A stretch of DNA of 64,000 nucleotides, taken from contig DASRZP010000063.1 of NCBI GenBank assembly GCA_035686305.1, forward strand, positions 4,396 to 68,395. The letters are read 5' to 3'. The notes under the pieces were generated by a model. The model saw nothing but the letters and a program-made list of their open reading frames with translations, searched no databases and had not been told where the DNA came from. This DNA comes from Thermodesulfovibrionales bacterium. GTDB taxonomy: Bacteria > Nitrospirota > Thermodesulfovibrionia > Thermodesulfovibrionales > UBA9159. The position numbers and the translations under genes were made by a program. Below are positions 1 to 64,000 of this stretch, piece by piece. How positions within the stretch are numbered: position 1 is the stretch's first letter; each line of letters opens with the position of its first letter.

Positions 1-406
1 CCCTCAGGAGTTCCACAGCCCTGTCCAGTGCTTCTTTTTTTGAGAGCCCTTGATGTGTTGTTATGACCTCAGCGATCTGGTAGCCGATGGTGAGCACGGG
101 GTTGAGTGACGTCATGGGTTCCTGGAATATCATCGACATATCTTTGCCTCTGAGGCTGCGCATGCTCTCTCTATCGAGCTTCAGGAGGTCTCTGCCACTG
201 AACTCGATGGCGCCCGAGGCGAACGAGTTTTCTGGCAATAACCCCATGATGGCAAGTGCCGTAAGACTCTTCCCACAACCGCTTTCACCGACAAGACCGA
301 AAATCTCGGCCTTCTGTATTATGAAACTGAGTTTTTTTACGACATCGAGCGGGGCTGGGGAACCATGAAAGGAAATGGATAGATCCCTCACTTCGAGCAG
401 GGACAC
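1..406 (-). CDS. ABC transporter ATP-binding protein, oligopeptide/dipeptide (OppD/DppD-like); N-terminal part only, gene runs off the window start
   Basis: Not in the ORF track because it is open at the window edge. My minus-strand translation from GTG at 406 reads VSLLEVRDLSISFHGSPAPLDVVKKLSFIIQKAEIFGLVGESGCGKSLTALAIMGLLPENS...MIFQEPMTSLNPV. It has Walker A GESGCGKS and the FQEPMTSLNP signature of Opp/Dpp ATPases. The + ORF 87..368 is its antisense shadow. Confidence 0.8.
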   Translation of the reverse strand, partial: MSLLEVRDLSISFHGSPAPLDVVKKLSFIIQKAEIFGLVGESGCGKSLTALAIMGLLPENSFASGAIEFSGRDLLKLDRESMRSLRGKDMSMIFQEPMTSLNPVLTIGYQIAEVITTHQGLSKKEALDRAVELLR

Positions 407-411
407 CGGTT

Positions 412-1203
412 CTACTGTTCCTCTTGTCTGAAAAGCTTGAGGTACGTCGTTGCCTCTTTCAGGTTCGGATTACGGGCAGCAGCGCGCTCCCACTCCTCAA
501 AGGCAAGTCCGATCATCCCTTTCATATAATAAGTAATGCCGAGTTGGACCCAAGCCTGGCCATAGTCGGGATTGCTCTCCTTCGCCCTTGTAAACTGGAC
601 CACTGCCTCTTCATAGTCCCCCTTGCTTCTGAGGGCCATCCCGAGTTTCGTGCAGATGTCTGCAGCACCCCCGTGAAGCTTGAGCGCCTTGCGATACTCC
701 TCAATGGCTTCATCAAGCATACCAAAATCGAGATAAATATTCCCGATCTTGTAATGCTCGTTGGCAAGTTTGCCGGCAGCAAAAGGGTCAAGGGCAGAGG
801 GTGAGGTGTGGGCTATCTTGGCTGCGAGAAAAAAGACCTCCTGGGCTTTCTTGAACTCGCCCATATCATTGTATGCGATGACAAGGTTAAGGGATGCCTC
901 AGTATACTTGGGATTCAGCTGAACGGCACGGACGAAGAAGCTCGAGGCTTCGTGAACCCTGCCGTTCAGATGTGCGATCACTCCCAGCATATTCCAGACA
1001 TCCGCGTAGCCAGGGCCCTGTTCTATAACATCTTTCAGAACAGATTCAGCCTCGGCGTATCTACCTGCCTCAAAAAGTTCCTTGCCCAGTTGATGGGAGT
1101 CATAGAGCTCGTTCTTCATGCTTGAAGAAGTATATGAGTTAAAAGGATTCTTTGTCAAGAAGGAGCTAATAGGTTGAACGTATTCGCCCTGTTTTCCTGT
1201 CAA
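412..1203 (-). CDS. TPR repeat protein
   Basis: 263-aa ORF with consecutive 34-aa TPR-like units (AEAESVLKDVIEQGPGYADVWNMLGVIAHLNGRVHEASSFFVRAVQLNPKYTEASLNLVIAY...). The start is uncertain: TTG at 1203 overlaps the upstream gene by 38 nt, and ATG at 1119 is the alternative. Confidence 0.75.
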   Translation of the reverse strand: MTGKQGEYVQPISSFLTKNPFNSYTSSSMKNELYDSHQLGKELFEAGRYAEAESVLKDVIEQGPGYADVWNMLGVIAHLNGRVHEASSFFVRAVQLNPKYTEASLNLVIAYNDMGEFKKAQEVFFLAAKIAHTSPSALDPFAAGKLANEHYKIGNIYLDFGMLDEAIEEYRKALKLHGGAADICTKLGMALRSKGDYEEAVVQFTRAKESNPDYGQAWVQLGITYYMKGMIGLAFEEWERAAARNPNLKEATTYLKLFRQEEQ

Positions 1204-1474
1204 AAAGTATCCTGTCCACCAGTCTGTTGTCCCGGTATATGTCCGCCTCTATGAATCTCTCCTTGTGTTTCATGTTTGTTGCCCGGAGCCCCTTGCTTCC
1301 GAAGTACCCTGCTATGGCCCTTTCGGCCTCCGAAGGCCCGAGGCTCTCCCTGCACGTGCCGTAGGCACTGCACCATTGGCTGTAATCGCCGTAAGGCGTA
1401 ACGCGGTCGGCTGCGTAAGAGACAGTGGCAGTAAGAAGAAAGAGCATTGCTGAAATGATATAGGTCATCGGCAT
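1166..1474 (-). CDS. small secreted hypothetical protein
   Basis: 102-aa ORF with an N-terminal signal-like segment MPMTYIISAMLFLLTATVSYAA. It lies in the same minus-strand gene string. No family recognised. Confidence 0.45.
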   Translation of the reverse strand: MPMTYIISAMLFLLTATVSYAADRVTPYGDYSQWCSAYGTCRESLGPSEAERAIAGYFGSKGLRATNMKHKERFIEADIYRDNRLVDRILFDRKTGRIRSTY

Positions 1475-1526
1475 ACTCCCCTATCCTTATTCAACTCCAA
1501 AAGCATGAAGAAAATATGAAGAAGCT

Positions 1527-1802
1527 TCATATCCCGTCGAGACCCTTGATAACGACAACCTTTTGGCGTGAGGTTAAACCCCTGACGACACGTATAGAGC
1601 TCCTGGCAATTCCAAGCTCTTCAGAAAGGACTTCGATAAGTTGCTCATTTGCAGCTCCGTCAACGGGAGGTGCGGTGAGGTTAACCTTAATCGTTTCGCC
1701 GACTACCCCTCCGATTCCCTTTCTTGATGATCGCGGCTGGACCCTGACATTCATTACAATCCCGTCTTTTGTCTTCTTAAAGGGTAGTCTCATTTTTTGC
1801 AT
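1527..1802 (-). CDS. DUF167 / YggU family protein
   Basis: 91 aa. GIVMNVRVQPRSSRKGIGGVVGETIKVNLTAPPVDGAANEQLIEVLSEELGIARSSIRVVRGLTSRQKVV matches the characteristic YggU pattern (V.P.a....i.g......lkv....pP.dG.AN..l...La..l). Confidence 0.75.
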   Translation of the reverse strand: MQKMRLPFKKTKDGIVMNVRVQPRSSRKGIGGVVGETIKVNLTAPPVDGAANEQLIEVLSEELGIARSSIRVVRGLTSRQKVVVIKGLDGI

Positions 1803-1855
1803 GACCTATTAGGGCTGAGGGAAGGGAGCGAAAATTCGTCTGGTACTGCCTTATC

Positions 1856-3253
1856 TCACCCCCGGCACTTTCTCTCATCGGGCAGCCATATCCTGAATGC
1901 CGTTCCTTCTTTGACCTCGCTTCTGACCTCGATTCTCCCCCCCATGACATCGACAAGCTCCTTCACAATCGAAAGCCCTATGCCGATCCCTTTATCCGGT
2001 CTCTCCCTGCCCCTGTAAAACCTCTTGAATATATTCGGAAGCTCTTCTTCCGGGATACCGATTCCGGTGTCTCTCACTTCAACAAAAAATTCTCCGTCAA
2101 CCTTGCCGTAGTCGAGGGAGACCCCTCCTTCCTCGGTATATTTGAGGGAATTCGAGATGATGTTCTTGAGTATCCTTTCGAGTTTATCAAAGTCGGTCAC
2201 AACGTCAATATCGGCGTTGCCGAGCATCGTGAATTGAAGCCCTTTCTCATGGAAGACCGGTTCGATAGAGCTCTCTATTTCCCTGAGAAATTCCTTCAGG
2301 TTCACCCTTCTGTGCTCACCGGGAGCAAAGAAACTCGCCTCTGCCTTTGTCAGGTCTTCGATTCCCTCAACGAGTCTTGTCAGTTTCTCTAGTTCGATTC
2401 TTACGGTTTCGAGGCCCTCTGATCTGTCCTCGATGACTCCGTCGATCATGGCCTCTACCTGTGCCTTCATGATCGCGAGAGGGGTCCTCAGCTCGTGAGC
2501 AATGTTCGATGTGAGGCGCTTTCTCAGCCCCTCCTCCTTCTCGAGGGCCTCAGCCATATAGTCGAATCTTTCGGACAGCGCTGCAATCTCATCACCCAGG
2601 AATCTGCCCAGCCTGAGCCTTGATGGCGGCATCTGCTCCACTCTTACGCTAAAGTCACCCCTTGCCACCCTGTCTGCCGCTGCCTTCAGCTTCTTGATTG
2701 GACGAGAGAGATAGAGGCTGAAGAAAACGGCCATGGCTACTGCGCCGGCGCCCGCGATAACGAAAGACATGATGAGAAAGTTCCAGCCCCTTCTCTTGAA
2801 TATGGTCTCTTTGACGACACCCGTCCCGCTCTTGGTCAGGGGTCTGACCAGGAGCGTGCCGAGTTCCCTATCCTCGATATAGAGGGGGTACCGCTCGTAG
2901 TCGCCTTCTGCCCCGTGGACATGAATAATGGACTCCATCCTCCGTTTCATAGCGGGGGGGAGGGACCCCATGACACTATGGGAGTCGGCAAGCTTCGTCC
3001 CGTCCCTGTCTTCGACTCTTATATCAAAGCCGAGCATCATGCCCCAGTGGATCGTCTCAGACAAGAGGTTCATATCCCACGTTCCGTCGTGATAGCTGCC
3101 TTCCACGGAAGCCATGACCCAGTACAGATGGTCCTCCCTCGTGCCCTTCATATACTCATCAAAATCGTTCATGATAAGCTGCACAAAGATAAGGTTCGAT
3201 ATGAGGGCAGTGAGGATTACGAGGAGAAAGGCGAGAAAAAGCTTATTCCTCAT
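1856..3253 (-). CDS. sensor histidine kinase (TM-HAMP-HisKA-HATPase)
   Basis: H-box SNIAHELRTPLAIM. N/G boxes NIISNSLKYT and DTGIGIPEEELPNIFKRFYRG...GIGIGLSIVKELV. I trimmed the start to ATG 3253 (MRNKLFLAFLLVILTAL, a TM segment), which overlaps the regulator stop by 11 nt. The ORF-track start at 3448 would run through the regulator gene. Confidence 0.85.
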   Translation of the reverse strand: MRNKLFLAFLLVILTALISNLIFVQLIMNDFDEYMKGTREDHLYWVMASVEGSYHDGTWDMNLLSETIHWGMMLGFDIRVEDRDGTKLADSHSVMGSLPPAMKRRMESIIHVHGAEGDYERYPLYIEDRELGTLLVRPLTKSGTGVVKETIFKRRGWNFLIMSFVIAGAGAVAMAVFFSLYLSRPIKKLKAAADRVARGDFSVRVEQMPPSRLRLGRFLGDEIAALSERFDYMAEALEKEEGLRKRLTSNIAHELRTPLAIMKAQVEAMIDGVIEDRSEGLETVRIELEKLTRLVEGIEDLTKAEASFFAPGEHRRVNLKEFLREIESSIEPVFHEKGLQFTMLGNADIDVVTDFDKLERILKNIISNSLKYTEEGGVSLDYGKVDGEFFVEVRDTGIGIPEEELPNIFKRFYRGRERPDKGIGIGLSIVKELVDVMGGRIEVRSEVKEGTAFRIWLPDERKCRG

Positions 3254-3947
3254 CGGGCACGCCGGTAAACTTATAGCCGACTCCGTAAACGGTCTTGATG
3301 AACTGGGGGTTTCTTTGGTCGTCTTCGATCTTGTGTCGCAAGTTCTTAACATGGGCATCAACGGTCCTGTCATAGCCCTCAAAGTCATAGCCCTGGACCA
3401 TATTGATAAGTTGGAGCCTCGACAGCACCCTGCCAGGCCTTTCAGCAAGGATCACCAAGATCTTGAATTCCGTATGCGTCAGGGACAACGGCTCCCCCTT
3501 TTTCTTCGCCTCAAGAGTTTCCGTGTCCATGACGAGAAGTCCGTTATTGAAACTCAGGACCTTCCTTGCCAATTTTCTTGTCCTCCTCGTGTGGGCCTTT
3601 ACCCGTGCCACGAGCTCCCTGGGACTGAAGGGCTTCACAACATAATCATCTGCCCCTATGCCGAGCCCCCGTATCCTGTCCTCTTCTCCGCTCTTTGCCG
3701 TAAGCATGATGATCGGAACGTCCGAAGACTCCCGCACAGCCTTACAGAGGTCTTCGCCCGAGATATCAGGGAGCATAAGGTCGAGGATGATGAGATCGGG
3801 ACTGATCTTCAGGAGGCCCATGGCCTTTTCCCCGGTATCAGCCACCACGGCGCTGAAACCTTCCCGTTCAAGATACATTACAACGATGTCCGAGATCTTC
3901 TTCTCGTCTTCAACGACCAATATTGTTCCTGGCTTCCCAGTGTCCAT
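3243..3947 (-). CDS. OmpR-family response regulator
   Basis: Receiver domain (ILVVEDEKK...DLIILDLMLPDISG...IIMLTAK) plus a winged-helix C-terminus (LTHTEFKILVILAERPGRVLSR...VDAHVKNLRHKIE...IKTVYGVGYKF). Confidence 0.9.
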   Translation of the reverse strand: MDTGKPGTILVVEDEKKISDIVVMYLEREGFSAVVADTGEKAMGLLKISPDLIILDLMLPDISGEDLCKAVRESSDVPIIMLTAKSGEEDRIRGLGIGADDYVVKPFSPRELVARVKAHTRRTRKLARKVLSFNNGLLVMDTETLEAKKKGEPLSLTHTEFKILVILAERPGRVLSRLQLINMVQGYDFEGYDRTVDAHVKNLRHKIEDDQRNPQFIKTVYGVGYKFTGVPDEE

Positions 3948-4797
3948 AATACCCCTCTCCTAAGAGCCATGTTATTGCAGCGAGGAGAACTCCTCCTATG
4001 ACGTCCACGACATAATGATACCTGCAGTATACCGTCGAAAAGATGAGCATCGCCATGACGGGCAGCGCTACGAAGAAGAACATCCTGTGGAACCGGTATC
4101 CGAGGGCCGAGACAACGAGGGCCACGCCTGTGTGTCCGCTCGGAAAGGCATCCCTCTTAATCCCCTCGAGGCTGTTAAGCATGGCCTGGACAGGTTCCGC
4201 GGCAACGATGCCCTTCAGTTCGAGGGACTGAAGGTGAACCATGGTGTACCGCGGGCCGAGAGCAGGGAAGAGCATATATCCGATATAGGAAAGATAAAAG
4301 CAGAGGAGGATCAGGAAGACCGCCCTGTTAAAATCATGCTCCCTCTTCTCGAACTTTAATATGAGACAGAGAGAGATGGGGAGGAAGTAATAGGTCGAAT
4401 AGGCGATCTGGAAGATATCAGTCAGGAGAGGGCTATAGATGGATTCCAGAGCGACTGTCGGGTAGCTCTTAAAGATAAGGTAATCAAGCCTTATGAGCAT
4501 CGGGTCGATATCCCGTGGATTGATTGCATGAACAAGGGCTTCCAGACTGTCGAAAACGATGAGTACACAGACGATGGGGAAGATGACGGTCCGCGCAAAG
4601 TCCCCAAACCTCGTTTTCCACAGGACGTCCTCATTCTTCATGAGCATGATCTGAACAAGGCAGGGGAGAGCATAGAGCGCGATGATGGCAGGTGCGTGGC
4701 GGATCTTCCCGTGAAAGACCACGGCAACGGCCATGAGGAAGCAAAGAAAGATTACTGTCAGCGATTCGGCAGGCCTGAAACGGAAGACGATCCTCAT
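3910..4797 (-). CDS. PAP2-superfamily membrane phosphatase/phosphotransferase
   Basis: 295-aa polytopic protein with PAP2 motifs (KRDAFPSGHTGVA and YCRYHYVVDVIGG). Its ATG overlaps the upstream stop as ATGA at 4797. Confidence 0.7.
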   Translation of the reverse strand: MRIVFRFRPAESLTVIFLCFLMAVAVVFHGKIRHAPAIIALYALPCLVQIMLMKNEDVLWKTRFGDFARTVIFPIVCVLIVFDSLEALVHAINPRDIDPMLIRLDYLIFKSYPTVALESIYSPLLTDIFQIAYSTYYFLPISLCLILKFEKREHDFNRAVFLILLCFYLSYIGYMLFPALGPRYTMVHLQSLELKGIVAAEPVQAMLNSLEGIKRDAFPSGHTGVALVVSALGYRFHRMFFFVALPVMAMLIFSTVYCRYHYVVDVIGGVLLAAITWLLGEGYYGHWEARNNIGR

Positions 4798-5306
4798 CAG
4801 AGTCTTGACAGCGCCCTCCTCATGGCCTTTTCTTTCCTCGACAACTTCAGGGGATTGCCTTTCCGTCGGTCATGCCCCGGGGTATCATCCTCGTCCTTTT
4901 CACCATCTGAAGGGTCAGGGTAAGAGTACGGCCGGGATCCCGGCGCTTCGATATGAGGGAGGAAGGCATCGGATGGCAGAGGGATGCAGTTTCGTGACCA
5001 TGCATGATCGGCAATCTCGCGATCAGAGCTGACAACAATCCATTCTCGCCTCTCCGTCGAAATGATCCTCTTTATGACAAGGTCAGCCTTCTCCCCGAGC
5101 CGTGAATATACGATCCTCACTCCGCTCCTCATGGAAGAGCTCTCGGCGCCTCTGCCGGACTTCCAGCCGTCAAAGACGACAACGATGCTGTGCCTCCGGT
5201 TCTTGTTGTAGTGTATAAGGCGGCCGATGAGCCTTTCCCTTTGGCCTTCGAGGTCCCTATGATAGATGCCGATAAGATTGTAACCGTCTATAATGATAGA
5301 AGAAAT
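4797..5306 (-). CDS. NYN-domain YacP/Rae1-like protein (start codon non-canonical or unresolved)
   Basis: The ORF track gives only the C-terminal 111 aa (4797..5132). The same frame stays open up to a TAA stop at 5325..5327. It encodes ...ISSIIIDGYNLIGIYHRDLEGQRERLIGRLIHYNKNRRHSIVVVFDGWKSGRGAESSS before MRSGVRIVYS, which is the catalytic N-half of YacP-like NYN proteins. There is no in-frame ATG/GTG/TTG in that stretch. ATT at 5306 would give about 169 aa. Confidence 0.6.
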   Translation of the reverse strand: MSSIIIDGYNLIGIYHRDLEGQRERLIGRLIHYNKNRRHSIVVVFDGWKSGRGAESSSMRSGVRIVYSRLGEKADLVIKRIISTERREWIVVSSDREIADHAWSRNCIPLPSDAFLPHIEAPGSRPYSYPDPSDGEKDEDDTPGHDRRKGNPLKLSRKEKAMRRALSRL

Positions 5307-5319
5307 CTTCTGCTCCGTG

Positions 5320-5883
5320 CTAGGAAAAATCGTTTATGGTCAGGATGGAGTGAACAGGATAGCCCAGCTTCTCTATGTTCTGCCTGCCTTCACTTTCACA
5401 TCGGTCGAGGAGGATGATGACCGCCATGATATTCAGCCCGGCCTTTCTCGCGGCTTCGATAGCCTTTATGGTCGAGCCCCCTGTTGTGACCACGTCATCT
5501 ATGATGATGACCTCATCATCGGGACCGACATTCCCCTCGATCTGGCTCATCGTCCCGTGGCCCTTCGGCTCCTTCCGGATGACCAGGGCCTCGATAGGCT
5601 CCTGCCTCAGATAGGAGGTATAGGCAGTTGCTGTCGCAATGGGGTCGGCTCCCATCGTGAGCCCACCGATGGCCTTCGGACTCAGCCCTAGCTCCTTGAT
5701 CTTATCAAAGACGAGGGAGCCTACGAGGCACTGTCCTTCAGGGGAATAGGTGGTCTTCTTCAGATTGAAATAGAAGCTACTCATCTTGCCAGAGGAGAGC
5801 CGGAAGGTGGGGGTATCGGCTTTCTGGAGCGAGTGTTTCTTTATGTAATCGATGAGCCGCTCTCTCCTATTCATGATCCTCAA
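5320..5883 (-). CDS. pyrE: orotate phosphoribosyltransferase
   Basis: 187 aa. PRPP-binding loop VIIIDDVVTTGGSTIKAIE, with type-I PRT length and architecture and OPRTase-like N-terminal FRLSSGKMSSFYFN. Confidence 0.85.
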   Translation of the reverse strand: MRIMNRRERLIDYIKKHSLQKADTPTFRLSSGKMSSFYFNLKKTTYSPEGQCLVGSLVFDKIKELGLSPKAIGGLTMGADPIATATAYTSYLRQEPIEALVIRKEPKGHGTMSQIEGNVGPDDEVIIIDDVVTTGGSTIKAIEAARKAGLNIMAVIILLDRCESEGRQNIEKLGYPVHSILTINDFS

Positions 5884-6172
5884 CTATATCAGATAATCAC
5901 GGAATTATCAAAACCTTGCGGGAACCCGTTACCTGATCGTCCCGCCCGGCCTCAGTTACGCTGTAATCTTCTCTTTGCACAAAATATCTTGTCCGGGAAG
6001 GCAGGCTTGGCGAGAAGCCTTGTATTGCGATACCTTTAATGGTTGCCGACTGCCTCTGTGTGCTCATTGGGGAAATGACTCTCGACAAACTCCTCGGAAT
6101 ACCTCAATTTCAGAATCTCATCGCATTTACAAGGCGATCCATGCCTGCCTGACCGTTAGACGGTAAGTAACG

Positions 6173-7012
6173 TCACCTTCCCTCTTCCATCAGAATGTCC
6201 AGTAGCCTGTCGAGCTCGTCGAGTGAAGCGTATTCGATCTCTATCCTCCCCTTCTTGCCTCTGTGAAGGATGCGGACCTTTGTGCCGAGGTGCTGGAGGA
6301 GTTTCCTCTCAAGGCACTCTATCTGGGCGTCCTTCTTCTTCGGATGGGCTGTCTTCTTCTTTGTCCCGCCATGGATCTTTTGTGCCAGGGCTTCAGCCTC
6401 CCTAACGCTCAGACCCCTGTGGATTACCCTCCTCGCCGCCTCTATCTGGTTCTGCCTCCCCTCGATCGAGAGGATCGCCCTGGCATGACCCATGCTCAAG
6501 GAACCGTCGTTGACAAAGGCCTTTATCTCCTCGGGGAGCTTCAGCAGCCTGAGATAATTGGCGACCGTTGCCCTGTCCTTTCCGACCTTCGAGGAGAGCT
6601 CTTCCTGGGTGAGCTTAAACTCTCCCATGAGACGGTGAAAGGCCTCTGCCGTCTCAACAGGGTTCAGGTCCTCCCTCTGGATGTTTTCGATGAGCGCTAT
6701 TTCGAGAGAATCTGCCGAAGCGACATCCTTGATCATCGCAGGGATCTTCTTGAGTCCCGCAAGGGCCGACGCCCTCCACCGTCTCTCTCCGGCAATAAGC
6801 CTGAATGTCCCCTCGCCTGTCCGGGACACGATCACGGGCTGGAGGACACCCCTTTCCCTAATAGAAGCAGCCAGGTCCTGCAATGCCGGGTCCCGAAAGA
6901 CCTTCCTCGGCTGCTGCTCGCCGGGGATGATGCGGGTGATATCGATATTGATGATCTCCTGAGTCTTTTCAGGAAGGAGGGACTCAAGGCCCTTACCTAA
7001 AGCCGTTTTCAT
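6173..7012 (-). CDS. parB: chromosome partitioning protein ParB/Spo0J
   Basis: MKTALGKGLESLLP..., ParB box GERRWRASALAGL, and an HTH region LTQEELSSKVGKDRATVANYLRLLKLP. I trimmed the start to ATG 7012, a 20-nt overlap with parA. Confidence 0.9.
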   Translation of the reverse strand: MKTALGKGLESLLPEKTQEIINIDITRIIPGEQQPRKVFRDPALQDLAASIRERGVLQPVIVSRTGEGTFRLIAGERRWRASALAGLKKIPAMIKDVASADSLEIALIENIQREDLNPVETAEAFHRLMGEFKLTQEELSSKVGKDRATVANYLRLLKLPEEIKAFVNDGSLSMGHARAILSIEGRQNQIEAARRVIHRGLSVREAEALAQKIHGGTKKKTAHPKKKDAQIECLERKLLQHLGTKVRILHRGKKGRIEIEYASLDELDRLLDILMEEGR

Positions 7013-7763
7013 GAAGGATCTCCTTTGCCAGGGAAAGATAGCTCTGCGCTCCGGTGGAGCGGGCATCGTAGAGGATCGCCGGCTTGCCGTGGCTCGGCGC
7101 CTCACCCAGGCTGACATTGCGGGGTATCACTGCCTTAAAGACCTTGTCGCCAAAATGTCGTCGGACCTCTGCCGCAACCTGATGGGATAGACTGTTCCTT
7201 GTATCGAACATCGTGAGCAAGATACCCTTGATTTCAAGGGATGGGTTGAAGGAATTCCTGACACGCTGAAGCGTCCTCGTGAGGAGACTGAGTCCTTCAA
7301 GGGCGTAATATTCGCATTGGACCGGTACGATTACGGAATCTGCCGCTACGAGGGCATTCAAGGAGAGAAGTCCAAGAGACGGCGGGCAGTCTACCAGGAC
7401 ATACTGATATCTATCCTTTATCCGGGCAACGATCTCCGAAAGAATCCACTCCCGTCCCTCCCTCCCCACCAGCTCGATATCCACACCGAGAAGGTCAACT
7501 GTCGACGGCAAGATGTCGAGATGCTGGATTGCCGTCGGAACAATAGCCTCTTCCGTGGTGCATCTGCCAGCATAGGTGTCGTAAAGACTCCTCGTGCCCT
7601 CCTCGCGCTCGATGCCCAGACCGCTTGTGGAGTTCCCCTGGGGATCGGTATCGATGATGAGGATGTCTTTTTCAGCTAATGCGAGTGATGCGGCCAGATT
7701 AATGGCAGTCGTTGTCTTCCCTACCCCGCCCTTCTGGTTTACGATAGCTACCGTGGTGCCCAT
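6993..7763 (-). CDS. parA: chromosome partitioning ATPase ParA/Soj
   Basis: Deviant Walker A NQKGGVGKTTTAINLA, plus IIDTDPQGN and YVLVDCPPSLG. Confidence 0.9.
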   Translation of the reverse strand: MGTTVAIVNQKGGVGKTTTAINLAASLALAEKDILIIDTDPQGNSTSGLGIEREEGTRSLYDTYAGRCTTEEAIVPTAIQHLDILPSTVDLLGVDIELVGREGREWILSEIVARIKDRYQYVLVDCPPSLGLLSLNALVAADSVIVPVQCEYYALEGLSLLTRTLQRVRNSFNPSLEIKGILLTMFDTRNSLSHQVAAEVRRHFGDKVFKAVIPRNVSLGEAPSHGKPAILYDARSTGAQSYLSLAKEILHENGFR

Positions 7764-7837
7764 CGAGTAATTCTACCAGAGTCAAAGTTTGCAGGGCAAG
7801 GCTGAACGGATTACTAAAATGCGCCTACAAAGAGTCA

Positions 7838-7853
7838 TGTTCCCCGTGGAACA
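7838..7853. other. parS centromere-like site (one central mismatch)
   Basis: TGTTCCCCGTGGAACA, compared with the known parS consensus TGTTNCACGTGAAACA. It lies 75 bp upstream of the parA start. Confidence 0.7.
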
Positions 7854-8409
7854 TTCCCTTCTATCCGGTCCCGGCGTTCATTCACAGACGTCCCGGCCGC
7901 ATCGATTCGCAGGCAAGAATCGGCTTATTGGCCGGTTCGTTCGTACAGATCGAATCCGTGTTCATGACAGAGCGTTTTTGGGGGTTGCGTGCCCAATCAG
8001 GCCATAGAGAGCTATTCTCTCGCCAAAAGCGGATCGCAATTCCCGACGTGACGACGGATGAAATGACATGGGTTAGATTGCCGGGCCGGGGTATGATAAA
8101 CCTGAACCTGAGGCAATTCTCAATTTCTGCCGTAAGGCCCGTCATGGGGACAAGAGGCGCCGCTGACAGCGACGGGGCACTGAATGCCGGAAAGGGAGGG
8201 CAAGGGAAAGTGGCAGACCCAGAGAATGAGGTCGGGCCTCGTGTCCATAGAAGTAGCCCTGCTTACCCGTTCGATCACCCTCTTCTCACGGTGAATGCAG
8301 GAAATCTGATCCGATAAAAACCCGACACCCATAAATTCTATTATAGCATCTCTAAGGTTCTATTTGGGAACTAGGCGCCCACCTTCCGTCTGCTGAAGTT
8401 CCTTTGAGA

Positions 8410-8425
8410 TGTTCCACGTGGAACA
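8410..8425. other. parS centromere-like site (perfect 16-bp palindrome)
   Basis: TGTTCCACGTGGAACA. The half-site TGTTCCAC is identical to a Bacillus-type parS half-site. Together with flanking bases it shares 17/18 positions with the copy at 7837..7854. Confidence 0.75.
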
Positions 8426-8446
8426 CCAAGAGGATGCCGCACATCC

Positions 8447-9484
8447 TTAACGGAGACGCCGCCTCGGTGAGAAGATGATCCTCCCACGGTTCAGCTGACC
8501 GTAAGCCTTCACAAAGACCGGGTAACATGAGGAGGGGACAAGAAGTGCCATGAAGGTCGTAAAGACAGCCAGGGACCAGTCTCGTCCCTTAAGATCTCCT
8601 CTGAAAAGTCCAGGGATCAGCCTGATACCCTCACATCGTTTCCCTTCGAGGACACGCAAAAAGATGGTCTCCTTCGTCTGCCTTCGTGTGATGATACTCG
8701 TGTCCACCATCGCCTCCTCACTTTCCCTCAGGCTCCTCAGCGCCTCCAGAGTCCTCTGCCTCGCATAAGCAAAGTCGGCGTTTATCGCGGCTATTTCGCC
8801 ACGGCTGCCCTGTCCGGCCATCATGGTAGCGTTACCACCATGGAAGCGGTATCCCCCTAGGATCTCCGGAATGAAAACTGCATGGGCAAGAACGGATACA
8901 ACCGAACTAAGATAGTAGTCCACGCCCCGTCTGATACCCGGGGGAATGGGATGCACTCTCTCTACAAGGCGTCTCCTGAAGGTGAAGGAACTCCCCCCGC
9001 AGAATACCCTCCCCGAAAGGATCTCATTCGTTATAATACCGCTAGCACCATCTTTGTAGCCAAAGGCCTTCAAGAAGTTTTCGTACATGAGACGACCGCT
9101 CCTGTCCACAACCGCTACAGGATGATACGCCATGCCGGCTTGAGGATAGACGCTGAATGCTTCGGCGACCCTTCGAAGGCGTTCTCTGTACCAGATGTCA
9201 TCGGCATCGAGGAACGTCACGAGTTCACCATGGGCCATCGAGATGCCTCGGTTCCTCGCGCCGGCGATTCCCTGGTTTTCCTGACAGTAATAGGAGATTT
9301 GCCCTCGGTACTCTGAAAGGATCTCGGCGGTATCATCGGTTGAACCGTCGTCCACGACAATAATCTCAACCTTCTCCCGGGGATAGGTCTGGCTGAGAAG
9401 GCTCCCGACGGCGTCTCTGATAAAGGGACCGCAATTGTATGCAGGCACGATGACTGATATTACGTGATCGGTGTCCAAGGGCAA
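8447..9484 (-). CDS. family 2 glycosyltransferase with hydrophobic C-terminal region
   Basis: VISVIVPAYNCGPFIRDAVGSLLSQTY...IIVVDDGSTDDT...FLDADDIW (GT-A fold, DxD). Confidence 0.8.
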   Translation of the reverse strand: MPLDTDHVISVIVPAYNCGPFIRDAVGSLLSQTYPREKVEIIVVDDGSTDDTAEILSEYRGQISYYCQENQGIAGARNRGISMAHGELVTFLDADDIWYRERLRRVAEAFSVYPQAGMAYHPVAVVDRSGRLMYENFLKAFGYKDGASGIITNEILSGRVFCGGSSFTFRRRLVERVHPIPPGIRRGVDYYLSSVVSVLAHAVFIPEILGGYRFHGGNATMMAGQGSRGEIAAINADFAYARQRTLEALRSLRESEEAMVDTSIITRRQTKETIFLRVLEGKRCEGIRLIPGLFRGDLKGRDWSLAVFTTFMALLVPSSCYPVFVKAYGQLNRGRIIFSPRRRLR

Positions 9485-9635
9485 TTCCTGCAGTCTTCTG
9501 ATAAAGAGATCTTACCTCATTTGAACCCGTGAGGGCAAGGCAACCGGTGACGAACGGAGACATATGCCTCGATCGCAAAGGGCCTGCCCTTTCATATTAT
9601 AATAATCTGCTGTGAAAGATTCGGCACAGATCTCG

Positions 9636-10610
9636 ATGGAAAGGGGAAACGCTGTCCTCATCCTTCTCGGCCCCACATGCGCCGGCAAGACAGGGGCCTC
9701 GATCCTTCTCGCCCGGACGCTCGGCACAGAGATAATCAGTGCAGACTCGATGCAGATCTACAGGCACATGGACATCGGAACTGCAAAGCCGACGCCTGAG
9801 GAGAGGACGGCGGTGAAACACCATATGATAGACATCGCTGATCCTTCCGACGATTTCAGCGCAGGGAAGTACCGTGAGGCCGTGGTACCGATCATCAGCG
9901 AACTTCACAGAAAAGGGAAGATACCGCTCGTCGTCGGAGGCACAGGTCTCTACATCAAGGCGTTGACGAGAGGACTCTTCACCGGCCCCCCTGCTGACTG
10001 GGGGCTGAGGGAGGAGCTCCTCTCCCTCGAGCGCGAAGAGGGAGGATCCCTCCATGACCGTCTCAGGGAAGCCGACCCTGACGCGGCTTCTCGGATCAAG
10101 CCGGGTGATATCAGGAGAGTCGTCAGGGCCCTCGAGGTCTGTCTCAAGACAGAGACAGCCATAACAGAACTTCAGGAAAGAATGACAGCGCCCCTGCCCT
10201 ATGAGTTTATCAAGGTCGGTCTCTCCCGGGAGAGGAGAGAATTGTACGCGTTGATAGAAGAGCGGGTCGATGAGATGTTTGCACGAGGACTCCTCGAAGA
10301 GGTGAGGCGACTCCTTGGAATGAACCCCGGAAAGACGGCACTCCAGGCCATCGGGTATAAGGAGGTCGCAGATTATCTCAAGGGAGCGTATACGCTCGAT
10401 GAGGCGATACGTCTCGTGAAGAAGCGGACCCGAAATTATGCCAAACGCCAGCTCACGTGGTTCAAAGGGGAACCCGGAATCAGATGGGTCGATGTGACAG
10501 GGCTTACCACGGCCGAGGAGATTCAGGGGGCTCTTGCAATATTACCGGAAATGAATTACCTTAATAAGAAAGCGCCTCCCTGCGCAGATGAACCCCGGGG
10601 ATGCCGGTAA
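9636..10610 (+). CDS. miaA: tRNA dimethylallyltransferase
   Basis: P-loop [13 protein letters not shown], plus [19 protein letters not shown] and [10 protein letters not shown]. The start is ATG 9636; GTG 9612 is also possible. Confidence 0.9.
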
Positions 10611-10617
10611 GGAGAAG

Positions 10618-10848
10618 ATGGCTATGTCGAATAACCTGCAGGACAATTACCTCAACCAACTCAGAAAGGACAAGACACCGGTACTGGTCTATCTCACGAA
10701 CGGTGTCAGGCTGAAGGGCGTCGTCAAGGGGTTTGACAACTTCGTCATCGTCCTGAGAGAGGCAACCCAGCAATTGATCTATAAACATGCCGTTTCGACA
10801 ATTGTGCCGGAAAAGGATGTAGACCTGAGGTTCGATGAGAGCGCTTGA
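10618..10848 (+). CDS. hfq: RNA chaperone Hfq
   Basis: [40 protein letters not shown]...[13 protein letters not shown] (Sm1/Sm2 motifs). SD AAGGAG precedes ATG 10618. Confidence 0.9.
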
Positions 10849-11258
10849 TAGCGGGAACCCTTGTGGCTTACAGGAATCCCCTTCCTACCGTCGATATCAT
10901 CATAGAGTGCGCCGGGGGCATTGTTCTGATTAAGAGGGTGAATCCGCCTGAGGGCTGGGCATTGCCTGGAGGATTTGTTGATTATGGGGAGTCCCTCGAG
11001 GCGGCGGCCGCGAGAGAAGCAAAAGAAGAGACGGGCCTCGATGTGACCCTCGTCAGACAATTCCATACCTATTCCGATCCCGCGAGAGACCCGCGACATC
11101 ATACCATTACGACCGTTTACCTGGCAACGGCCAATGGAAAACCGCAGGCCGGTGACGATGCCGGCGAGGCATTTGTCTTCACGCGCGGCAATCTGCCTGA
11201 ACCCATTGTCTTTGACCATGGCAAGATACTTGACGATTATTTCATGAGGAGGTATTAG
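10845..11258 (+). CDS. NUDIX hydrolase
   Basis: Nudix box [24 protein letters not shown]. The TTG start overlaps the hfq stop (TTGA). Confidence 0.8.
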
Positions 11259-11262
11259 ATCG

Positions 11263-11925
11263 ATGCTAAAGGCGATGCGGAAACACGCGAAGTTCTTCTA
11301 CGTGCTCTTTTTTATCGTAATCCTCTCTTTCATCTTTTGGGGTGTCGGTACCGTCGACAAATCAACGAACGTCCCTGTGGCCGAGATCGAAAGGGAAAAG
11401 ATAAGCGTTGAAGATTATTGGACTGCCTATGACAGGGCACGACAGTTCTACCGGGAGATTCTCAAGGAGCGCTTTGATGAGGCCATGGAGAAGCAGCTCA
11501 ACCTGAAACAGAAGGTCCTCGCATCACTCGTCGACGAAAAGGTCCTTCTCATCGCCGCACAGAAGGCCGGCATTAAGGTTACCGATGAGGAGCTGGAGGA
11601 CTCTGTTATGAAGGACCCGACATTCCAGCGCGACGGCAAGTTCAACCGGGATGTTTACGTAAGGACCTTGCAGCTCAACAGGATGACTCCCGAATACTTC
11701 GAAGCCCTGAAGCGGAGGGAGCTTGCCCTGAGCAAGATGCGCCGCCTCATCGGGGAAGCGGTAGATGTAACAGATGTCTATATTCCGCAGGGTACCCCAG
11801 ATGAGCAGGCCGAGCGTATGCGCCAGTCGGCGCTCCTCGAAATGAGAGACGGGGCCGTAAGATCATATATCGAGGGCGTGAAAAAGGAGCTCAAGGTCAA
11901 GATCAATCAGCAACTCATCAGTTAA
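11263..11925 (+). CDS. PpiD/SurA-N-terminal-domain-like periplasmic chaperone, membrane-anchored
   Basis: N-terminus MLKAMRKHAKFFYVLFFIVILSFIFWGVG is typical of PpiD-like proteins. It is followed by a SurA_N-like helical region. No parvulin domain is present. Confidence 0.6.
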   Translation: MLKAMRKHAKFFYVLFFIVILSFIFWGVGTVDKSTNVPVAEIEREKISVEDYWTAYDRARQFYREILKERFDEAMEKQLNLKQKVLASLVDEKVLLIAAQKAGIKVTDEELEDSVMKDPTFQRDGKFNRDVYVRTLQLNRMTPEYFEALKRRELALSKMRRLIGEAVDVTDVYIPQGTPDEQAERMRQSALLEMRDGAVRSYIEGVKKELKVKINQQLIS

Positions 11926-11942
11926 GTCAGATAACTGCCGCG

Positions 11943-13094
11943 ATGAGGCCCTTCCCTGATCTCTGCCGTAAGTCGTCCCTTGTCATCGTCGGCCTGATGT
12001 CCGGCACTTCTCATGACGGCGTTGATTCGGCTGTCGTGAAGATTCTTGAGTCCGGGATGGACACAAGGGTTCGCCTTCTCCATCACGAACACCTTGACTA
12101 TCCGGCAACCTTGAGAGCAAGGATCAAGGCAAGTTTCAGCGGCAGTCCAGCCGATATCTGCCGGTTGAACTTCGAGCTTGGTGAATTCTTTGGAAAGGCA
12201 GCCCTCGCTTGCATAGGGACAGCCGGTCTCAAGATATCACAGGTTGACGCAATCGCTTCCCACGGACAAACGATCTGCCACATACCACCGGACGCTAACA
12301 GAAGGGGCTCCACATTACAGATCGGCGAGTCCGCAGTCATTGCGAAGAAGACGGGATTGCCCGTTGTCTCGGACTTCAGGACCGCAGATATGGCATTGAA
12401 CGGTCATGGCGCGCCTCTCGTCCCCTATGCCGATTATATCCTTTTCCGGAAAAAGAATAGGGTCACGGCCGCACAGAATGTTGGAGGCATTGCGAATGTC
12501 ACGGTGGTGACTCCTGAACTGGATGAAGTCACCGCCTTTGACACAGGGCCCGGCAACTGCCTCATAGACGAGGCCATGCACCTTCTCTTCAGAAAACCCT
12601 ACGACAAGAACGGCGCGGCGGCAAAGGCGGGAAGCGTAGATGAAGGGGTCCTGAAGGATCTTCTCTCCCATCCCTACCTCGCGAAAAGACCGCCAAAATC
12701 AACGGGGAGAGAGGTCTTCGGCCCGGACCTCATCAGGGAGATTCTTTCGAGGGAGAGGATGAAGGCCGAGGATGTGATCGCAACGCTCACGCATTTCACC
12801 GCCTGCTCCATCAAGAACGCTTACGACAGGTTTGTTCTCAGGGACTACAGAGTGAGCGAGATTATCGTCTCGGGCGGAGGAGCAAGGAATCCTTTCCTCA
12901 TGGGTCTTCTGACAGACAGCTTCAAACCTATCCCGGTAAAGGGCTCCGAGGCTTACGGAATCCCATCAATGGCAAAAGAGGCCCTGAGCTTCGCGATCCT
13001 CGCAAATGAGACCCTCCGGGGAAAGCCCTCAAACGTGCCGAGGGTCACCGGAGCAAAGGGCAGGGCGGTTCTCGGCAAGATTATCTTACCGTAA
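11943..13094 (+). CDS. anmK: anhydro-N-acetylmuramic acid kinase
   Basis: GLMSGTSHDGVDSAVV..., NVGGIANVT, FDTGPGNCLID, SGGGARNPFLM. Confidence 0.85.
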   Translation: MRPFPDLCRKSSLVIVGLMSGTSHDGVDSAVVKILESGMDTRVRLLHHEHLDYPATLRARIKASFSGSPADICRLNFELGEFFGKAALACIGTAGLKISQVDAIASHGQTICHIPPDANRRGSTLQIGESAVIAKKTGLPVVSDFRTADMALNGHGAPLVPYADYILFRKKNRVTAAQNVGGIANVTVVTPELDEVTAFDTGPGNCLIDEAMHLLFRKPYDKNGAAAKAGSVDEGVLKDLLSHPYLAKRPPKSTGREVFGPDLIREILSRERMKAEDVIATLTHFTACSIKNAYDRFVLRDYRVSEIIVSGGGARNPFLMGLLTDSFKPIPVKGSEAYGIPSMAKEALSFAILANETLRGKPSNVPRVTGAKGRAVLGKIILP

Positions 13095-14504
13095 GGCCTC
13101 CCTCACTCCTTTTTCGAGAAGGGGGATCTGTTCCTGAGAAACGGTTCTCGGGTCCAGGATAAGGGCGCCCCCCTTTATCCTCCCAATGATCGGCGGGTCC
13201 AGTCTTCTCAGTCTCTCCTCCAAGTCGTTTACTGATACCCTTTCCGGCACGATAGAAACAGCATAGGTCCTGAACTCCTTTTCAGGGAGAGAGCCGCCGC
13301 CCGCCTGGGAAGAGTCTTCGATGACCGTTATGACCGCGTTCCTGATATCCCGCCTCAGACGGGCTGATATCTTCTTCGCCCGGACCCTGATATTCTCAGG
13401 ATCTTCAAGGAGCATCCTCATCGTCGGTATCTTCTCCCAAACCCTTTCCCCATCGGCATACTCAATAAGGGTTGCCTCAAGGGCCGCGAGCGTCAGCTTA
13501 TCTATCCTCAGTGCCCTCGTGAGGGGATTCTTCTGGAGCCTCTCGATCAGTTCACTCTTGCCGACGATGATACCAGCCTGGGGACCGCCAAGGAGTTTGT
13601 CTCCGCTAAAGGTGAGAAGGTCGACACCGCTCTTCAGAATCTCCTGGACCGTAGGCTCAGATGGCATCCCGTAAGGCCTGAGATCGACAAGGCATCCACT
13701 CCCGAGATCATACATGACAGGGATACCGCGGCCGTGGCCGAAGGAGACGAGCCTTTCTATGGGCACGTCTTCCGTAAAGCCGATGATCCGGAAATTCGAC
13801 TGGTGGACTTTTAGGACAAGGGCTGTTGCGTCGGTCAGGGCCCCGACATAGTCGTGCAAGTGGGTCTTGTTTGTCGTTCCCACTTCTTTTAAGAGGGCTC
13901 CGCTGAAGGCCATGACATCAGGGACCCTGAAGGAACCGCCGATCTCAACGAGCTCTCCCCTCGAGACAAGCACCTCCCTGCCTTTTGCAAGAGTGCTCAG
14001 ACAGAGGAGGACAGCTCCGGCATTATTGTTTACAGCAAAACCGCCCTCTGCGCCGCTGATCTCCCGCAGCAGCCTCGTAATATGGGTATACCTCTTTCCC
14101 CGCTGTCCGGAATCTAGATCGTACTCGAGATTTGAATAGGACGTGGCGGTCCTTCTCACGTTTTCCATGACCCCCTCGGAAAGGATCGACCGGCCAAGGT
14201 TCGTATGAACAACAATCCCTGTCGCGTTTATCACGGGCCTGAGACTCCGGGATGTCAGCCGTTTCAGCCTCATCTCCACATCGGCCGAGACATCTTCGAG
14301 AGAGACATCCGAGGCGACCCCCTCAAGGATCTCCTTCCTCCTGACGTCAATGGCCTCCCGAACAGCTTGCAGGACATAACTCCTCGGATAGACGCCAAGC
14401 CACTGCTGTCCAAAGGCACTCTTCAGGATTTCATCAACCGAAGGAAGACTTGCCAAAACTTCTTGTCTCGAAACCAATTCCGTCCGGCCCCTATCCCTGT
14501 CCAT
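13086..14504 (-). CDS. selA: L-seryl-tRNA(Sec) selenium transferase
   Basis: 472 aa. N-terminal LASLPSVDEIL, and PLP-lysine context FSGDKLLGGPQAGIIVG. Confidence 0.9.
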   Translation of the reverse strand: MDRDRGRTELVSRQEVLASLPSVDEILKSAFGQQWLGVYPRSYVLQAVREAIDVRRKEILEGVASDVSLEDVSADVEMRLKRLTSRSLRPVINATGIVVHTNLGRSILSEGVMENVRRTATSYSNLEYDLDSGQRGKRYTHITRLLREISGAEGGFAVNNNAGAVLLCLSTLAKGREVLVSRGELVEIGGSFRVPDVMAFSGALLKEVGTTNKTHLHDYVGALTDATALVLKVHQSNFRIIGFTEDVPIERLVSFGHGRGIPVMYDLGSGCLVDLRPYGMPSEPTVQEILKSGVDLLTFSGDKLLGGPQAGIIVGKSELIERLQKNPLTRALRIDKLTLAALEATLIEYADGERVWEKIPTMRMLLEDPENIRVRAKKISARLRRDIRNAVITVIEDSSQAGGGSLPEKEFRTYAVSIVPERVSVNDLEERLRRLDPPIIGRIKGGALILDPRTVSQEQIPLLEKGVREALR

Positions 14505-14991
14505 TCAGGACGTATCGTACGCTTACCTTCAGGTCTTTGCGGAGGGAATGGTAGACAGAGCAGTACTTCTCCTGGGAGAGGGAGACTGCCCTCTCTATCT
14601 GCCTTGGGGTGACATTCTCTCCGGAGATATGGACGATCATCTCGATCGCTTTAAAGTATTGCGGAGGCTTAGGATTCCTGTCACCAAGAATCTCTATCTT
14701 GAAGCTCGTGATTGAGGCCTTCATCTTCTGGAGAAAGGAGACCATATCGATCCCCATGCACCCTGAAAGACTGAGCAAAAGACTTTCCGTCGGCGCGCAT
14801 CCCCACTGGACATGGGCGTCGAACTCGATCTCATAGCCGCTCTGCGTCCTGCCCATGAAGAGAAGATCCCTCTCCCACGTGAGCGTCCCCTTTGTTACGG
14901 GCGTAACCTTTTCCTTATATCCCGACAATGATTCCTTCAGATCCGGCGTTTCGGCATCTTCCTTTTCCACAAAGCCCTCCTTAGGGAGCAA
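14491..14991 (-). CDS. OsmC/Ohr-family protein
   Basis: 166 aa with the two conserved Cys contexts (GCAPTESLLLSLSGCMG and EKYCSVYHSL) typical of OsmC-like peroxiredoxins. It overlaps the selA start by 14 nt. Confidence 0.7.
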   Translation of the reverse strand: MLPKEGFVEKEDAETPDLKESLSGYKEKVTPVTKGTLTWERDLLFMGRTQSGYEIEFDAHVQWGCAPTESLLLSLSGCMGIDMVSFLQKMKASITSFKIEILGDRNPKPPQYFKAIEMIVHISGENVTPRQIERAVSLSQEKYCSVYHSLRKDLKVSVRYVLNGQG

Positions 14992-15071
14992 GTGGCTCTA
15001 TTTTATCTAGAAGACGGACATTTGGTCAATGAGACCTTGATGGCCCTCTGTCCTTTAGCATAGAATAGCGT

Positions 15072-16946
15072 ATGCATTATGTAATACTCGGCACGGCGGG
15101 CCATATCGATCACGGCAAGAGTTCCCTCGTGAAAGCCCTTACCGGCATTGACCCTGACAGACTTAAGGAAGAAAAGGAACGGGGGATCACCATAGACCTC
15201 GGATTTGCCGACCTCAGCTATCCTGAAGGGCTTACCGTCGGCATCGTTGATGTCCCGGGGCACGAAAGACTTGTACGGAACATGCTTGCAGGAGCAGGGG
15301 GAATAGACCTCGTCCTCCTTGTCATCGCCGCAGACGAAGGCATCATGCCCCAGAGCCGCGAACATCTCGCCATATGCAATCTCCTGAAGATCAAATCGGG
15401 ACTCATCGCCGTCACAAAGGCGGACCTCGTCGAAAAGGAATGGCTCGAACTCGTTGCGGATGAGGTGAAGACCTTTGTGAAGGGTACCTTTCTCGAGGAT
15501 GCGGAGATCGTACCGGTATCGTCAAAAACCGGCTTTAACCTCGATCTCCTCAAGGAGAAGATCAGGACCGCGGCCCTCGCTGCCGAACCGAAGCCCGTAA
15601 GGGAGATATTTAGGCTTCCCATCGACAGGGTATTCACGATGAAGGGCTTCGGCACTGTCGTGACAGGCACGCTTTTTTCAGGCACCCTCTCTGTCGACGA
15701 ACCTGTGGAGATACTGCCGTCTGGAGGAACCGGCAAGGTAAGGGGCCTTCACAGCCATGGTAAGGCGATGCAGACGGTCTACGCCGGACAGCGCGTCGCC
15801 ATAAACCTCCAGGGCATCGACAAGGACGCATTGAAACGGGGAGATGTCGTTGTCCCTCCAAAGAGCGCAACGCCTACAAAGGTCATCGACGCCAGGATAG
15901 AGCTGCTCAAAGATTCCCTGCCCCTGAAGAGCAAGAGCCCTGTCCATCTCCATTTGACAACATCAGAAACGATTGCACGGATTATTCTGTACAACCGGGA
16001 GGAACTGGGACCGGGCGATTCCTGCTATTGCCAGCTCAGGATGAACGACCCTTTGGTGGCCTTTTCCGGTGACCGCTTTGTCATCAGGAAATTTTCACCG
16101 GTCATCACTATCGGCGGAGGGACGGTCCTCGACCCCTCACCTGCAAGAAGAAGACGGAAGGAGGGGATCGGGGACCTCGAGGTGATCGAGTCCGGTACTC
16201 TTGCCGAAAAAATTGCAGCAAAGGTCAGGAAATCAGGCATAGCCGGAAGCGATACATCAGCCATCATCGGATGGATCAAGGCAGAGATACCCGCGATAGA
16301 GGATGCGATCAGACAACTGAAAAAGGAGGGGCTCCTCATACAACTCGACAGCAAGCTCTTTCATCGTGAACTCTACGAGGACCTCTCCCGCAGGATTAAG
16401 GAGACCCTCGCTGACTTCCATAAGAAGAACCCCCGGAGCACGGGCATGCCGAAAGAGGAATTGAGGGCGCAGACAAGGGTCAATGCCGAGAGATGGAACA
16501 GCCTCCTCGTTTCACTTCAGGATGTCGCGGTAGACAAGGACATTGTCCGCCTGAAGGATTTCAGGATCGCATCCTCGGATGCCGATGCTTCATCACAGAA
16601 GATACTCGATATCCTCGAGAAGGCGAGGTTCCAGCCGCCGACAAAGGAGGAACTGGCAGGGATCCTTTCACTACCGCAGAGGACTGTCCTTGAGATCCTC
16701 AAGCTCATGACTTCCGAAGGAAAACTCATGAGGATCCATGACTCTTTCTATATAACCGCAGCCGTCCACGCTGAAATGATCTCTTTACTCAGGGGATTCT
16801 TTTCGAAGCAGGCAACCATGACCGTTGCCGAGTTCAGGGACATCCTCGGAACAACACGGAAGTATGCCGTCCCTTTTGTCGAATATCTCGATTCACACAA
16901 AATAACCCTGCGAGTCGGGGATATAAGGAAGTTTCTCCTTAAATAG
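15072..16946 (+). CDS. selB: selenocysteine-specific elongation factor
   Basis: GTPase motifs [21 protein letters not shown] and TKADL, plus a long C-terminal winged-helix extension. 624 aa. Confidence 0.9.
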
Positions 16947-17166
16947 ACCTGATTCAGATAAAATGGTAATGAAAGTTCGGGCCGTTGTCCGATTTGCAGG
17001 CAATGTCCGATGTTATCGGCCGGTCCGGACCGTGACCGTCGCTTCATGACAGACGGGCGTTAGAATTATATGGTCGGAACATCCGTAAAGGGCTATTGTC
17101 TTGCCAAGGAGCGGATGTCGGCCTGAAGAGAAGACGGACGACTAAATCGGGCTAAGGACAGAACAG

Positions 17167-17242
17167 TGGTGGGCAGTCGCAGAATCGAACTGCGGACACG
17201 AGGCTTTTCAGGCCTCTGCTCTACCGACTGAGCTAACTGCCC
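17167..17242 (-). tRNA. tRNA-Phe (anticodon GAA), CCA encoded
   Basis: The reverse complement folds by hand as a cloverleaf: GGGCAGT/ACTGCCC acceptor stem, GCTC-AGTCGGTA-GAGC D arm, GAGGC-CTGAAAA-GCCTC anticodon arm, CGCAG-TTCGATT-CTGCG T arm, then ACCA. Confidence 0.9.
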
Positions 17243-17601
17243 GTGCAATAACTATAGTCTCTCTGCAGTTCCATTGTCAAGGTTAAGGCCAGCCTGGAGC
17301 TTCAGGTTATCGGCGCTCTTCTTCTCCTCTTTCAATTCCCTATTCAGTTTCTCGCTCTCCTCCGTCCGGTATCTCCCCGCAGCGGGCGCCGAGCCGTTTC
17401 CATGCTGTGGTTCTCCTGTCATGTTCCCCTCTATAGCTTCAGGAGGCATCTTTGTTTTTTGGAACTGTCTATTATAGAATAGGGAGATTATTGCTCGTTC
17501 TCTGTGTAGCCGTTCTCTCTGCAAGGGGCGGTACGGTTTGCGGTCTCACAGAAAGCTTAACTCTGCCGCTGGAGGATACTTGGTTGAAAGAAAAGATACG
17601 G

Positions 17602-19107
17602 ATGTATGGCCCTGCAGCCCTCTCCGGTTTTCTTCTCATATTCTCTTTCCCGGCCTATGATCTCTATCCCCTGGCCTGGGTCTCCCTCGTTCCGCTGTTG
17701 ATCTCCCTCTGGTGCAAGAAACCGAAAGAAGCGTTTCTGTCAGGCGTCCTTACCGGGCTTTTCTCTTTTTTTGGTACCCTCTACTGGATATACCATTCGA
17801 TTACCTATTACGGTTCTGTCCCTTTTCTTGCGAGCATCTCCCTCGTTCTTCTTCTCAGCATGTATCTGAGTCTCTATACCGGCCTCTTCTCGATGGTTTT
17901 TGCAGTAAAGGTGAGATCAACACGACTTCCCGCCTTATTGCTCGCGCCGATCTTCTGGGTTTCCTTCGAATTCATCCGCTCCTATGCCCTCACCGGCTTT
18001 CCCTGGTCAAGCCTAGGCTACTCACAGTGCCGGTTTCTCGCGGGCATTCAGGTTGCCGACATCACCGGAATCTACGGGGTCTCCTTCCTGGTCGCCGCGG
18101 TCAATGGGGCCGCAGCCGATATTTTCATCTCTAAGAAACGCGCTGAAGAGATGCCTCTCTTCCCTGCCAGGCAACCCTTCATCAGTTACTCAATCCTTCT
18201 CGGACTCCTGGTCCTCGTCTTTGCCTATGGTTACTGGAGGCTCCATGAACAACGGCAGGGTACCACCGTGAGGGTCAGTGTTGTTCAGGGGAATATCGAC
18301 CAGAGCATAAAGTGGGAACCGGCATATCAGGACAGGGTAATTGAAACCTATAAAGACCTTTCAAAACAGGCTGCTTCCGCCTCCCCGTCGTTAATCATCT
18401 GGCCTGAGACTGCTGTCCCCTTCTATTTTGGCGATTCCTTTCGTTCCCATGACCTCGTGGCCTTCCAGAAGGAGTTGAACGCCTACCTCCTTTTCGGGAG
18501 CGTCATCGTGAAGAAGCCCCCTTCTGATGGGGGGCCTGCCTCCCTCACGAACAGCGCTGTACTCCTTGACAAGAATGGAAATGTCTCCTATGTCTATGAT
18601 AAAATACATTTAGTCCCCTTTGGGGAATACGTTCCGCTCAGGAATATCCTCTTTTTTGTGGACAAGATCGCGTCAGGGATTGGAGATTACGTCCCCGGTG
18701 ACAAGTATGTAAAGGCCAACACCCTTTTCGGTTCCTTCGGCACCTTTATCTGTTATGAGATCGTTTTTCCCGGACTCGTGAGGAAGTTTTATTCGAAAGA
18801 TGGCGATTTCATTGTGACTATTACGAATGACGCCTGGTTTGGAAGGACAGCAGGTCCGTACCAGCACTTCAGTATGGCCGTCTTCCGTGCGATCGAGAAT
18901 AGGAAACCCCTTATTAGGGCAGCCAACACCGGGATATCAGGCTTTATCGACAGTAACGGACGGATCCTGAGGACCACAAACCTCTTCGAGCGGAAGACAG
19001 AGACCATGGACATAAGGACAGACAGTACCAGGAGTTTTTATTCACGATATGGAGATATCTTCTCCTATCTCTGCATCGTGACGACGCTGGTTTTATTAAT
19101 GCTTTAG
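17602..19107 (+). CDS. lnt: apolipoprotein N-acyltransferase
   Basis: Polytopic N-half plus a CN-hydrolase domain (VRVSVVQGNI..., WPETAVP, KIHLVPFGEYVP, FGTFICYEIVFP with the catalytic Cys). The start is uncertain; the ORF track begins at 17452, and ATG 17602 fits Lnt N-termini better. Confidence 0.85.
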   Translation: MYGPAALSGFLLIFSFPAYDLYPLAWVSLVPLLISLWCKKPKEAFLSGVLTGLFSFFGTLYWIYHSITYYGSVPFLASISLVLLLSMYLSLYTGLFSMVFAVKVRSTRLPALLLAPIFWVSFEFIRSYALTGFPWSSLGYSQCRFLAGIQVADITGIYGVSFLVAAVNGAAADIFISKKRAEEMPLFPARQPFISYSILLGLLVLVFAYGYWRLHEQRQGTTVRVSVVQGNIDQSIKWEPAYQDRVIETYKDLSKQAASASPSLIIWPETAVPFYFGDSFRSHDLVAFQKELNAYLLFGSVIVKKPPSDGGPASLTNSAVLLDKNGNVSYVYDKIHLVPFGEYVPLRNILFFVDKIASGIGDYVPGDKYVKANTLFGSFGTFICYEIVFPGLVRKFYSKDGDFIVTITNDAWFGRTAGPYQHFSMAVFRAIENRKPLIRAANTGISGFIDSNGRILRTTNLFERKTETMDIRTDSTRSFYSRYGDIFSYLCIVTTLVLLML

Positions 19108-19118
19108 AGGGAGGTTTT

Positions 19119-20229
19119 ATGCTGCTCTTTGACGAAATCAAACAGGAAATCATAACTCTTAGGACGAAGACCGAAGCCCTCAGAGGTTATCTTTGATGTA
19201 GCTGCCCTCAGAGAAGATATCGCCCGCGTACAGAAGGACCTCTCATCAGAAACCTCATGGTCCTCGCCTGCGAAGCTTCACAGCCTTCAGAAGAAGAAAT
19301 CGGTGATCGAGGACATCCTTCTTCCTTTTGAGGCCCTCGATGACAAACTCTCATATATCGAAGAATCGATGGATATCCTCCAGGAAGAAGAGGGAGAGAT
19401 GTTCCTCGCTGATATTCATGGTGAAATCAATGAGATCAGCGAATCACTTCAGAACATCGAAATGAGACATCTCCTTTCAGGGGAGGTGGACAGAAACAAC
19501 GCAATCCTCGCAATTCACCCGGGCGCTGGCGGTACCGAGAGCCAGGATTGGGCACAGATGCTCATGAGACTCTATCTTAAGTGGTCAGAAAAGCGCGGCT
19601 TTGAGACGCACATTGCTGACCTCCAGCCCGGTGAGGAGGCAGGGATCAAGAGCGTCACTATGACGGTGAACGGCCCTTATGCCTACGGCTACCTCAAGGC
19701 AGAGGCAGGTGTTCACAGACTCGTCAGGATATCTCCCTTTGACGCAAACAAGAGAAGACATACATCCTTCTCCGCGGTCTTTGTTTATCCCGATCTTGAA
19801 GAGGACATCAATGTCGAAGTAAATGATGACGACATGCGCATCGATACGTACAGGGCATCAGGAGCCGGTGGACAGCACGTAAACAAGACGTCGTCGGCTA
19901 TACGGATAACCCATATCCCTACAGGAATTGTCGTGACCTGCCAAAACGAGAGATCACAACACAAGAATAAGGCGATGGCCCTCAAGATACTCAAGGCAAA
20001 GCTCTATGACCTCCAACTCCGTGAACAGGAAAAGAAGATGGAGGGACTTGTGGGAGATAAGCGGGATATTGCCTGGGGTAGCCAGATTCGGTCCTACGTC
20101 CTTCAGCCTTACCGATTGGTCAAAGACCATAGAACGGGTATTGAGGTTGGAAATGTCGATGCCGTCCTTGACGGGGGGATTGACGTTTTTATCGACGCCT
20201 ATCTGAGAGAGAAAAGCAAAAAGATGTAA
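19119..20229 (+). CDS. prfB: peptide chain release factor 2, with programmed +1 frameshift
   Basis: Frame 0 runs from ATG 19119 (MLLFDEIKQEIITLRTKTEALRGYL) to TGA at 19194. The +1 frame continues DVAALREDIARVQKDL... into the track ORF 19303..20229. SPF motif (ISPFDANKRRHTSF) and GGQ motif (GAGGQHVNKTSSA) are present. Confidence 0.9.
19182..19197 (+). other. prfB +1 frameshift site
   Basis: AGAGGT TAT CTT TGA T. This parallels the classical RF2 site AGGGGG TAT CTT TGA C: an SD-like element, a CUU slippery codon, and an in-frame UGA. Confidence 0.85.
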
Positions 20230-20433
20230 CCTCTCTTCTTCTTTTTTAACTATAAATCAGTTGTAGTAGAAAAGTCTGTTAGTATGTTGAAAAGATATGA
20301 AGATGGAGGAACGAAGAGGATGGGGAAACTTTTTCTCGGGTGAAGAGACGGGAAGAATTTGTTCTTTCTGGTGAAGGGGACAAGAACTTCCCGTTCCGTT
20401 AACAGCCTTTCCACAGGAAAAGACTGATTCGCC

Positions 20434-20462
20434 TTGATATGGATGGACATATGAGGTATAAT
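20434..20462 (+). promoter_or_regulatory. sigma70-type promoter upstream of dnaA
   Basis: TTGATA (20434..20439), a 17-nt spacer, then TATAAT (20457..20462). It lies about 100 nt upstream of the dnaA ATG. Confidence 0.5.
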
Positions 20463-20480
20463 ACGAAACCCTCTCAAAGG

Positions 20481-20517
20481 AAGTTATTAACATACGTTAA
20501 TAACTTGTTAATAAAAG
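20481..20517. repeat. AT-rich palindrome plus a third half-site in the dnaA leader
   Basis: AAGTTATTAAC-ATAC-GTTAATAACTT is a perfect 11-bp inverted repeat. It is immediately followed by GTTAATAAAAG. Confidence 0.8.
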
Positions 20518-20562
20518 AACCCAGGCACGGTACATTGAGAGATTTTTGTTGACACCACAGAT

Positions 20563-21894
20563 ATGTCCTTAGAAGATATTTGGAACAAGAGCCTTGCCAT
20601 GGTCGAAAAGAAGGTCGGTCTCAGCACCTTCGAACTCTGGTTCAAGCCTATGAAACTCACCCAGTTGAAGGATCAAACCGCCGTCCTTGAGATCCCGAAC
20701 AGGTTCTTTAAGGAATGGATAGACGACTACTACCCTCATCTCGTCAGCGAGGCAGTCGAGGGAATAGTGGGTCATCCTGTAACGGTGAAGTTCAAGATAG
20801 CAGAAAAGGTCGATGCCGAAATCAAGAAGATGGACGCAAGGCTCGAAGGCCGGAAGCAGCGCCTTGCGAGCAAGGGGATCTACCTCAATCCGAAGTATAC
20901 CTTTGAGAGCTTCATCATGGGTCCGAGCAACCAGTTCGCTCATGCCGCTGCCACAGCGGTAGCGGAAAACCCCGGTATGTCCTACAATCCTCTCTTTGTT
21001 TACGGGGGAGTCGGGCTCGGAAAGACCCACCTCATTACCGCGATAGGGAACAGGGTTGCCGACAAGCGCCGCGAATTCAACATCCTCTATGTTTCAGCAG
21101 AGCAGTTTACCAACGAAGTCGTAGCTGCGGTCAGACATGGAAAGACGGAAGAACTGAAGGGGAGGTACCGTACCCTCGATCTCCTGCTCATCGACGATGT
21201 TCAGTTCATCGAAAACAAGAACGCGACGCAGGAAGAACTGTTCCACACGATCAACACGCTCTACGAAAGGCAGAAACAGATCGTATTGTCGAGCGACAGG
21301 CCGCCCAAAGACATAAAGGCGATTACTGACAGGTTGAGGTCACGGTTCGGTATGGGCCTCATCGCAGACATACAGCCACCTGAGCTTGAACTGAGGATGG
21401 CTATCATACAGAAGAAGGCTGAGATCGAGAGGATAATCTTGACGGAAGAGGTATCGCAGTTCCTTGCCATGAAGATAAAGTCGAATATCAGAGAGCTTGA
21501 GGGTTGTCTCATAAGGCTTGGAGCCCATGGCTCGCTGACGGGCTCCCCCATCGATGTGGCGATGGCAAGGGAAGTTCTGAGGGATATCATCTCAGATGAT
21601 GACCGACCCGTGACGGTGGAGCATATCCAGAAGACCGTTGCGGACTTCTATGGGATAAAGGCTCAGGACATGAAGTCGAAAAAGAGGACAAAAGAGATCG
21701 CTCTGCCCCGGCAGGTTGCGATGTATATCTCAAAGAAATGTACTGAGGGATCGCTCAATGATATCGGTAAGAATTTCGGAGGGAAAGACCATGCAACGGT
21801 CATCTACGCCTGCAAGCAGATTGAAGAGAGAAGAGAAAAAGACGAAGAGTTTAGCCGGAAGATTGAAGGTCTCATCAACAAGATAAAGACATAA
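20563..21894 (+). CDS. dnaA: chromosomal replication initiator DnaA
   Basis: AAA+ Walker A GGVGLGKTHL, Walker B LLLIDDVQF, and C-terminal DNA-binding domain LPRQVAMYISK...GGKDHATVIYACKQI. Confidence 0.95.
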   Translation: MSLEDIWNKSLAMVEKKVGLSTFELWFKPMKLTQLKDQTAVLEIPNRFFKEWIDDYYPHLVSEAVEGIVGHPVTVKFKIAEKVDAEIKKMDARLEGRKQRLASKGIYLNPKYTFESFIMGPSNQFAHAAATAVAENPGMSYNPLFVYGGVGLGKTHLITAIGNRVADKRREFNILYVSAEQFTNEVVAAVRHGKTEELKGRYRTLDLLLIDDVQFIENKNATQEELFHTINTLYERQKQIVLSSDRPPKDIKAITDRLRSRFGMGLIADIQPPELELRMAIIQKKAEIERIILTEEVSQFLAMKIKSNIRELEGCLIRLGAHGSLTGSPIDVAMAREVLRDIISDDDRPVTVEHIQKTVADFYGIKAQDMKSKKRTKEIALPRQVAMYISKKCTEGSLNDIGKNFGGKDHATVIYACKQIEERREKDEEFSRKIEGLINKIKT

Positions 21895-21906
21895 GGAGGC
21901 TCTGAG

Positions 21907-23007
21907 ATGAAGCTCAGCATTGCAAAGGACGAACTTCAGGATAAGCTGTCCAATATCCAGAACATCGTGGAGAAGCGGAATACGATGCCTATCCTGAGCC
22001 ATTTTCTCCTCGACTCCGGGAAGAAGGGCACTCACATTGTTGCCACAGACCTTCAGATCGCCATCAAAGAGCCCATCACTGCAGAAGTCCATGTCGAAGG
22101 CAAACTCTGCGTCCCTGCGCGCAAACTCTTTGAGGTAGTAAGAGAGGCGGAAGGAGACATAGCAATAGAGTCCGATGACGAGCAGTGGGTAAAGGTACTT
22201 TATGGAAAATCGAGGTTTAGGCTTGCCTGCCTCCCTCCGGCTGAGTTCCCGGCATGGCCGGGCATGGAGAGCACCGAGGAAATCAGGCTTCATACCGCTG
22301 TACTTTCGGAAATGATCGAAAAGACCCTCTTTTCCGCGGGCGAGACGGACACGAGATATACCCTGAATGGACTCTTGTTCCACATCAAGCAGGGTGATAA
22401 GAACATGACCGTTGTCGGAACAGACGGGCACCGGCTGGCCCTGATCAAAAAGGGCCTGGATAAGACAGTCCAGGAAGAAAAGAAGGTGATCATCCCCCGA
22501 AAGGCTGCTTCGGAGGTCAGGAAGTTTTTTGGGACGACTGAGACCGTCAATGCTGTCTTCGGAAAGAACCACGTACTCTTCAGATTGGGAGAGGTCCAGT
22601 TTCTCGCGAGGCTCATCGAGGGTAGCTACCCGGATTACGAAAAGGTTATACCCTCGGCAAACGAGAAGCTCTTGACCATTGAAAGGGAGCTTTTCCTCAG
22701 GGCCCTGAGGAGGGTCTCTGTGATATCGAAGGAGCGGAGCAATGCGATCAGGATGGACGTAGCCGACGGCTCGCTGACGTTCTCGTCATCGAATCCCGAT
22801 CTTGGGGAGGCAAAAGATGAGATTGGGGCGGAATACACGGGAGACCCCCTTTCCGCAGGCTTCAATGCACGGTATCTCATCGACAGCCTCAATGCGATGA
22901 CCTCTGAAAGGGTCGTCTTTGCACTCCAGGACCCTCTCAGCCCGACCCTCCTGAAGGAAGAAGGAAGCGAAGACTACCGGTGTGTGATTATGCCGATGAG
23001 GGTGTAA
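21907..23007 (+). CDS. dnaN: DNA polymerase III beta sliding clamp
   Basis: 366 aa immediately after dnaA. Typical MKLSI.KDEL N-terminus and a C-terminal ...MPMRV end. Confidence 0.95.
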   Translation: MKLSIAKDELQDKLSNIQNIVEKRNTMPILSHFLLDSGKKGTHIVATDLQIAIKEPITAEVHVEGKLCVPARKLFEVVREAEGDIAIESDDEQWVKVLYGKSRFRLACLPPAEFPAWPGMESTEEIRLHTAVLSEMIEKTLFSAGETDTRYTLNGLLFHIKQGDKNMTVVGTDGHRLALIKKGLDKTVQEEKKVIIPRKAASEVRKFFGTTETVNAVFGKNHVLFRLGEVQFLARLIEGSYPDYEKVIPSANEKLLTIERELFLRALRRVSVISKERSNAIRMDVADGSLTFSSSNPDLGEAKDEIGAEYTGDPLSAGFNARYLIDSLNAMTSERVVFALQDPLSPTLLKEEGSEDYRCVIMPMRV

Positions 23008-23042
23008 GAGCTGTCCGTGAGGAAGCCAGAATCGAAAGGTGA

Positions 23043-25529
<2,487 letters not shown>

Positions 25530-25651
25530 GGTGGTGTGGTCTGGTAGAAGAAGGAAGCGTTTGAACAGGTGGGATATGGAGGGCATAGGGCATTACATAT
25601 ATAGAGGGCGAAGTTAAAGGCCCTTCATGAAGAGAAAAGGTCGAATTTCTC

Positions 25652-25936
25652 TTGGACAGTGGAGCCACCTATTCCCTGCTTCCGTTTAAGGTGTGGCAAG
25701 CGATTGGATTAAAACCTAAGAGGGCGTTAGAATTCAGGCTTGCAGACGGCACCCCGATTAAGCGCAACGTGTCTGAATGTTATCTCACCCTCTCCCATGG
25801 CGAAGGACATACGCCCGTAATTCTGGAAGAGGAATCCGATCAGGCCCTGTTGGGCATGGTCACCCTCGAAATCCTCGGGCTCGTCTTCAATGCCTTTAGC
25901 AGAACCCTCCAGCCCATGAAGATGCTGCTGGTGTGA
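25652..25936 (+). CDS. retropepsin-like (clan AA) aspartic protease, probably 5'-truncated or decayed
   Basis: TTG-initiated 94-aa ORF whose second to fifth residues are the catalytic DSGA (LDSGATYSLLP). Protease-like sequence continues upstream in the same frame (GITYIEGEVKGPS-TGA-REKVEFL), but it is broken by TGA 25628 and TAG 25586 and has no start codon. Confidence 0.5.
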   Translation: MDSGATYSLLPFKVWQAIGLKPKRALEFRLADGTPIKRNVSECYLTLSHGEGHTPVILEEESDQALLGMVTLEILGLVFNAFSRTLQPMKMLLV

Positions 25937-25956
25937 GCGAAAAACGTTTGTCAATG

Positions 25957-26113
25957 GAAATATGGGAAGTGTCCCCCGGCGGCCTTGGGGACGTTGTTTC
26001 TAACTATGCTTTTCCGCATTGCGCCGTTCTGCCTTCTCAACTGTCCTCGTTATGCTAGTGTCAATGGTCATGTTAAAAGAGGAAAATTAAAAGAGGGACA
26101 CTTCCCATATTTC
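25957..26113. repeat. inverted pair of a 19-mer (GAAATATGGGAAGTGTCCC and its reverse complement GGGACACTTCCCATATTTC)
   Basis: Perfect 19-bp inverted repeat at 25957..25975 and 26095..26113, enclosing 119 bp. Confidence 0.85.
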
Positions 26114-26421
26114 TTTACAAATGTAAGCGGGTTGGCGGGGACGTTGTTGAATACGTTGACTTGTCTTGCTCTTAATAGAGAGGTAGCCCTATAGATGCCC
26201 GAAAAAATTTGACCTGCCCAATGCTGACATCGCCTAAACTTAGACGATTATTTGTGTAACGACAGAAATCTTCACGATGACAATTCACTTATTACGCTAT
26301 GTACATGCATCACCAATGCTGTATAATAACGCGGGTGTTGGTGCCGGTTGAAAGGGGCCACGGATAGCGTGGGTGCTTTCGTAGGTTCGAATTCGTTGGT
26401 GAAGTATAAGAGAAGATGGGG

Positions 26422-26449
26422 GACTAATTGACTAATTAGGACTAATTAG
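26422..26449 (+). repeat. short tandem repeat GACTAATT(AG) x3
   Basis: GACTAATT GACTAATTAG GACTAATTAG, directly abutting the 19-mer copy at 26449. Confidence 0.85.
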
Positions 26450-26709
26450 GGACACATCCCCTATTTCTCGTTGAGCCTGCATGAAGTATCAGCATAACAT
26501 TCCCGACATTATGCAGGCCGCCCGTAATATTCTGCCAATTATTGTTATCATTTTAGAAATGCTGAGGGCGGGCCTCACTGAAGAAGAGATGGAAGGCCAT
26601 TTGGTCTGAGGACGTTCATACAAAGCATGGGGAAGAAACTTTACAAGAGATTCATGCTCAAGTCCCCGGGAAAACCAAAGAAAGGTAAAAGGAAATAGGG
26701 ATGTGTCCC
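26449..26709. repeat. second inverted pair of the same 19-mer family, in opposite arrangement
   Basis: GGGACACATCCCCTATTTC (26449..26467) and GAAATAGGGATGTGTCCC (26692..26709). They are inverted complements apart from one G indel, and they match the first pair at 17 of 19 positions. Confidence 0.85.
26511..26609 (+). pseudogene. DUF433-like antitoxin fragment (32 codons)
   Basis: MQAARNILPIIVIILEMLRAGLTEEEMEGHLV resembles only the C-terminal helix-turn-helix part of DUF433 proteins (...ILE.L..G.s.eEi...). It is far too short to be intact. Confidence 0.35.
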
Positions 26710-26775
26710 TATTTAAACTATTTAAGACTATTACTCTTAAGTCATGCGATCTTAAGAGGAACCATTAACAAAGTG

Positions 26776-26823
26776 CGTCAAAAGACGGATGACGTCAAAA
26801 GTGATATCATCCGTCTTTTGACG
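26776..26823 (-). terminator. long stem-loop just downstream of the YHS gene (putative terminator)
   Basis: GTCAAAAGACGGATGA (26777..26792) pairs perfectly with TCATCCGTCTTTTGAC (26807..26822), with one further C:G pair outside. The loop is 14 nt. It lies 9 nt after the stop at 26832. The U-tract is only weak. Confidence 0.45.
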
Positions 26824-26831
26824 TATAGAGC

Positions 26832-27290
26832 TTATTTAGCATATTTATCTGGATTTTTCTTGAACTCATCTATGCAAGATTCGCAACAAAAATAATAACT
26901 CTTGCCTTCGTAATCGATTACAGGAGTACTTTTTGTGACTTCAAATTTGCCTTTCATCACAGGACATGTAGTAACCTTACCGATTTCACTCTGAGTAGGT
27001 TGACGAACAATTAACTCTCCAGCTGCTGCATATTTGCCAGGATTCGCTTTAAACTCTTTCACGCAAGGTTCGCAACAGAAATAGTAGCTCATACCTTTGT
27101 AATCGATTACGGGTGTACTCCTGGTGACTTCAAACTTTGAATTCATGACGGGGCAGGTTACAGTTTTGCCAATCTCACTCTGCGTGGGTTGACGCACTGC
27201 CAGTTCTTCTGCCAGTATTTTTCCCGTAATGGCAAGCATGCATACCAAGAACGTACTGACAATAATGATTGCGAAGACTCTTGTCTTCAT
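26832..27290 (-). CDS. secreted protein with two tandem YHS/TRASH-like metal-binding domains
   Basis: Signal peptide MKTRVFAIIIVSTFLVCMLAITG. Two 61-63-aa repeats follow: E-L-[AI]-VRQPTQSEIGK..TCPVM..KFEVT.STPVIDY.G.SYYFCCE.C..EFK.NP.KYA (Cys-x25-Cys-x3-Cys). I trimmed the start to ATG 27290, which has SD GGGGGA. Confidence 0.75.
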   Translation of the reverse strand: MKTRVFAIIIVSTFLVCMLAITGKILAEELAVRQPTQSEIGKTVTCPVMNSKFEVTRSTPVIDYKGMSYYFCCEPCVKEFKANPGKYAAAGELIVRQPTQSEIGKVTTCPVMKGKFEVTKSTPVIDYEGKSYYFCCESCIDEFKKNPDKYAK

Positions 27291-27688
27291 ACATCCCCCT
27301 TTCTTTAACTCGTTTGTAAACAAAATGGGCCACGCTCGCCTAAGGTCAATCCTTTGGTAGCTCGCCATTTTCCGTAAGTCCCGCCACTTTCAGTTCCCTT
27401 CTCACGGACGGGATGGTTTGGGCCGAACTCTGTTCCTCTTGATTTTCTTGTATCATGACAAAGGATTCTTGTCAAGTGAAGGAAAAGTTGACCAGCAGTG
27501 ACCGCATTCCGTAATAGGAAAACCGCGCACATCTCCGTAAAGAAGAGGACATAAAGACCAATAGGATGTCTCGATCCTCCAGTTCCCTTCTCAGTGATGA
27601 CAATCGCGTCGCGCATCTATCTTCCCCGAAATCCTTTTTTTAGCCCCTTATCAATAAAATATAATTATAGTACGTTACAATTAACTAT

Positions 27689-28768
27689 ATGCCGAGGACA
27701 GGAACAGCAATCTCGCCCCTCCATTACGGCAAGGCGCCATCATGGCTCTTCTCCAGGATGAAGGCCCTTTCCCGGGAGATTACCTATGCCATTGTCCGGG
27801 AATTCGGACAGCGGGAACTGCTTCAGCGGCTCTCTGACCCATACTGGTTCCAGGCATTGGGGTGTGTGCTCGGCTTCGACTGGCACTCCAGCGGATTGAC
27901 GACGACAGTCACCGGCGCATTGAAAGAAGGGCTCAGGGGAATGGAATCCGAGCTCGGAATCTTTATGGCCGGAGGGAAAGGCGCAGCTTCGCGGAAGACG
28001 CCCGAGCAGATCACCTTTTGTGCCGAGTTGGTCTCGATCGACCCGGCACCCATGATCTACTCCAGCAGGATGTCCGCAAAGGTGGACAATACCGCGGTGC
28101 AGGACGGGTATCAGCTCTATCACCACGTCTTCATCTTCACAGAGAAAGGCGAGTGGGCGGTGGTCCAGCAGGGGATGAACGAGCAAACCAGGCAGGCCAG
28201 GCGCTATCACTGGCTCGGCTCAGACGTAAAGGATTTCGTGGTGGAGCCGCATAAGGCTGTATGTTGCGACGCGAAGAATGAAACGCTCAATCTGGTGGCC
28301 TATGAAAGCGAAGATGCACGGCAGACGGCCACCCTCCTTTCGAAAGAGCGACCGCAAAAAGTCATGAAGGAGCTGCAGAGGATTGAGACCCTCGAACTCC
28401 CAAAACGGCATACTCTCGCTGCTGCGCTGGACGTTGATGCAAGGAGATTATACAGGACCCTGATCACAACCTATGAGAGACAGCCCGAGAACTTCGAGGC
28501 GCTCCTTGGAATAGGAGGAGTCGGTCCGAAGGCCATCAGGGCATTGAGCCTCGTCTCTGAGATAATTTACGGCAAGGCGCCAAGCTACAGAGATCCCGCC
28601 CGGTTCAGCTTCGCCCACGGCGGAAAAGACGGCACTCCTTTCCCGGTGGACAGAAGAACCTATGATAAGACAGTCGAAGTGATCGAGTCTGCAATAAAGG
28701 CATCGAAGATCGGGGACCAGGAAAAGATGGATGCTCTCAGGAGAATGGGGAAGTATTTTGAGGCGTAG
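27689..28768 (+). CDS. DUF763-family protein
   Basis: 359 aa. N-terminal LHYGKAPSWLFSRMKALSREI...DPYWFQALGCVLGFDWHSSGLTTTV matches my memory of the DUF763 signature (archaeal/bacterial, function unknown). Confidence 0.6.
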   Translation: MPRTGTAISPLHYGKAPSWLFSRMKALSREITYAIVREFGQRELLQRLSDPYWFQALGCVLGFDWHSSGLTTTVTGALKEGLRGMESELGIFMAGGKGAASRKTPEQITFCAELVSIDPAPMIYSSRMSAKVDNTAVQDGYQLYHHVFIFTEKGEWAVVQQGMNEQTRQARRYHWLGSDVKDFVVEPHKAVCCDAKNETLNLVAYESEDARQTATLLSKERPQKVMKELQRIETLELPKRHTLAAALDVDARRLYRTLITTYERQPENFEALLGIGGVGPKAIRALSLVSEIIYGKAPSYRDPARFSFAHGGKDGTPFPVDRRTYDKTVEVIESAIKASKIGDQEKMDALRRMGKYFEA

Positions 28769-28792
28769 TCTGCAGTACTTATCCATTGTCTC

Positions 28793-28820
28793 GCCGGGAA
28801 ACCGACGTGCGCTTCCCGGC
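28793..28820 (+). terminator. stem-loop after the DUF763 gene
   Basis: GCCGGGAA, a 12-nt loop, then TTCCCGGC. It lies 25 nt after the stop and has no U-tract. Confidence 0.3.
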
Positions 28821-28945
28821 AAGGGAGTGGCCCTTTGTGGCTATATAGACCTAGTCCATACAAGGGCCGGCGGCAAGCAAGACCCTGCTGATTTTTGGAT
28901 GAGTCTTCCGAGTGGCGGATATTCTTTCTTATTGTGCAGGACAGA

Positions 28946-29941
28946 TCATTCCTTGACAGGGCTCCAGGTCGCATCGGGATTATATGATTTCATCTCGCGA
29001 GCGATCTTGGTTGTCTCCGGTCCGAGGTTCTTCTGATAGACCTTTCCCTGCTGATTGACAATAAAGGTCATGATACCTGATTTCCCCCAGTTTGCGGGGA
29101 ATGCGACAAAGGCAAAGCCCGCAACCATATTGCCGTTAATAACGTAATCGTATTTTCCCCCTGCAGCATGCTTTCCCTGTTTTGTCAGGATTCTAAAATA
29201 GTAGCCGTGAAATGGTGTCGACTCTTCCCTGAAGGCTGCCTTCTTTTTCTTATACCCCTCTTTCCAGGCCTGAGCAACGAGCTCGCCGAAGGGACTCACC
29301 TCTTCTCCCGGCTTCGTCCTCCAGAAAAGACCGTTCTTCCTGCCGGGGTCGCTTCGCAATTTTTGCGCATAAGCCAGCATTCCGGTATCCTCCCAATCTT
29401 TCAGTGCATACTCCCGTTGCGCCTTCACGTATGTACGGCAGACCAGTATGGCGGTGAGCTCGTTTTCACCAATACGGCGATTGAGAATCTCTTCCTTGCC
29501 CGCTTTCGTATCGAAAAACCACTGATCACCCTTTCTGGCAATCGGGATCGGAAAGGGCCAGTTTTCATCGCCTATATAAAGGATCACCGTTGAATCATTC
29601 TCCTTGACGAGATCGGTCTTCTCTGCCAAATGCTTCGCAAATGCCTCAAGTCCGGCGGCGTGCTGCACCTCATCATCAGTGAGAAGCTCTTTTCTGGCGG
29701 GCCCGAAAATCTGGTCCAGTTCGGCCGCGTCCTTTGACTTTACAGCTTCAACCATTGCCTTCAGAGCGTCTTCTGGTGAGGCAAAGTACCGTTGGGAAGC
29801 TGCGCCGACCTCCGGCACGGTCCCCATAATGACCAAGATTGCAAAAGCCAACAACATAGAGAAGAAAGCAATCCTCCGTTCTGATCTTAATGCGGAGCCA
29901 TCGGGAATTGTCTTCATAGTCTCTTTCCTTTCATTATCCAA
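28946..29941 (-). CDS. DUF2950-family secreted protein
   Basis: Signal/TM segment FFSMLLAFAILVIMG. The C-terminal block GYYFRILTKQGKHAAGGKYDYVINGNMVAGFAFVAFPANWGKSGIMTFIVNQQGKVYQKNLG is the typical DUF2950 core. Confidence 0.7.
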   Translation of the reverse strand: MDNERKETMKTIPDGSALRSERRIAFFSMLLAFAILVIMGTVPEVGAASQRYFASPEDALKAMVEAVKSKDAAELDQIFGPARKELLTDDEVQHAAGLEAFAKHLAEKTDLVKENDSTVILYIGDENWPFPIPIARKGDQWFFDTKAGKEEILNRRIGENELTAILVCRTYVKAQREYALKDWEDTGMLAYAQKLRSDPGRKNGLFWRTKPGEEVSPFGELVAQAWKEGYKKKKAAFREESTPFHGYYFRILTKQGKHAAGGKYDYVINGNMVAGFAFVAFPANWGKSGIMTFIVNQQGKVYQKNLGPETTKIAREMKSYNPDATWSPVKE

Positions 29942-29987
29942 TCATGTTCCCTGTTTGTGTGAAGCTTTTTAAGCCAATCCGCTCCAG

Positions 29988-31271
29988 TCAATGTTGTTTT
30001 CCACCGCCGCCGGGTGCACCACGTTGCGCAGGGCTGCCGCCCCTGCTTACCGGAGCTGGTGCAGTGTGACCTCCCACGTTGCTCTGGCGACTGGCCTGGC
30101 CGCGCGCACTTTGCGTCTTGACTTCAGCGGGTCCCCTATAACCACCAAAGGAAGCAGGAGCTTGAGGTGCAGGCCGCGGGGTGACGGCAGGAGCTTGAGG
30201 TGCAGGCCGTGGGGTCACAGCAGGAGCTTGAGGCGCAGGCCGTGGGGCGACAGCAGGGACCTGACGAGCGGGCTGTGGGCTAATAGTGCTACGGCTTTCC
30301 TTGCCGCGATTGCTCGATTGCTGCGTATTGGTCCTGGGGGCGAAGACGCCTCCCATAGGGCCCGTCGGCGTTGTACCCCTTCCCCTGACTTCAGGGGTGT
30401 GCGGACGCCTGCCGGGAGATCCCTCGGGTCGTGACGCCAAGAACCTGCCCGGATCTCCATGTGAAGGATCATGCCTCCATGTCTGATTGATGTAAGGTCT
30501 GCTCCTTTGGACATAAACATTCGTTATGTGCACATAGGGCCTTGCGCGATTGACCCACCCGGGGCGGTTCCATCCATGATAATAAACGTGGTGGTGGCCC
30601 CAGTCAAAGTCCAGGTCCAGCCAGCCTCCGATTGCCAACCGAAAGCCAAAGACAATGAAAGGGGAAATACCTGGAGTCCATCTTTGAACGTATATGATTG
30701 AAGGGTTGTACTGAGGGACATAAATGTATTGAGGTTGGGCAGGAAGAATCTCTATATAGTCGCCCTCGGTAGTGACACTTTGTTGATCGGTACTCACCAG
30801 ATTCCCGAGGTTTTGCGCCCGCCACCTCAGACGCTGGATTGAATTTGTCACATCTTGCGGCTGGTTCAGAAACGCGTCCCCAATGCTGGCAGTCCAGTCC
30901 ATGTCATCGGTCATCATGAAAAGAACATCGGGATAGTGGGCGATCGCCCTCACATTTTCTTCCCAAAATTGTTCGTCAATCCTTGAAGGGTCTCCGCCGC
31001 TTCTCAGCCATGCCGCTGCAGCTGCGAGTTCCTCAGGATACGTCGCTGCCGGAAGCATCTGGGCCAACAGAGGGTCAGGGTACAGAGCGATGGGTGAGAG
31101 GAGGTCGTCAAGCTCCTGATTGGTAAACAGGTATACCGATGACGAGTCGCCTCGTACATCCTGAATCAAGAGCAGGGCCGAAAGGCACAGTATAGAAAGA
31201 ATCACAGAACCCCTTGCGCAGGTCCTTCTCAGAAAAGGCTTCTCCTTCACATCTTCGAGTATACCACTCAA
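29988..31271 (-). CDS. DUF3300-family secreted protein with Pro/Ala-rich repeat tail
   Basis: ELDDLLSPIALYPDPLLAQMLPAATYPEELAAAAAWL is the DUF3300 signature. The C-terminal low-complexity tail contains PRPAPQAPAVT repeats. Confidence 0.75.
   Translation of the reverse strand: MSGILEDVKEKPFLRRTCARGSVILSILCLSALLLIQDVRGDSSSVYLFTNQELDDLLSPIALYPDPLLAQMLPAATYPEELAAAAAWLRSGGDPSRIDEQFWEENVRAIAHYPDVLFMMTDDMDWTASIGDAFLNQPQDVTNSIQRLRWRAQNLGNLVSTDQQSVTTEGDYIEILPAQPQYIYVPQYNPSIIYVQRWTPGISPFIVFGFRLAIGGWLDLDFDWGHHHVYYHGWNRPGWVNRARPYVHITNVYVQRSRPYINQTWRHDPSHGDPGRFLASRPEGSPGRRPHTPEVRGRGTTPTGPMGGVFAPRTNTQQSSNRGKESRSTISPQPARQVPAVAPRPAPQAPAVTPRPAPQAPAVTPRPAPQAPASFGGYRGPAEVKTQSARGQASRQSNVGGHTAPAPVSRGGSPAQRGAPGGGGKQH
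30153..30262. repeat. 33-bp tandem repeat, 3.3 copies, inside the DUF3300 gene
   Basis: AGCAGGAGCTTGAGGTGCAGGCCGCGGGGTGAC / GGCAGGAGCTTGAGGTGCAGGCCGTGGGGTCAC / AGCAGGAGCTTGAGGCGCAGGCCGTGGGGCGAC / AGCAGGGACCT. It encodes (PRPAPQAPAVT)n on the minus strand. Confidence 0.9.
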
Positions 31272-31388
31272 AGATCATTCTGACCAGATCTCTTTTTCGA
31301 AGGGAAGGGTTTCCGCTTTTCGTGTATAGCCAAGGAATCACTTTTCCAGCGGTGAGGGTTTCGGTCTCTGCAGCATAGTCTCGTAATG

Positions 31389-33596
31389 TCACTGGATAGA
31401 CTCAGCGCCTTGCACAGCGATTTGATCACGCATTAATCTCTCCCTCAGCAAGGTGTACCTTTGTTGAGGCTTGTTGTTCCTGATCGCTATTACCAGCGCC
31501 TTTTTTGTCCCGACGAGAACCACGAGGTTCCTCCCCCTTGTTATCCCCGTGTACAGGAGGTTCCGCTGGAGAAGCATGTAGTGCTGCGTAAGGACCGGCA
31601 TCACCACAGCAGGGTATTCACTCCCCTGTGATTTATGAACCGAAACCGCATAGGCAAGGACGATCTCATCGAGGTCGGGATACTCATAGGCGACGGCCCT
31701 TCCTTCATAATTCACCATGACCTCCTGCTCTTCCCGGTCAATCTTCACTATCCTTCCGATGTCCCCGTTAAAAACGTCTTTGTCATAGTTGTTTCGGATC
31801 TGCATGACCTTGTCGCCGACCTTGAAAACCCTGCCGGCCCTCACAAGTTCATCCTTCGAGGGATTTAAGGTCTTCTGCAGCTCTGCATTCAGATTCGACG
31901 CTCCGACAACGCCACGGTGCATTGGAGTCAGGACCTGGATATCATCGACCGGATCGTAGTGGAATCTCTTGGGTATCTTGTCCCTGCAGAGTTCAATAAT
32001 CTTTTCGAGCGCCTTCTCAGGCTCTTCAATCTCGAAGAAAAAGAAGTCCTGTGGCTGGGTCTCCCGATGGGTGAAGGCAGGCATGTTACCCTCATATACC
32101 CTGTGGGCGTTCACGATGATCATGCTCTCCTTCGCCTGTCTGAAGATCTCGTTGAGCCTTACTGTCGGCACCCGTCCCGAATCTATGATGTCCCTCAGGA
32201 CGTTCCCGGCCCCTACTGAAGGCAATTGGTCGACGTCGCCAACGAAGACCAGGGTCGCCTCTTTGGGAACTGCCTTAAGGAATTGATCCATAAGGACGGT
32301 ATCGACCATTGAGGCTTCGTCGATCACGATGAGGTCGGCCGCCAGGGGGCTATCTCCATCACGCTTGAATTTGCCCTCTTTCGGGCTGAACTCAAGAAGT
32401 CGATGTATTGTCTTGGCTTCCTGCCCTGTGGCCTCCTGCATCCTCTTGGCGGCTCTCCCTGTGGGAGCGGCAAGCAAAACCCGTTGGCCCAGCTTCCTGT
32501 ATATCCTGATGATGGAGTTGATGATGGTTGTCTTGCCCGTGCCAGGTCCTCCGGTCACCACCATCACCTTTTCTTTAAGTGCTTCCCTCACGGCCTCGAT
32601 CTGGTTTTCGGCGAGCCTGATTCTCAATTCTCCCTGGACCCACTCGATGGCTTTATCCCGGTCAAAGGAGCGTAAGGGTTTCGGGAACTTCATCAAGGTC
32701 TTCAATCCGCGGGCGATCCCGACTTCTGAGAGATAATACTTGGCTAGATAGACCGCCTTGTTGTTCTCCTTGAACTCCTGAGCAGTGAGGTCCTCGATGA
32801 TGACCTTCCTGCCGGCTGCAATCGTGCCGAAGGCCTTGACGATGATATCGCGATCAATCCCGAGGACCTTCTGAGCTTCCTCCACCAGAGGCCCATAGGG
32901 ATAATAAACATGTCCGTCATCGGACAATTGGTGGAGGACATAGAGAATCCCCGCCTCTGCCCTGATCTGAGATTCCCTGAGTATGCCCAGTTTTTCAGCA
33001 ATCCTGTCTGCCGATATGAACCCGATCCCAAAAATATCCGCAGCGAGTCTGTAAGGGTTTTCCCGAACCACCCTGACAGAGTCCCTGCCGTACTGACGGT
33101 AGATCTTGGCTCCGTAGCCGGGGCTTACACCATGCCCTTGAAGGAAGACCATGACCTCGCGAATCTCTCTCTGGTCATCCCAGGCCTTCCTGATCATCGC
33201 TATCCTCTTGTCCCCGATTCCTTCGACTTCGCCCAGCCTGCCGGTGTCTTTTTCGATGACAGCCAAGGTCTCAATGCCGAATTTCGCGACGAGCCTTCTT
33301 GCCATGACAGGACCGATGCCCTTGATCAATCCGGAACCGAGATAGTTCTCTATGCCGGCCTCTGTGGCGGGGACAACGGGTTCGTAAGAGGTTATCCTGA
33401 ACTGTTCACCGAATTTCGGGTGGATCTGCCAAGCGCCTTTCAGTCTTAAGACCTCCCCAGGCGACACTGCGGGAATACTGCCCACTACCGTGACAAGGTC
33501 GTGCCGTCCCCCAACCTTCATCTTCGCGATCGTAAAGCTGTTCTCTTCATTGTGATAGGTGATTCTCTCTATCTGTCCCTCGATCTCGATAAACAT
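31389..33596 (-). CDS. recD2: RecD2-like SF1 ATP-dependent DNA helicase (RecD/TraA family)
   Basis: 735 aa. N-terminal OB/HhH region, Walker A VVTGGPGTGKTT, motif II LIVIDEASMVD, QLPSVGAGNVL, and C-terminal YAVSVHKSQGSEYPAVV. Confidence 0.85.
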   Translation of the reverse strand: MFIEIEGQIERITYHNEENSFTIAKMKVGGRHDLVTVVGSIPAVSPGEVLRLKGAWQIHPKFGEQFRITSYEPVVPATEAGIENYLGSGLIKGIGPVMARRLVAKFGIETLAVIEKDTGRLGEVEGIGDKRIAMIRKAWDDQREIREVMVFLQGHGVSPGYGAKIYRQYGRDSVRVVRENPYRLAADIFGIGFISADRIAEKLGILRESQIRAEAGILYVLHQLSDDGHVYYPYGPLVEEAQKVLGIDRDIIVKAFGTIAAGRKVIIEDLTAQEFKENNKAVYLAKYYLSEVGIARGLKTLMKFPKPLRSFDRDKAIEWVQGELRIRLAENQIEAVREALKEKVMVVTGGPGTGKTTIINSIIRIYRKLGQRVLLAAPTGRAAKRMQEATGQEAKTIHRLLEFSPKEGKFKRDGDSPLAADLIVIDEASMVDTVLMDQFLKAVPKEATLVFVGDVDQLPSVGAGNVLRDIIDSGRVPTVRLNEIFRQAKESMIIVNAHRVYEGNMPAFTHRETQPQDFFFFEIEEPEKALEKIIELCRDKIPKRFHYDPVDDIQVLTPMHRGVVGASNLNAELQKTLNPSKDELVRAGRVFKVGDKVMQIRNNYDKDVFNGDIGRIVKIDREEQEVMVNYEGRAVAYEYPDLDEIVLAYAVSVHKSQGSEYPAVVMPVLTQHYMLLQRNLLYTGITRGRNLVVLVGTKKALVIAIRNNKPQQRYTLLRERLMRDQIAVQGAESIQ

Positions 33597-33816
33597 GGTT
33601 CTTTTGCTCCTCTATTTTACTCTATCAGGCGATACCATGGCGATTCGCGAGCCGATCAAGGGGCCATACCCAGCCGTGACGGAAATTGTCCATTGCCGGC
33701 GCAGTAAAGCTTTCCGGAGGGAGGTTCTCCTTCGAATCCCGTAGTGTCACACCAAAAGGGCTGATAACTGGCGCTGAAAGGTTGCTATGTGATAATACCC
33801 TGTGCTAGAGTAGAGC

Positions 33817-34257
33817 GTGATTAAGAAGAACCAAATCCAGCGAATGCTCTTTTTTACTTTATTCTTCCTCTATGCCATATCTCCCCTTTCTTACACGCAT
33901 AGCGCTAAGAACGGCGTTGAAGCCCTCCGCACCCCAGAGGGGCCCTCGTCATTAACGAGGCATCTCAATATCTTCCTTTGGGAACTGATATGCACTGAGC
34001 TGAGCTCAAGAGAGCATGGCGATCACGGGAGTTCAGGGGTTAAGGTACTTCTCAGAAAGTCCAGAGCCACCTTACCCGAAGATTCCAGCAAAAGGATGAC
34101 ATCTCTCGAATGTCTCTCTCTTCGTCAAGGTTCAGAGGGTATCTTCGAAGATCCCTTTTGCACGGATGCAATGGCTACTTACGAACAGGGGCCTCTTCAT
34201 GCATTCTTTCCCCTCTGTTCGGGACTCTCTCCCCCAGCCTCGGGAGCCGTTTCCTGA
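33817..34257 (+). CDS. hypothetical protein with N-terminal hydrophobic segment
   Basis: GTG-initiated 146-aa ORF (MIKKNQIQRMLFFTLFFLYAISPLSY...). No recognisable family. It occupies an otherwise empty 750-bp gap. Confidence 0.25.
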   Translation: MIKKNQIQRMLFFTLFFLYAISPLSYTHSAKNGVEALRTPEGPSSLTRHLNIFLWELICTELSSREHGDHGSSGVKVLLRKSRATLPEDSSKRMTSLECLSLRQGSEGIFEDPFCTDAMATYEQGPLHAFFPLCSGLSPPASGAVS

Positions 34258-34349
34258 ATTGTGGCGCCTTTGCTTATTCATCGTGAAGTTGTATTCATGG
34301 AAAGTAACACATGCGCGGCATCAGGGCCAAGGCAATGAAAGGAGAATAG

Positions 34350-34907
34350 ATGAAACAGGCATTGTTAGTCTTTATCATAGCCGGTATCTTGATTTCAGGG
34401 TGCGCCCAGAGAAAGGTGGCAAGCTCGCCGGAAACGCCGTCAATGGCGACGGAGAAGACGAGGGAAGGAGAGACAGGAGGCAAAAAGGGTCCTGAAAAGA
34501 TTACGGACCAGCGCGATCTGAAAATCGAATCAAAGGAAAAGACCCCTGAGGCCAGAGAGGTCTCGGACTTGTTTGATGACGTCCATTTCGATTACGATAA
34601 GTACGCCATACGGGCAGATGCGAAGTCGGTCCTGAAAAGAGTCGCGGACTACCTTGTGAAGAAGGGGTCGGAGAAGGTGCTCATAGAAGGTCATTGCGAT
34701 GAACGGGGAACGACTGAGTACAACCTGGGCCTTGGAGACCGCCGGGCAAAAGCGGCCAAGGATTATCTGGTATCGTTAGGTGTTCCCTCTTCGCATATCA
34801 ATACCATCAGTTACGGCAAGGAAAAGCCCCTCTGCTCACTTCAGACGGAAGACTGTTGGGCAAAGAACAGACGGGATCATTTTGTTCTCGTCAAAGCAGC
34901 TCTTTGA
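34350..34907 (+). CDS. pal: peptidoglycan-associated lipoprotein (OmpA-C domain)
   Basis: Lipobox LISGC. OmpA-like domain FDYDKYAIRADAKSVL...LIEGHCDERGTTEYNLGLGDRRAKAAKDYLVSLGV. Confidence 0.85.
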   Translation: MKQALLVFIIAGILISGCAQRKVASSPETPSMATEKTREGETGGKKGPEKITDQRDLKIESKEKTPEAREVSDLFDDVHFDYDKYAIRADAKSVLKRVADYLVKKGSEKVLIEGHCDERGTTEYNLGLGDRRAKAAKDYLVSLGVPSSHINTISYGKEKPLCSLQTEDCWAKNRRDHFVLVKAAL

Positions 34908-35096
34908 AGCAATGAGGGGGCTATTTCGGCGAAGCCGGAAGTCTCTGGTATTCTCGGGTCTCTGAAAGACGATGCCCACGGCACGTCTTGATTCGTTGCT
35001 ATACTCCGATTCCTTTTTTCATGGGCATCGGTACCTCTGCAACGTGAGATCCTGAGGGTATCAGAACAATATTCTTTACAGAAAGGAGGTGATTCC

Positions 35097-35414
35097 ATGA
35101 GGTTCTTAACAGCATTAATCGCGCTGCTCGTCGTTGTCTCATTTGTCGGTGGAGCAATGGCTGTCCCGCCTGGGAAGACGTTGGAGTACGAAGCAAAGGG
35201 CGCCGGCAAGGTGATTTTTGACGGTAAGGTCCACGCAGACAAAGGCTTGAAGTGCAACGACTGTCACACCAAGATATTCAAGATGAAAAAGGGTGCTGAA
35301 CAGATGACAATGGCAGACATGAATGCCGGGAAGTTCTGCGGTGAGTGCCACAACGGCACAAAAGCGTTCAAGACCAGTGACCCTGCTAACTGCGGCAAGT
35401 GTCACAAGAAGTAA
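35097..35414 (+). CDS. small periplasmic triheme c-type cytochrome (c7/c3-like)
   Basis: Signal peptide plus three CxxCH motifs (CNDCH, CGECH, CGKCH) in 105 aa. SD AAAGGAGG precedes the start. Confidence 0.8.
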   Translation: MRFLTALIALLVVVSFVGGAMAVPPGKTLEYEAKGAGKVIFDGKVHADKGLKCNDCHTKIFKMKKGAEQMTMADMNAGKFCGECHNGTKAFKTSDPANCGKCHKK

Positions 35415-35423
35415 TTCGTTGGA

Positions 35424-35464
35424 GAAAGGAGAAGGGCGACCGATTTGGTCGCCTTTCTCCTTTC
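35424..35464 (+). terminator. stem-loop terminator after the cytochrome gene
   Basis: GAAAGGAGAAGGGCGACC-GATTT-GGTCGCCTTTCTCCTTTC: an 18-bp stem with one mismatch, beginning 10 nt after the stop. Confidence 0.6.
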
Positions 35465-35509
35465 GGTTGGTGGTGAGATGAGTTGAGAAGAGGCTTCTGA
35501 GGAACTTCC

Positions 35510-36235
35510 ATGAAAGGTCTTATGTTCTTAATAGCCCTCGTCCTTTTCATCGGGCCGGCAGCTCATGTGATCGAGGCTGCTATGCCCTTCGAGTTCAACT
35601 ACTACGGCAATTTTAGGGAGATTACAAAGAAGAAGATGCCTGAGGGAGCGGTTGAACTCGGTGAGGAGCTCTTCGGACCTCATACCTATGGAATCGGAAT
35701 CGTCGGGAATTTTGAGGGCGAGATTACGGCCCTTGACGGTGAAGTCCTGCTTAATTACGGAAGAGACGGCTTGAACAAGACCCTCAGCCAGATCCCGAAA
35801 GGCGAGAAGGCCACGCTCCTTGTGACAGCACAGGTCGAACGATGGCAAAAGATAACCATCCCTTTTGCCATGTCAGAACACCAGCTTTACACCTTCGTGC
35901 TTGAGCAGGCAAGGAAGTTGGGTCTGGACACAAAAGCACCGTTCCCCTTTCTCATAAAAGGTATCTTCAGTGATGTCGTCTGGAGTGTTGTGAGCGGTAT
36001 TGATACCGAACTCGACACCAAGCTCCCACGGCTTTCTTGGAAGAAAGTTGTGGGATACCGCGAAGAGGCCGAGGCTCTCATGATCGGCTTTTACCCTGCG
36101 AGCCTCCGGGCTGAGATAAGCCATCCCGGTGAGTCCTGGCATGTCCATATTTTCTTCTGGAAAGAAAAGGACACGGGACATGTGAGCGCCTTTTCCGTGC
36201 TTGGAGGATCAGAGCTGGACCTTCCGGTCAGGTAA
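35510..36235 (+). CDS. secreted protein, acetolactate-decarboxylase-like (tentative)
   Basis: Signal peptide MKGLMFLIALVLFIGPAAHVIEA. HTYGIGIVGNFEGEITALDGEVLL resembles the AlsD motif (dfGlGtf..ldGEli.ldG). The similarity is weak and judged by eye only. Confidence 0.4.
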   Translation: MKGLMFLIALVLFIGPAAHVIEAAMPFEFNYYGNFREITKKKMPEGAVELGEELFGPHTYGIGIVGNFEGEITALDGEVLLNYGRDGLNKTLSQIPKGEKATLLVTAQVERWQKITIPFAMSEHQLYTFVLEQARKLGLDTKAPFPFLIKGIFSDVVWSVVSGIDTELDTKLPRLSWKKVVGYREEAEALMIGFYPASLRAEISHPGESWHVHIFFWKEKDTGHVSAFSVLGGSELDLPVR

Positions 36236-36353
36236 GTCCCGGGACTAAGAAGCAGGCGGGAAGGACTGTGGTAAAGTCTGAATACCTCCTGCGTCGTCCC
36301 AAAATGTTATCTATTGGGTGATAGTGGAGGAAGGACTTCTCTGAACCAAAGGA

Positions 36354-37499
36354 CTATGGCGATTTCGTTAATCCGTTCTTCTGCCAGGTCATTACCCTGG
36401 ACAGCGCGTAAAAGGGTAGCTTCCAAAAACTACGGCGCCAGACACTCTTGAGGAATCCCGGAAACATGATAAGTTTATACAGCCGCCCTCTCTCTCCTGC
36501 GACCCGGGAATGCTGACACCAAAGATCGAGCATTGCTCTCCAGCGGGTGGGCGGGTTCATCGTGACGTTATACTCGATATACTCAATCCACGGTACCGGA
36601 AGGTCCCGAATGCTTTCGAGGACTTCCGAAGGAACGGCAGCCGAAACCGTCTTTCGCAGATAAGCGAGGCTTTCTCTCAGAGGCAAGATGAGGCGCCGCT
36701 TCAAGGCTTGCGCAATGAGGCGGTTCCAATCAATTTCGGATTGTGCGGTGTTGAGAATGGTCATTGCATCTGCTACCCAGCGGAAGGGCGGCGTGTAATT
36801 CCACCGTGCTCCGTGAATGCAGACGTGCAACAATTGGTCGGTCGGATTCAGGGCGAGGGTAGCAACGTCATGGATGGTGACGGGTCTCGCCCCATCCCAA
36901 AAATCATCGTCGGCGTTCATCCCCCGGGATTGCGACAGCACGTGCCAATGAAGATCGAATTCCTGACCGGCGGCATTCTTAAATCCATGGGAAAAACTCA
37001 CCGAGATATACTCCTCCGTCGGCATGAAATCCATGGGGGCCCATCCCAGACTCTGTAACAGCTCGATTGCAGGCAAGGCCTTATCCATTCGAATGAGGAC
37101 GTCAAAATCGTTCATCGGCCGGAGCCCGTAATCTTTGTAATACCCTATGGTAAGGGGGGCTCCTTTCAAGATCAGGGTCTCTATCTCTGCTTCGCGAAAA
37201 GAACAGAGGAGAGAGGCGATAGCATGGAACAGCATCTGATTTTTGTACCACGTCTGGCGATAGACGCCCTTGTATTTCCCCATAGACGGATCCTTCAAAC
37301 CATGGGTCCGGAGATTCCGATAAAGGAGCGGCAGCATGCGGTGGGAAGCGGAATCAACCTGCTCTACGTCGACGGACGATTTCCATGCCTTCCACGCCTC
37401 GACGGCGTCCTTGCCGCGTAAAAGCGCAGCCCGCAGGAGCAACTCCTGTTCCGGTGAAGGCAAACTGTATCGTTTAGATTGCCCTCTCCTCATGTGCAA
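36354..37499 (-). CDS. NTP_transf_5-family (uncharacterised) nucleotidyltransferase; last gene of the operon
   Basis: 381 aa. LKGAPLTIGYYKDYGLRPMNDFDVLI carries the NTase-fold G-x-D-x-D core, with a helical N-terminal region as in the NTP_transf_5 family. It overlaps the upstream gene by 10 nt. Confidence 0.7.
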   Translation of the reverse strand: MHMRRGQSKRYSLPSPEQELLLRAALLRGKDAVEAWKAWKSSVDVEQVDSASHRMLPLLYRNLRTHGLKDPSMGKYKGVYRQTWYKNQMLFHAIASLLCSFREAEIETLILKGAPLTIGYYKDYGLRPMNDFDVLIRMDKALPAIELLQSLGWAPMDFMPTEEYISVSFSHGFKNAAGQEFDLHWHVLSQSRGMNADDDFWDGARPVTIHDVATLALNPTDQLLHVCIHGARWNYTPPFRWVADAMTILNTAQSEIDWNRLIAQALKRRLILPLRESLAYLRKTVSAAVPSEVLESIRDLPVPWIEYIEYNVTMNPPTRWRAMLDLWCQHSRVAGERGRLYKLIMFPGFLKSVWRRSFWKLPFYALSRVMTWQKNGLTKSP

Positions 37500-38824
37500 T
37501 CCCCCTCCTTCACGCCGTCCGCCCCACCAGGAGATGAAAAGGTCTGGATGAATTTTGTCATTGCCCGAACCTCATGATATGCGGCCTTCCATTCGTCCGC
37601 TTTCGTTGGATTCAATGGTCTTCCCTCGCAATCGGTGCTTGCTATCCATATGCCGTCGTCGGAGGGTATCTGGTACCGGAAAATCCAGTTGAGAAGCAGG
37701 TCAAGGACCCTGCGGTAATCTGCCGTTCGTTTGTACCGAAGGGCATCGGTCAGGCCTGCAAGGCATTCGGCCTGCACCCACCAGACCTTCTCGGTGTTTG
37801 ACGCGGGCTGTTCACCAAAGCCTTTGAAGTAAAACCCCCCTCTCTTGTAATCGAACCCGTACGTTAAGGCATGGGTGAGAATACTGAAAGAATGGTCCCA
37901 GTCGGGAGGGCTTTCGAGGACCTCCTGTGCACGGATCATTAACCAGGCGAACTCAACATTATGGCCATAGCAGATCTCTTCGAAGCCCTCCCCCTTCACC
38001 TCGCCCCAATCGTCCAGCCGGTACTCACAAAAAGCGCTTGCCTCTTTGGGAAAGAAGAAGGTCTTGTTGATGTGCAGTGCCTCAGTCAGCGCCGATTTCA
38101 CCGAGGCGTCACGAGTCACCTCGTAAAACTCTGTGAGGGCCTCCATCCAGTGCAGATGGGCATTGCCGCTCTTTACGCCGAGAACCCCTGGCAAGCCTTT
38201 CGGATACCATAACATTCCTTGCCCCGAGGATTTCAGAGGGCTGAAGTCTTCTTCTCCATGCTCCCGCCACCCCGGGTGTATCCCGTCGTGAAACTTCTCT
38301 TGTACCTTCTCAAAGAGGAAGAAGGCTTGATCGAGGGGAGCGGACAGGCCGCTTGCACGATAGTATTCAAGGAGGGCATAGAGGACAAAGGCCTGTCCAT
38401 AGAGAGATTTGCAGGGATTGATCACCCGCCCCCTGAGATCGGTTTTCCAGAAGAACCCCCCGTAGTGCTTATCAAGCAAGGCACCAAGCAAGAAGCGGTA
38501 GCCAGCCTCGGCAGCCTTCAGATAATCCCGATTCCCATTGCTGTAGCCCAATCGGTGAGCCATCGAAAAAACGAGGAGGAGACGGGATTGAGAGACCAAT
38601 TGTTTTTCTCCCGTCCTGCGACCGTTACGGCAAAGGGCTGCTGAAATCCATGCATGGAGACGGTTTGGCCTGTTCCGTGAAGGGGAAAGTCTGTCCGACA
38701 GGATATACCCGCCGTTTGCCAAGTCTACGGCCGTGTCATGCCAGTAGGGCATTACCTTCTCGCGCAGGCAGCGATCCAATTCTTCTGCTATTGCGCTTTC
38801 ACTGATTTCTTCGAAATCGATCAT
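37490..38824 (-). CDS. AGE-family (N-acylglucosamine 2-epimerase / cellobiose-mannose epimerase-like) alpha/alpha6-barrel enzyme
   Basis: YWHDTAVDLANGGY, QSRLLLVFSMAHRLG, GGFFWKTDLRGRVINPCKSLYGQAFVLYALLEYY, NAHLHWMEALTEFY, YGHNVEFAWLM. Confidence 0.75.
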   Translation of the reverse strand: MIDFEEISESAIAEELDRCLREKVMPYWHDTAVDLANGGYILSDRLSPSRNRPNRLHAWISAALCRNGRRTGEKQLVSQSRLLLVFSMAHRLGYSNGNRDYLKAAEAGYRFLLGALLDKHYGGFFWKTDLRGRVINPCKSLYGQAFVLYALLEYYRASGLSAPLDQAFFLFEKVQEKFHDGIHPGWREHGEEDFSPLKSSGQGMLWYPKGLPGVLGVKSGNAHLHWMEALTEFYEVTRDASVKSALTEALHINKTFFFPKEASAFCEYRLDDWGEVKGEGFEEICYGHNVEFAWLMIRAQEVLESPPDWDHSFSILTHALTYGFDYKRGGFYFKGFGEQPASNTEKVWWVQAECLAGLTDALRYKRTADYRRVLDLLLNWIFRYQIPSDDGIWIASTDCEGRPLNPTKADEWKAAYHEVRAMTKFIQTFSSPGGADGVKEGDCT

Positions 38825-39831
38825 GACTCCTTCTTTATCTCGCCCAGCAATCTCTTCATAAGCTGTTGTCTCAGATATCTCCCTGTGAATCGATCAGCCG
38901 AGTCAGATGCGAGAAATCTTATGGCCGCTTTTCTGAAGGAGACGATTTCTTCCTGTGACATATCCTTAATCATCCGAAAGATTCGCGCGGGGTCTTGATC
39001 CCTGCAGTCTATATAACAATCGGAAGGGAAGGTTTCCTTTACAAACGCTCCTCCGCCCCAGTAGAGGGGAACAGCACCCGATCGAAAGGCATCGAGCATC
39101 TTTTCCGTGATGTATCCGGGGAGATCGCAGTTTTCAAAAGCCAGAATAAAATTATATCTTCTCAGGGTCTTCTGCTTGTCTTCGGCAGTGCCGCAATAAT
39201 TGGGAAAGGTGACCCATTTGTTTCGTTGTCCTCCCCACGGTTCCGCCCCATAAATGTCGATATCCTTTCCCATGGCCTCAACAAAGCGAATTCTCTCCCG
39301 AAGCAGATTGAGTTCAGGACGTTCGGAATACCGGTTGATGATGCAACAAAGCCTGGAGCGTCGTTCCGTAAGATTCCGCTCCAAAAGAGAGAGAGTCTTA
39401 GCTCTGCCATTGGCAAGGGCCGGATAAAACATGCGCCTGTTGATATCGGGTTCATTATACAGATAGAGGGATGGTTTCAACACTTCAGACTGGATATTTC
39501 TTCTCGTCTCTTCGGTCATGGCCGGAAGGGGCTCAAGGGTAAAGAATAGCTTCGCCTTTTGGAAGAGCACAAACTCATGGTGAAGAAAATTCTGAGCAAC
39601 GAGATAATCATGCTTCCGCTTATGAAAAAGAGAGGGAAGGTTATGGAGAAAATGATAGACCGAAGGATAAAAAAGAACCCCTCCTTCACGATTTCCTACG
39701 CCGGTCATTTTGACAATCTTCCTGTTCTTATAGGTAGAAAAATAAAATAATCCCTGCCAGCTAACGTAGAATCGGAACCTTTTAATCAATCCGGCAGCAG
39801 CCCCGTACATAATATCTCTTAATCTCCTCAC
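38821..39831 (-). CDS. GT10-like (alpha-1,3/4-fucosyltransferase family) glycosyltransferase
   Basis: YNFILAFENCDLPGYITEKMLDAF matches the GT10 signature FxLxFENSxxxxYxTEK. Confidence 0.65.
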   Translation of the reverse strand: MRRLRDIMYGAAAGLIKRFRFYVSWQGLFYFSTYKNRKIVKMTGVGNREGGVLFYPSVYHFLHNLPSLFHKRKHDYLVAQNFLHHEFVLFQKAKLFFTLEPLPAMTEETRRNIQSEVLKPSLYLYNEPDINRRMFYPALANGRAKTLSLLERNLTERRSRLCCIINRYSERPELNLLRERIRFVEAMGKDIDIYGAEPWGGQRNKWVTFPNYCGTAEDKQKTLRRYNFILAFENCDLPGYITEKMLDAFRSGAVPLYWGGGAFVKETFPSDCYIDCRDQDPARIFRMIKDMSQEEIVSFRKAAIRFLASDSADRFTGRYLRQQLMKRLLGEIKKES

Positions 39832-40553
39832 GATGTTGAGCCTTCTCCGGTCGTTGACTTTCGGCGCCTGTCAAGGGATGCCTTAAGAATGCGCACAACA
39901 TCGGTCTGAGAACCACGCTCGCGAATACCCATGTTGGCGGTATGGATCCGCCTCAACGTAACGACTTCATCGAGAACGATGCTCTTGAGGCCCTTCTCCG
40001 CCGCCTTCAGATACCAGTCAATAAAGTCGCCCACTCTCCATGTTGTTTCAAAGAGTCCGACATGAAAAAAAGACTCCCGTTTGATGAGCATGCTGCCCTT
40101 GAAGACCCCCGGCATGACCTCGGCAGGGATGCGGACGCTTTTTCTCTCATCCTCATCGAGTTCCGGACTGTAAAACTGTTTGACCTGTCCGAATACCATG
40201 TCCACGTCGGGACTGTCTTCAAAGACCGCCACCTGATGCATTAATTTATCTTCGTTCCAGAGGTCGTCAGCATCGAGAAAGGAGAGAAAAGATCCGCCAC
40301 ACAACATTATGCCCCTGTTGAGGGCGGCACCGACACCGCCGTTGGTCTGGTAGACGTATCGTACCTCTGAACCAAAGCTCTTTGCTACCCCGGCGCTGTC
40401 GTCCGTCGAGCCATCATCCACCACAATGACCTCGATCGGCCCATAGGTCTGGCAGAGCACGCTCTCTATCGCCTCACAGAGGTATTTTTCGCCATTGAAG
40501 ACCGGAATAATGACGCTCACCAAGGGATCGGTTATTTCGTGAAACCTAAGCAT
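39828..40553 (-). CDS. family 2 glycosyltransferase (operon paralogue d)
   Basis: LVSVIIPVFNGEKYLCEAIESVLCQTYGPIEVIVVDDGSTDDS...FLDADDLW, with C-terminal ILKASLDRRRK. Confidence 0.85.
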   Translation of the reverse strand: MLRFHEITDPLVSVIIPVFNGEKYLCEAIESVLCQTYGPIEVIVVDDGSTDDSAGVAKSFGSEVRYVYQTNGGVGAALNRGIMLCGGSFLSFLDADDLWNEDKLMHQVAVFEDSPDVDMVFGQVKQFYSPELDEDERKSVRIPAEVMPGVFKGSMLIKRESFFHVGLFETTWRVGDFIDWYLKAAEKGLKSIVLDEVVTLRRIHTANMGIRERGSQTDVVRILKASLDRRRKSTTGEGSTS

Positions 40554-40568
40554 TCTGGTGTACTGACA

Positions 40569-41693
40569 TCAGAGGCGGATTTTCTTGATCCGCAGGGAAA
40601 TCTGTTCCCTTCGGTAAAGATAAGAGTACAAAAGATATTTCTTAAAGCCCTCATCCCGCAATATCCTGTAATGTGCCTTGATCGTCCGTATCAAAAGGTG
40701 CCCCAGTCCCTGCCTCGGTCTCCATAGAGCCCTTGCTCTCTCGCGTATGGTTTTGCTTTCCGCGTACAGAGCCAATCTCTTGAGTTCCGCTTTGTTCCAT
40801 AGCCTTGCGCCGTAATCTTCAAACTCCTCGGTGGCGACCTTCACTCCTATCGAACCGAGGCTTTGAACATTCTCTTTAGCCTCTCTCAAGGTATTCATGG
40901 CGGGTACGACGACATCGCAGGGAGAGTTCTGAATGCACCATACGAGGTGTCGCTGGGCAGGGGTCAGAGATAGATTGTTCTCAGGGTGGTCTTTACGGCC
41001 TGCGGACTCGAAGACACTGATTTTCATTTCCCATTGCGATGGAGCACAATCCCAGCAAAAGAGTTTCATAGCCACGATGCCGACATCGTGCTCCTCGGCA
41101 ATCGGAAAGAGTTCTTCGTTAGCCTGTTGAACCTTCCAGTTAAAACGTATCATGATATAGTCAATCATGTCAGTTTCACGGATGACCTTGCCGATCGTGG
41201 GGAAGAGGTTTATCGCGTGGCAGCTAAGGCCGATATTTTGGACGAGGTCCTCTTCCTTGAATTTTCTCATCGCTTCACAAGCCGCAACGATATCGTCATA
41301 GGAAGCGTCCCCGTCTCCGACACTTGCGAGAAATAAAGGCGCACGGGAATAGCCGAGAATGGCAAGTCGTGACTCAAGTTCCGAGCGGAGCTTCTGATGC
41401 CATTGCTGGGCCGAAATGAAACCCCCGTAAAGGGAAATCACGACATCCTCTTTGATATTCGCACGCCGAAAAGAATCGGCCAGCAGTTCCACTTCTTCCT
41501 TATAGGTCGTGTCAAAATAATTTACGCCGGATGAAACAAGGTAATGAATAAGGTGTGCTCGGTCGTCGGGAGAAAGGAAGAACTCAGGACCATTGCCTAC
41601 AGGATGGGTGTGCCCTCCCAGCCCAAGCACATTCACTTCAAACCCTGTCCGACCAAGCCTTCGCAGAACTCTTCCTGCTTCGTTTTCCATCAC
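40569..41693 (-). CDS. aldo-keto reductase with about a 40-aa basic C-terminal extension
   Basis: RLGRTGFEVNVLGLGG...NYFDTTYKEE (AKR N-terminal and D/Y catalytic context). The extra tail is LIRTIKAHYRILRDEGFKKYLLYSYLYRREQISLRIKKI. Confidence 0.7.
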   Translation of the reverse strand: MMENEAGRVLRRLGRTGFEVNVLGLGGHTHPVGNGPEFFLSPDDRAHLIHYLVSSGVNYFDTTYKEEVELLADSFRRANIKEDVVISLYGGFISAQQWHQKLRSELESRLAILGYSRAPLFLASVGDGDASYDDIVAACEAMRKFKEEDLVQNIGLSCHAINLFPTIGKVIRETDMIDYIMIRFNWKVQQANEELFPIAEEHDVGIVAMKLFCWDCAPSQWEMKISVFESAGRKDHPENNLSLTPAQRHLVWCIQNSPCDVVVPAMNTLREAKENVQSLGSIGVKVATEEFEDYGARLWNKAELKRLALYAESKTIRERARALWRPRQGLGHLLIRTIKAHYRILRDEGFKKYLLYSYLYRREQISLRIKKIRL

Positions 41694-42913
41694 CGGCCCT
41701 CTGACGAGAACTTTTCCTTGATCCAGTTCGAGAGTTGCCCCCTCCTGTAATGATATGAGAACTGGACGTACTTCCCGAGACCTTCATTTTTTAATATTCG
41801 ATAATGCGCCCTGGCAGTCCGCCGCAATGTTTCACCTATGCTCTGTGTCCGCTTAGGCTTCGGAATTCTTGCCTTATTGGGCGCAAGCGGGATTCTGCAC
41901 AAGTCCCGCGCCAGCACATTGGTCGAAATCAATGAGAGCCACAGGGTGAACTCGGATGTCAAGTCAAAGTCGGCGTTCGTGAATTCCCATTGTTTGCTCA
42001 TGCCGGAAAGCCAGCTGCCATCGGTCCTTTGCAGCGCCATAATGTTCTTCGCCACGTGCATCGCAATGTCCCGGTACCTCGCCTCACCGGTGATACGGTA
42101 AAGCATGGCACATCCCCAAGCAGCCTTCCCGCTTGAGTAGCCGTCCCAGGGGTCAATGCAGCGCTGCTGAAAGTCAAAGTACCATTGAGCCAGCTCCCGG
42201 TACGCGGTCTCTTGGGTTGCACTTTCCAGCAGCACAAGGAAAGCCAGAGGGAGGCCCACAGCAAACCAGCACTGGTCTGCCTTCTTTGTATCGACGACAC
42301 GCAGAAAGGCGTCGTGGTCGTCTTTCGGCTCTGTATACAATTGACCGTCAGCTTTCACGGCGGTGAAGAAGCGGTCATCTGATGCGGGTTGCAGTTTTAT
42401 GAGGTACGAAAGATAGTCTGCAACGCGCCTGGCTTGATCAATCATCCCTGCCGCCAAACAGGCAATGCCGGCCGCACTGGAAGATGCGGTATCTGCCATC
42501 TCTTTCCCGCCATGGTCCGTGAGCCGTGAATAGAAGCCCCCGTGATCATCGGCCTGCTGGGTAAGTAAAAAAGACAGTGCAGGCAGAGCGATATCGTAGC
42601 GGCCTGCGCGCATGCTGCCGGCGACAAGATAAGCGTTGACATACGGGTAATGTCCTGTAATGTGCCATGGATGCGCACGGGGCAAGAAATCTCCTCTTGC
42701 GGTAGAAAAATTCTGACGAACGTAGGTTAGCGATCGGTGGGCTGAAGGGGAGAGGCCGGTCTCTGTCAATGCCCAGCCCGCCTTGTAAAAAGCATCCACC
42801 TTAGGATCTCTCAAGCGCTTCCAACTCCCGTCCCGATTCTGGTGAGCGACGAGCCATCGGCTCCCGGCAAGGGCGCGCTCGCAAATCTGCTTTGGTGTCA
42901 AAGGCTTGGCCAT
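41690..42913 (-). CDS. terpenoid-cyclase/prenyltransferase-repeat-like alpha/alpha-barrel protein with the same C-terminal extension
   Basis: RWLVAHQNRDGSW and LQRTDGSW repeats (Q..DGSW type). Tail LRRTARAHYRILKNEGLGKYVQFSYHYRRGQLSNWIKEK. The start is ATG 42913, 4 nt after the upstream stop; the track start 42976 would overlap by 59 nt. Confidence 0.5.
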   Translation of the reverse strand: MAKPLTPKQICERALAGSRWLVAHQNRDGSWKRLRDPKVDAFYKAGWALTETGLSPSAHRSLTYVRQNFSTARGDFLPRAHPWHITGHYPYVNAYLVAGSMRAGRYDIALPALSFLLTQQADDHGGFYSRLTDHGGKEMADTASSSAAGIACLAAGMIDQARRVADYLSYLIKLQPASDDRFFTAVKADGQLYTEPKDDHDAFLRVVDTKKADQCWFAVGLPLAFLVLLESATQETAYRELAQWYFDFQQRCIDPWDGYSSGKAAWGCAMLYRITGEARYRDIAMHVAKNIMALQRTDGSWLSGMSKQWEFTNADFDLTSEFTLWLSLISTNVLARDLCRIPLAPNKARIPKPKRTQSIGETLRRTARAHYRILKNEGLGKYVQFSYHYRRGQLSNWIKEKFSSEGR

Positions 42914-42917
42914 CTGA

Positions 42918-43781
42918 TCAGTCTTCTGCCTTCCCTTCTGCCAAATCGGAAAGTATTCCCGAAGGTTCTTCCCCAATGCAAGAGAGCCTGGGCAGGGACT
43001 CAGCCGGACTCCGGGTTTTCTCCCTGCGGCGGTCGAGTGACTTCTTGAGCATGTTGATAAAATAGTGATTCCCTAATTGTTCCTGATTTGTCATATTACC
43101 TCCATGTCGCCGATAAAACTGTGTCACGTCCCTGTGTACCACCATCGAGACGCCGTGTTCTCTGGCCCGCATGAACCAGTCCCAATCATCGCAATACCTT
43201 TGTGTTTCATCAAAACGACCGACACTATCAAACACCGATCTCCTGAAGAGTGCACTGCCGACACTCATGGCAAGTACGGGGTTTCCCCATTCCCTGAATA
43301 TATGTCTGCCTCCGACAATATCCGTGAAGATCATGATCTGTGTATATCCAATAACAATGTCTGCAGAGGGCGCGGCGTTCAAGTACCAAAGCTGTCGGTC
43401 CAGCTTTTTCTCGCTCCAGAGGTCATCGACGTCCAGGAATGCGATCACATCTCCCTCGGCTTCATCCAATCCTCGGTTTCGGGCCGCAGGAAGTCCTCTG
43501 TTCGGCTGATGAACATAACGTACGTCTCCCTTGAGTCCGTCGGCGATCCTTTGGGTATTGTCCGTCGAGCCGTCATCTACAATAATAATTTCTAATGGGT
43601 CGTGCTCCTGCTGCCGGATGCTCTCTACGGCCTCGGCCAGAAAGGCCTCTCCGTTATAGACAGGAATTATGACGCTGACGAAGGACGGGGGTAACTCCAT
43701 CTCAGCCTCTCGCAAAAGGAATCGTTGGTATCGATCCTCCTCGCTCTGTATCGAATGACTTTTATCACGGAGTCTCTCCAT
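42918..43781 (-). CDS. family 2 glycosyltransferase (paralogue a)
   Basis: FVSVIIPVYNGEAFLAEAVESIRQQEHDPLEIIIVDDGSTDNT...FLDVDDLW...MLKKSLDRRREK. Confidence 0.85.
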   Translation of the reverse strand: MERLRDKSHSIQSEEDRYQRFLLREAEMELPPSFVSVIIPVYNGEAFLAEAVESIRQQEHDPLEIIIVDDGSTDNTQRIADGLKGDVRYVHQPNRGLPAARNRGLDEAEGDVIAFLDVDDLWSEKKLDRQLWYLNAAPSADIVIGYTQIMIFTDIVGGRHIFREWGNPVLAMSVGSALFRRSVFDSVGRFDETQRYCDDWDWFMRAREHGVSMVVHRDVTQFYRRHGGNMTNQEQLGNHYFINMLKKSLDRRREKTRSPAESLPRLSCIGEEPSGILSDLAEGKAED

Positions 43782-44544
43782 AGCCTGATGAATTCTTTCG
43801 ATGCGTCATAATCTTTTCGAGGTTGTTCAGTTTCGGAAAGGGCTCAACCTGTCTATCCCCTTGCTGTCGGCGACGATCAAGGGACTTTTTCAATGTCTTT
43901 ATAAAATAGCTGTTCCGTAACGTTGAATCAAGGGTCATGTTGGACCCGTGCCGGCGATAAAAGAGGGTTACCTCCTGCTGTAGATCTATCGAGATTCCCA
44001 TTTCCCTGGCCCGCATAAACCAGTCAGTATCTTCACCATAGCGAAGGGTTTCGTCAAAGACGCCAACCTTCTCAAGGACGGATTTTCGAAAGAGTCCGGC
44101 ACTCAGGAGAAGGGCACAGAAAGGATCATGCCATTTTTCAAACCGTGGTCTGCCACCTTCGCCCCACTGCAATTTCATCGGCTGGCTGAGACCCAAAACG
44201 ATCTCCACCGAAGGGGCCTCTGCCAGACGGGCAAGCTGGAGCGGAATCTTATTCCTGCTCCAGAGATCATCGACGTCGAGGAAGGCGATAAGCACTCCTT
44301 GAGAGATCTGCAATCCCCTGTTGCGGGCTGCAGCCGGACCACGGTTCTCCTGTTGAAGATACGTGATATCGTTGCCATAACTCCTCGCAACGGCCTCTGT
44401 ATCGTCCGTGGAGCCGTCATTCACGACGATCACCTGCATCGGCCGGTGGTCTTGGGACAGTGCGCTTTCGATTGCCTCAGCCAGGTAACGCTCGCCGTTA
44501 TATACAGGGATAATGACACTCACGAGGCTGTCTCTACCGATCAT
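43765..44544 (-). CDS. family 2 glycosyltransferase (paralogue b)
   Basis: LVSVIIPVYNGERYLAEAIESALSQDHRPMQVIVVNDGSTDDT...FLDVDDLW...TLKKSLDRRRQQ. Confidence 0.85.
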   Translation of the reverse strand: MIGRDSLVSVIIPVYNGERYLAEAIESALSQDHRPMQVIVVNDGSTDDTEAVARSYGNDITYLQQENRGPAAARNRGLQISQGVLIAFLDVDDLWSRNKIPLQLARLAEAPSVEIVLGLSQPMKLQWGEGGRPRFEKWHDPFCALLLSAGLFRKSVLEKVGVFDETLRYGEDTDWFMRAREMGISIDLQQEVTLFYRRHGSNMTLDSTLRNSYFIKTLKKSLDRRRQQGDRQVEPFPKLNNLEKIMTHRKNSSGYGETP

Positions 44545-45247
44545 GAGAATTTCCGCTTTTCTGATCTCGCTGTCGCCCGATTGTCCGTCTGATCAGGGAA
44601 AGCACTTCCCTTCTGTTTGTCCGTACGTCGGAAGAAAGATTCCGGTCATGAATCCGTTTATAGAGCAATACATCGGGGATTATGAACATGGGGACATCTC
44701 GATCCTTCGCACGTTTAAACCATTCGACGTCACAGGCTATGCTGAGGGCAGGATCGAAGCTGCCGATGAGATTGAAGACAGACCTTCGGGCGAGCAGGGT
44801 GCCTGGCGTCCGACCTACATGGACCTGATCCAGAAACGTTTTCGTATGCCCCGGCCTCAGGCGGGCTCCCGGCTCGACAAAGAACTTCACCCATGCGTTC
44901 ACATAGTGAATCTCAGGGTTTTGCAGGAGATAATCGACCTGAGTGGAGAGCTTGTTCGATAGCCAAAGGTCATCGGAGTCCAGAAATGCGATCAGTTCCC
45001 CCTTGGCAGCTTCTAGTCCCGTATTACGACCGCACGCCAAGCCCCGGCCTCCCTGACAGATGTACTTGACCGATCTGAAAAATTGCGAGATCGGGGCGGT
45101 ACGGTCAACTGAGTTTCCGTCAACAACAATGACCTCATAGGGAGCGTAGTTCTGGGTGAAGATGCTTTGAAGTGCGGGAATGATAAAGCGTTCGCCGTTG
45201 AGTACGGCAACGATAACGCTCACGAGAGGCCTAGCCATGTCTTTCAC
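44534..45247 (-). CDS. family 2 glycosyltransferase (paralogue c, more divergent)
   Basis: LVSVIVAVLNGERFIIPALQSIFTQNYAPYEVIVVDGNSVDRT...FLDSDDLW. Confidence 0.8.
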   Translation of the reverse strand: MKDMARPLVSVIVAVLNGERFIIPALQSIFTQNYAPYEVIVVDGNSVDRTAPISQFFRSVKYICQGGRGLACGRNTGLEAAKGELIAFLDSDDLWLSNKLSTQVDYLLQNPEIHYVNAWVKFFVEPGARLRPGHTKTFLDQVHVGRTPGTLLARRSVFNLIGSFDPALSIACDVEWFKRAKDRDVPMFIIPDVLLYKRIHDRNLSSDVRTNRREVLSLIRRTIGRQRDQKSGNSHDR

Positions 45248-46529
45248 GTTTCTCCTCTATCGCTTTTGTCACGGATGCCCAATCCCCAGGGCCGTCTCCG
45301 AGAATCTTTTCAGCATGAACGGCCATGGCGGTTCCGCAGAGTGAATCGATCCTCCGGATGACCTTGAGCGCCGCGTGGTTCCACGTCCAGTGTTGACGTG
45401 CCCGCAGGGCTCCCTCCGTCCCCTTCCTGACGATCTCCTGCCTTGAATGATATGCTTTTTGGAGAAGTTCCTCAAGGTGCTCCTTATCCGGTTCAAGGAG
45501 GAACCCCTCTTGGTTGAGTTCGTGGCCACAAACCTTCTTGACGCTCCGTCTGTCTGCATCGATCCGCCATCCCACCTCCTCATCCACAAAATCATCGGTA
45601 GCGCCGCCGAGGCTCACGATGACCGGAAGACCGCTGGCCATAGCCTCAAGCGTCGGCAGGGAGAAGCCTTCGCCGCGATAGGAAGAGACAAAGACGTCGC
45701 AGGCCCGGTAGAGCCTTGCCATCTGCTCTTTGTTGAATTCATCGGCAAGGTAGAGGACCTCCGGCATGCCCTCTCGGTCCTGAAATCTCCTGATGAGGTC
45801 CTGTGCCGTCTGACCCCTGTACAGGGTCTTTACACCGAGATCTTTGATGATCAGGCAGACATCGTCTTTCGAGGTGAAGGCGCGGGAGTAACTCTCAAGG
45901 AGAATGTCAATCCCCTTGCGATAGATAGTACCACCGACAAAGAGGAACATAAAGCCTTTGCTTGTTGGAAGTCTGAGAGGCCCTCCTAGTGGAGAGAAGG
46001 TATCTGTGTCTACGCCGTTGGGGATGACATGAACCTTGGCAGCATCGAGACCTGACGAGACAAAGGCGCTGCGGGAGAACGTTGACGGCGTCCAGATCTC
46101 CTCAGCAAGGGCAAAGGTGTCGGTATAGAATTGAGGCACTGCGGAATATTCCCAGGGGTGCATGATGATCCATAGGGCCTTGCCGGGCGGATTTGGCCGG
46201 GGAGGCCATTGGTGGCGCACCCAGACATAGGGTCGCTTCGAAGGGTCACGAAGGGAAAACCCCTTCATGCGGATGTCATGAGTCCGTAGTCTTTCGAATC
46301 GCGGGTTGCCCTCTGGAGAAAACTGATCCGGCTCGTAAGGGACGGTGGTGAGTTCTGCAACTCCGAAATCAAGAAGGCTTGAACAGATCTCCCGGTTTAC
46401 GAGAGAGAAGGAAGTCACTGCAAACTGGGTACCCTCCCAAAAGATATGGACCTGTTGTTGAAGATCGAGGGCCGTATCAGGGCTGATCAACCGATGAAGG
46501 GCCGTATGATTTACTAAACGCTCATTCAT
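45231..46529 (-). CDS. GT4-type (GT-B fold) glycosyltransferase
   Basis: C-terminal VFVSSYRGEGFSLPTLEAMASGLPVIVSLGGATDDFV (E-x7-E region). Confidence 0.8.
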   Translation of the reverse strand: MNERLVNHTALHRLISPDTALDLQQQVHIFWEGTQFAVTSFSLVNREICSSLLDFGVAELTTVPYEPDQFSPEGNPRFERLRTHDIRMKGFSLRDPSKRPYVWVRHQWPPRPNPPGKALWIIMHPWEYSAVPQFYTDTFALAEEIWTPSTFSRSAFVSSGLDAAKVHVIPNGVDTDTFSPLGGPLRLPTSKGFMFLFVGGTIYRKGIDILLESYSRAFTSKDDVCLIIKDLGVKTLYRGQTAQDLIRRFQDREGMPEVLYLADEFNKEQMARLYRACDVFVSSYRGEGFSLPTLEAMASGLPVIVSLGGATDDFVDEEVGWRIDADRRSVKKVCGHELNQEGFLLEPDKEHLEELLQKAYHSRQEIVRKGTEGALRARQHWTWNHAALKVIRRIDSLCGTAMAVHAEKILGDGPGDWASVTKAIEEKRERHG

Positions 46530-46617
46530 TAGGGTCCCCGGAATTCAAGAAGCCGCAGGGGTTGCCATGATCTCCGGGGACAGAAGAGATCGTCTCCTCC
46601 AGCCAGACGAGAACGGG

Positions 46618-48435
46618 TCAGGAGAGAGCATGACCGCCCTGTTTGCGCGTACGCATCCTGTCCAGACTCTTTTTGAAGACCCGGAGCGAATTCAGTTCAA
46701 CGGTGGTCTTGTTGCAGGTCATGTTCCTCCCATGCCTTCGGACGATGAGGGTCACGGCTTCCAGTCTCCTGATGGGCAGCTTCAATTCCTGTGCCCGCGT
46801 AAACCAGTCCGTGTCTTCACCAAAGAGCAGGGTTGGATCAAAGAGCCCCACCTTTGTGAAGGCCGATCTCCGGAACAGTGCCGCTCCGATAGAATAGGGA
46901 AAGGATTCTGCCGGATTTCCACTGTATTCATATTCACGGGTTGCGTCGGTGTAGTGAGCGAGCTGGGCGTAACCATGTATGACATCAATCTCCTCGTCTT
47001 GCAACAATTCCTTTACGAGCATCGGGAGGTTGTTCTTCGGCCACAGGTCATCGACGTCGTTGAAGGCGACAAATTCGCCTGTTGCTTCTATGACCCCTTT
47101 ATTCCTTGCTGTTGCAGGGCCGTGGTTATCCTGATAGAAATATCGGATTTCCGTCGGCAACTGTTCAACGATATCCCTGGTCTTATCGGTGGAACCATCG
47201 TCGATGATGATGATTTCCAAGGAAGGATAGCCCTGAGACAGGATATTCTCCACCACTTCCCGGATGAAGGGTTCACCATTGAATACCGGGATGATGACGC
47301 TTACCACCGGCCATACTCTTGGAGAGGCGTGTGGTTCCGGAGCGCTATCGTACCTCCTCGGGACGCCTGCAGCGCTTTCACGAGCGAGGGTTTGTAAAAC
47401 CTCGGAAAGAGCGACCGGGATATGCGCAAGATCGCGGCCGAGTTCGAGATTGAAGCACGGGAGGCTTGCCGACAGCTGATTGAGAAACTCATAGGTCTTA
47501 ATGCCGGCGCCGGGCAGCTGAGTCATCGTCGTGAAGGATGCTGCCCGAAGAATGTTTTCTGAAGATGTTGTCGTGAGCCGCGACTTGTCGTTGCCTGAAA
47601 TATGGGGGACGATGACCGCCTTCAGGGGCATCGCCTTCATGATCTGACCGCTGAATGCGGGATGGAGAAACATGACCGCCTTCTCATCCTTGAGGTTCTT
47701 GGTGTTCGAAATGAACCGGCCAAATTCGGGGAAATGTTCGACATGGTCGGCATTGAGTTTTGCGGTGTTATATAAGCTGAATGCGCAGGGTTCCGGCTTC
47801 AGCCGTGCCACGATGTAATCGTCACCGAGATAAAAGAGGCCCGATTTTAGAGAGGAGAGAGCCGTCGTTGATTTACCGATCCCTCCCTTACCTGTCAAGA
47901 GAACGGCACCCCTTTCCGTTCCGACGGCTGCTGCGTGAACAAGCTGGCATTCGTTCTTCTCCAGCCACCAGTGGAGTAAAGTCCTGAGGGGTGCGGCATT
48001 CAGCCAGGAAGGAAGACCTGCAGCATGGTCTACCCAAAAGAGACCCCTCCTTGCTTCAAGGTCCATCATGTTCAGGGAGAATTCAAACCAGTGGAAGGCG
48101 GTCTTAATCCTGCTGCTGTTATACCCCCAGATGTCTCCCCGGTACGTGTACCGGTCGCGCTTCCATGGCGGGGGAGGCATGTTGGTATTCGTTGATGTGC
48201 TGTCCCATAAACAGATGGTCAAATCAGGCGCCTCGATTTGAGGTATCCTGAGATGACTGAAAGCGGGTGTGATATGGTGAATTAATGCCCGGCCTGCAAA
48301 GGAGAGGCGGAGGGTAGTGTCGCATATCCGGTAATAGAAATCGATCTCCCCGGCAGACTCCCTTGCTTCCAGGTATCGATGATAGACATTCTGAAAAAAT
48401 GCTACCTGTTCTTCTACCGTTTCTAAGGTGTCCAA
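46618..48435 (-). CDS. fusion protein: HprK-related P-loop (HPr-kinase-C-like) domain plus family 2 glycosyltransferase
   Basis: aa ~170-215: LVHAAAVGTERGAVLLTGKGGIGKSTTALSSLKSGLFYLGDDYIV (HprK-C-like P-loop followed by DD). aa ~375-605: VVSVIIPVFNGEPFIREVVENILSQGYPSLEIIIIDDGSTDKT...FNDVDDLW...VFKKSLDRMR. The GT2 part belongs to the same subfamily as the stand-alone GT2s. Confidence 0.75.
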   Translation of the reverse strand: MDTLETVEEQVAFFQNVYHRYLEARESAGEIDFYYRICDTTLRLSFAGRALIHHITPAFSHLRIPQIEAPDLTICLWDSTSTNTNMPPPPWKRDRYTYRGDIWGYNSSRIKTAFHWFEFSLNMMDLEARRGLFWVDHAAGLPSWLNAAPLRTLLHWWLEKNECQLVHAAAVGTERGAVLLTGKGGIGKSTTALSSLKSGLFYLGDDYIVARLKPEPCAFSLYNTAKLNADHVEHFPEFGRFISNTKNLKDEKAVMFLHPAFSGQIMKAMPLKAVIVPHISGNDKSRLTTTSSENILRAASFTTMTQLPGAGIKTYEFLNQLSASLPCFNLELGRDLAHIPVALSEVLQTLARESAAGVPRRYDSAPEPHASPRVWPVVSVIIPVFNGEPFIREVVENILSQGYPSLEIIIIDDGSTDKTRDIVEQLPTEIRYFYQDNHGPATARNKGVIEATGEFVAFNDVDDLWPKNNLPMLVKELLQDEEIDVIHGYAQLAHYTDATREYEYSGNPAESFPYSIGAALFRRSAFTKVGLFDPTLLFGEDTDWFTRAQELKLPIRRLEAVTLIVRRHGRNMTCNKTTVELNSLRVFKKSLDRMRTRKQGGHALS

Positions 48436-48472
48436 GGACTATTCCCGATGGCAGGGATCGTTAACGAGACAG

Positions 48473-48946
48473 TCATTGCCTGTTGACGGGAAGGTCATCC
48501 CGGGAGCTTGGCCAGCCTGTTTCATCGACGTCATGAATCGGGTCCAGCAAGAGAAGGTCCTGCATATCGGTGTATTTATGTAACACGGGGTGCACGAAGA
48601 TTTCCGGACCTTCACGGTGGCTTGCTGCTTCGCAGCCGGCACGACCGAGGGCCTCTTCACTTCCCCCCCCTTCGTCCGTTACAATGAGATCCTCCCGTTG
48701 TAGTTCGCTCATCAGCCGATTGAGAGCCTCTTCTATCTCGCCTCTGTCAGCCCTGTACCGACCTGCAATCCATTCGATGATTCCGTTGAGATCGAAGCTT
48801 CTGTTGATAAGTCCCCATATGTCCGCGCCCGCCCCATCAAGACTGTAATAGTTGCCGCTATCAAGATGGACCAGGACGGTCTCTCCGTCAATGGTCTCAT
48901 GGATGACTTTAGGACTATTGATCCTGAACCGTGAACCCTCTGTCAT
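48473..48946 (-). CDS. PqqD-family (RRE-type peptide-binding) protein with a C-terminal extension; first gene of the operon
   Basis: N-terminal ~95 aa: FRINSPKVIHETIDGETVLVHLDSGNYYSLDGAGADIWGLI...IIEWIAGRY...EIEEALNRLMSELQREDLI, the PqqD pattern (beta strands, then .lN.tg..iW.l., then helices). An extra ~60 aa ends ...HKYTDMQDLLLLDPIHDVDETGWP... Confidence 0.75.
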   Translation of the reverse strand: MTEGSRFRINSPKVIHETIDGETVLVHLDSGNYYSLDGAGADIWGLINRSFDLNGIIEWIAGRYRADRGEIEEALNRLMSELQREDLIVTDEGGGSEEALGRAGCEAASHREGPEIFVHPVLHKYTDMQDLLLLDPIHDVDETGWPSSRDDLPVNRQ

Positions 48947-49150
48947 CGACGTATCCTTTCTCTTGCCGTATCTTCCATGCTGAAGAGAGCGGTCAAGAAG
49001 ACGAATGGTTCATGAGCTGAATTGTGAGGGGAAAGCACTGCTGACCACTGGCGGGCCTTTTCTGTCTTTTTCCCGATGCCTTCCGACCTCGCATCACGTA
49101 CCTAATCCTTGGGATTGCTGTCTTTTGAACGTCTCAACGTCTGCAGGAGC

Positions 49151-49159
49151 ATTATAGCA
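49151..49159 (-). promoter_or_regulatory. extended -10 promoter element for the minus-strand operon
   Basis: The minus strand reads TGCTATAAT (TGn + TATAAT), about 205 nt upstream of the PqqD ATG. No good -35 element. Confidence 0.4.
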
Positions 49160-49296
49160 CACAAATCCTCCCTCTTTCTCTCCGGAAGCAGAACGTTCTC
49201 AAGATGAACCGTTGGGATCAAAGTCCTCTCGAGGACGCGGAACCGGCCTCTAGAGCGGGCATCGATGACGGAGGCATCAAGAGAAAGGGGCGAAAT

Positions 49297-49335
49297 GTTA
49301 CAATTCTGTTACGATACCGTGAATATTCCGTTACA
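49297..49335 (+). promoter_or_regulatory. Pho-box-like array: 4 half-sites at 11-bp phasing
   Basis: GTTACA (49297), GTTACG (49308), GTGAAT (49319), GTTACA (49330). Upstream of response regulator 1. Confidence 0.6.
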
Positions 49336-49384
49336 TCCTTGTAGCCTCTTGCATCCTTATGCCCTCAAATGGTATATGTACAGC

Positions 49385-50083
49385 ATGAACAATGCAAAGA
49401 TCCTGATCGTCGATGACGAGCCTGATATCGTAGAACTCGTTTCTTATAACCTTACGAAAGAGGGGTTCGAGGCATTGTCAGCCTCAGACGGGAAGGAGGC
49501 CCTCGATAAGATCAGGGCAGGCGATCCTAACCTTGTTATCCTTGACCTCATGCTCCCTGGGATACAGGGCATGGAGATCTGTCGAATTTTACGCAATGAC
49601 CCACGAACGAAGAGCATACCGATCATCATGCTTACCGCAAAAGGAGAAGAAGTGGACAAGGTTCTCGGCCTTGAGCTCGGTGCTGACGACTACATAACAA
49701 AGCCCTTCAGTCCACGGGAGCTCCTGGCAAGGGTTAAGACCGTCATGAGAAGGACATCGAAAAAGGCGATCGATGATAAGGTTGTCCGAATAGGGAACCT
49801 GACGATCAACAAAGAGACCTATTCCGTGAGAAAGAATGACAGAGTTTTGGATCTGAGTTCCACCGAGTTCAGGCTTCTTCTCTATCTTGTTGAGAGAAGG
49901 GGGAAGGTTTTCAGCCGTGATCAGCTTCTCGACGCGGTCTGGAAGGATGAGGCCTTTGTAGAGCCGAGAACCGTAGACGTCCACATCAGGAGACTGCGCA
50001 CCCACGTCGAGGACGACCCGGCAAACCCCAGGTACGTAAAGACAAAGAGAGGAATCGGTTATTATGTCGACGGAGAAGCATGA
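49385..50083 (+). CDS. PhoB/PhoP-like OmpR-family response regulator (paralogue 1)
   Basis: KILIVDDEPDIVEL...LVILDLMLPGIQGMEICRILRNDPRTKSIPIIMLTAKGEEVDKVLGLELGADDYITKPFSPRELLARV...VDVHIRRLRTHVE...VKTKRGIGYYV. I trimmed the start to ATG 49385. Confidence 0.85.
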   Translation: MNNAKILIVDDEPDIVELVSYNLTKEGFEALSASDGKEALDKIRAGDPNLVILDLMLPGIQGMEICRILRNDPRTKSIPIIMLTAKGEEVDKVLGLELGADDYITKPFSPRELLARVKTVMRRTSKKAIDDKVVRIGNLTINKETYSVRKNDRVLDLSSTEFRLLLYLVERRGKVFSRDQLLDAVWKDEAFVEPRTVDVHIRRLRTHVEDDPANPRYVKTKRGIGYYVDGEA

Positions 50084-51816
50084 CGAAGAGAATCTTCAGA
50101 CGAATCTTCGTAATCTATGCCGTTATCGTTCTCCTCGCAGGGGTTGTCGGCGAGATCTATATTACCTCGGCTGTCAGAGATAACCGTATTGCCGTTCTGA
50201 GACAGCACCTTGAAGATTCAATAGGGCTCCTTTCTCCCGGCATATCCTTTACCAACGGCAACCTTGACGCCTTCTGCAGGGGGGTAAAGGAAAAGGTCCA
50301 TGCCCGTGTCACCATAATACGGATCGATGGAAGGGTGATCGGCGATTCTGACCACGAATCTGCATCTATGGATAATCACGCACATCGCACGGAGATCCAG
50401 AAGGCGGCCAATTTTGGGATCGGCATGAGTATTCGTCACAGCGATACGTTACACGAAGATTTGCTCTATGTCGCACAGAAGATGGCACGAAGCGGAACCG
50501 ACGCAGGATACATCAGGCTTGCGGTGCCGTTGCAGAGTATTTATCGCTCGGTAAATCTCCTCAGGCTAAGGATGATCCTTGCTGTGTCGGCGGTGCTGCT
50601 CGTAACATGGGGAGTCTCAGTATGGCAGATCTCCCATCTGAAGAGACTTCTCAAGGAGATCACGGGTTTCTCACGGTCCCTCTCGCGGGGTGAGATAGAC
50701 AAGAGACTCTTTCTCGACAAGGCGGGGGAATTCAGCGAGATTGCAGATAATCTGACCGCCATGTCGGTCACCCTGCAGGGCATGATGTCGCAAAGCGAAG
50801 AGGAGAGGAATCGTCTGAACGTTATTCTCAAGAGCCTTCCTGATGCATTGCTCATCATGGATGGGAAGGGCATGATCACCCTTTCGAGCTCTTCAGTAAA
50901 GGATTTTTTTGGAGACGTTCCTGCGGCAGGGACGGGGTTTGCAGAAGTGGTGCGAAATCACGAGTTGGCTGATCTCATCGACGAGGCACGGAAGACCCTT
51001 GCTCCGGGCACGGCTGAATTCAGCATCGAAACACCGGAGGAAAAACATCTCATGGCGAGGGTCTCCCCGCTTTTTTATCGAGGAAGTGAGCTTTCAGGGT
51101 TTGTCGCGGTATTTCACGATATCACCGAGATCAAGAAACTCGAACAGGTGAGAAAGGATTTTGTTGCCAACGTCTCCCATGAACTGAAGACCCCGATTAC
51201 CGCGATCAAGGGCTTTGCCGACACGCTTCTCGACGGCGCGCTCGGAGACCAGGAAAATGCAACACGGTTTGTCCAGACCATCAGGTCGAACAGTGAGCGT
51301 ATCAACGCCCTCGTCGATGACCTCATGATCATCTCCAAGATCGAACTTGGGGTCATAAGGGTCGAGAAGTCTCTCATCGATATCGGAGGGGTCTTCGAGA
51401 ATATCGTGGAGCTTTTCAAGGCAAAAGCGGCTTCAAAGAATCTTTCTCTGGAAATTCACGGGGATCAGACCATCGGCCAGATCGAGGCAGACAGGAACCG
51501 CCTCATCCAGATTCTGACCAATCTCGTCGACAATGCAGTGAAGTTCACGGAAACGGGAAGGGTGACGTTCGGCATCGACAGAGAGGAAGACGGAAAGCCC
51601 TTTCTCTTTGTGGAAGATACGGGCATCGGTGTCCCTGCCAAGTTCCTATCGAGGCTCGGCGAGAGGTTCTTCAGGGTGGACCTCGCACGATCGAGAAAGA
51701 TGGGAGGGACAGGACTCGGCCTCGCAATCGTCAAGCATCTTGTGAAGGCCCACGGATGGCATATGCAGTTCGAGAGTGTGCAGGGCAAGGGCACCCGCGT
51801 GAAGATCATCATTTAA
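50080..51816 (+). CDS. PhoR-like sensor histidine kinase (TM-sensor-HAMP-PAS-HisKA-HATPase)
   Basis: FVANVSHELKTPITAIKGFADTL (H-box), NLVDNAVKFT, DTGIGVPAKFLSRLGERFFRVD, GGTGLGLAIVKHLV. ATGA overlap with regulator 1. Confidence 0.8.
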   Translation: MTKRIFRRIFVIYAVIVLLAGVVGEIYITSAVRDNRIAVLRQHLEDSIGLLSPGISFTNGNLDAFCRGVKEKVHARVTIIRIDGRVIGDSDHESASMDNHAHRTEIQKAANFGIGMSIRHSDTLHEDLLYVAQKMARSGTDAGYIRLAVPLQSIYRSVNLLRLRMILAVSAVLLVTWGVSVWQISHLKRLLKEITGFSRSLSRGEIDKRLFLDKAGEFSEIADNLTAMSVTLQGMMSQSEEERNRLNVILKSLPDALLIMDGKGMITLSSSSVKDFFGDVPAAGTGFAEVVRNHELADLIDEARKTLAPGTAEFSIETPEEKHLMARVSPLFYRGSELSGFVAVFHDITEIKKLEQVRKDFVANVSHELKTPITAIKGFADTLLDGALGDQENATRFVQTIRSNSERINALVDDLMIISKIELGVIRVEKSLIDIGGVFENIVELFKAKAASKNLSLEIHGDQTIGQIEADRNRLIQILTNLVDNAVKFTETGRVTFGIDREEDGKPFLFVEDTGIGVPAKFLSRLGERFFRVDLARSRKMGGTGLGLAIVKHLVKAHGWHMQFESVQGKGTRVKIII

Positions 51817-51851
51817 CCGAAATGTAACAGTGCTTTCACACTGTCGTAATG
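51813..51851 (+). promoter_or_regulatory. Pho-box-like array: 4 half-sites at 11-bp phasing
   Basis: TTAACC (51813), GTAACA (51824), TTCACA (51835), GTAATG (51846). It starts on the kinase stop codon, upstream of regulator 2. Confidence 0.6.
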
Positions 51852-51901
51852 CTTCCCGCGGTATCCTTATCCACAATCGTATCAGGAACGAAGGTAGATC
51901 T

Positions 51902-52621
51902 ATGTCGCGACAGGACGCACAGAAAATTCTTGCCGTGGACGATGAGCAGGACATCATAGAGCTTCTCGCCTATAATCTTTCCATCGATGGTTTTGAAGTA
52001 ACGACGGCGGCGGACGGGGAGGAGGCCCTGAAGAAGATCAGGGCGATGAGTTTCGATCTCGTTATCCTTGATCTCATGATGCCCGGCATACACGGAATGG
52101 ACCTCTGTCGTATTCTGAGGAATGACCCGAAAACAAAGAACCTCCCGATTATCATGCTCACGGCAAAGACTGAGGAAGTGGACAGGGTTCTCGGCCTTGA
52201 AATGGGCGCTGATGATTACGTAACGAAACCCTTCAGTCCGAGGGAATTGACTGCACGTATAAAGGCCGTTCTGAGACGCTCGACAAGGAACGTGCCCGAA
52301 TCCAGGTACATCACCATCGGCAACCTCACGATCAATACGGAAACCTATTCTGTTGCCAAGGACAATGTCCCTCTGAATCTCAGTCCCACGGAATTCAGGC
52401 TCCTCCTGTATCTCGTTGAACGGAGGGGCAAGATATTTAATCGTGAGCAGCTCCTCAATGCCGTCTGGAAGGACGAAGGATATGTCGAACCAAGGACCGT
52501 TGATGTCCATGTGAGCCGGATCAGAATGCAGATTGAAGAGGACCCGGCGAATCCTCTCTATATCAAGACAAGGAGGGGGCATGGCTACTATTTTGATAAC
52601 ACCGTTCCCGAAGGCAAATAG
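51902..52621 (+). CDS. PhoB/PhoP-like OmpR-family response regulator (paralogue 2)
   Basis: KILAVDDEQDIIEL...LVILDLMMPGIHGMDLCRILRNDPKTKNLPIIMLTAKTEEVDRVLGLEMGADDYVTKPFSPRELTARI...VDVHVSRIRMQIE...IKTRRGHGYYF. Collinear with paralogue 1 throughout. Confidence 0.85.
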   Translation: MSRQDAQKILAVDDEQDIIELLAYNLSIDGFEVTTAADGEEALKKIRAMSFDLVILDLMMPGIHGMDLCRILRNDPKTKNLPIIMLTAKTEEVDRVLGLEMGADDYVTKPFSPRELTARIKAVLRRSTRNVPESRYITIGNLTINTETYSVAKDNVPLNLSPTEFRLLLYLVERRGKIFNREQLLNAVWKDEGYVEPRTVDVHVSRIRMQIEEDPANPLYIKTRRGHGYYFDNTVPEGK

Positions 52622-52801
52622 TTCCCGGCGAGGTTTGGAATTACCAATTCGGTCACCGGCAATGCCGTGCACTTATCATTCCCGCAAGCGAAGCACATCA
52701 GGAATCCTTCTGAAAGGAAAGATTCCGGCCGGAATGACAGAATAGCAGCTGAATATGGCTTTGTCAGCGATCGTTTTAGTAAGGCCGGCGCTGCCTTCCC
52801 C

Positions 52802-54046
52802 ATGAAGGAACCACCGGAGGAGCCATTTCTCTGGGGTGTCGCCACTTCCGCCTTTCAGCTTGAAGGCTCGCCCAATGCAGACTGGTCGTCCTGGGATACG
52901 ATCCTGAGTAAGAAACCGGCGGTGACAAACCATTATGAGCTGTACCGGGAGGATCTTGCCCTCCTGAAAGACCTTGGTGTGAATGCCTATCGCTTTTCCC
53001 CCGAATGGAGCAGGATACAACCGCGTGAGGACAGCTGGGATGAAAAGGTCATCCGTCACTATCAGGAGATTATTGAGATCCTTAAGAGATACGGCATCGA
53101 GCCGATGTTGACCCTCCATCACTTTACCCATCCCCTCTGGTTCATAAAGAGATATCCCTGGCACGAAGATGCGTCAGTGGATACCTTTCTTGCCTATGTA
53201 AAGCGTATTGTCGCAGCAATAGGCGGCGTAACTTATTGGATAACCTTTAACGAGCCCTATGTCCTCATCCTCGCAGGGTACTTTGAAGGGTGCACGCCTC
53301 CGGCGATAAAGAGTGTGCAGCTGGGTGTCAGGGCCTTGGCAAATATTCTGAGGGCTCACGCAGGGGCATTCGAGATCATCCATGATGCTCACCCCAACGC
53401 AAGAGTGAGCGTGGCCCATAATATGGCTGCCCTTGCCCCCTGGAAGAAATGGAATCCCCTGGACAGGCTCCTTGCGCGACTTGCGAAACGCTTCTATAAT
53501 CACTCCCTCCTCGATGCCTTTCTGACCGGGTCACTGAAGATCAAGTTTCCCTTCAAGGAAGAAATGGAGATTCCCGTTCCCATCAAAGGCAAGCTCGACT
53601 TTTTCGGCGTTAATTACTACACGAGGATCCACATGCGGTTCAATCCCCTGAAGACGATGGGAGCGGAGATGAGACACCTTGACATTGGCGGTCATGGCCT
53701 AACCGACATGGGGTGGGAAATCCATCCTCATGGCCTCGAGAAGGTCCTCCGCTACGCCACAAAGCTCGAAGTCCCCCTCATCATAACCGAAAATGGCATC
53801 GCCACAAAGGACAGCCAGAAGAAGATACGCTTCATGCAGAACCATATCGATGTGATGGAGCATTGCAAGAAAGAGGGAATGGATATCAGGGGCTATTTCT
53901 ACTGGTCCCTCATCGACAACTACGAGTGGCTCCAGGGACTCGATGCACGCTTCGGGCTTTACAAGGTAAACTTTGAGACCCTCGAACGTATACCCACGAA
54001 CGCAGCCGCATATTATTCCTACCTCATAAAAAACAGGAAGTTTTAG
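52802..54046 (+). CDS. GH1-family beta-glucosidase/glycosidase
   Basis: FLWGVATSAFQLEGS, acid/base motif WITFNEPYV, nucleophile motif LIITENGIA, and C-terminal YFYWSLIDNYEW. I trimmed the start to ATG 52802. Confidence 0.85.
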   Translation: MKEPPEEPFLWGVATSAFQLEGSPNADWSSWDTILSKKPAVTNHYELYREDLALLKDLGVNAYRFSPEWSRIQPREDSWDEKVIRHYQEIIEILKRYGIEPMLTLHHFTHPLWFIKRYPWHEDASVDTFLAYVKRIVAAIGGVTYWITFNEPYVLILAGYFEGCTPPAIKSVQLGVRALANILRAHAGAFEIIHDAHPNARVSVAHNMAALAPWKKWNPLDRLLARLAKRFYNHSLLDAFLTGSLKIKFPFKEEMEIPVPIKGKLDFFGVNYYTRIHMRFNPLKTMGAEMRHLDIGGHGLTDMGWEIHPHGLEKVLRYATKLEVPLIITENGIATKDSQKKIRFMQNHIDVMEHCKKEGMDIRGYFYWSLIDNYEWLQGLDARFGLYKVNFETLERIPTNAAAYYSYLIKNRKF

Positions 54047-54199
54047 CCGGTCTCCCTTCTCACCGCCAAGACCCCTGCCGATGAGCCGAGGGTCGGACCG
54101 GACTGCCCGTCGTTGGCCGGAGAGATGGAGGGGGTACCCGGCCTCCTCCGTTCAGGGGCGGAAGATAATGATACTATGCCTGCCCTTCAGGTTTCACAT

Positions 54200-54238
54200 T
54201 TAACCATAATGTAACGCCAATTTCATCATACTGACATG
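54200..54238 (+). promoter_or_regulatory. Pho-box-like array: 4 half-sites at 11-bp phasing
   Basis: TTAACC (54200), GTAACG (54211), TTCATC (54222), GACATG (54233). A candidate -10 TATGAT lies at 54248. Upstream of the PHP gene. Confidence 0.6.
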
Positions 54239-54291
54239 TTTACTGCCTATGATATAAGCCATGATGATTATCTATCGAACCAAGCAGATCC

Positions 54292-54984
54292 ATGCTGCTG
54301 TGTGATTTCCATATTCATACAACCTATTCTGACGGCTCAGTGGAGCTGAGGAGGACAGTCGATCTTTTCGGACAGGCAGGCTTTGATGTCATAGCGATAA
54401 CAGACCATGTCGTTAATGGCGACAACCCGCTCGGCAAACTCGCCCACCGGTTTCGGCTTTCCGTAACAGCCGCCAACTTCGAAGAATATATCGAAGACAT
54501 AAAAGAGGAAGCTGAAAGAGCCCAGGCCAAATACGGCATGCTCGTCATTCCCGGAATTGAGATAACCAAGAACCATCGTACCACAGATACTTCAGCCCAC
54601 ATCTTGATCATTGACGTCCAGGACTTTATTCCCGCCTGCATGAGTTATGAAGAGATATTTCTCGAGGCGAAAAGGCAGAAGGCCCTGACGATAGCCTGCC
54701 ATCCGCACTACATGTCGGCGATGACTGACAGGGATACCCTCTTTCTCTGGAACAACAGGGAACGGTATGCGCGCTACATCGACGCCTGGGAGATCGCCAA
54801 CCGCGATGATGTGTTTAACGTTATTAGCCTGAAGAAGTATCCCTATGTTGCGAACAGCGACTTCCACAAGCCGAGGCACCTCTATTCGTGGAAGACACTG
54901 CTCAACTGCGAGAAGGATACCGCTTCCATCAAGGAATGTATAAAACACAACAAGGGTGTCGCACTCACACTCTTCAGGAATTAG
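54292..54984 (+). CDS. PHP-domain metal-dependent phosphoesterase
   Basis: LLCDFHIHTTYSDGS (PHP motif I), AITDHV, ILIIDV, IACHPH. Confidence 0.75.
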   Translation: MLLCDFHIHTTYSDGSVELRRTVDLFGQAGFDVIAITDHVVNGDNPLGKLAHRFRLSVTAANFEEYIEDIKEEAERAQAKYGMLVIPGIEITKNHRTTDTSAHILIIDVQDFIPACMSYEEIFLEAKRQKALTIACHPHYMSAMTDRDTLFLWNNRERYARYIDAWEIANRDDVFNVISLKKYPYVANSDFHKPRHLYSWKTLLNCEKDTASIKECIKHNKGVALTLFRN

Positions 54985-54987
54985 GAG

Positions 54988-56214
54988 GTGATGATGCTAC
55001 TATTCTGGACATTTGCGTGCCTGACGCTCTTCGGGATAATCGGATATCTGTTTCAAATGGCCGCTGTTCGGTCATATGTCTTCCCCCCCGACTCAGGGGA
55101 AAGCGCAGGCTTTCCCCGATCTTATCCTCCTGTCTCAATCCTCAAACCTCTCAAGGGTCTTGATGACGGGCTTTTTGACAACCTCGAAAGCTTCTGCAAT
55201 CTTGATTATCCCCGCTATGAGATCATCTTTGCCCTTCAGAACCGGAATGATCCTGCCCACAAGGTCGTACAGAAGATAAGGGAAAAATACCCGTCCTGCG
55301 ACATATCGATCGTTGTGGAATTTTGCGATGCCGGACTTAACCCCAAAGTCAACAACCTAATCCCCGCTTATAAACGGGCGAGACACGACCTCATACTCAT
55401 CAGCGACAGCAATGTGCGTGTCGAGAAGGATTATCTGAAGGATACGGTGAGGCATATGGCCGACCCGTCGGTGGGGCTGGTCAGCAATATTATCAGGGGC
55501 GTCAGGGGCCGTTCCCTCGGCGCGGTCTTTGAGAACCTCCACCTGAATTCCTTCGTCGTCGGCAACGTCTGCCTCCTGGACCGGTATCTCGGCATGCCAT
55601 GTGTGGTAGGCAAATCCATGCTCATGAGAAAGGATGATCTCGAATCCATCGGCGGATTGTATACGGTGAAGGACCTCCTTGCTGAAGACTATATCATGGG
55701 TGAGCGGATACATGCTCTCGGCAAACGAGTCGTTCTCTCCGGTCACGTCATCAACAACGTGAATGAGGACTGGGGCATCGGAAAGTTTCTGGGGAGGCAC
55801 ATCCGGTGGGGCAAACTGAGATGGAAGATCGGGGGCGCCAAGTACTTCTTTGAACTTGTCAGCAACACGATCGTGGTGGCGTGCTTACCCCTCATATTTT
55901 CCCCGGTCACAACTGGGGCGCTCCTCCTGGCAGGTTTCACAGGAGTGGTGAAGATTGCCCGTGATTTCTACCTGGGCAGGAAGATCGGGGCGGATATGAA
56001 ACCTTTCCTCTATCTGCTCGCTCCCGCCAAAGACCTCTTCATCGGAATCATCTGGATCTTTCCTATCCTGAGCAATACCGTAACGTGGAGGGGGAACCGC
56101 TACCAGATCGGGAAGAACTCGATGCTCTATCCCTGTCCCGAGACGGGGCTCAAGGTCTGGAAGCCAAGGATTATGACCGTGATAAAGACACGACTGGCGT
56201 TGTCAAAGTTCTAA
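54988..56214 (+). CDS. GT21-like membrane glycosyltransferase (ceramide-glucosyltransferase / processive lipid GT / HpnI-like)
   Basis: PPVSILKPLKGLDDGLFDNLESFCNLDYPRYEIIFAL, GLNPKVNNLIPAY, LILISDSNVRV, GKSMLMRKDDLESIGG, RHIRWGKLRW, and several TM segments. The GTG start is 4 nt after the PHP gene and has SD TAGGAGG. Confidence 0.7.
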   Translation: MMMLLFWTFACLTLFGIIGYLFQMAAVRSYVFPPDSGESAGFPRSYPPVSILKPLKGLDDGLFDNLESFCNLDYPRYEIIFALQNRNDPAHKVVQKIREKYPSCDISIVVEFCDAGLNPKVNNLIPAYKRARHDLILISDSNVRVEKDYLKDTVRHMADPSVGLVSNIIRGVRGRSLGAVFENLHLNSFVVGNVCLLDRYLGMPCVVGKSMLMRKDDLESIGGLYTVKDLLAEDYIMGERIHALGKRVVLSGHVINNVNEDWGIGKFLGRHIRWGKLRWKIGGAKYFFELVSNTIVVACLPLIFSPVTTGALLLAGFTGVVKIARDFYLGRKIGADMKPFLYLLAPAKDLFIGIIWIFPILSNTVTWRGNRYQIGKNSMLYPCPETGLKVWKPRIMTVIKTRLALSKF

Positions 56215-56228
56215 GGAAGGAGGCCTCC

Positions 56229-56429
56229 ATGACGCAACACTATGCGATATCTTACCGTGACCTGGGCGAGGAACATGCTTGCCCGTTCAGCGACAAGGAG
56301 ACCAATATCTGTTCAGCGTCCCTTTCATCCATGATCATCGGCAGGCACAAGGACCAGATCTACTGTTCCAGCGACAATTATGACAACTGCCCGATGTTCC
56401 TCTCAAAGATTCTGAGAAAGAGGGGCTGA
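56229..56429 (+). CDS. small four-cysteine protein (66 aa), paralogue 1
   Basis: ATG 56229 is preceded by AAGGAAGGAGG. Sequence: MTQHYAISYRDLGEEHACPFSDKETNICSASLSSMIIGRHKDQIYCSSDNYDNCPMFLSKILRKRG. Cys pattern CP-x9-C-x17-C-x7-C. It is hidden inside the longer track ORF 56085..56429. Confidence 0.5.
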   Translation: MTQHYAISYRDLGEEHACPFSDKETNICSASLSSMIIGRHKDQIYCSSDNYDNCPMFLSKILRKRG

Positions 56430-56512
56430 TCTTGCCGGTTACAGAATCTTAACCGTTTTGTAATGTATTTTTAACAAAAGATTCTTTATTATAGTTCCCG
56501 AAGGAGGTAACG

Positions 56513-56716
56513 ATGACAACGCTCGGATTTGTCTTCTGCCCGAATCTCAGGGGCAGCATGGAAGGGATAAAATGTGGTATTACGAATAACCTCATCAGGG
56601 ACATGGACGACGTTTCACCCAAGCTCTGTATGAGCAGGAGGCACGAAGCATGTGCCATATATATGCAGTCCCTGCAGCTTATGATTGAATGCGGTTCATA
56701 TACCAACTGCGCGTAG
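56513..56716 (+). CDS. small four-cysteine protein (67 aa), paralogue 2
   Basis: The ATG is preceded by GAAGGAGGT. ...FCPNLRGSMEGIKCGITNNLIRDMDDVSPKLCMSRRHEACAIY... Cys pattern CP-x11-C-x17-C-x7-C. Confidence 0.5.
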   Translation: MTTLGFVFCPNLRGSMEGIKCGITNNLIRDMDDVSPKLCMSRRHEACAIYMQSLQLMIECGSYTNCA

Positions 56717-56980
56717 GGTCATGTGAAGATATGTGCCTTTTCCTCGAGTCGTAACGATATTCATACCGTGCCAGCATACGCATGGCGGCAGATGACACCC
56801 TTGCTCTTGTGGTTTGCCCGGCATTGATTTCCGCACGAAGAGATCGTTTTACGGATGTCGTTGTCAAGATTATCGCATTCTTAATTTATCTGCCTTCTGT
56901 CGCTTCTCTCTGTTTCCCCGCCGCTATAAAGAAAGCATGTTCCTGCTTCCACAAAGGTTCATACGAAAGGGAGGTTCCGT

Positions 56981-58345
56981 ATGCAGCAAGCAGAATGCCT
57001 CAGGCCTCTTTGCTCTGACGGAGGTTCACCCGACGTGCCGGTTCCGGACCAGACCGTTGAAAAACGGCTGAAGAAGAAGATATTCGTCCTGGACACGAAC
57101 GTACTGATCCATGATCCAAGCTCCCTCTTCAGGTTCGGCACCCATGATGTGGTGATACCGTTTGTTGTTTTAGAGGAGCTCGACAGGCTCAAGAAAGGGC
57201 ACGGAGAGAAAGCGGTATCGGCGCGGAGCGCGCTCAGGATCATTGACCGTTTAACGGAGAAGGGCCCGTTGATGAAGGGCATCGCGATGGAAACAGGCGG
57301 TCTCCTTTCCATCGGCATCACGTTAAGCAGCGTCCCCACTGCCTTCATGGACGGCGTCACCGAGGATAACGCGATCATAAAGACGGCCCTCGGCGTCGTG
57401 GAACAGCAGCAGACCGACGGACGAGGAAATATGGTACCCGTCACCTTGGTCTCCAAAGACACGACGGTGAGAATAAAGGCCGAGGCATGTGGTCTCCACG
57501 CGGAAGACTACGAGAGCGATAAAACGACCATCTTCCAGAAGTATGGACGGGTGCTGGAAGAATCCGATTACACGAACGGCATTCATTCCATACGGTACGT
57601 GAAGTCAGGGGAAGAGGTCTTCAGGCTGCAGGGCTGCAGCGCCCACACAAAGATCAAGAACGGAAAATCTCTGGAAGGCATTGCACCAAAAAATATCGAG
57701 CAACGATGCGCGATCGATGCGTTAATAAACCCTGACATCGAGGTCGTTGCCCTTACCGGCTCTGCGGGAACGGGGAAGACCCTTCTCGCCCTTGCCGCGG
57801 GGATACACCAGACCACAAAGAAATCACCCTTGTATGAGCAGGTCGTGGTGGCGCGACCGGTTGTCCCCATGGGCAATGATATCGGGTATCTGCCGGGGGA
57901 CGTGAACGAAAAGCTGACACCCTGGATGCAGCCGATCTTTGACAGCCTGGAGGTGATCGTCAACACGCCGAAAGGGCATATCAAGGATGATCGATCAACA
58001 GCACAATACCGGAGCTTTCAGTACCTCATCGATGCGGGTGTGCTTCAGATCGAGGCATTGACCTATATCCGCGGACGGAGCCTTCCCCAGCGGTATTTCA
58101 TCGTGGATGAAGCTCAGAATCTGAGGCCCGTCGATGTCAAGACGATCATTACCCGGTGCGGAGAAGGCACGAAGATCGTCTTTACCGGTGACCTGAACCA
58201 GATCGATACGCCCTATCTGGACGCAAAGAGCAACGGCCTTGCTTACCTCATCAGCCGCTTCATTGATGAGGAGAATTTCTGTTATCTGAACCTTCACTCC
58301 AGCGTCAGATCGAGGCTTGCAGAACAGGGCGCACGACTGCTGTAA
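56981..58345 (+). CDS. PIN-domain + PhoH-like ATPase (YlaK type)
   Basis: PIN: KIFVLDTNVLIHDPSSLFRFGTHDVVIPFVVLEELD. PhoH: ALTGSAGTGKTLLALAAG, FIVDEAQNL, TGDLNQID. SD GGGAGG. Confidence 0.85.
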   Translation: MQQAECLRPLCSDGGSPDVPVPDQTVEKRLKKKIFVLDTNVLIHDPSSLFRFGTHDVVIPFVVLEELDRLKKGHGEKAVSARSALRIIDRLTEKGPLMKGIAMETGGLLSIGITLSSVPTAFMDGVTEDNAIIKTALGVVEQQQTDGRGNMVPVTLVSKDTTVRIKAEACGLHAEDYESDKTTIFQKYGRVLEESDYTNGIHSIRYVKSGEEVFRLQGCSAHTKIKNGKSLEGIAPKNIEQRCAIDALINPDIEVVALTGSAGTGKTLLALAAGIHQTTKKSPLYEQVVVARPVVPMGNDIGYLPGDVNEKLTPWMQPIFDSLEVIVNTPKGHIKDDRSTAQYRSFQYLIDAGVLQIEALTYIRGRSLPQRYFIVDEAQNLRPVDVKTIITRCGEGTKIVFTGDLNQIDTPYLDAKSNGLAYLISRFIDEENFCYLNLHSSVRSRLAEQGARLL

Positions 58346-58352
58346 GGGGACG

Positions 58353-58370
58353 TAAGGCATGCCTTACGGT
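58353..58370. terminator. perfect 18-bp palindrome just after the PhoH-like gene
   Basis: CGTAAGGCATGCCTTACG begins 8 nt after the stop. There is no U-tract, so a terminator role is tentative. Confidence 0.35.
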
Positions 58371-58719
58371 CTCGTGTCGACAAAGAGAGATTTGACCTTA
58401 GGTTCATAGTCATACAACAGTTTGTTGTTATCAATTTGCTGCTGTTACGTCCTCCCGCGTACTCGAATTCGAAGTACTCCTGCTGAGAATCGTGAGAAAA
58501 TGATATATAATAACGGAAGGAAATTGAACCTCCGGCGTTGATGCGCTGCGTCTATTTCCCTACTTGCTCATGCTGGGGCGAGCGATGAGGTGATAGAGGA
58601 AACAACGGAAATTAGAGCGGCAAAAGGAATCATCGTTGATTCACCGGGAAATGAATCGGAAGAATAGACCCACGGACGGCTTTCCATGAAAACCGGTCGG
58701 CGGAAGAGAGGAGGAGAGA

Positions 58720-59109
58720 ATGAATTTCTGGGAAAAGGTAAAGAAAGATCTGCAGAAGGGACTGGAGGAAGGTATCACCTATGTCGTGGAGGGCGCCTCT
58801 ATCGTGAAGAAGAAGGCAGAGGAGCTTACTGAAGAAGGGAAAAGGCGGTACAGGCTCTATGAGCTGAAGACAAAAGTGCAGCAGGAGATCGCCGAACTTG
58901 GAGGAAAAGTGTATGAGTTGAGCGGGAAGGTCAGGAACCCCATGCTCGACAGCAAGGTGAAGGCAATAAAGGCGAGAATCAAGAAACTGGAACTGGAGAT
59001 AATAAAGCTCGAAGGCATTCCAAAAAGCACAGTGAGAAAAACAACCTCCCGAGCGTCAACTGCGAGAACAACCACAAAGCGGAAGGCATCTGGGGTCAAG
59101 ACCGTTTAG
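58720..59109 (+). CDS. coiled-coil hypothetical protein with basic S/T-rich tail
   Basis: 129 aa with SD GAGGAGGAG. Heptad-like charged sequence (KKKAEELTEEGKRRYRLYELKTKVQQEIAELGGKVYEL...IKKLELEIIKLEG). No family recognised. Confidence 0.5.
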   Translation: MNFWEKVKKDLQKGLEEGITYVVEGASIVKKKAEELTEEGKRRYRLYELKTKVQQEIAELGGKVYELSGKVRNPMLDSKVKAIKARIKKLELEIIKLEGIPKSTVRKTTSRASTARTTTKRKASGVKTV

Positions 59110-59264
59110 AAGAACAGAGAGCTCCGGCCTGTGACTCAGGAGATGGCCACATGCTTAGGCAAATAATGAAAGAAACCGATGTCGGCTGCCGATTCTCATG
59201 GTAAACTTAGTTCGGGGATCTTCAAAACCAAGCCGAAGTGAGAGGGTGGAAAGGGCGAGGAGTT

Positions 59265-59495
59265 ATGGCGACTGCATATCAGTACGAAAATGATGCGGAA
59301 CGGAACAAACATTGTGAAGCCATCCGGAGACTCGCAGAGAAGCTGGGCGTACCTGAAGAGCAGATAAGGATGCTCTACGAGGAAAACCTCCTCAGTATTA
59401 AGCAAGGGGCGAGAATAAAAGACTATCTCGTCATTCTCGTGAGCCGCCACGTGAGAGATTCGATAGGGAGGGGCTCGTTTCAGAAGATGTCGTAA
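59265..59495 (+). CDS. small protein, DUF3562-like (tentative)
   Basis: ATG 59265 with SD GAGGAG. ...AIRRLAEKLGVPEEQIRMLYEENLLSIKQGARIKDYLVILVSRHVRD resembles my memory of the DUF3562 pattern (ARI.DFL.VL..R.VR). Confidence 0.4.
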   Translation: MATAYQYENDAERNKHCEAIRRLAEKLGVPEEQIRMLYEENLLSIKQGARIKDYLVILVSRHVRDSIGRGSFQKMS

Positions 59496-59640
59496 GAGCT
59501 GAGATGCAATAAGAAACGAGCTGCTGCTCATCGCCTCAAAGGACTCAAGGGATTGGAGGGTGATCATTGATTACCCTTCCAGCCCCGGGATCGTTCCTTG
59601 GCCACATTCTTCTTGCTTTCCCGCACGTTACAATCACAAT

Positions 59641-59679
59641 TTAACGATTCTTTCATAGAACTGACATATTTCTGTAACA
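59641..59679 (+). promoter_or_regulatory. Pho-box-like array: 4 half-sites at 11-bp phasing
   Basis: TTAACG (59641), TTCATA (59652), GACATA (59663), GTAACA (59674), followed by TATGAT (59681). Upstream of the porin gene. Confidence 0.6.
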
Positions 59680-59763
59680 ATATGATGCTAAGCTGATAGC
59701 ATCGTATTGGACCCATTACAGGAACAGTTTATAAAGCACCTACCTTGCCAAAGGAGGTTCTGG

Positions 59764-61116
59764 ATGAAAAGAAGATGGTCCGCTTTTATCCTTGGGTTAT
59801 GTTGCCTTCTCCTGTCAGCGGGGGTATCAGAGTCTGCAAGCATCACGAATCCTATTCTGAAGAAGCTTGTGGAAAAAGGTATTCTCTCCGAGCAAGAGGC
59901 TCTTGAAGTAATGCAGGATATGGAAAAAGAGATACGGGAGAAGGACAAAGCAACAGAAGTCAAGATTGAAGAGAAGGTTGCCGAGAAGGTCAGTGAGACA
60001 GCGCCTGCGGAAAAGAACGAGGAGATCGATAAAATTGTGAAAGCCTTCAAAGGTCTTAAGTTCAGCGGCCTCTGGTACCTCTCTTATGGTTATGGAAAGA
60101 CAGGAGGCATACCAAGCGGTGCGCAATTCAACAATTTTAATGTAAAACGAGGGTATTTCACCTTAGAAAAGGAGCTCTTTCCATGGTTGTCAGGCCGGAT
60201 GACAACTGATGTGACGACGGTGAATCTGAAGACACAGAATCTTGGACCTGGTGAGAATGTCTCTCTCAACGTCAACGGCTCCCTGGCGGTAAGAATAAAG
60301 TACCTTTATGCTCTCGTTACCCCTCCGGATTTGGCATTTCTCACCAAACCGGGCGCTGAAGTCGGCATTGTGCACACGCCGTGGCTTGATTTTGAAGAGC
60401 ACATAAATTATTACCGTTTGCAGGACACGATGTTTATCGAAAGAAACGGCATCATGAGTTCAGCGGATTACGGCGTAACCTTTGCCGCGCTCTTAGGTGG
60501 GCTCATGGATGAGAGTTATCGTAAAAATGTCAATCCCTCATATCCTGGCAGCTACGGGAGCATTCAGGCAGGAATTTATAATGGCGGAGGATACACGACG
60601 ACCGAGCAGAACAGGAATAAGGTGCTCGAGGGACGGATAACCGTCAGGCCTCTACCCGACATTATCCCGGGACTTCAGCTCTCGTATTTTGGGGTGACGG
60701 GCAAGGGCAACGTTGCCGCGCACCCCAATTGGACCGCAAATCTTGCATTCGGCAGTTTTGAGCACGAATACTTTGTCGTGACAGGGCAGTACTTCTGGGG
60801 GGATGGGAACGCCCAGGGATCGGATCAATTCCAGAAGAGAGGTTATTCCCTGTTTACGGAACTGAAGCCTTTTATTGAATTGAAGTTCCCGCTTGAGAGA
60901 TTCACTCTCATTGGTCGCTTCGACCACTTTAATCCCAATAAGAATGTGAGCGATGCCTTGTCAGGGGAAAACAACAGGTATATTGTAGGTATAGCTTACA
61001 GTATAGACAGACTGCATAATAACATGGTCCTCCTCGATTACGATAATGTAGAATACAAGCAACCGGGAAAGACACGTGATGAGAGAATACAGCTGACGTT
61101 GCAGGTGGCTTTTTAG
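59764..61116 (+). CDS. outer-membrane beta-barrel porin, phosphate-selective (OprO/P)-like
   Basis: Signal peptide MKRRWSAFILGLCCLLLSAGVSESA. N-terminal helical/charged segment (ILKKLVEKGILSEQEALEVM...). Alternating beta-strand pattern and a C-terminal ...IQLTLQVAF (terminal Phe). SD AAGGAGG. The family call is by eye. Confidence 0.65.
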   Translation: MKRRWSAFILGLCCLLLSAGVSESASITNPILKKLVEKGILSEQEALEVMQDMEKEIREKDKATEVKIEEKVAEKVSETAPAEKNEEIDKIVKAFKGLKFSGLWYLSYGYGKTGGIPSGAQFNNFNVKRGYFTLEKELFPWLSGRMTTDVTTVNLKTQNLGPGENVSLNVNGSLAVRIKYLYALVTPPDLAFLTKPGAEVGIVHTPWLDFEEHINYYRLQDTMFIERNGIMSSADYGVTFAALLGGLMDESYRKNVNPSYPGSYGSIQAGIYNGGGYTTTEQNRNKVLEGRITVRPLPDIIPGLQLSYFGVTGKGNVAAHPNWTANLAFGSFEHEYFVVTGQYFWGDGNAQGSDQFQKRGYSLFTELKPFIELKFPLERFTLIGRFDHFNPNKNVSDALSGENNRYIVGIAYSIDRLHNNMVLLDYDNVEYKQPGKTRDERIQLTLQVAF

Positions 61117-61238
61117 TCTGCTTTGGTGCTTGCGGCAGTTGTCGCCCTTTCCGGCCGACATGGACGGGATCCTCTACCGCGGGAAATGGAACGACCTGAC
61201 CTGATATATGCGCGGCTGCTAAAGCATGGCGAAGAAAT

Positions 61239-61277
61239 GTTACAAAAATTTAACATTCCCTTCATGTAGCCGTAACA
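61239..61277 (+). promoter_or_regulatory. Pho-box-like array: 4 half-sites at 11-bp phasing
   Basis: GTTACA (61239), TTAACA (61250), TTCATG (61261), GTAACA (61272), then TATAAT at 61287..61292. Confidence 0.6.
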
Positions 61278-61303
61278 ATAGGGCGTTATAATTAATATTA
61301 GAT

Positions 61304-61603
61304 ATGCTGGCAAGCATAGCAATGGATCAAGTGACAGAAATACGATGCCCCTCCTGCGAGGGTGATGCAGTGTACCGTTACGGCAGGATAAAGACCGGTG
61401 CCCAGCGGTTCATCTGCCTCGTTTGTGGCATGCAGTTTACCCCCGGGGCAAAGAAGGCGTTGCTCAAGGGTAAGCCGCTCTGTCCGGAGTGTGGCAAGAC
61501 AATGAATGTCTATAAGCTTGAGGGACTGGTCATACGTTTCAGATGCTCGGGCTATCCTGTTTGCAAGACGTTCAGAAAATACACCATGAAGGAGGAAGAA
61601 TGA
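61304..61603 (+). CDS. double zinc-ribbon protein
   Basis: CPSCEG...CLVCG and CPECG...FRCSGYPVCKT: two CxxC pairs per ribbon, the second resembling a topoisomerase-type C4 finger. The start is close to the -10 element, so the transcript may be nearly leaderless; ATG 61322 is the alternative. Confidence 0.55.
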   Translation: MLASIAMDQVTEIRCPSCEGDAVYRYGRIKTGAQRFICLVCGMQFTPGAKKALLKGKPLCPECGKTMNVYKLEGLVIRFRCSGYPVCKTFRKYTMKEEE

Positions 61604-61971
61604 GCTATTACCTGCATAATGTCCCCGGTCGACTCAGAGTAAAGAGCCCCCTCTTAAAGAGAAACAGTGATGCGGGAGAGGAACTGAAAAAGGCGCTGAG
61701 TACGATTCAGGGCATCGCAACCGTTGACTTTAACCCCGTGACAGGAAGTCTCCTGGTCAACTATAACCATAGGACAACGAAGCAAGAGGACATCATCTCT
61801 CTGCTTGAGCGCAAGGGGTATTTCGACCGGGGGAGGGCGACGACGAATGAAGACTATATTCATGTCGCAGCCGAAAAGACCGGACGCCTCGTCGGCAAGG
61901 CAGTGCTTGGAATAGCGATCGACAAGGCCCTTGAAGGTACCGCGTTGTCACTCATCGGATTGCTGATTTAG
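61600..61971 (+). CDS. HMA-like (GRLRV-type) metal-associated domain protein with C-terminal hydrophobic helix
   Basis: MSYYLHNVPGRLRVKSPLLKRNSDAGEELKKALSTIQGIATVDFNPVTGSLLVNY. ATGA overlap with the upstream gene. Confidence 0.5.
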   Translation: MSYYLHNVPGRLRVKSPLLKRNSDAGEELKKALSTIQGIATVDFNPVTGSLLVNYNHRTTKQEDIISLLERKGYFDRGRATTNEDYIHVAAEKTGRLVGKAVLGIAIDKALEGTALSLIGLLI

Positions 61972-62233
61972 TTTTTGAACGGAGGATTTCGAGGTCCTTT
62001 CTGATCTCATCGCCTAAGTATTTTCCCTTTTCTGCCAGTAGTTTTCTTTTATCGATCATTCTTTCGACTCTTTCTCGGCTCCAGGAGGTCCCTTCCCTTC
62101 GTGGCGGGCAGTTAAACACCTTCAGACGTACCATGGCTGCTTTGAATTTCAGGGCTCTTTCCTCGGAGCAGCCGCAGAGGCAGGTAATGATCGAATCATT
62201 GGACAAGGCATGTACAGCGTATTAAAGTAGGCC

Positions 62234-63076
62234 ATGGATACTCAACCGCAAAAAATTGTTCTCTCCCTGACGATCGCGTACTTCTTTATCGAGCTCAGCG
62301 GTGGACTCTATTACCGGAGCCTCGCCCTCGTCACGGACGCATCTTTTATGGCCATCAATGTCGTGGGCCAGGCGCTCGCCTTGTTAGCGGGCAAGCTCTC
62401 CGAGAGGCTGCCGGACAGAGACAACACCTTCGGATATGAGAGGGCAAAGGTCCTGTCGGGGCTTTTCAACGGGATACTCGTGGGATTCCTCATTTTCTAT
62501 GTTCTCATAGAAGCATACAAGAAGATCATGCACCCCGAGCCCATTGCCGCAGACAAGGTACTGATAATAGCCATTCTCGGCCTCGCGGTGAATGCATATG
62601 GATTATTCAGGTTCAAAGAGCATGCGAACCTCATGCATATCAAGGGCGCGAGGCTTCTTGTTCTCAACGACACCTTGGGATCAGTGGGTGTTATAACCTC
62701 GTCCGTTCTTATCCATTTTACCGGTCTCTACCTCCTCGATCCCCTTGCCGGGGTTCTCATCAGCCTCCTCGTGGGATATCCAACCTACTACCTGATAAAA
62801 GACAGCCTGCGTATCCTAATGGAGGGTAACCCCTCCTCCTTCACCGGAGAGGACATAGAGAAGTTCATCTACAGGAACTTTCAGAACGTCAAACGTGTGA
62901 AGGATCTCCATATATGGGGGTTATCTACGGAGAGGATCATCTGTGTCGCAAGGGTCAGGACCGCCGGACCGATAGACCACAGGGACACGGTGAGAAGCAT
63001 GAAGCATCGTCTCATGAAGCATTTTGGATTCTCCGATGTCTTTGTTGAGGAATATGAAGCAGGAGATGAGAAGTGA
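62234..63076 (+). CDS. cation diffusion facilitator (CDF) metal efflux transporter
   Basis: Six TM segments. ALVTDASFMAINVVGQALAL and LNDTLGSVGVI (the D/H sites of TM2/TM5), plus a C-terminal cytoplasmic domain ...VKDLHIWGLS. Confidence 0.8.
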   Translation: MDTQPQKIVLSLTIAYFFIELSGGLYYRSLALVTDASFMAINVVGQALALLAGKLSERLPDRDNTFGYERAKVLSGLFNGILVGFLIFYVLIEAYKKIMHPEPIAADKVLIIAILGLAVNAYGLFRFKEHANLMHIKGARLLVLNDTLGSVGVITSSVLIHFTGLYLLDPLAGVLISLLVGYPTYYLIKDSLRILMEGNPSSFTGEDIEKFIYRNFQNVKRVKDLHIWGLSTERIICVARVRTAGPIDHRDTVRSMKHRLMKHFGFSDVFVEEYEAGDEK

Positions 63077-63109
63077 TCATGCGTCTGGCAGTGGCCGTAG
63101 AGGTCTTTG

Positions 63110-63898
63110 CTATGCCGCGCACGCATGCTCTGCCCCTTCCCTGAGGACCTTCCTGCGCCAGCGCTCAATGAGCCTATCCGTATCGAGGAGGACAAAAAAA
63201 TCTGTGGTTCCGAACAAAGGATTAAAGGTCGGCTCGCCGCATATCTGGGCTCCTAGCCTGAGGTAACCCTTCATGAGCGTCGGCATGAGAGAATGGGCCG
63301 CATCCCTGTCGCAGAACGACAGCATCTGCACACCCGGCTGGCGCTTCAACGGGTCTACGGTGTAACGCTCGTCAGCCCTATGGACGCGGTTTAGGTAGGA
63401 GTATACGATATTCACCAAGGCCGTGTTCGCGCTGTGCAGGCTCGCGCAGCCGAAGAGATAGCGGATGCCATACCTTTCCACATAAGCGGCAATCCCCCGC
63501 CAGAGGAGGCCGATGATCGGGACGGTTCTGTAATCTTTGTGAATGCAGGAGCGGCCTAACTCCAGCTTTGTGCCAGGAAGACTCCTGATTGCCGAGAGGT
63601 TGAACTCAGTCTCCGAGTAATACCCCACTGAATTCTCCGCAACCACGCCCGGCATCATACGATAGGTCCCGACAACCCTTTCGTTTTCCCTGTCAACGAC
63701 AACAAGATGGTCGCAGTAATCGTCAAATTCGTCCCGATCCATTCCCGTCAGATAGGATTCAGAAAGACCCTCATGCAGCTCCCTGTTGAATACGTCGAAG
63801 CGAAGTCTGAACGCCGCCTCCCGCTCATGATTCTCCACAGCCAGCTTTACAGAGAACCTGCCATGCGAAATTTCCATGCCTGCACCATCTGCTCTCAT
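63110..63898 (-). CDS. OlsB-like GNAT N-acyltransferase (lyso-ornithine-lipid synthase / 'hemolysin' family)
   Basis: AFRLRFDVFNRELHEG...DRDEFDDYCDHLVVVD...VVGTYRMM...SETEFNL...LELGRSCIHKDYR. I trimmed the start to ATG 63898 (SD GGAGGAGGAG), because the track start 63940 sits inside the predicted promoter. Confidence 0.7.
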   Translation of the reverse strand: MRADGAGMEISHGRFSVKLAVENHEREAAFRLRFDVFNRELHEGLSESYLTGMDRDEFDDYCDHLVVVDRENERVVGTYRMMPGVVAENSVGYYSETEFNLSAIRSLPGTKLELGRSCIHKDYRTVPIIGLLWRGIAAYVERYGIRYLFGCASLHSANTALVNIVYSYLNRVHRADERYTVDPLKRQPGVQMLSFCDRDAAHSLMPTLMKGYLRLGAQICGEPTFNPLFGTTDFFVLLDTDRLIERWRRKVLREGAEHACAA

Positions 63899-63957
63899 GA
63901 ACGCGCTCCTCCTCCAAAAGATATTGTGCGGTATCGGCACTAGTATAACAACGGTGC

Positions 63958-63995
63958 TTTGCAGGAGTATTACACGCCGGTGAAATTTCGGTTAC
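63958..63995 (-). promoter_or_regulatory. Pho-box-like array: 4 half-sites at 11-bp phasing (minus strand)
   Basis: The minus strand reads GTAACC (63995), TTCACC (63984), GTAATA (63973), GCAAAG (63962), then TATACT (63947..63942). It is almost identical to the array at 51824 (TGTAAC..TTTCAC..GTAAT). Confidence 0.6.
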
Positions 63996-64000
63996 AAGGA

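Follow-up and report, generated by a model that had tools for sequence, protein, structure and literature searches.

The stretch of DNA analyzed here (the window, 64 kb) carries twelve closely packed genes on its minus strand, between positions 36354 and 48946. An earlier note had described twelve minus-strand ORFs with short overlaps or gaps of at most 88 nt, and the ORF table bears out both coordinates and spacing. Combined with gene-caller starts, it gives intergenic gaps of 37, 88, about 4, and 15 nt and overlaps of 4–17 nt. Gene 7, taken as its longest ORF, would run 59 nt into its neighbor; with the called start at 42913, the two are instead separated by 4 nt. Operons of the same type, with 54–75% protein identity, occur on other Nitrospirota contigs between different flanking genes, and the arrangement is thus not a matter of chance. 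The features are as follows, in the order of transcription:

49151..49159, minus strand: extended -10-like element TGCTATAAT, upstream of the first gene, read directly in the sequence
48473..48946, minus strand: gene 1, PqqD-family RRE protein of 157 aa with a C-terminal tail (Pfam PqqD, E 7.8e-14)
48599..48670, minus strand: gene 1, hypervariable linker, residues 93-116, joining RRE and tail (mean top-residue frequency 0.28)
48509..48598, minus strand: gene 1, tail, residues 117-146, a leader-like F-x-x-P-x-L-x-K-Y followed by a near-invariant 21-residue segment
48476..48508, minus strand: gene 1, C-terminal end of variable sequence, residues 147-157, with many S, K, P, and D residues (conservation 0.37)
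47341..48435, minus strand: gene 2, N-terminal part, HprK-related P-loop domain, residues 1-365 (weak profile matches and P-loop alignment)
46618..47340, minus strand: gene 2, C-terminal part, fused GT2 (Glycos_transf_2, E 5e-33, residues 379-487 of 605 aa)
45231..46529, minus strand: gene 3, GT4 (Glycos_transf_1, E 1.3e-15; Glyco_transf_4)
44534..45247, minus strand: gene 4, GT2 (Glycos_transf_2, E 8.6e-25)
43765..44544, minus strand: gene 5, GT2 (Glycos_transf_2, E 5.2e-32; C-terminal LKKSLDRRR)
42918..43781, minus strand: gene 6, GT2 (Glycos_transf_2, E 2.7e-36)
41690..42976, minus strand: gene 7, homolog of the alpha/alpha-barrel sugar aldolase AprG (likely start 42913, 407 aa)
40569..41693, minus strand: gene 8, aldo-keto-reductase-like, C-terminal extension as in gene 7 (Aldo_ket_red, E 2.7e-11)
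39828..40553, minus strand: gene 9, GT2 (Glycos_transf_2, E 5.5e-32)
38821..39831, minus strand: gene 10, GT10 fucosyltransferase-like (Glyco_transf_10, E 7.4e-14)
37490..38824, minus strand: gene 11, AGE-family sugar 2-epimerase/isomerase (GlcNAc_2-epim, E 1.4e-31)
36354..37499, minus strand: gene 12, NTP_transf_5 (PF14907), nucleotidyltransferase fold (E 3.8e-41)

The promoter-like element proposed earlier is indeed present at 49159..49151, but no -35 partner was found for it, and a promoter and terminator scan of the region gave no enrichment over shuffled sequence. The element is therefore a consensus match only.

Profile searches of each product confirmed the PqqD, GT2, GT4, GT10, aldo-keto reductase, AGE, and NTP_transf_5 assignments and, with them, the count of seven glycosyltransferase domains: one GT4, one GT10, and five GT2, the latter with Pfam E values of 1e-25 to 1e-36. 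The C-terminal motif of gene 5 is common to the GT2s of the cassette. Gene 7, which has no match in Pfam, had been described as a terpenoid-cyclase-like alpha/alpha barrel. This description holds at the level of the fold, but the nearer relative is the sugar aldolase AprG (PDB 9lfi/9c95), matched over residues 28-356 with E 1e-40 from the single sequence and 1.7e-68 with a profile; AprG matches over its full length, whereas squalene-hopene cyclase gave merely a weak repeat match. The basic 44-aa C-terminal extension of gene 7 recurs at the C-terminus of gene 8 with 55% identity. Gene 11 matched the cellobiose 2-epimerase model with E 1e-39, under the cut-off of that model. For gene 12, the AlphaFold model (pLDDT 91) has a Pol-beta-type nucleotidyltransferase fold, with MenT1, LnuA, ANT(2'')-Ia, and FKRP as the nearest structures. 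Its D133 is invariant and D131 nearly so; the two residues correspond to D134 and D136 of PsmN, a pair essential for that enzyme (PMC6993621).

The kinase-like domain of gene 2 bears a weak, remote sequence resemblance to HprK and the HprK-related TIGRFAMs. Its scores stay below all cut-offs (Hpr_kinase_C, 20.7 bits where the gathering score is 33.3; TIGR04352 and TIGR04355, about 26 bits where the cut-off is 200), and the closest solved structure, HprK/P 1ko7, aligns at the P-loop with E 0.03. The assignment made earlier is thus weak by profile score; however, 72 family members keep HAxAVG...G-K-G-G-x-G-K-S-T...DD, that is, Walker A and DD as in the P-loop region of HprK.

Gene 1 had been read as a peptide-recognition domain, and both fold and profile matches agree. 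Residues 11-90 of the AlphaFold model exceed a pLDDT of 90, and the model comes closest in fold to TbiB1 and TfuB1, lasso B1 proteins complexed with leaders. The gene 1 profile, run against PDB sequences, gave E values of 4.7e-17 for TbiB1, 2.8e-13 for PbaB1, 1.9e-6 for LppB, and 0.28 for genuine PqqD. The RRE is of the lasso-B1 type.

The most telling feature of this protein is its leader-like tail, which is absent from the earlier note. The tail is borne by every RRE of the cassette family, a new point, in one copy per locus and always fused to the PqqD protein. Its near-invariant segment, residues 126-146, reads [TS]-D-M-Q-D-L-L-L-L-D-P-I-H-[DE]-V-D-E-x-G-W-P and has a mean conservation of 0.92, on par with the peptide-pairing strand of the RRE (0.93). 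Among 116 sequences, F117, P120, D135, P136, G144, W145, and P146 are invariant. Motif position 1 is Phe in 168 of 175 sequences, and across the family the three fixed letters of the motif, F, P, and L, vary hardly or not at all. No hydroxyl of the tail is strictly invariant: Tyr125 occurs in 159 and Thr/Ser126 in 160 of the 175 sequences, and both fall within the stretch predicted to pair with the RRE. The C-terminal end varies from 3 to 20 residues across the family, and its last residue is unconserved (Ser in just 8/175).

The F-x-x-P-x-L of the tail fits the [Y/W]xxPx[L/V/I/F/A] motif bound by the RREs of lasso peptides and LPPs (linear polyphosphorylated peptides) (PMC13381572). In the crystal structure, K-18/Y-16 and M-12..Q-7 of LppA hydrogen-bond to LppB (PMC13381572); numbered from the aromatic residue, the strands predicted by AlphaFold at residues 115-116 and 123-125 match these pairing positions and lie where the leaders of lasso peptides and LPPs are bound. 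Residues 111-130 reach a pLDDT of about 80 despite the disordered linker (below 50 at residues 94-110). AlphaFold confidence and strand positions suggest that the motif probably occupies the peptide groove of the RRE in cis. Residues 126-146 are among the most conserved parts of the protein, yet modeled at a low pLDDT of 57-62, which points to partners other than the RRE. The LPP authors propose non-RRE partners for the distal part of their leader as well.

A separate precursor was sought in the neighborhoods. The earlier note had raised the idea of a small ORF co-varying with the homologs, but none was conserved across 80 loci from many phyla, and the 33-aa upstream ORF of the window is not conserved either. 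We detected no second copy of the tail motif within 10 kb on either side of the loci or elsewhere in the window, and no leader peptidase conserved in the cassette family. Short proteins of little more than the tail occur in the protein library; most look like truncated gene calls.

The tailed RRE is encoded in at least 555 species genomes of many phyla (1962 clusters at 50% identity), and the genes of the set are inherited together in at least eight phylum-level groups. Co-occurrence was counted in 35 nonredundant loci, each flanked by 9 kb or more to the left and right. An HprK-like gene was present in all 35, GT2 in 33 (median three per locus), NTP_transf_5 in 32, and all three together in 31; the kinase is fused to GT2 in 11. 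The trio of PqqD, HprK-like, and NTP_transf_5 genes highlighted earlier is thus real and tightly co-inherited with GT2s. The core consists of a lasso-B1-type PqqD/RRE protein, which is the most constant member and usually comes first, an HprK-like protein (often GT2-fused), two to four GT2s, and NTP_transf_5. Six related loci contain radical SAM/SPASM maturase-like genes and some relatives TPR-GT fusions, both typical of protein or peptide substrates.

The genes examined in the window (all ORFs of at least 150 aa by hydrophobicity, then about 40 ORFs, every polytopic one among them, by Pfam) include no Wzx, Wzy, priming transferase, ABC exporter, or signal-peptidase-like gene. The absence of the first four, reported earlier, holds in this set. 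The lack of an ABC exporter is, however, particular to this sub-type: 20 of the 35 loci (~57%) have an MsbA-like exporter, with NCBIfam matches to MsbA, HepA, glucan ABC, and PglK at E 1e-53 to 1e-81, all below cut-offs, and cyanobacterial loci have an ABC-2 permease and ATPase. The other 15, the window included, have no linked exporter. Homologous loci do not regularly carry Wzx or Wzy: Wzx-like genes occur in 2 of 80, one of them (Polysacc_synt) inside the cassette of locus L071, and priming transferases, Wzy, and chain-length regulators are not conserved as neighbors in the same 80 loci. We conclude that the operon belongs to a large, widespread, uncharacterized cassette family, of which it is a member rich in glycosyltransferases and without an exporter.

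None of the 12 products has a real TM segment, the two most hydrophobic stretches being conserved cores of soluble folds; the hydrophobicity check here agrees with the earlier inspection by eye. The use of this absence as a pointer away from a lipid carrier does not stand. A GT2 or GT4 enzyme that works on undecaprenyl-linked intermediates is usually peripheral and has no TM segment, and the gene for a priming transferase such as WecA often lies at another locus; hence the absence is no argument against a lipid-linked acceptor.

By analogy with characterized relatives, the whole is best explained by a cassette that may build a phosphate-linked glycan with a peptide or protein, not a lipid, as acceptor, a reading to which we give about even chances. 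Peptide- or protein-anchored phosphoglycosylation by this operon is plausible. The RRE groove would be filled in cis by its own tail motif, leaving the 21-residue segment and the variable end exposed as handle or substrate. The HprK-like domain would phosphorylate a hydroxyl on the presented peptide, as PadeK, PsmK, and LppK do on theirs; phosphorylation could fall on Tyr125, on Thr/Ser126, or on a Ser/Thr that directly follows G-W-P. By analogy with PsmN, NTP_transf_5 would join the first sugar to the phosphate. The fused GT2, the four further GT2s, the GT4, and the GT10 could then lengthen the chain to an oligosaccharide, with the AGE epimerase, the AprG-like aldolase, and the aldo-keto reductase making or remodeling unusual sugars. 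Export by the MsbA-like transporter would follow in the related loci that have one; as the window has none, its product would be cytoplasmic or use an unlinked transporter. The simplest acceptor would be the tail of the RRE protein itself, the alternative being a leaderless protein that the complex recruits; a lipid carrier would not be required. Against this reading stand the remoteness of the kinase-like domain from HprK, the lack of a strictly invariant tail hydroxyl, the position of Tyr125 and Thr/Ser126 in the stretch predicted to pair with the RRE, a tail that does not end in Ser, and the inactivity of LppN. Without a leader peptidase, moreover, the relatives' MsbA-like exporters would have to carry a 17-kDa glycoprotein, an odd cargo for them, and the exporters of the family (MsbA/PglK-like, ABC-2, Wzx-like) are the classic exporters of lipid-linked glycans.

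These exporters (MsbA/PglK/ChvA-like in the 20 loci) favor a lipid-linked or free glycan, which we consider rather improbable, though a serious contender. The glycosyltransferases would then build on polyprenyl-phosphate or another lipid primed by an enzyme encoded elsewhere, and the trio would act on the glycan, for instance by capping its end with a phosphate and a substituent as a growth stop or export mark, with the tailed RRE as a mere scaffold. The kinase-methyltransferase WbdD caps the glycan in this way in ABC-dependent O-antigen synthesis. Glycosyltransferases without TM segments are normal and unlinked priming enzymes frequent in such pathways, the basic C-terminal helix of the GT2s could bind membranes, and capsule loci house the LPP and paeninodin clusters (PMC13381572). 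This account leaves unexplained, however, why the part that varies least among loci, usually encoded first, should be a lasso-type RRE bearing a leader-like motif and a near-invariant peptide of 21 residues, and it sits poorly with the 15 exporter-less loci, the missing conserved priming transferase, Wzy, and chain-length regulator, and the fact that every characterized pair of HprK-like and PF14907 proteins acts on a peptide serine.

Still less probable is a conventional RiPP pathway whose precursor, encoded elsewhere or too short or variable, escaped detection, the tail being an autoinhibitory or stabilizing pseudo-leader displaced by the real leader. Gene callers often miss RiPP precursors, the maturase-like genes and the near-tail-only proteins would suit such a pathway, and a cis pseudo-leader could simply stabilize the RRE, since LppB is insoluble without leader (PMC13381572). 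Yet neither a small ORF nor a leader peptidase is conserved, the motif has no second copy, and residues 126-146 are conserved beyond the need of a groove-filling pseudo-leader. Finally, the absent cyclase and peptidase and the sub-threshold HprK-like match could suggest an ordinary glycosyltransferase cluster lying by chance beside a degenerate remnant of a lasso-peptide tailoring module. The gene set is co-inherited across phyla, its kinase-GT2 fusions recur, its catalytic motifs are intact, and its sequences are strongly conserved; together, these findings effectively refute the idea.

The trio had been thought to be known from only two places, but LPP clusters of Bacillota, described in 2026 with an RRE/kinase/NTP-transferase/exporter set, provide a third, experimentally studied context (PMC13381572). 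These and the corresponding sets of the paeninodin/pseudomycoidin lasso peptides are the closest known systems. In both characterized relatives, kinase and transferase act on a peptide serine (PMC13381572, PMC6993621): LppK polyphosphorylates Ser3 of LppA (PMC13381572), whereas PsmK phosphorylates the C-terminal Ser, and PsmN is needed to put one or two hexoses on the phosphate (PMC6993621, PMC8498205). LppN was inactive in the sole LPP reconstitution (PMC13381572). In contrast to these systems, the cassette is devoid of a peptidase, a cyclase, and a separate precursor, and, unlike paeninodin-type substrates, its tail lacks a terminal Ser. The cassette family shares ancestral stock with the tailoring module of phosphorylated lasso peptides and LPPs.

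The region 36354-48946 comprises twelve ORFs, all on the minus strand, with neighbours overlapping by 4-17 nt or separated by gaps of 4-88 nt according to the ORF table and the gene-caller starts of the identical public contig. Together with the Pfam results, these data bear out the 12-gene operon described in the earlier note in its coordinates, strand, spacing and domains. Gene 1 encodes a PqqD-family protein (Pfam E 7.8e-14) and gene 12 an NTP_transf_5 protein (PF14907, E 3.8e-41). Pfam also revealed five GT2 domains, one of which lies in the C-terminal third of the 605-aa gene 2 product, as well as GT4, GT10, aldo-keto reductase and AGE-family epimerase domains. The gene order of this sub-type is RRE, kinase-GT2, GT4, GT2s, AprG-like, reductase, GT2, GT10, AGE and NTP_transf_5. 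A credible TM segment is absent from all twelve proteins, in agreement with the initial reading. The extended -10-like element TGCTATAAT is indeed present at 49159..49151 and matches the consensus; it has no -35 partner, and a promoter/terminator consensus scan of the operon region did not exceed shuffled sequence.

The central observation concerns the gene 1 product (the RRE protein, 157 aa), which carries a leader-like tail at residues 117-146. In every family member, an RRE of ~90 residues is followed by a hypervariable linker of ~25 residues, the tail motif and a variable end of 3-20 residues. The tail consensus is F-x-x-P-x-L-x-K-Y-[TS]-D-M-Q-D-L-L-L-L-D-P-I-H-[DE]-V-D-E-x-G-W-P, and its conserved segment after F-x-x-P-x-L is DMQDLLLLDPIH-like.

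Table. Conservation along the RRE protein, as mean top-residue frequency in 116 sequences.
RRE as a whole: 0.68
RRE strand 29-37: 0.93
Linker: 0.28
Residues 117-125: 0.76
Residues 126-146: 0.92
C-terminal end: 0.37

The best Foldseek matches of the RRE protein were TbiB1 and TfuB1 in their leader complexes. Against PDB sequences, the family profile matched TbiB1 (4.7e-17), the paeninodin-type PbaB1 (2.8e-13) and LppB (9x8z, 1.9e-6), and genuine PqqD at 0.28. Judged by profile and predicted structure, the RRE of gene 1 is of the lasso-B1 type. Lasso and LPP leaders bind to their RREs through a [Y/W]xxPx[L/V/I/F/A] motif (PMC13381572, PMC6784204). The F-x-x-P-x-L of the tail matches the spacing of this motif, and its aromatic residue is Phe in 168 of 175 sequences. 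In the AlphaFold model, residues 111-130 have a pLDDT of ~80 despite the disordered linker and include two short strands (115-116, 123-125). If positions are numbered from the aromatic residue, these predicted strands coincide with LppA positions K-18/Y-16 and M-12..Q-7, which make backbone hydrogen bonds to LppB in the crystal (PMC13381572, section 8). From the pLDDT values and the secondary structure, we infer that the tail is docked in the RRE groove. Residues 131-146 are the most conserved stretch and have a pLDDT of 57-62, a combination that suggests partners other than the RRE; binding of the distal LPP leader to non-RRE partners was likewise proposed by the LPP authors, who also found LppB to be insoluble without its leader (PMC13381572). 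Among the tail hydroxyls, Tyr125 occurs in 159 and Thr/Ser126 in 160 of 175 sequences, none being strictly invariant, and the tail has no C-terminal Ser.

A separate precursor is not apparent. A co-varying small ORF, which the earlier note proposed to look for, did not emerge from 80 loci, which yielded just gene fragments and Oscillatoria-specific intergenic repeats, and the tail motif occurs once per locus, always fused to the RRE protein, with no second copy. The tail peptide had no match among PDB sequences. A tail-only search of 1.8 billion representative proteins returned 1962 clusters, with ~40 short entries among the best matches. These stand-alone tail peptides look mostly like truncated gene calls, because most of them start within the RRE protein, in its helix 3 or its linker. 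A 33-aa ORF between the -10-like element and the PqqD gene (48993-49094, minus strand) was weighed as a precursor because it ends in SSS. It was rejected, as it occurs only in identical contigs and no relative keeps it, and it is probably spurious; an 87-aa ORF upstream in the related locus L088 (75% relative) is unrelated.

Database relatives of the PqqD protein number 2881; nearly all of the 120 listed have lengths of 144-165 aa and cover 89-100% of the query. When one genome per species was scanned, at least 555 species encoded the tailed RRE protein, the hosts including Nitrospirota, Thermodesulfobacteriota, Chloroflexota, Cyanobacteria, Acidobacteriota, Ignavibacteria, Gemmatimonadota and Methylomirabilota. 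The neighbourhoods were compared by unbiased clustering of all ORFs in 87 loci and in a non-redundant subset of 35 loci with at least 9 kb on either side.

Table. Genes accompanying the tailed RRE protein; the entries counted in 87 loci were the sole widely shared neighbours.
HprK-like protein: 79/87 loci; 35/35 non-redundant loci
GT2s: 70-74/87 loci (186 copies); 33/35 non-redundant loci
NTP_transf_5: 65-66/87 loci; 32/35 non-redundant loci
MsbA-like ABC exporter: 46/87 loci; 20/35 non-redundant loci
HprK-like, GT2 and NTP_transf_5 together: 31/35 non-redundant loci
Kinase-GT2 fusion: 11/35 non-redundant loci

The neighbourhood analysis suggested in the earlier note thus identifies the HprK-like protein, GT2s and NTP_transf_5 as the conserved partners. 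Sporadic extras are GT4, AGE, GT10, a short-chain dehydrogenase, an NAD-dependent epimerase, a sulfotransferase-like protein, TPR-GT fusions, radical SAM/SPASM proteins and, in cyanobacteria, an ABC-2 transporter. The kinase-GT2-led, exporter-less arrangement recurs on four other distinct contigs from Nitrospirota and related lineages; three are close to the gene order of the window, and the fourth (L089) is a shorter variant. No description of the cassette family was found in the literature.

A radical SAM/SPASM protein is encoded within the related locus L070 (14927-16003) and in five other deltaproteobacterial loci. Its best NCBIfam matches were a PTO1314-family radical SAM model and ScmE, and several further matches were peptide maturases; all were below the cut-offs. 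These matches hint at extra peptide chemistry in some cassette variants. At the usual position of the MsbA-like exporter, the Methylomirabilota locus L071 has a Wzx-like flippase (6457-8379, plus strand), and four cyanobacterial loci (L033, L035, L036 and L050) have an ABC-2 permease with an ATPase at ~1.7-3.5 kb. By gene position and family, this looks like non-orthologous replacement of the exporter.

Profile searches upheld the PqqD, GT2, GT4, GT10, aldo-keto reductase, AGE and NTP_transf_5 assignments; the HprK-like domain of gene 2 stayed below the thresholds, yet its motifs are conserved. It is the weakest domain call of the operon, with 20.7 bits for Hpr_kinase_C (below the gathering score) and 26.4 and ~26 bits for TIGR04352 and TIGR04355, respectively, against cut-offs of 200. 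Its best solved relative is HprK/P (1ko7, E 0.03), a remote P-loop similarity. An alignment of 72 family members showed that HAxAVG, a Walker-A G-K-G-G-x-G-K-S-T and a subsequent DD are kept, as in the HprK P-loop region. The AlphaFold model of gene 12 (pLDDT 91) has a Pol-beta-type nucleotidyltransferase fold with MenT1, LnuA and ANT(2'')-Ia as nearest structures; the ribitol-phosphate transferase FKRP is a weaker match. The DxD pair is conserved in the family, D133 being the same in all members and D131 in nearly all. Among PDB sequences, NTP_transf_5 had no meaningful match. No NCBIfam model reached its cut-off on the RRE protein or NTP_transf_5, the best PqqD model on the former being lasso_PqqD_Bac (48 bits, cut-off 80). 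Public records name the two "PqqD family protein" and "nucleotidyltransferase family protein". A full-text literature search on NTP_transf_5 found nothing, and an RRE-Finder-based one nothing relevant.

ORF7, the gene 7 product, has no Pfam match. Its sequence aligns with AprG (PDB 9lfi/9c95) over residues 28-356 versus 12-336 (E 1e-40 for the single sequence, 1.7e-68 in a profile search), which marks it as a full-length AprG homologue. AprG is described as the aldolase responsible for forming the bicyclic octose core in apramycin biosynthesis (PMC11033246, in a passage citing Fan et al. 2023). The alpha/alpha barrel proposed for ORF7 thus holds at fold level; the terpenoid-cyclase assignment was rejected, since AprG is closer and the squalene-hopene cyclase match is weak and of repeat type. 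Compared with AprG, ORF7 has an additional basic C-terminal extension of 44 residues, which it has in common with the aldo-keto reductase (55% identity):

41690-41830, minus strand: C-terminal extension of ORF7
40569-40700, minus strand: C-terminal extension of the aldo-keto reductase

The occurrence of this extension on two unrelated enzymes may reflect a cassette-specific docking or localisation tag. AprG-like homologues of ~340 aa lack it, and several ~400-aa forms that have it share contigs with cassette genes. The cassette GT2s end in a common basic helix of their own, "...NMT...(about 15 aa)...LKKSLDRRR":

46618-46700: basic C-terminal helix of a GT2
43765-43900: basic C-terminal helix of a GT2
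42918-43050: basic C-terminal helix of a GT2
39828-39900: basic C-terminal helix of a GT2

The same helix occurs in the GT2s of the related loci L005-L087, and of 164 GT2s drawn from many phyla, 100 carried a loose LKKSLDRRR-type motif. The helix could bind membranes or, alternatively, the invariant, acidic tail of the RRE protein.

The window comes from a metagenome-assembled genome of Thermodesulfovibrionales (Nitrospirota). It is a core part of the chromosome adjoining the replication origin, with parA/parB, miaA, anmK, selA, selB, lnt and dnaA-dnaN-gyrB, and the operon lies ~11-24 kb from dnaA. Because of the dnaA-dnaN-gyrB row, the nearby parA/parB and the minimum of the cumulative GC skew at ~18-20 kb, near dnaA, the window is taken to span the chromosomal replication origin. 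Features around the operon are as follows:

6173-7763, minus strand: parA/parB
13086-16946: divergent selenocysteine genes selA (minus) and selB (plus)
20563-25529, plus strand: dnaA, dnaN and gyrB in a row
26001-28000: G+C dip to 0.45 (~0.52 elsewhere), adjoining a DUF763 gene (27689-28768)
28946-31271, minus strand: DUF2950 and DUF3300 pair (Pfam E 1.8e-110 and 8.3e-48)
54292-56214, plus strand: PHP-domain protein, then a membrane-bound GT21 (ceramide-glucosyltransferase-like) GT2, 5 kb upstream of the operon

Downstream of the operon follow an acetolactate-decarboxylase-like gene, Pal and RecD2; upstream and divergent are two response regulators and a histidine kinase, then the GH1, PHP and GT21 genes. 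These immediate flanks are not kept beside the cassette in relatives, and neither is the PHP/GT21 pair. Among the window genes examined, there was no Wzx, Wzy, priming transferase, ABC exporter or signal-peptidase-like gene.

We propose that the cassette is an RRE-organised phospho-glycosylation system, a reading drawn by analogy to which we give an even chance. The RRE would hold its own leader-like tail, the HprK-like domain would phosphorylate a hydroxyl of the presented peptide, and the PF14907 enzyme would join the first sugar to the phosphate. GT2, GT4 and GT10 enzymes would then lengthen the chain, with unusual sugars supplied by the AGE epimerase, the AprG-like aldolase and the reductase. 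The simplest acceptor would be the tail itself; alternatively, the complex would recruit a leaderless protein for this role. Weak points are that no tail hydroxyl is strictly invariant and that a C-terminal Ser and a peptidase are missing; the exporters of the relatives would also have to take a 17-kDa glycoprotein. A bolder version, which we consider rather unlikely, has the small soluble RRE protein replace undecaprenyl phosphate: the tail would be phosphorylated, a sugar joined by the PF14907 enzyme, and an oligosaccharide built on the protein-phosphate primer, to be kept, transferred or exported. The peptide- or protein-anchored glycosylation envisaged at the outset is partly supported, having gained a concrete candidate acceptor, the tail, and a published enzymatic precedent; its arguments from missing exporters and TM segments were overweighted, the former being undercut by the MsbA-like exporter in 20 of 35 relatives.

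Somewhat improbable, in our estimate, is a pathway to a glycan that is lipid-linked or free, with the trio serving to cap or prime it. The exporter classes across the family (MsbA/PglK/ChvA-like, ABC-2 and Wzx-like) and the basic helix of the cassette GT2s speak for such a pathway. Missing TM segments or a missing linked priming transferase would still be compatible with lipid-linked assembly. Such a pathway leaves the tailed RRE unexplained, however, and lipid-carrier genes are not conserved. Of 80 loci, only 9 have a non-ABC polytopic membrane protein within the cassette or next to it: three ABC-2 permeases, two Wzx-like proteins, three with unrelated Pfam domains and one without a Pfam match. 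Wzx/Wzy or priming genes, whose regular presence in homologous loci the earlier note had named as evidence against its reading, are accordingly represented by the two Wzx-like proteins. A conventional RiPP pathway with an undetected precursor, in which the tail is a pseudo-leader, appears doubtful, and chance juxtaposition or a decayed lasso module is contradicted by the comparative data and highly improbable.

If the phospho-glycosylation reading is true, the phospho-modification chemistry of LPP and paeninodin is not confined to Bacillota but is the tip of a cassette that at least 555 species from at least 8 phylum-level groups carry. The cassette would also be a natural fusion of an RRE to its own leader; to our knowledge, such fusions have so far been made only by protein engineers. 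The constant GT2 partnership would offer a direct route to settle the role of the PF14907 "N" enzyme, which two experimental studies left open. The reading also raises the possibility that glycans are assembled on a protein anchor, free of lipid. Should the protein-primed version hold, the cassette would be categorically new, with protein-primed, phosphodiester-linked glycan assembly in hundreds of bacterial species. Because two of the host cyanobacteria, Oscillatoria sp. PCC 10802 and Dolichospermum sp. UHCC 0259, are in culture, these proposals are directly testable.

Protein-primed cytoplasmic glycan synthesis is represented by glycogenin and by Cgs with ChvA/NdvA, where the cyclic beta-1,2-glucan is then ABC-exported. 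By analogy, the cassette would likewise grow a glycan on protein rather than lipid, with MsbA-like ABC export in its relatives, whose exporters are matched by glucan-exporter models at E 1e-50 to 1e-66. In Cgs and glycogenin, however, the synthase itself is the primer and the bond is directly glycosidic, whereas in the proposal here the primer would be a small RRE protein of its own and the bond would run through phosphate; there is no sequence relationship. The HPr-rel-A/HprK-related kinase B systems (TIGR04352, TIGR04355) and SynChlorMet ScmC (PF27840) also have a remote HprK-like P-loop protein beside a PqqD-family protein, in peptide-modification neighbourhoods. The name ScmC likely derives from the SynChlorMet cassette, as judged from the NCBIfam ScmE/ScmF entries; the literature on ScmC yielded nothing useful. 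Membership in HPr-rel-A, a system mentioned in the earlier note, did not hold: the kinase scored 26.4 bits on TIGR04352 (cut-off 200), and the PqqD model of HPr-rel-A, TIGR04353, was not among the matches listed. By these scores, the cassette kinase and PqqD protein form a separate family without an NCBIfam model of its own.

The LPP clusters of Bacillota (Popov et al., Nat Commun 2026, PMC13381572) resemble the cassette in lacking a lasso cyclase, in their discrete RRE of lasso/LPP type, their [Y/W]xxPx[L/V]-type leader motif, their NTP transferase (LppN/PsmN type) and their glycosyltransferase-rich loci. LppK polyphosphorylates Ser3 of the core peptide, and LppN was inactive in a heterologous host, perhaps, in the authors' view, because it lacked a partner encoded elsewhere in its glycosyltransferase-rich locus (PMC13381572). 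LPP clusters encode an HprK-like kinase; the putative kinase of the cassette shows a remote P-loop similarity to HprK, with the Walker A and DD motifs conserved. The RRE profile matches LppB (1.9e-6) less well than TbiB1 (4.7e-17). LPP clusters include a leader peptidase of SipW-like, signal-peptidase type and one to three genes for separate precursors, whose motif is YxxPxVLxHQxIxFETxxS. The cassette has neither; no peptidase domain was found in the 12 operon products, the flanking genes scanned or the conserved neighbours in 87 loci. In the cassette, the leader-like motif begins with Phe and is fused to the RRE, and GT2s are core genes, often fused to the kinase. The MsbA-like exporter of LPP clusters is absent from the operon and from the window genes examined, and present in 20 of 35 related loci. 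LPPs are described as Bacillota-restricted, whereas the cassette occurs in Nitrospirota, Thermodesulfobacteriota, Chloroflexota, Cyanobacteria, Acidobacteriota and others.

The lasso tailoring module (PadeK; PsmK/PsmN/PsmB1/PsmD; PMC8498205, PMC6993621) likewise combines a B1 RRE, an HprK-like kinase, a PF14907-type transferase and an ABC exporter. In paeninodin-type clusters, the kinase phosphorylates the C-terminal Ser of the precursor (PMC8498205), a residue that the cassette tail lacks. In pseudomycoidin, PsmN, an "uncharacterised NTP transferase", is needed to add 1-2 hexoses to the phosphate, and its D134A/D136A double mutant is inactive (PMC6993621); this Asp pair corresponds to D131/D133 of the window protein. 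Glycosyltransferase domains number up to seven in the window cassette versus none or one in lasso modules, and neither an Asn-synthetase-like cyclase (C) nor a transglutaminase-like B2 peptidase was found in the operon or among the conserved neighbours. Because it lacks an SpI-like peptidase, a separate precursor, a cyclase, a B2 peptidase and an exporter in the window, and has another taxonomic range, the cassette belongs to neither group, yet its gene content suggests that it works most like the LPP clusters and the paeninodin/pseudomycoidin tailoring module.

Follow-up and report, generated by a model that had tools for sequence, protein, structure and literature searches.

WbdD, a tailoring enzyme of the E. 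coli O9a O-antigen, is put at the inner membrane by a C-terminal amphipathic helix (PMC3447403). Encapsulation peptides of bacterial microcompartments also occupy protein termini: each is a short helix joined through a poorly conserved linker to proteins of unrelated folds and present only in pathway-associated homologues (PMC4594438). They are single helices of about 15-20 residues, without sequence conservation. On lasso peptides, homologues of HPr kinase and of a nucleotidyltransferase phosphorylate, and then glycosylate, the C-terminal Ser (PMC8498205); paeninodin and pseudomycoidin belong to this tailoring set, which also has a recognition element of the PqqD type. Finally, AprG (PDB 9c95, 9lfi) is the octose-forming transaldolase of apramycin biosynthesis, a protein of 339 aa that stops at the end of its barrel.

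The stretch of 64,000 nucleotides analysed here (the window), from a Thermodesulfovibrionales bacterium, contains an operon that can be compared with each of these systems. Its aldo-keto reductase (AKR) and the adjacent alpha/alpha-barrel protein end in related tails, which belong to a real conserved family, a previously undescribed portable C-terminal module. An earlier note on this DNA had described such a module of ~40 aa on these two proteins; both open reading frames and both C-termini are as quoted there, and the range it gave, 40569-41830, spans the AKR gene and most, not all, of the barrel tail. The features are as follows.

48473-48946, minus strand: PqqD-like protein of the RiPP recognition element (RRE) type, 157 aa, first operon gene (Pfam PqqD, 7.8e-14)
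46618-48435, minus strand: HPr-kinase-like P-loop domain fused to a GT2, 605 aa (Pfam Glycos_transf_2, 5e-33)
45231-46529, minus strand: GT4, upstream of the tailed pair (Pfam/NCBIfam, synteny)
44534-45247, 43765-44544 and 42918-43781, minus strand: three GT2, upstream of the tailed pair (Pfam/NCBIfam, synteny)
41690-42913, minus strand: AprG-like (alpha/alpha)6-barrel gene, 407 aa from MAKPLTPKQ in the public call (AlphaFold2, Foldseek, phmmer)
41840-41899, minus strand: flexible proline/lysine-rich linker of the barrel protein, residues 360-379 of the 428-aa ORF, ...RIPLAPNKARIPKPKRTQS... (AlphaFold2)
41693-41845, minus strand: barrel tail copy, QSIGETLRRTARAHYRILKNEGLGKYVQFSYHYRRGQLSNWIKEKFSSEGR (BLASTP, tail HMM, AlphaFold2)
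40569-41693, minus strand: AKR gene, 374 aa, GTG start (ORF, Pfam)
40572-40712, minus strand: AKR tail copy, QGLGHLLIRTIKAHYRILRDEGFKKYLLYSYLYRREQISLRIKKIRL (BLASTP, tail HMM, hhalign)
39828-40553, minus strand: GT2, downstream of the tailed pair (Pfam, synteny)
38821-39831, minus strand: GT10-like, downstream (Pfam, synteny)
37490-38824, minus strand: N-acylglucosamine-2-epimerase-like, downstream (Pfam, synteny)
36354-37499, minus strand: NTP_transf_5, downstream, end of the operon (Pfam, synteny)

The operon thus runs from the PqqD-like gene through the HPr-kinase-like/GT2 fusion and many glycosyltransferases, about eight in all, to NTP_transf_5. This combination of PqqD-like, HPr-kinase-like and NTP_transf_5 genes resembles the lasso-peptide set, but the matches all lie under the curated family cutoffs (lasso_PqqD_Bac of NCBIfam, 1e-12; Hpr_kinase_C, 3e-4; NCBIfam HprK_rel_A/B, about 4e-6), the operon has no recognised lasso cyclase, leader protease or precursor gene, and the lasso-peptide systems have no counterpart of the tail. 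The PqqD-like protein has a net charge of -17 and a conserved acidic C-terminal extension. No transmembrane segments were found in the proteins of the window operon, and no transporter or membrane protein in this operon or that of L034. Basic/aromatic termini without homology to the tail occur at the N-terminus of the GT10-like protein, the C-terminus of NTP_transf_5 and the C-termini of GT2 proteins.

By sequence and predicted fold, the barrel host is a clear homologue of AprG and a putative AprG-like transaldolase. Its AlphaFold2 model (pLDDT 90.9) matched AprG in Foldseek at E about 1e-22 (TM-score 0.92, rmsd 2.3 A, 30% identity), upholding the earlier alpha/alpha-barrel call, and phmmer aligned residues 7-335 of its 407 with AprG at E = 9e-41. 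In contrast to AprG, it has both a linker and a tail. The public protein P0018 ('MAG TPA: hypothetical protein VFG09_07670 [Thermodesulfovibrionales bacterium]') is 100% identical to it; the mechanical ORF, of 428 aa and with a TTG start, runs to 42976 and would reach into the GT2 upstream. The AKR assignment also stands, with Pfam Aldo_ket_red (PF00248) above its gathering threshold at 2.7e-11 (43.5 bits against a cutoff of 24; aligned part residues 38-210 only); the closest solved relatives are IolS (5e-5) and L-galactose dehydrogenase. The AKR catalytic domain ends at about residue 321 and the tail occupies residues 328-374. The two genes overlap by 4 nt at the barrel stop, and their products, described before as consecutive tailoring enzymes, are a conserved adjacent pair of AprG-like sugar transaldolase and oxidoreductase that probably act consecutively. 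No record of the exact AKR sequence was present in the assembly index.

BLASTP of the full proteins aligned AKR residues 328-371 with barrel residues 378-421 without gaps, 24 of 44 positions being identical and 32 of 44 positive. This was the sole significant segment between the two (composition-adjusted E = 2e-11), and it agrees with the ~22 identities previously counted over a core of ~39 residues. A Smith-Waterman comparison of the tails scored 120, against 23.1 +/- 4.6 for 5000 shuffles (z = 21), none of which equalled 120. Their coding DNA is 59% identical, with the same codon at 10 of the 24 identical residues; the likeness is not a DNA repeat. Both copies score highly against the tail HMM (AKR, 62.8 bits, E = 2.5e-18; barrel, 76.1 bits), the AKR copy with an hhalign probability of 99.4%. 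The window contains two copies only, since neither tblastn nor the tail HMM found a third; when hhalign compared the tail profile with each of the 12 operon families, just the two known hosts matched. The weaker echo once suspected at the N-terminus of the GT10-like protein dissolved into composition (no tblastn or HMM match; hhalign P = 0.49; shuffle z -0.2 to -0.5).

When 1.84 billion representative proteins were searched exhaustively with an HMMER profile, 15 matched at E <= 1e-3, the best at 6e-13. The tail lay at the C-terminus in 13 of the 15; P0006, as called, has it close to its N-terminus, and the remaining match, the repeat protein P0014, looks spurious. The profile search proposed in the earlier note thus placed the tail on AKR, barrel, Methyltransf_24, NodZ-like, GT2 and SPASM proteins, the last four being enzymes of polysaccharide loci that end in it. 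Across these six unrelated enzyme folds the tails are 40-55% identical, with the consensus [RK]-T-x-[KR]-[AT]-H-Y-R-I-L-K-N-E-G-L-K-K-Y-L-L-Y-S-Y-x-Y-R-K-G-Q-[VIL]-x-x-W-I-K-K and the core HYRILKNEGLKKYLLYSYxYRKGQ. Because the tail recurs on several further enzyme families, its similarity is not compositional noise. A word-indexed search of 5.8 billion clusters returned nothing with the two-tail alignment and only two NodZ-like C-terminal fragments with an alignment of 16 tails. No Pfam or NCBIfam family matched over the tail in the window proteins or 10 other hosts, the best hit of a PDB profile search (an exportin, E = 0.35) was noise, and Foldseek with the tail model gave no match at E <= 10. 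The 8-mer 'GLPKYLQY' at the C-terminus of the NTP_transf_5 protein of L031 was rejected as a tail (2.5 bits, not significant).

The tail is conserved in at least 10 orthologous, syntenic loci from Nitrospirota-type metagenomes, and the nearest orthologues of both enzymes retain it, contrary to the refutation foreseen in the earlier note. Both enzymes are tailed in 8 metagenomic loci and in the genome locus L001, albeit with a frame-shift in its AKR copy; a second genome locus, L002, has a tailed AKR without a barrel gene. Among 26 barrel orthologues, mean pairwise identity was 0.68 for the domain, 0.64 for the tail and 0.45 for the linker. Tails group by host enzyme; sharing a locus makes them no more alike (permutation p = 0.32), and neither gene conversion nor co-evolution was detected between the two tails of one locus. 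This grouping points to old, vertically inherited copies that are probably under purifying selection.

In structural terms, the module is a proline/lysine-rich linker followed by ~40 residues predicted to form helix-Gly-helix. AlphaFold2 gave the barrel linker a pLDDT of about 57-62 and no secondary structure, and placed the tail helices at ORF residues 380-398 and 400-426, broken at the invariant Glu-Gly. The full-length barrel model (helices 359-377 and 379-405 in P0018 numbering, pLDDT 79-88) and a model of the tail alone (helices 9-27 and 29-55, core pLDDT 74-83) showed the same pair. The net charge of a tail is +9 to +11; the AKR tail, over the 50 residues RPRQGLG...IRL, carries +11 and 8 aromatic/His residues. 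The suggestion of an amphipathic helix fits helix 1, which has the two faces of membrane-targeting helices of the WbdD/MinD type: its hydrophobic moment is 0.54-0.59 over 18 residues, and a Leu/Ile/Tyr/His face opposes an Arg/Lys face. Helix 2 is only weakly amphipathic (about 0.3). Conservation runs all round the helices with no single favoured face (conservation moment 0.09-0.15), and the polar invariants of the 24-residue core are His, Glu, Gly, Ser, Arg and Gln.

The earlier statement that neither fold normally carries such a tail was borne out by AprG, by over 90 barrel homologues, which are about 340 aa long and end with the domain, and by AKR orthologues at 57-61% identity, which terminate exactly at the point where the tail would start. 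Two of the tail-less barrel homologues sit in catabolic or unrelated loci. The AKR of L020, near a tail-less barrel homologue, is not orthologous to the window AKR, and this locus was therefore rejected as an ancestral pair. More distant orthologous pairs in other glycan loci have other basic C-terminal extensions or none: in L030, a Wzm/Wzt ABC-transporter cluster, the barrel protein but not the AKR is extended (charge +15, hydrophobic moment 0.57); in L031 an extension, short and basic, is again confined to the barrel protein; and in L032, which contains two PMT_2 genes, short basic extensions occur on both. Over about 260 residues, tailed GT2s share 33-37% identity with a GT2 in which a transmembrane-like hydrophobic segment (Kyte-Doolittle 19-residue mean 1.85) replaces the tail at the same position.

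Elsewhere, tail-bearing loci include membrane export genes: L014 has ABC2_membrane and ABC_tran, and L024 contains Wzz, Poly_export and PAP2. In L026 the NodZ-like host adjoins a UDP-glucose/GDP-mannose dehydrogenase, a maker of acidic sugars. L024, L026 and L027 each have a single tailed enzyme within about 20 kb, and over +/-10 kb around it PqqD, HPr-kinase-like and NTP_transf_5 genes are all absent. No partner gene was found to co-occur consistently with the tail.

Of the three roles put forward in the earlier note, namely a docking peptide, a membrane-surface anchor and binding to a common carrier or scaffold, the context leans towards an anchor at the membrane or another anionic surface. 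We tentatively favour a reading in which the tail, as a cationic tag, keeps enzymes where assembly takes place, at the membrane or on a different anionic surface, while giving it somewhat below even confidence. Tails being absent from soluble relatives of both hosts, the ancestral pair, an AprG-like sugar transaldolase and its partner AKR, would have gained the tail on joining a glycan-assembly operon in Thermodesulfovibrionales-type bacteria. A cationic, Tyr/Trp-rich helix pair on a flexible tether might then bind tailoring enzymes, soluble in themselves, to the anionic surface on which glycan intermediates are assembled, most probably the cytoplasmic face of the membrane, so that consecutive enzymes would adjoin their polymer-bound substrate. 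Consistent with this, the tail occurs in assembly contexts only, with export genes in L014 and L024; a GT2 paralogue has a hydrophobic end instead; helix 1 is amphipathic; soluble relatives are tail-less; and sister pairs make do with other basic extensions or none. The likeness to WbdD lies in a glycan-tailoring enzyme that would be soluble but for a cationic, amphipathic helical segment at its terminus, and in host pathways with Wzm/Wzt or Wzz/Wza export machinery. However, no sequence relationship between WbdD and the tail was found, and membrane-targeting helices are usually family-specific and conserved in pattern, whereas the tail is a 40-residue two-helix unit on six folds. Further points against an anchor are the weak amphipathicity of helix 2, the lack of a membrane protein in the window operon and L034, the PqqD-like protein, which hints at a soluble peptide substrate, and P0004, a protein of 82 aa in which a transmembrane helix precedes the tail and would make membrane targeting by the tail redundant. 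A run of 24 consecutive well-conserved residues with polar invariants exceeds the needs of a generic amphipathic anchor, so that specific docking may apply instead. If the tail is merely a membrane anchor, it would be a tidy but modest addition to known biology.

Conservation all round the helices suggests a specific fold or partner. A possible, though somewhat less probable, alternative is that the tail is a protein-protein docking domain that binds a receptor, a scaffold or other tails to build one enzyme complex, through which a reactive carbonyl-sugar intermediate could pass from enzyme to enzyme, in the manner of encapsulation peptides or polyketide synthase (PKS) docking domains. This would account for a core conserved on all sides, for a tail about as conserved as the catalytic domain when the linker is not, and for its presence on an adjacent pair with plausibly consecutive chemistry. 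The layout of a helical peptide, a variable linker and unrelated but pathway-associated hosts is that of encapsulation peptides (PMC4594438), and P0004 could serve as a membrane receptor for tails. The tail nevertheless differs from those peptides in being about 40 residues long, two-helical, conserved and very basic. Targeting to a microcompartment or encapsulin was ruled out, since the window has no shell or encapsulin genes; shell genes were also absent from related loci, and no BMC or EutN domains occurred among 39 distinct larger window ORFs (Pfam) or the called genes of related loci. Since L024, L026 and L027 have one tailed enzyme within about 20 kb, pairing between tails is not a general role, and a charge of +9 to +11 per tail disfavours self-association without a counter-ion surface. 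The lack of a consistent partner gene, the absence of extra similarity between the tails of one locus and the sister operons that work with unrelated extensions or none also weigh against docking.

The tail may also be an address tag that is recognised by its sequence and dedicated to glycan-assembly lines, the cytoplasmic equivalent of dockerins and encapsulation peptides, a proposal that we regard as rather unlikely. Its receptor could be the acidic PqqD-like carrier, a protein of the membrane or, on an anionic surface, other tails, and whatever enzyme fold acquires the tag would join one common assembly complex. The oxidoreductase and AprG-like transaldolase of the window operon would then build a higher-carbon sugar on a carrier-bound glycan. 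If the tail is indeed a portable localisation or docking tag, its signature would mark the members of one glycan-assembly machine in uncultured Nitrospirota and relatives, and offer a compact natural tag of about 40 residues with which to tether foreign enzymes at the assembly site. It would also provide a case of soluble sugar-metabolism enzymes, here an AprG-like transaldolase and an AKR, being recruited to polymer-bound sugars. The tail also draws notice to the operon itself, which is widespread and uncharacterised and in which RiPP-type parts, namely the PqqD-like, HPr-kinase-like and NTP_transf_5 genes, stand beside about eight glycosyltransferases and a C-C bond-forming enzyme of octose type.

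The substrate of AprG is a free aminoglycoside intermediate, as its PDB entry titles reflect. Were the tail to bind a carrier or substrate, whether the acidic PqqD-like protein, a peptide that it presents or an anionic glycan, enzymes from free-sugar metabolism would gain affinity for a polymer-bound sugar; we think this unlikely. The opposite charges of the PqqD-like protein, with its acidic C-terminal segment, and of the tails are in keeping with such binding, as is the acidic-sugar dehydrogenase beside the NodZ-like host of L026. Basic and Tyr/Trp-rich composition is typical of carbohydrate- and polyanion-binding surfaces, but helix pairs are not among the known carbohydrate-binding folds. 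Every tailed operon-type locus that extends far enough upstream of the kinase gene contains PqqD, which was not seen in L031, the sole HPr-kinase-type operon with a tail-less pair; this correlation, however, hangs on that one operon, on a 10-kb contig. Because tailed enzymes, including GT2 and NodZ-like ones, occur in loci without PqqD, HPr-kinase-like or NTP_transf_5 genes, a PqqD-dependent role is not general. Likewise, the obligatory co-occurrence with PqqD that marks RiPP leader/RRE binding is not seen, L024, L026 and L027 having no PqqD within +/-10 kb.

It is very improbable that the enzymes carry the tail as a fused core peptide, a substrate in its own right, with conserved Ser/Tyr residues (YSYxYRK) that the HPr-kinase-like domain would phosphorylate ahead of their glycosylation; borosin-type precursors, with a core peptide fused to the modifying enzyme, would be the closest precedent. 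The RRE-type PqqD, HPr-kinase-like and NTP_transf_5 genes do occur together in the operon, no separate precursor gene was recognised at its 5' end (about 48.4-49.3 kb), and Ser and Tyr are invariant in the tail. However, the tail is also found in ordinary polysaccharide loci without the kinase, RRE protein or NTP_transf_5; a core peptide would be variable, whereas the tail has predicted helices and is conserved from end to end; one operon has it on two different enzymes; and no protease or cleavage motif is present.

Finally, although other operon proteins have basic/aromatic termini without tail homology, the idea that the similarity reflects chance, composition or a recent, functionless DNA duplication has next to no probability and is refuted by the shuffles and the composition-adjusted E value, by the profile matches among 1.84 billion proteins, by the orthologous loci, and by coding DNA in which the codons differ at most of the identical residues.

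The tail is carried by the C-termini of two enzymes encoded next to each other:

40569-41693, minus strand: aldo-keto reductase (AKR), 374 aa
41690-42976, minus strand: (alpha/alpha)6-barrel protein, 428 aa

Both C-terminal ends read exactly as quoted in the earlier note, and the module it had aligned by hand was recovered by BLASTP of the whole proteins as the single significant segment: AKR residues 328-371 align without gaps with barrel residues 378-421 (24/44 identical, 32/44 similar; E = 2e-11 with composition-adjusted statistics). In a direct composition control, the Smith-Waterman score of 120 was reached by none of 5000 shuffles (23.1 +/- 4.6; z = 21), and chance similarity is thus excluded. 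DNA identity between these coding segments is just 59%, and the codon is the same at only 10 of the 24 identical residues; the similarity is therefore one maintained in the protein, not a recent repeat of DNA. Neither tblastn nor the tail HMM found a third copy in the 64-kb window. The weaker echo suspected at the N-terminus of the GT10 protein was rejected as a tail homologue, since it failed every test (no tblastn or HMM match, hhalign P = 0.49, shuffle z -0.2 to -0.5).

The AKR scores above the Pfam aldo-keto reductase threshold (43.5 bits versus 24), and its closest solved relatives are IolS and L-galactose dehydrogenase. The barrel protein has no Pfam or NCBIfam match; it is identical to a public entry (P0018) from a Thermodesulfovibrionales metagenome-assembled genome (MAG). 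Its AlphaFold2 model (pLDDT 90.9, with 47 homologues) matches AprG by Foldseek (E about 1e-22, TM-score 0.92, 30% identity) and by phmmer (E = 9e-41 over residues 7-335), so that the alpha/alpha-barrel description was correct and can be sharpened to AprG-like sugar transaldolase. AprG itself, according to its PDB entries, is the apramycin-biosynthesis transaldolase, crystallised with GlcNAc, GalNAc and an epimer of its octose product; it is 339 aa long and the barrel reaches its end.

In the window protein the barrel domain ends at ...NVLARD and is followed by a Pro/Lys-rich linker of about 20 residues (...RIPLAPNKARIPKPKRTQS...) with a pLDDT of about 57-62 and no predicted secondary structure. 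The tail then forms two predicted helices, interrupted at an invariant Glu-Gly (pLDDT 79-88), and a model of the isolated tail built from 25 tails again gave helices, at 9-27 and 29-55 (core pLDDT 74-83). For the 26 barrel orthologues that bear the tail, pairwise identity averages 0.68 over the domain and 0.64 over the tail, with the linker at 0.45. Across 66 non-redundant tails nearly every position of a 24-residue core, HYRILKNEGLKKYLLYSYxYRKGQ, is conserved, beyond what one helical face would account for; the collecting pattern predetermines some columns, but the same invariants appear in the HMM matches. The tail carries a net charge of +9 to +11, and a clear amphipathic pattern is seen in helix 1 (hydrophobic moment 0.54-0.59) but not in helix 2 (about 0.3). 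Taken together, these results show the tail to be a homologous, selectively maintained and strongly cationic module, predicted to be helical and carried on a flexible tether.

The profile search that had been proposed as a check placed the tail on several enzyme families, which argues against compositional noise. Exhaustive HMMER comparison of the two-tail profile with 1.84 billion representative proteins gave 15 matches at E <= 1e-3 (best 6e-13), with the tail C-terminal in 13. P0006 has it close to the N-terminus of the protein as called, which probably reflects a gene call spanning two genes, and one match, the repeat protein P0014, appears spurious. The hosts comprise AKR fragments, a barrel fragment, a Methyltransf_24 methyltransferase, NodZ/GT23-like proteins, GT2s of about 335 aa and a SPASM-domain fragment; most of those outside the operon come from short contigs. 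The tail is thus found on six enzyme folds, all in glycan assembly, and is absent from soluble relatives. In the NodZ-like hosts (L012 160-1152, L006 1-462, L026 10001-10981) a partial repeat of the first-helix motif precedes the tail ('SKTHFKIYF...KTHYSILKEEG', 'SKTHYRILF...TPHYLLLKREG'), a local duplication of a KTH[YF]xI unit. One 82-aa standalone ORF (P0004; L028 841-1089) encodes a hydrophobic, transmembrane-like helix that leads straight into a complete tail, with no degraded enzyme gene upstream; seen once, in one assembly, it may be a remnant or else a membrane-anchored partner of other tails.

Genome and metagenome contig scans yielded 19 loci, and both genome matches were Nitrospirota MAGs (Thermodesulfovibrionales and Nitrospiraceae). 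Fourteen loci are syntenic with the window operon (L001, L002, L004, L005, L008-L011, L013-L015, L017-L019); in the remaining five (L003, L006, L007, L012, L016) the tail's hosts are NodZ-like, GT2 or other proteins. The closest orthologues of both enzymes keep the tail, barrel and AKR being tailed together in eight metagenomic loci. Tails cluster by host enzyme (identity 0.65 barrel-barrel, 0.59 AKR-AKR, 0.56 barrel-AKR) and those of the same locus are not extra similar (permutation p = 0.32), indicating that the two copies are old and were inherited vertically with their hosts. In L001 (10120-12019; Thermodesulfovibrionales MAG) the AKR frame breaks just before the tail, which instead continues into the frame of the GT2 downstream and so looks like a tail-GT2 fusion. 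Since the GT10 gene of L001 is also split, assembly indels are a likelier cause than real rearrangement.

The claim that neither fold normally carries such a tail was borne out. The barrel family falls into two groups, a tailed one of about 28 proteins (~400 aa) and one of more than 90 (~340 aa) that, like AprG, end at the domain end. Two short homologues lie in catabolic or unrelated loci, one of them beside a sugar ABC importer and a BNR_2 protein. Other glycan loci contain barrel/AKR pairs that are orthologous but more distant:

L031, HPr-kinase/GT2 operon with an ABC exporter and no PqqD visible: barrel with a short basic extension; AKR, 61% identical to the window AKR, stops exactly before the tail
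L030, Wzm/Wzt-type cluster: barrel with an unrelated amphipathic extension (charge +15, hydrophobic moment 0.57); AKR, 57% identical, without the tail
L032, adjoining two PMT_2 membrane glycosyltransferases: barrel and AKR each with another short basic extension

Similarly, tail-bearing GT2s are 33-37% identical over ~260 residues to an equally long tail-less GT2 paralogue, whose last ~45 residues are hydrophobic and transmembrane-like (Kyte-Doolittle 19-residue mean 1.85). The tail therefore sits where relatives have other cationic extensions or a hydrophobic anchor and, being absent from these relatives, is an optional, clade-specific addition. The adjacent pair itself (40569-42913, minus strand, and L030-L032) is kept across HPr-kinase, Wzm/Wzt and PMT_2 loci, suggesting that these bacteria build on their polysaccharides a sugar that is higher-carbon (octose-like) or C-C-extended in another way.

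Both enzymes belong to one operon:

36354-48946, minus strand: self-contained operon of 11-12 genes
48473-48946, minus strand: its PqqD-like first gene, 157 aa, net charge -17

The gene order is PqqD-like, HPr-kinase-like fused to GT2, GT4, several (3-4) GT2, (barrel), AKR, GT2, ..., GT10, (epimerase-like), NTP_transf_5. The operon is kept in many Nitrospirota-type metagenome contigs, and at L034 (3846-15667) it is present whole, flanked by housekeeping genes. The operon is reminiscent of lasso-peptide phospho-glycosylation (PMC8498205) in its PqqD-like, HPr-kinase-like and NTP_transf_5 parts; however, it lacks a lasso cyclase, a protease, a recognised precursor and a transporter, and it pairs these tailoring parts with about eight glycosyltransferases and the AprG-like enzyme. 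We found no described counterpart. One tail-bearing operon locus, L014, has an ABC-2 transporter pair and a methyltransferase.

The most likely role of the tail, which we put forward tentatively as an inference, is to localise enzymes at the anionic cytoplasmic membrane surface. The tailed enzymes would then be held where lipid- or carrier-linked glycans are built, and the closest precedent is the C-terminal amphipathic helix of WbdD (PMC3447403). The main reservation is that all-round conservation and polar invariants fit better with a specific partner, as bound by docking or encapsulation peptides (PMC4594438). We consider this possible but somewhat unlikely; the shell genes that define encapsulation systems are absent from the window and from the related loci. 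In the operon the tail could bind an anionic glycan or the highly acidic PqqD-like protein, but this seems improbable, the PqqD link resting on one tail-less HPr-kinase-type operon. Such binding is not a general role, because tail-bearing loci without PqqD exist. A GT2 (P0013) lies among GT4s, UDP-GlcNAc-2-epimerase, Wzz, Poly_export and PAP2; a NodZ-like protein (P0142) is flanked by a GDP-mannose-dehydratase-like gene and a UDP-glucose/GDP-mannose dehydrogenase; and another GT2 (P0140) neighbours a further GT2 and three GT4s. These three loci have one tail each and, within +/-10 kb, no PqqD, HPr-kinase-like or NTP_transf_5 gene. That the Ser/Tyr motif of the tail is a modification substrate is very improbable. 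The tail resembles terminal targeting and anchoring peptides in its mode of working but belongs to no described family, every sequence or structure test of membership (Pfam, NCBIfam, PDB, Foldseek) having failed. It is a new domain family of a familiar functional kind, and a rare one, with 15 representative clusters in 1.84 billion.

Other termini of the operon are also basic. The GT10 N-terminus has charge +8 and 9 aromatic residues in 40, and the NTP_transf_5 C-terminus has charge +8 and 8 aromatics. The five GT2 domains (39828-40553, 42918-45247, 46618-48435, minus strand) are paralogues that share one short basic motif (L-K-x-S-L-D-R-R-R, or IRRTIGRQR) at their ends. In general, then, the enzymes of this set have cationic termini, and those of the GT2, NTP_transf_5 and GT10 proteins are not tail homologues.

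The PqqD-like protein (orthologues at L001 3745-4218 and L002 3864-4337) consists of a PqqD domain, a variable linker and a strongly conserved acidic C-terminal segment, ...P-V-L-H-K-Y-T-D-M-Q-D-L-L-L-L-D-P-I-H-D-V-D-E-T-G-W-P-S..., covered by no family model. Possible roles for this segment, in which the 'GWPS' Ser is conserved, are those of a docking site or of a fused peptide serving as substrate or carrier.

Elsewhere in the window, a 469-aa ORF (59707-61116, plus strand) has no Pfam match at E <= 1e-5, and selenocysteine machinery is encoded by selA (13086-14504, minus strand) and selB (15072-16946, plus strand). With parA/parB (minus strand) and dnaA, dnaN and gyrB (plus strand) at 6173-7763 and 20563-25529, the window appears to span the neighbourhood of the chromosomal replication origin; a low-GC stretch (GC 0.45) lies at about 26-28 kb.

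Follow-up and report, generated by a model that had tools for sequence, protein, structure and literature searches.

Putative Pho boxes in a gene cluster of an uncultured Nitrospirota bacterium

Genes and arrays of the locus

The window (the whole 64,000-nucleotide stretch of DNA analysed) contains a cluster encoding two PhoB-like regulators and a PhoR-like sensor histidine kinase, followed by further genes and interspersed with arrays of phased hexamers (Table 1). PhoB (TIGR02154) is the best NCBIfam family for both regulators, which are 68% identical to each other, with 283.1 bits for PhoB1 and 268.4 bits for PhoB2, both just below the cut-off of 296.2. The best PDB match of PhoB1 is RegX3, and its recognition helix, RTVDVHIRRLR, is presumably identical to that of E. 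coli PhoB. The kinase, whose start overlaps the phoB1 stop, scores below the NCBIfam cut-offs of PnpS (360 bits vs 400) and phoR_proteo (269.6 vs 334.2).

Regarding the downstream genes, the GH1 glycosidase has no array of its own, is possibly co-transcribed with phoB2, and is syntenic with PHP-GT21 in eight related loci. The best NCBIfam match of the GT21 glycosyltransferase is HpnI (hopanoid glucosamine transferase; 255.6 bits vs a cut-off of 310). Four families of small Cys-rich proteins were seen. The PhoH-like gene, previously listed without an upstream array, indeed has none of its own, but an overlooked array (array 7) precedes its same-strand neighbour sCysB, with which it is possibly co-transcribed. 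The putative porin yielded no matches in Pfam, NCBIfam or PDB, and its earlier description as OprO/P-like was dropped, as the protein fails to match the OprO/P family model; its close homologues behind arrays in L129 (E 1e-136) and L086 (E 1e-128) match Porin_4 above the cut-off. The CDF transporter may belong to one unit with the Zn-ribbon/HMA_2 pair, and in NCBIfam the acyltransferase matches OlsB models best (175 and 172 bits vs cut-offs of 350 and 320).

The six four-hexamer arrays claimed by the first-pass annotation were all found on re-reading the sequence, with exact 11-bp phasing, but the count was incomplete, array 7 being the seventh. Array 2 starts within the final codons of the kinase gene, the fourth hexamer is weak in arrays 3 and 6, and the -10 of array 7 is ambiguous (TTATTA at 56486-91, gap 9, or TATAGT at 56490-95, gap 13).

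Table 1. Features of the cluster (window coordinates; gap, nt between array and -10; PWM scores in bits; n/4, half-sites matching KTHAY)
Feature	Position	Strand	Description
Array 1	49296..49334	-	GTAACG/TTCACG/GTAACA/GTAACA; PWM 30.7 (minus) vs 4.2 (plus)
phoB1 promoter	49349..49378	+	putative, sigma-70-type, read from sequence
phoB1	49385..50083	+	OmpR/PhoB-family response regulator, 232 aa; Pfam Response_reg, Trans_reg_C
PhoR-like kinase	50080..51816	+	sensor histidine kinase, 578 aa; Pfam sCache_like, PAS, HisKA, HATPase_c
Array 2	51813..51851	+	TTAACC/GTAACA/TTCACA/GTAATG; 4/4; PWM 33.6
-10 of phoB2	51862..51867	+	TATCCT; gap 10
phoB2	51902..52621	+	second PhoB-like regulator, 239 aa
GH1 glycosidase	52802..54046	+	Pfam Glyco_hydro_1, 275 bits
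Array 3	54200..54238	+	TTAACC/GTAACG/TTCATC/GACATG; 3/4; PWM 19.7
-10 of PHP-GT21	54248..54253	+	TATGAT; gap 9
PHP-domain phosphoesterase	54292-54984	+	Pfam PHP
GT21 glycosyltransferase	54991-56214	+	Pfam Glyco_transf_21, 160 bits
sCysA	56229-56429	+	small Cys-rich protein; third gene of PHP-GT21-sCysA (54292..56429); sCysA family seen
Array 7	56438..56476	+	GTTACA/TTAACC/GTAATG/TTAACA; 4/4; PWM 22.6
sCysB	56513-56716	+	67 aa; strong RBS
PIN-PhoH2	56981-58345	+	PIN_4, PhoH
Weak candidate site	58381..58434	+	TTGACC/TTCATA, TATCAA at gap 9; PWM -0.7
Array 4	59641..59679	+	TTAACG/TTCATA/GACATA/GTAACA; 3/4; PWM 31.2
-10 of array 4	59689..59694	+	TAAGCT; gap 9
Putative outer-membrane porin	59764..61116	+	450 aa; signal peptide, C-terminal Phe
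Array 5	61239..61277	+	GTTACA/TTAACA/TTCATG/GTAACA; 4/4; PWM 38.8, best of the window
-10 of array 5	61287..61292	+	TATAAT; gap 9
Zn-ribbon protein	61304-61603	+	Pfam
HMA_2 protein	61600-61971	+	Pfam
CDF cation-efflux transporter	62234-63076	+	Pfam
OlsB-like N-acyltransferase	63110..63898	-	262 aa; Pfam Acetyltransf_5
-10 of array 6	63942..63947	-	TATACT; gap 9
Array 6	63957..63995 (63995->63957)	-	GTAACC/TTCACC/GTAATA/GCAAAG; 3/4; PWM 27.8

Phasing, spacing and conservation of the arrays

The half-site pattern KTHAY, phased fourfold at 11 bp, was searched on both strands of the 64-kb window and occurred at 18 positions with at least 3/4 and at four positions with 4/4 half-sites, compared with means of 0.24 and 0 in 200 dinucleotide shuffles, a test which by itself is partly circular because KTHAY was derived from the sites of the first-pass annotation. 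Free of this circularity are the period control, the spacing to the -10, the intergenic bias and the association with pst genes. At the other periods from 6 to 33, 0-2 positions each were found, with five at period 27; single KTHAY matches numbered 1259. The phased positions all lie within 48.4-64 kb of the window and, with one exception (48461, 3/4, chance-like), are intergenic. Arrays with 3/4 half-sites, taken one at a time, are of weak significance.

A PWM trained only on arrays of other genomes recovered exactly seven sites in the window (19.7-38.8 bits), the next independent site scoring -0.7; the latter, the best non-array site of the window, lies upstream of a 129-aa gene (58720-59109) and is not established as a regulatory array. 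Of 17 related Nitrospirota loci, 15 likewise showed a signal at period 11 only; all three outgroup loci lacked it. The consensus of the arrays is TTAACn-rAAAy / TTAAY / KTMATA / GTAACA, and conservation extends to features for which no selection had been made, namely the AAAy tract that follows hexamer 1, the GTAACA of site 4 and a gTAtnaT that stands exactly 9 nt downstream. Orthologous promoters keep their arrays across genomes whose GT21 proteins are just 54-75% identical: the PHP gene is preceded by an array in 15 of the 17 related loci, array 2 has counterparts before phoB2 in L001 (35.6) and L002 (38.5), array 5 is kept in L001, L014, L016, L044, L056 and L133, and array 7 has orthologues before sCysB in L001, L014, L016 and L134. 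As had been expected of regulatory sites, coding sequence is avoided, with 10 of 84 arrays (window plus 17 related loci) in long open frames (12%, vs a background of 81%).

Among the same 84 arrays, the gap to the -10 is 9 nt in 61 and 10 nt in 12, and 73 carry TAnnnT at one of these two distances. The -10-like hexamers noted earlier at 2-12 nt past the arrays are thus present, but their true spacing is fixed at 9-10 nt. Because of this conserved gap, TAAGCT is taken as the -10 of array 4 in place of TATGAT (59681-86, gap 1), and TAGCCT (49342-47, gap 6), formerly assigned to array 1, falls outside the range. The proposed class II geometry, with the array replacing the -35 element, was supported for the regulon but probably fails for phoB1-phoR.

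Phosphate genes and the reading of the arrays

A motif of a Pho regulon had been predicted to precede pst genes, and on the contig that carries the window (L141; 1000/1000 identical across the overlap; about 74 kb of the genome were covered) pstS-pstC-pstA directly follow two arrays of 35.6 and 40.1 bits, some 7 kb from where the window ends. The regulon, first described as local, extends past the window: arrays and targets continue beyond its end, the putative targets just outside being pstSCA, another small Cys-rich protein and an operon with a P-type ATPase and metK, and the arrays total 11 in about 25 kb. (A point against a phosphate regulon is that several targets, namely the Zn-ribbon/HMA_2 pair, the small Cys-rich proteins and the P-type ATPase, are not known to be connected with phosphate.) An array also precedes PstS in nine related Nitrospirota genomes, the PstS passing NCBIfam equivalog cut-offs (405 bits vs 339, 383 vs 205); in L003, pstSCAB is present. 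When metagenomes were scanned with the array pattern, the 100 downstream ORFs included 15 of PstS type, 8 phosphoesterases, 4 ammonium transporters, 3 Porin_O_P and 2 PHO4; in 14 of 17 cases the PstS-like ORF was the one immediately after the array.

With a probability of about 0.85, the arrays are Pho boxes, i.e., operators of a PhoR-PhoB-type phosphate-starvation system, a reading already suggested by the first-pass annotation and with which the pst recovery and the non-coding bias agree. Each array would consist of four head-to-tail 11-bp units, one helix face of which would be occupied by a phosphorylated PhoB-like regulator (PhoB1, PhoB2 or both) in the form of two dimers; the array, ending 9-10 bp upstream of the TAnnnT -10, would take the place of the missing -35, and the protomer nearest the promoter would bring in sigma-70 RNA polymerase in class II fashion, as in E. 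coli PhoB. Phosphate limitation would thereby activate phoB2, the PHP-GT21-sCysA operon, sCysB, the porin, Zn-ribbon/HMA_2 and the OlsB-like acyltransferase, and, outside the window, pstSCA, the small Cys-rich protein and the P-type ATPase/metK operon; GH1, PhoH2 and CDF would possibly be activated along with phoB2, sCysB and Zn-ribbon/HMA_2, respectively. This content points to high-affinity phosphate uptake and to an exchange of phospholipids for glycolipids and aminolipids. A well-known kind of regulatory system would operate in an uncultured Nitrospirota bacterium, its regulon forming a dense cluster of genes for phosphate uptake, membrane lipids and unknown small proteins; no example of a PhoB/PhoP-type Pho box in this lineage was described in the literature searched.

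The phoB1-phoR unit, earlier regarded as autoregulated in class II fashion, appears to be wired otherwise, because array 1 is inverted and lies upstream of a complete putative promoter. Array 1 is best read on the minus strand (Table 1), hence its inversion relative to phoB1, and no -10 was found at gap 9-10 on either strand. The box lies 13 bp upstream of a -35 (TTGCAT, 49349-54), which is followed after 18 nt by an extended -10 (TGg, TATATG at 49373-78). As the phoB1 ATG (49385) stands just 6 nt past this -10, the mRNA is probably leaderless; no Shine-Dalgarno sequence was found before the ATG. We therefore lean towards a role of the inverted box either in class I-like modulation from upstream or in negative feedback on an otherwise constitutive, leaderless promoter, starvation amplification then running via the canonically activated paralogue phoB2. 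Relatives show a like layout: in L012, L013 and L101 two inverted half-sites precede TTGAAT, 18 nt, TATAAA/TATAAC, 6-7 nt and the phoB ATG, and L009 has four inverted half-sites. In L013 the box serves no divergent gene, since what lies next upstream is a tRNA on the same strand, followed by a terminator. Against this reading, L002, L114 and L036 carry a forward array in normal geometry before phoB genes, so that positive class II autoregulation exists in relatives, and no clear box was seen before phoB in L001, the closest relative; moreover, as GTAAC/GTTAC, the core of the half-site, comes close to a palindrome, binding in the opposite orientation is possible at array 1, and the sequence gives no reading of the sign of regulation.

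That the arrays are instead operators of an OmpR-family regulator for another signal (envelope, metal or nitrogen stress), with incidental phosphate neighbours, is improbable. Phased 11-bp direct repeats are common to the entire OmpR/PhoB family, some targets are metal-related (HMA_2, CDF, P-type ATPase), ammonium transporters occur in the metagenome scan and both regulators miss the PhoB equivalog cut-off, but no target recurs as often as pstS in the same genome, nine relatives and metagenomes, the scan also recovers phosphoesterases, OprO/P porins and PiT transporters, and both regulators score highest against the PhoB family. An origin of the phased hexamers in AT-rich promoter composition or chance, without any binding site, could appeal to the degenerate half-site and the weakness of single 3/4 arrays, but is opposed by the excess over shuffles and the fixed -10 distance, and effectively refuted by the lack of signal at neighbouring periods and the conservation across genomes.

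Comparison with known Pho boxes

The E. coli PhoB box comprises two 11-nt units, each with a CTGTCAT core and an A/T-rich tract, and overlaps the -35; pstS has tandem boxes. The arrays share with it the head-to-tail 11-bp units, and a conserved core of 5-6 nt followed by an A-rich tract (here AAAy); the GTCAT core of the E. coli box fits KTHAY. Pho boxes are known as 11-nt direct repeats (PMC4415409), and the E. coli box stands some 10 bp before the -10 (PMC1906773). A box in place of the -35, with its end at about this distance from the -10, is likewise shared (PMC4415409, PMC1906773). Unlike in E. coli, the preferred core is TTAAC/GTAAC/TTCAY, four units are usual rather than two, and the host, a Nitrospirota, encodes two paralogues of PhoB; phoBR of E. 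coli is positively autoregulated from a standard box, whereas the box of phoB1 is inverted and precedes a full promoter.

According to the Hulett laboratory, the B. subtilis PhoP core binding region reportedly consists of four repeats that resemble TT(A/T/C)ACA and recur every 11 bp. The hexamer KT(A/C/T)AYA is almost identical, the four repeats at an 11-bp period, which imply two dimers, are shared, and so is the use of either box orientation at some promoters. Differences are the G allowed at position 1, the dominance of GTAACA at the promoter-proximal site, and the diderm host with porin targets; the kinase architectures were compared by family scores only.

The Synechocystis Pho box is made of CTTAACCT repeats, and the cyanobacterial SphR box of three or more 8-bp CTTAACCT repeats in tandem, separated by 3-bp linkers (PMC1906773). 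Common to SphR boxes and the arrays are the TTAAC(C) core, the 11-bp spacing, three or more repeats and a position upstream of pstS, sphX and phoA, whereas the four repeats of the Nitrospirota arrays have position-specific preferences and a strict 9-10 nt to the -10, compared with variable distances for predicted SphR sites.

Lipid-remodelling targets under Pho-box control are plcP-glycosyltransferase in marine bacteria (PMC4796936) and pgt of Agrobacterium and Mesorhizobium (PMC3972451). The phosphoesterase of the present cluster differs in being of the PHP-domain type rather than a PlcP-type metallophosphoesterase, and the GT21 protein in best matching HpnI, below the cut-off. As in plcP/pgt operons, however, a Pho box is followed by a phosphoesterase gene and directly thereafter, in tight coupling, by a lipid-type glycosyltransferase gene, which suggests that PHP-GT21 may act in lipid remodelling; likewise, the OlsB-like gene of the window and the OlsF-like and flippase-like genes of L003 recall Pho-box lipid regulons with OlsB/OlsF ornithine-lipid synthesis.

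Phased arrays and their predicted promoters

The six arrays of four hexamers spaced 11 bp apart that had been described in the first-pass annotation were all found at their places, array 6 occupying 63995-63957 of the minus strand. The 24 hexamers were reduced to a loose half-site (KTHAY) and four in-phase copies were counted on both strands of the 64-kb window; at a phasing of 11 bp, 18 positions showed at least three of four matches and 4 positions showed four of four, whereas the means in 200 dinucleotide-preserving shuffles were 0.24 and 0, respectively. Other periods between 6 and 33 yielded 0 to 2 positions each, with the exception of period 27 (5 positions). The phased matches were confined to 48.4-64 kb, with none in the first 48 kb; one of them, a three-of-four match at 48461, is chance-like. 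A Pho box comprises two or more direct-repeat units at 11-bp periodicity, and each array holds four such units, with the signal at period 11 only. The list of six was correct but incomplete: a seventh array (56438-56476, GTTACA/TTAACC/GTAATG/TTAACA, four of four) is located upstream of a 67-aa Cys-rich ORF. A position weight matrix (PWM) trained only on the arrays of other genomes, with the window excluded, picked exactly seven sites in the window (19.7-38.8 bits), the next independent site scoring -0.7. Array 1 matched four of four on the minus strand (GTAACG/TTCACG/GTAACA/GTAACA, 30.7 bits) versus three of four on the plus strand (4.2 bits). The best non-array score (-0.7) belongs to a weak half-array, TTGACC/TTCATA (58381-58434), which is followed by TATCAA after the conserved spacing of 9 nt and is placed 3' of the PhoH2 gene and 5' of a 129-aa coiled-coil-like gene (58720).

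A search with the GT21 glycosyltransferase protein yielded 3 outgroup loci and 17 related ones, the latter in Nitrospirota/Thermodesulfovibrionia MAGs (loci from related genomes and metagenomes are numbered L001-L141). Phased arrays, at period 11 only, were present in 15 of the 17 related loci, and none was found in the 3 outgroup loci. The most conserved target is PHP-GT21, the pair of a PHP-domain phosphoesterase gene and a GT21 gene behind array 3, which had an array in front in 15/17 loci. An alignment of 51 perfect arrays was inspected for positions not demanded by the search pattern; conserved features were an AAAy tract 3' of hexamer 1, GTAACA at the promoter-proximal site, and gTAtnaT starting exactly 9 nt past hexamer 4. 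TAnnnT occurred at a gap (nucleotides between hexamer 4 and the -10) of 9 in 61 of 84 arrays and of 10 in another 12 (73/84 together). As anticipated, phased arrays are rarer in coding sequence, with 10/84 within long open frames versus 81% of random positions.

As the gap to the -10 is fixed, two of the earlier -10 assignments were corrected. TATGAT is rejected by its spacing as the -10 of array 4, where TAAGCT at 59689 sits at the fixed gap, and reading array 1 on the plus strand, with a TAGCCT -10, was rejected on both PWM score and spacing. In arrays 2-6 of the window the box takes the place of a -35, approximately 10 bp 5' of the -10; array 1 lacks this spacing, and array 7 is ambiguous in this respect. 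A general search of 49-64 kb for sigma-70 promoters and terminators gave 18 promoter-like sites versus 12.8 expected and was, as expected, uninformative, because the promoters lack a -35.

Phosphate genes downstream of the arrays

The prediction that the motif would recover pst and pho genes was borne out in the same genome, in relatives and in a metagenome scan. The source contig, L141 (retrieved with the OlsB-like protein; 1000/1000 identical in the overlap), reaches about 9.9 kb past the window, and there two arrays (35.6 and 40.1 bits) stand upstream of pstS-pstC-pstA. They share the strand of pstS, are separated by 229 bp and are each followed by a TATCCT -10, which suggests that pstSCA has tandem Pho promoters. 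The sequence analysed thus comprised the window and about 10 kb more of the 78.8-kb contig ERZ27256600 k141_5210915. Doubled arrays also precede the PHP gene in L003, L006, L012, L015 and L017. Another L141 array (34.5 bits) lies before a further small Cys-rich gene, and a weak one leads into an operon encoding a 227-aa protein, a type II P-type cation ATPase and SAM synthetase (metK). DUF5132 and HMA_2 genes precede this weak array, and the whole stretch makes up a further metal-related unit of the Pho cluster, the second to contain HMA_2. In total, 11 arrays occur in about 25 kb of window and extension. Among relatives the box is likewise found upstream of the core pstSCAB operon; in nine related loci an array directly precedes a pstS whose product scores above the NCBIfam equivalog cut-offs, and L003 carries a full pstS-pstC-pstA-pstB operon.

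A metagenome collection scanned with the four-site-plus-(-10) pattern yielded at least 120 loci. Among the matches listed, the 100 first-downstream ORFs included at least 15 PstS-type binding proteins, at least 8 PF04185 phosphoesterases, at least 3 Porin_O_P proteins and at least 2 PHO4 transporters, and the Zn-ribbon, porin, PHP and sCysB families of the window were recovered too. Regarding the PstS-like ORFs in the matches listed, 14 of 17 were the ORF immediately 3' of the array. Thus, pstS, phosphoesterase and porin genes across many unrelated metagenomic contigs are marked by one and the same box of four units at a constant distance from the -10; as the matched contigs span 23% to 64% GC, the box type probably occurs widely and beyond the Nitrospirota. 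Ammonium transporters accounted for at least 4 of the 100 ORFs among the matches listed (L132, L139 and two others), which may reflect phosphate-nitrogen cross-talk or the action of another OmpR-family regulator whose box is similar; PhoP control of amtB has been reported in Streptomyces (PMC2691820).

Genes of the island and their families

The earlier gene list was largely confirmed by Pfam and NCBIfam, with the exception of the OprO/P-like porin label. Coordinates are summarized in the table.

Features of the window and of the adjoining part of contig L141 (window numbering unless L141 is stated)
Feature	Position	Strand	Family match or remark
tRNA-Phe (GAA)	17167-17242	minus	sole Rfam or ARAGORN match in the whole window
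PhoB-like regulator 1 (PhoB1)	49385-50083		best NCBIfam family PhoB
PhoR-like kinase	50080-51816		sCache-like/PAS/HisKA/HATPase
PhoB-like regulator 2 (PhoB2)	51902-52621		best NCBIfam family PhoB; 68% identical to regulator 1
GH1 glycosidase	52802-54046		Pfam
PHP phosphoesterase	54292-54984		Pfam
GT21 glycosyltransferase	54991-56214		Pfam
sCysA, small four-Cys ORF	56229-56429		no family match
sCysB, small four-Cys ORF	56513-56716		no family match
PIN-PhoH2	56981-58345		Pfam
DUF3562 protein	59265-59495		Pfam
450-aa signal-peptide protein	59764-61116		no family match
Zn-ribbon protein	61304-61603		Pfam
HMA_2 protein	61600-61971		Pfam
CDF transporter	62234-63076		Pfam
OlsB-like acyltransferase	63110-63898	minus	best matches OlsB models, below cut-off
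Tandem pstS arrays	L141 2861-2899 and 3090-3128	minus	~70.8-71.0 kb in window numbering; outside window
Small four-Cys genes	L141 3443-3658, ~3226-3485	minus	outside window
Weak L141 array	L141 4691, within 3915-9879	plus	17.8 bits; outside window

Both regulators are best described as PhoB-like, because PhoB is the top family for each and yet the scores (283.1 bits for PhoB1, 268.4 for PhoB2) remain below the cut-off of the PhoB equivalog TIGR02154 (296.2 bits). The kinase also scores below the curated cut-offs (PnpS 360.1 versus 400; phoR_proteo 269.6 versus 334.2), and its domain set is compatible with the PhoR/PnpS family. The 450-aa protein formerly labelled OprO/P-like has no match to Porin_O_P (PF07396) or to any other Pfam, NCBIfam or PDB entry (phmmer against PDB was empty even at E=10), and an AF2 single-sequence model, built with no alignment, reached a pLDDT of 34, too low to be of use. 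Its close homologues match Porin_4, by which it is probably a porin of a family other than OprO/P. The OlsB-like protein satisfies Pfam Acetyltransf_5, and the OlsB equivalogs are its top matches, yet at 175 and 172 bits versus cut-offs of 350 and 320. The GT21 protein scored 160.2 bits against Pfam Glyco_transf_21 (gathering score 21.7). The PhoH2 protein contains PIN_4 (103 bits) and PhoH (165 bits) domains and lies below the NCBIfam PhoH2 equivalog (224 bits versus 680). As had been noted, the gene itself lacks an array, and it is preceded by sCysB, which lies behind array 7.

Four families of 60-90-aa four-cysteine proteins were recognized, with at least four such genes in the island; sCysA and sCysB, representing the two families of the four that were scanned, had no Pfam match. 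The families share patterns of the CPx(L/F/Y)...C...C...CP type, e.g. CP[FY]..C.AS..C..D.CP[LIMV][FY]L, and each is kept in other loci, including the distant contigs L086, L106, L134 and L052. The genes usually adjoin Pho arrays or pstS, also in distant genomes, and their products could be unrecognised components of the Pho regulon, e.g. metal- or redox-linked regulators.

A glycosyltransferase-rich cluster without Pho arrays occupies 36354-48946 on the minus strand and comprises several GT2 genes, one GT4 and one GT10 gene, a GlcNAc 2-epimerase-like gene, an NTP_transf_5 nucleotidyltransferase, a PqqD-like protein and a 605-aa protein (weak HPr-kinase-C-like region fused to GT2). The last three are reminiscent of peptide-modification (RiPP) clusters. 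The pstS-like look of the ORFs at 43.7-45.2 kb was ruled out, as these encode GT2 glycosyltransferases.

Proposed regulation and lipid remodelling, and known Pho systems

The phoB1-phoR unit is an exception to the common geometry. A complete putative promoter (TTGCAT, 18 nt, TGgTATATG) lies 13 nt 3' of array 1; the phoB1 ATG follows 6 nt past the -10 without a Shine-Dalgarno sequence, and the mRNA is therefore probably leaderless. The inverted design recurs with two half-sites in L012, L013 and L101 and with four inverted sites in L009, whereas in L002, L114 and L036 the array instead points forward and has the usual geometry. The conserved layout has the ATG 6-7 nt past an extended -10, a proper -35, and inverted half-sites 13-14 nt 5' of the -35. 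In L013 the upstream neighbour of the inverted box is a tRNA on the same strand, which rules out a divergent gene as the target of the box. The leaderless-looking phoB layout was seen in four genomes (window, 49349-49387; L012, ~4080-4150; L013, ~215-285; L101). The proposed autoregulation of phoB1 may well hold, but not with the class II geometry claimed for it, as array 1 is inverted and followed by a full promoter. The sequences may describe a two-tier circuit, with a leaderless, constitutive phoB1 under an inverted box and phoB2 as a class II-activated amplifier.

For the other arrays, the model best supported by motif, geometry and gene association is that a phosphorylated PhoB-like regulator would fill the four units as two dimers and stand in for the -35, activating sigma-70 polymerase through class II contact. 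The motif, its geometry and its association with genes are observed, whereas binding by the regulators, the direction of regulation and the way in which PhoB1 and PhoB2 would share the work are inferred.

By analogy, the PHP-GT21 and OlsB-like genes would act in lipid remodelling. The best NCBIfam match of the GT21 protein is HpnI, below its cut-off, and in L003 the PHP-GT21 operon runs on into an OlsF-like and a flippase-like gene. These genes, together with the OlsB-like gene of the window, resemble the Pho-controlled plcP-glycosyltransferase operons (PMC4796936) and pgt with its predicted Pho box (PMC3972451), except that the phosphoesterase is a PHP-domain protein and not PlcP. The pair may be a new lipid-remodelling module with a PHP-domain phosphoesterase in PlcP's place as the GT21 partner. 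An operon of D. alaskensis G20 was dropped as a parallel, as the G20 paper names a GT4 Agt and OlsF, each at a locus of its own. An ATG 7 nt past the -10 of array 3 opens a 14-codon ORF (54261-54305) that extends out of frame over the PHP start (54292), possibly as a leaderless upstream ORF with translational coupling to PHP; in L003-like relatives the PHP ATG itself is 7 nt past the -10 and thus leaderless. That the PHP-for-PlcP module, the Cys-rich Pho-regulon families and the two-tier PhoB circuit are all new together appears rather unlikely.

Thermodesulfovibrionia-type Nitrospirota are largely uncultured and frequently found in anoxic sediments and in the subsurface. The arrays provide a sequence-level definition of their Pho operator, by which the phosphate-starvation regulon becomes readable from MAGs, and add the PHP-GT21 pair, the small Cys-rich proteins and Zn-ribbon/HMA_2 pairs as new regulon candidates. 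The understanding of PhoB-type activation is unchanged, and a specialist is unlikely to be surprised: a description of Pho boxes for Nitrospirota was not found in the literature searched, but the system is nevertheless of the textbook kind. In B. subtilis, PhoP core regions consist of four TT(A/T/C)ACA repeats. In published Pho boxes, direct repeats with a unit of 11 nt are bound head to tail (PMC4415409); the boxes of E. coli lie approximately 10 bp upstream of the -10, and those of Synechocystis are CTTAACCT repeats (PMC1906773). The array anatomy described here is in agreement with the published boxes of E. coli and Synechocystis.
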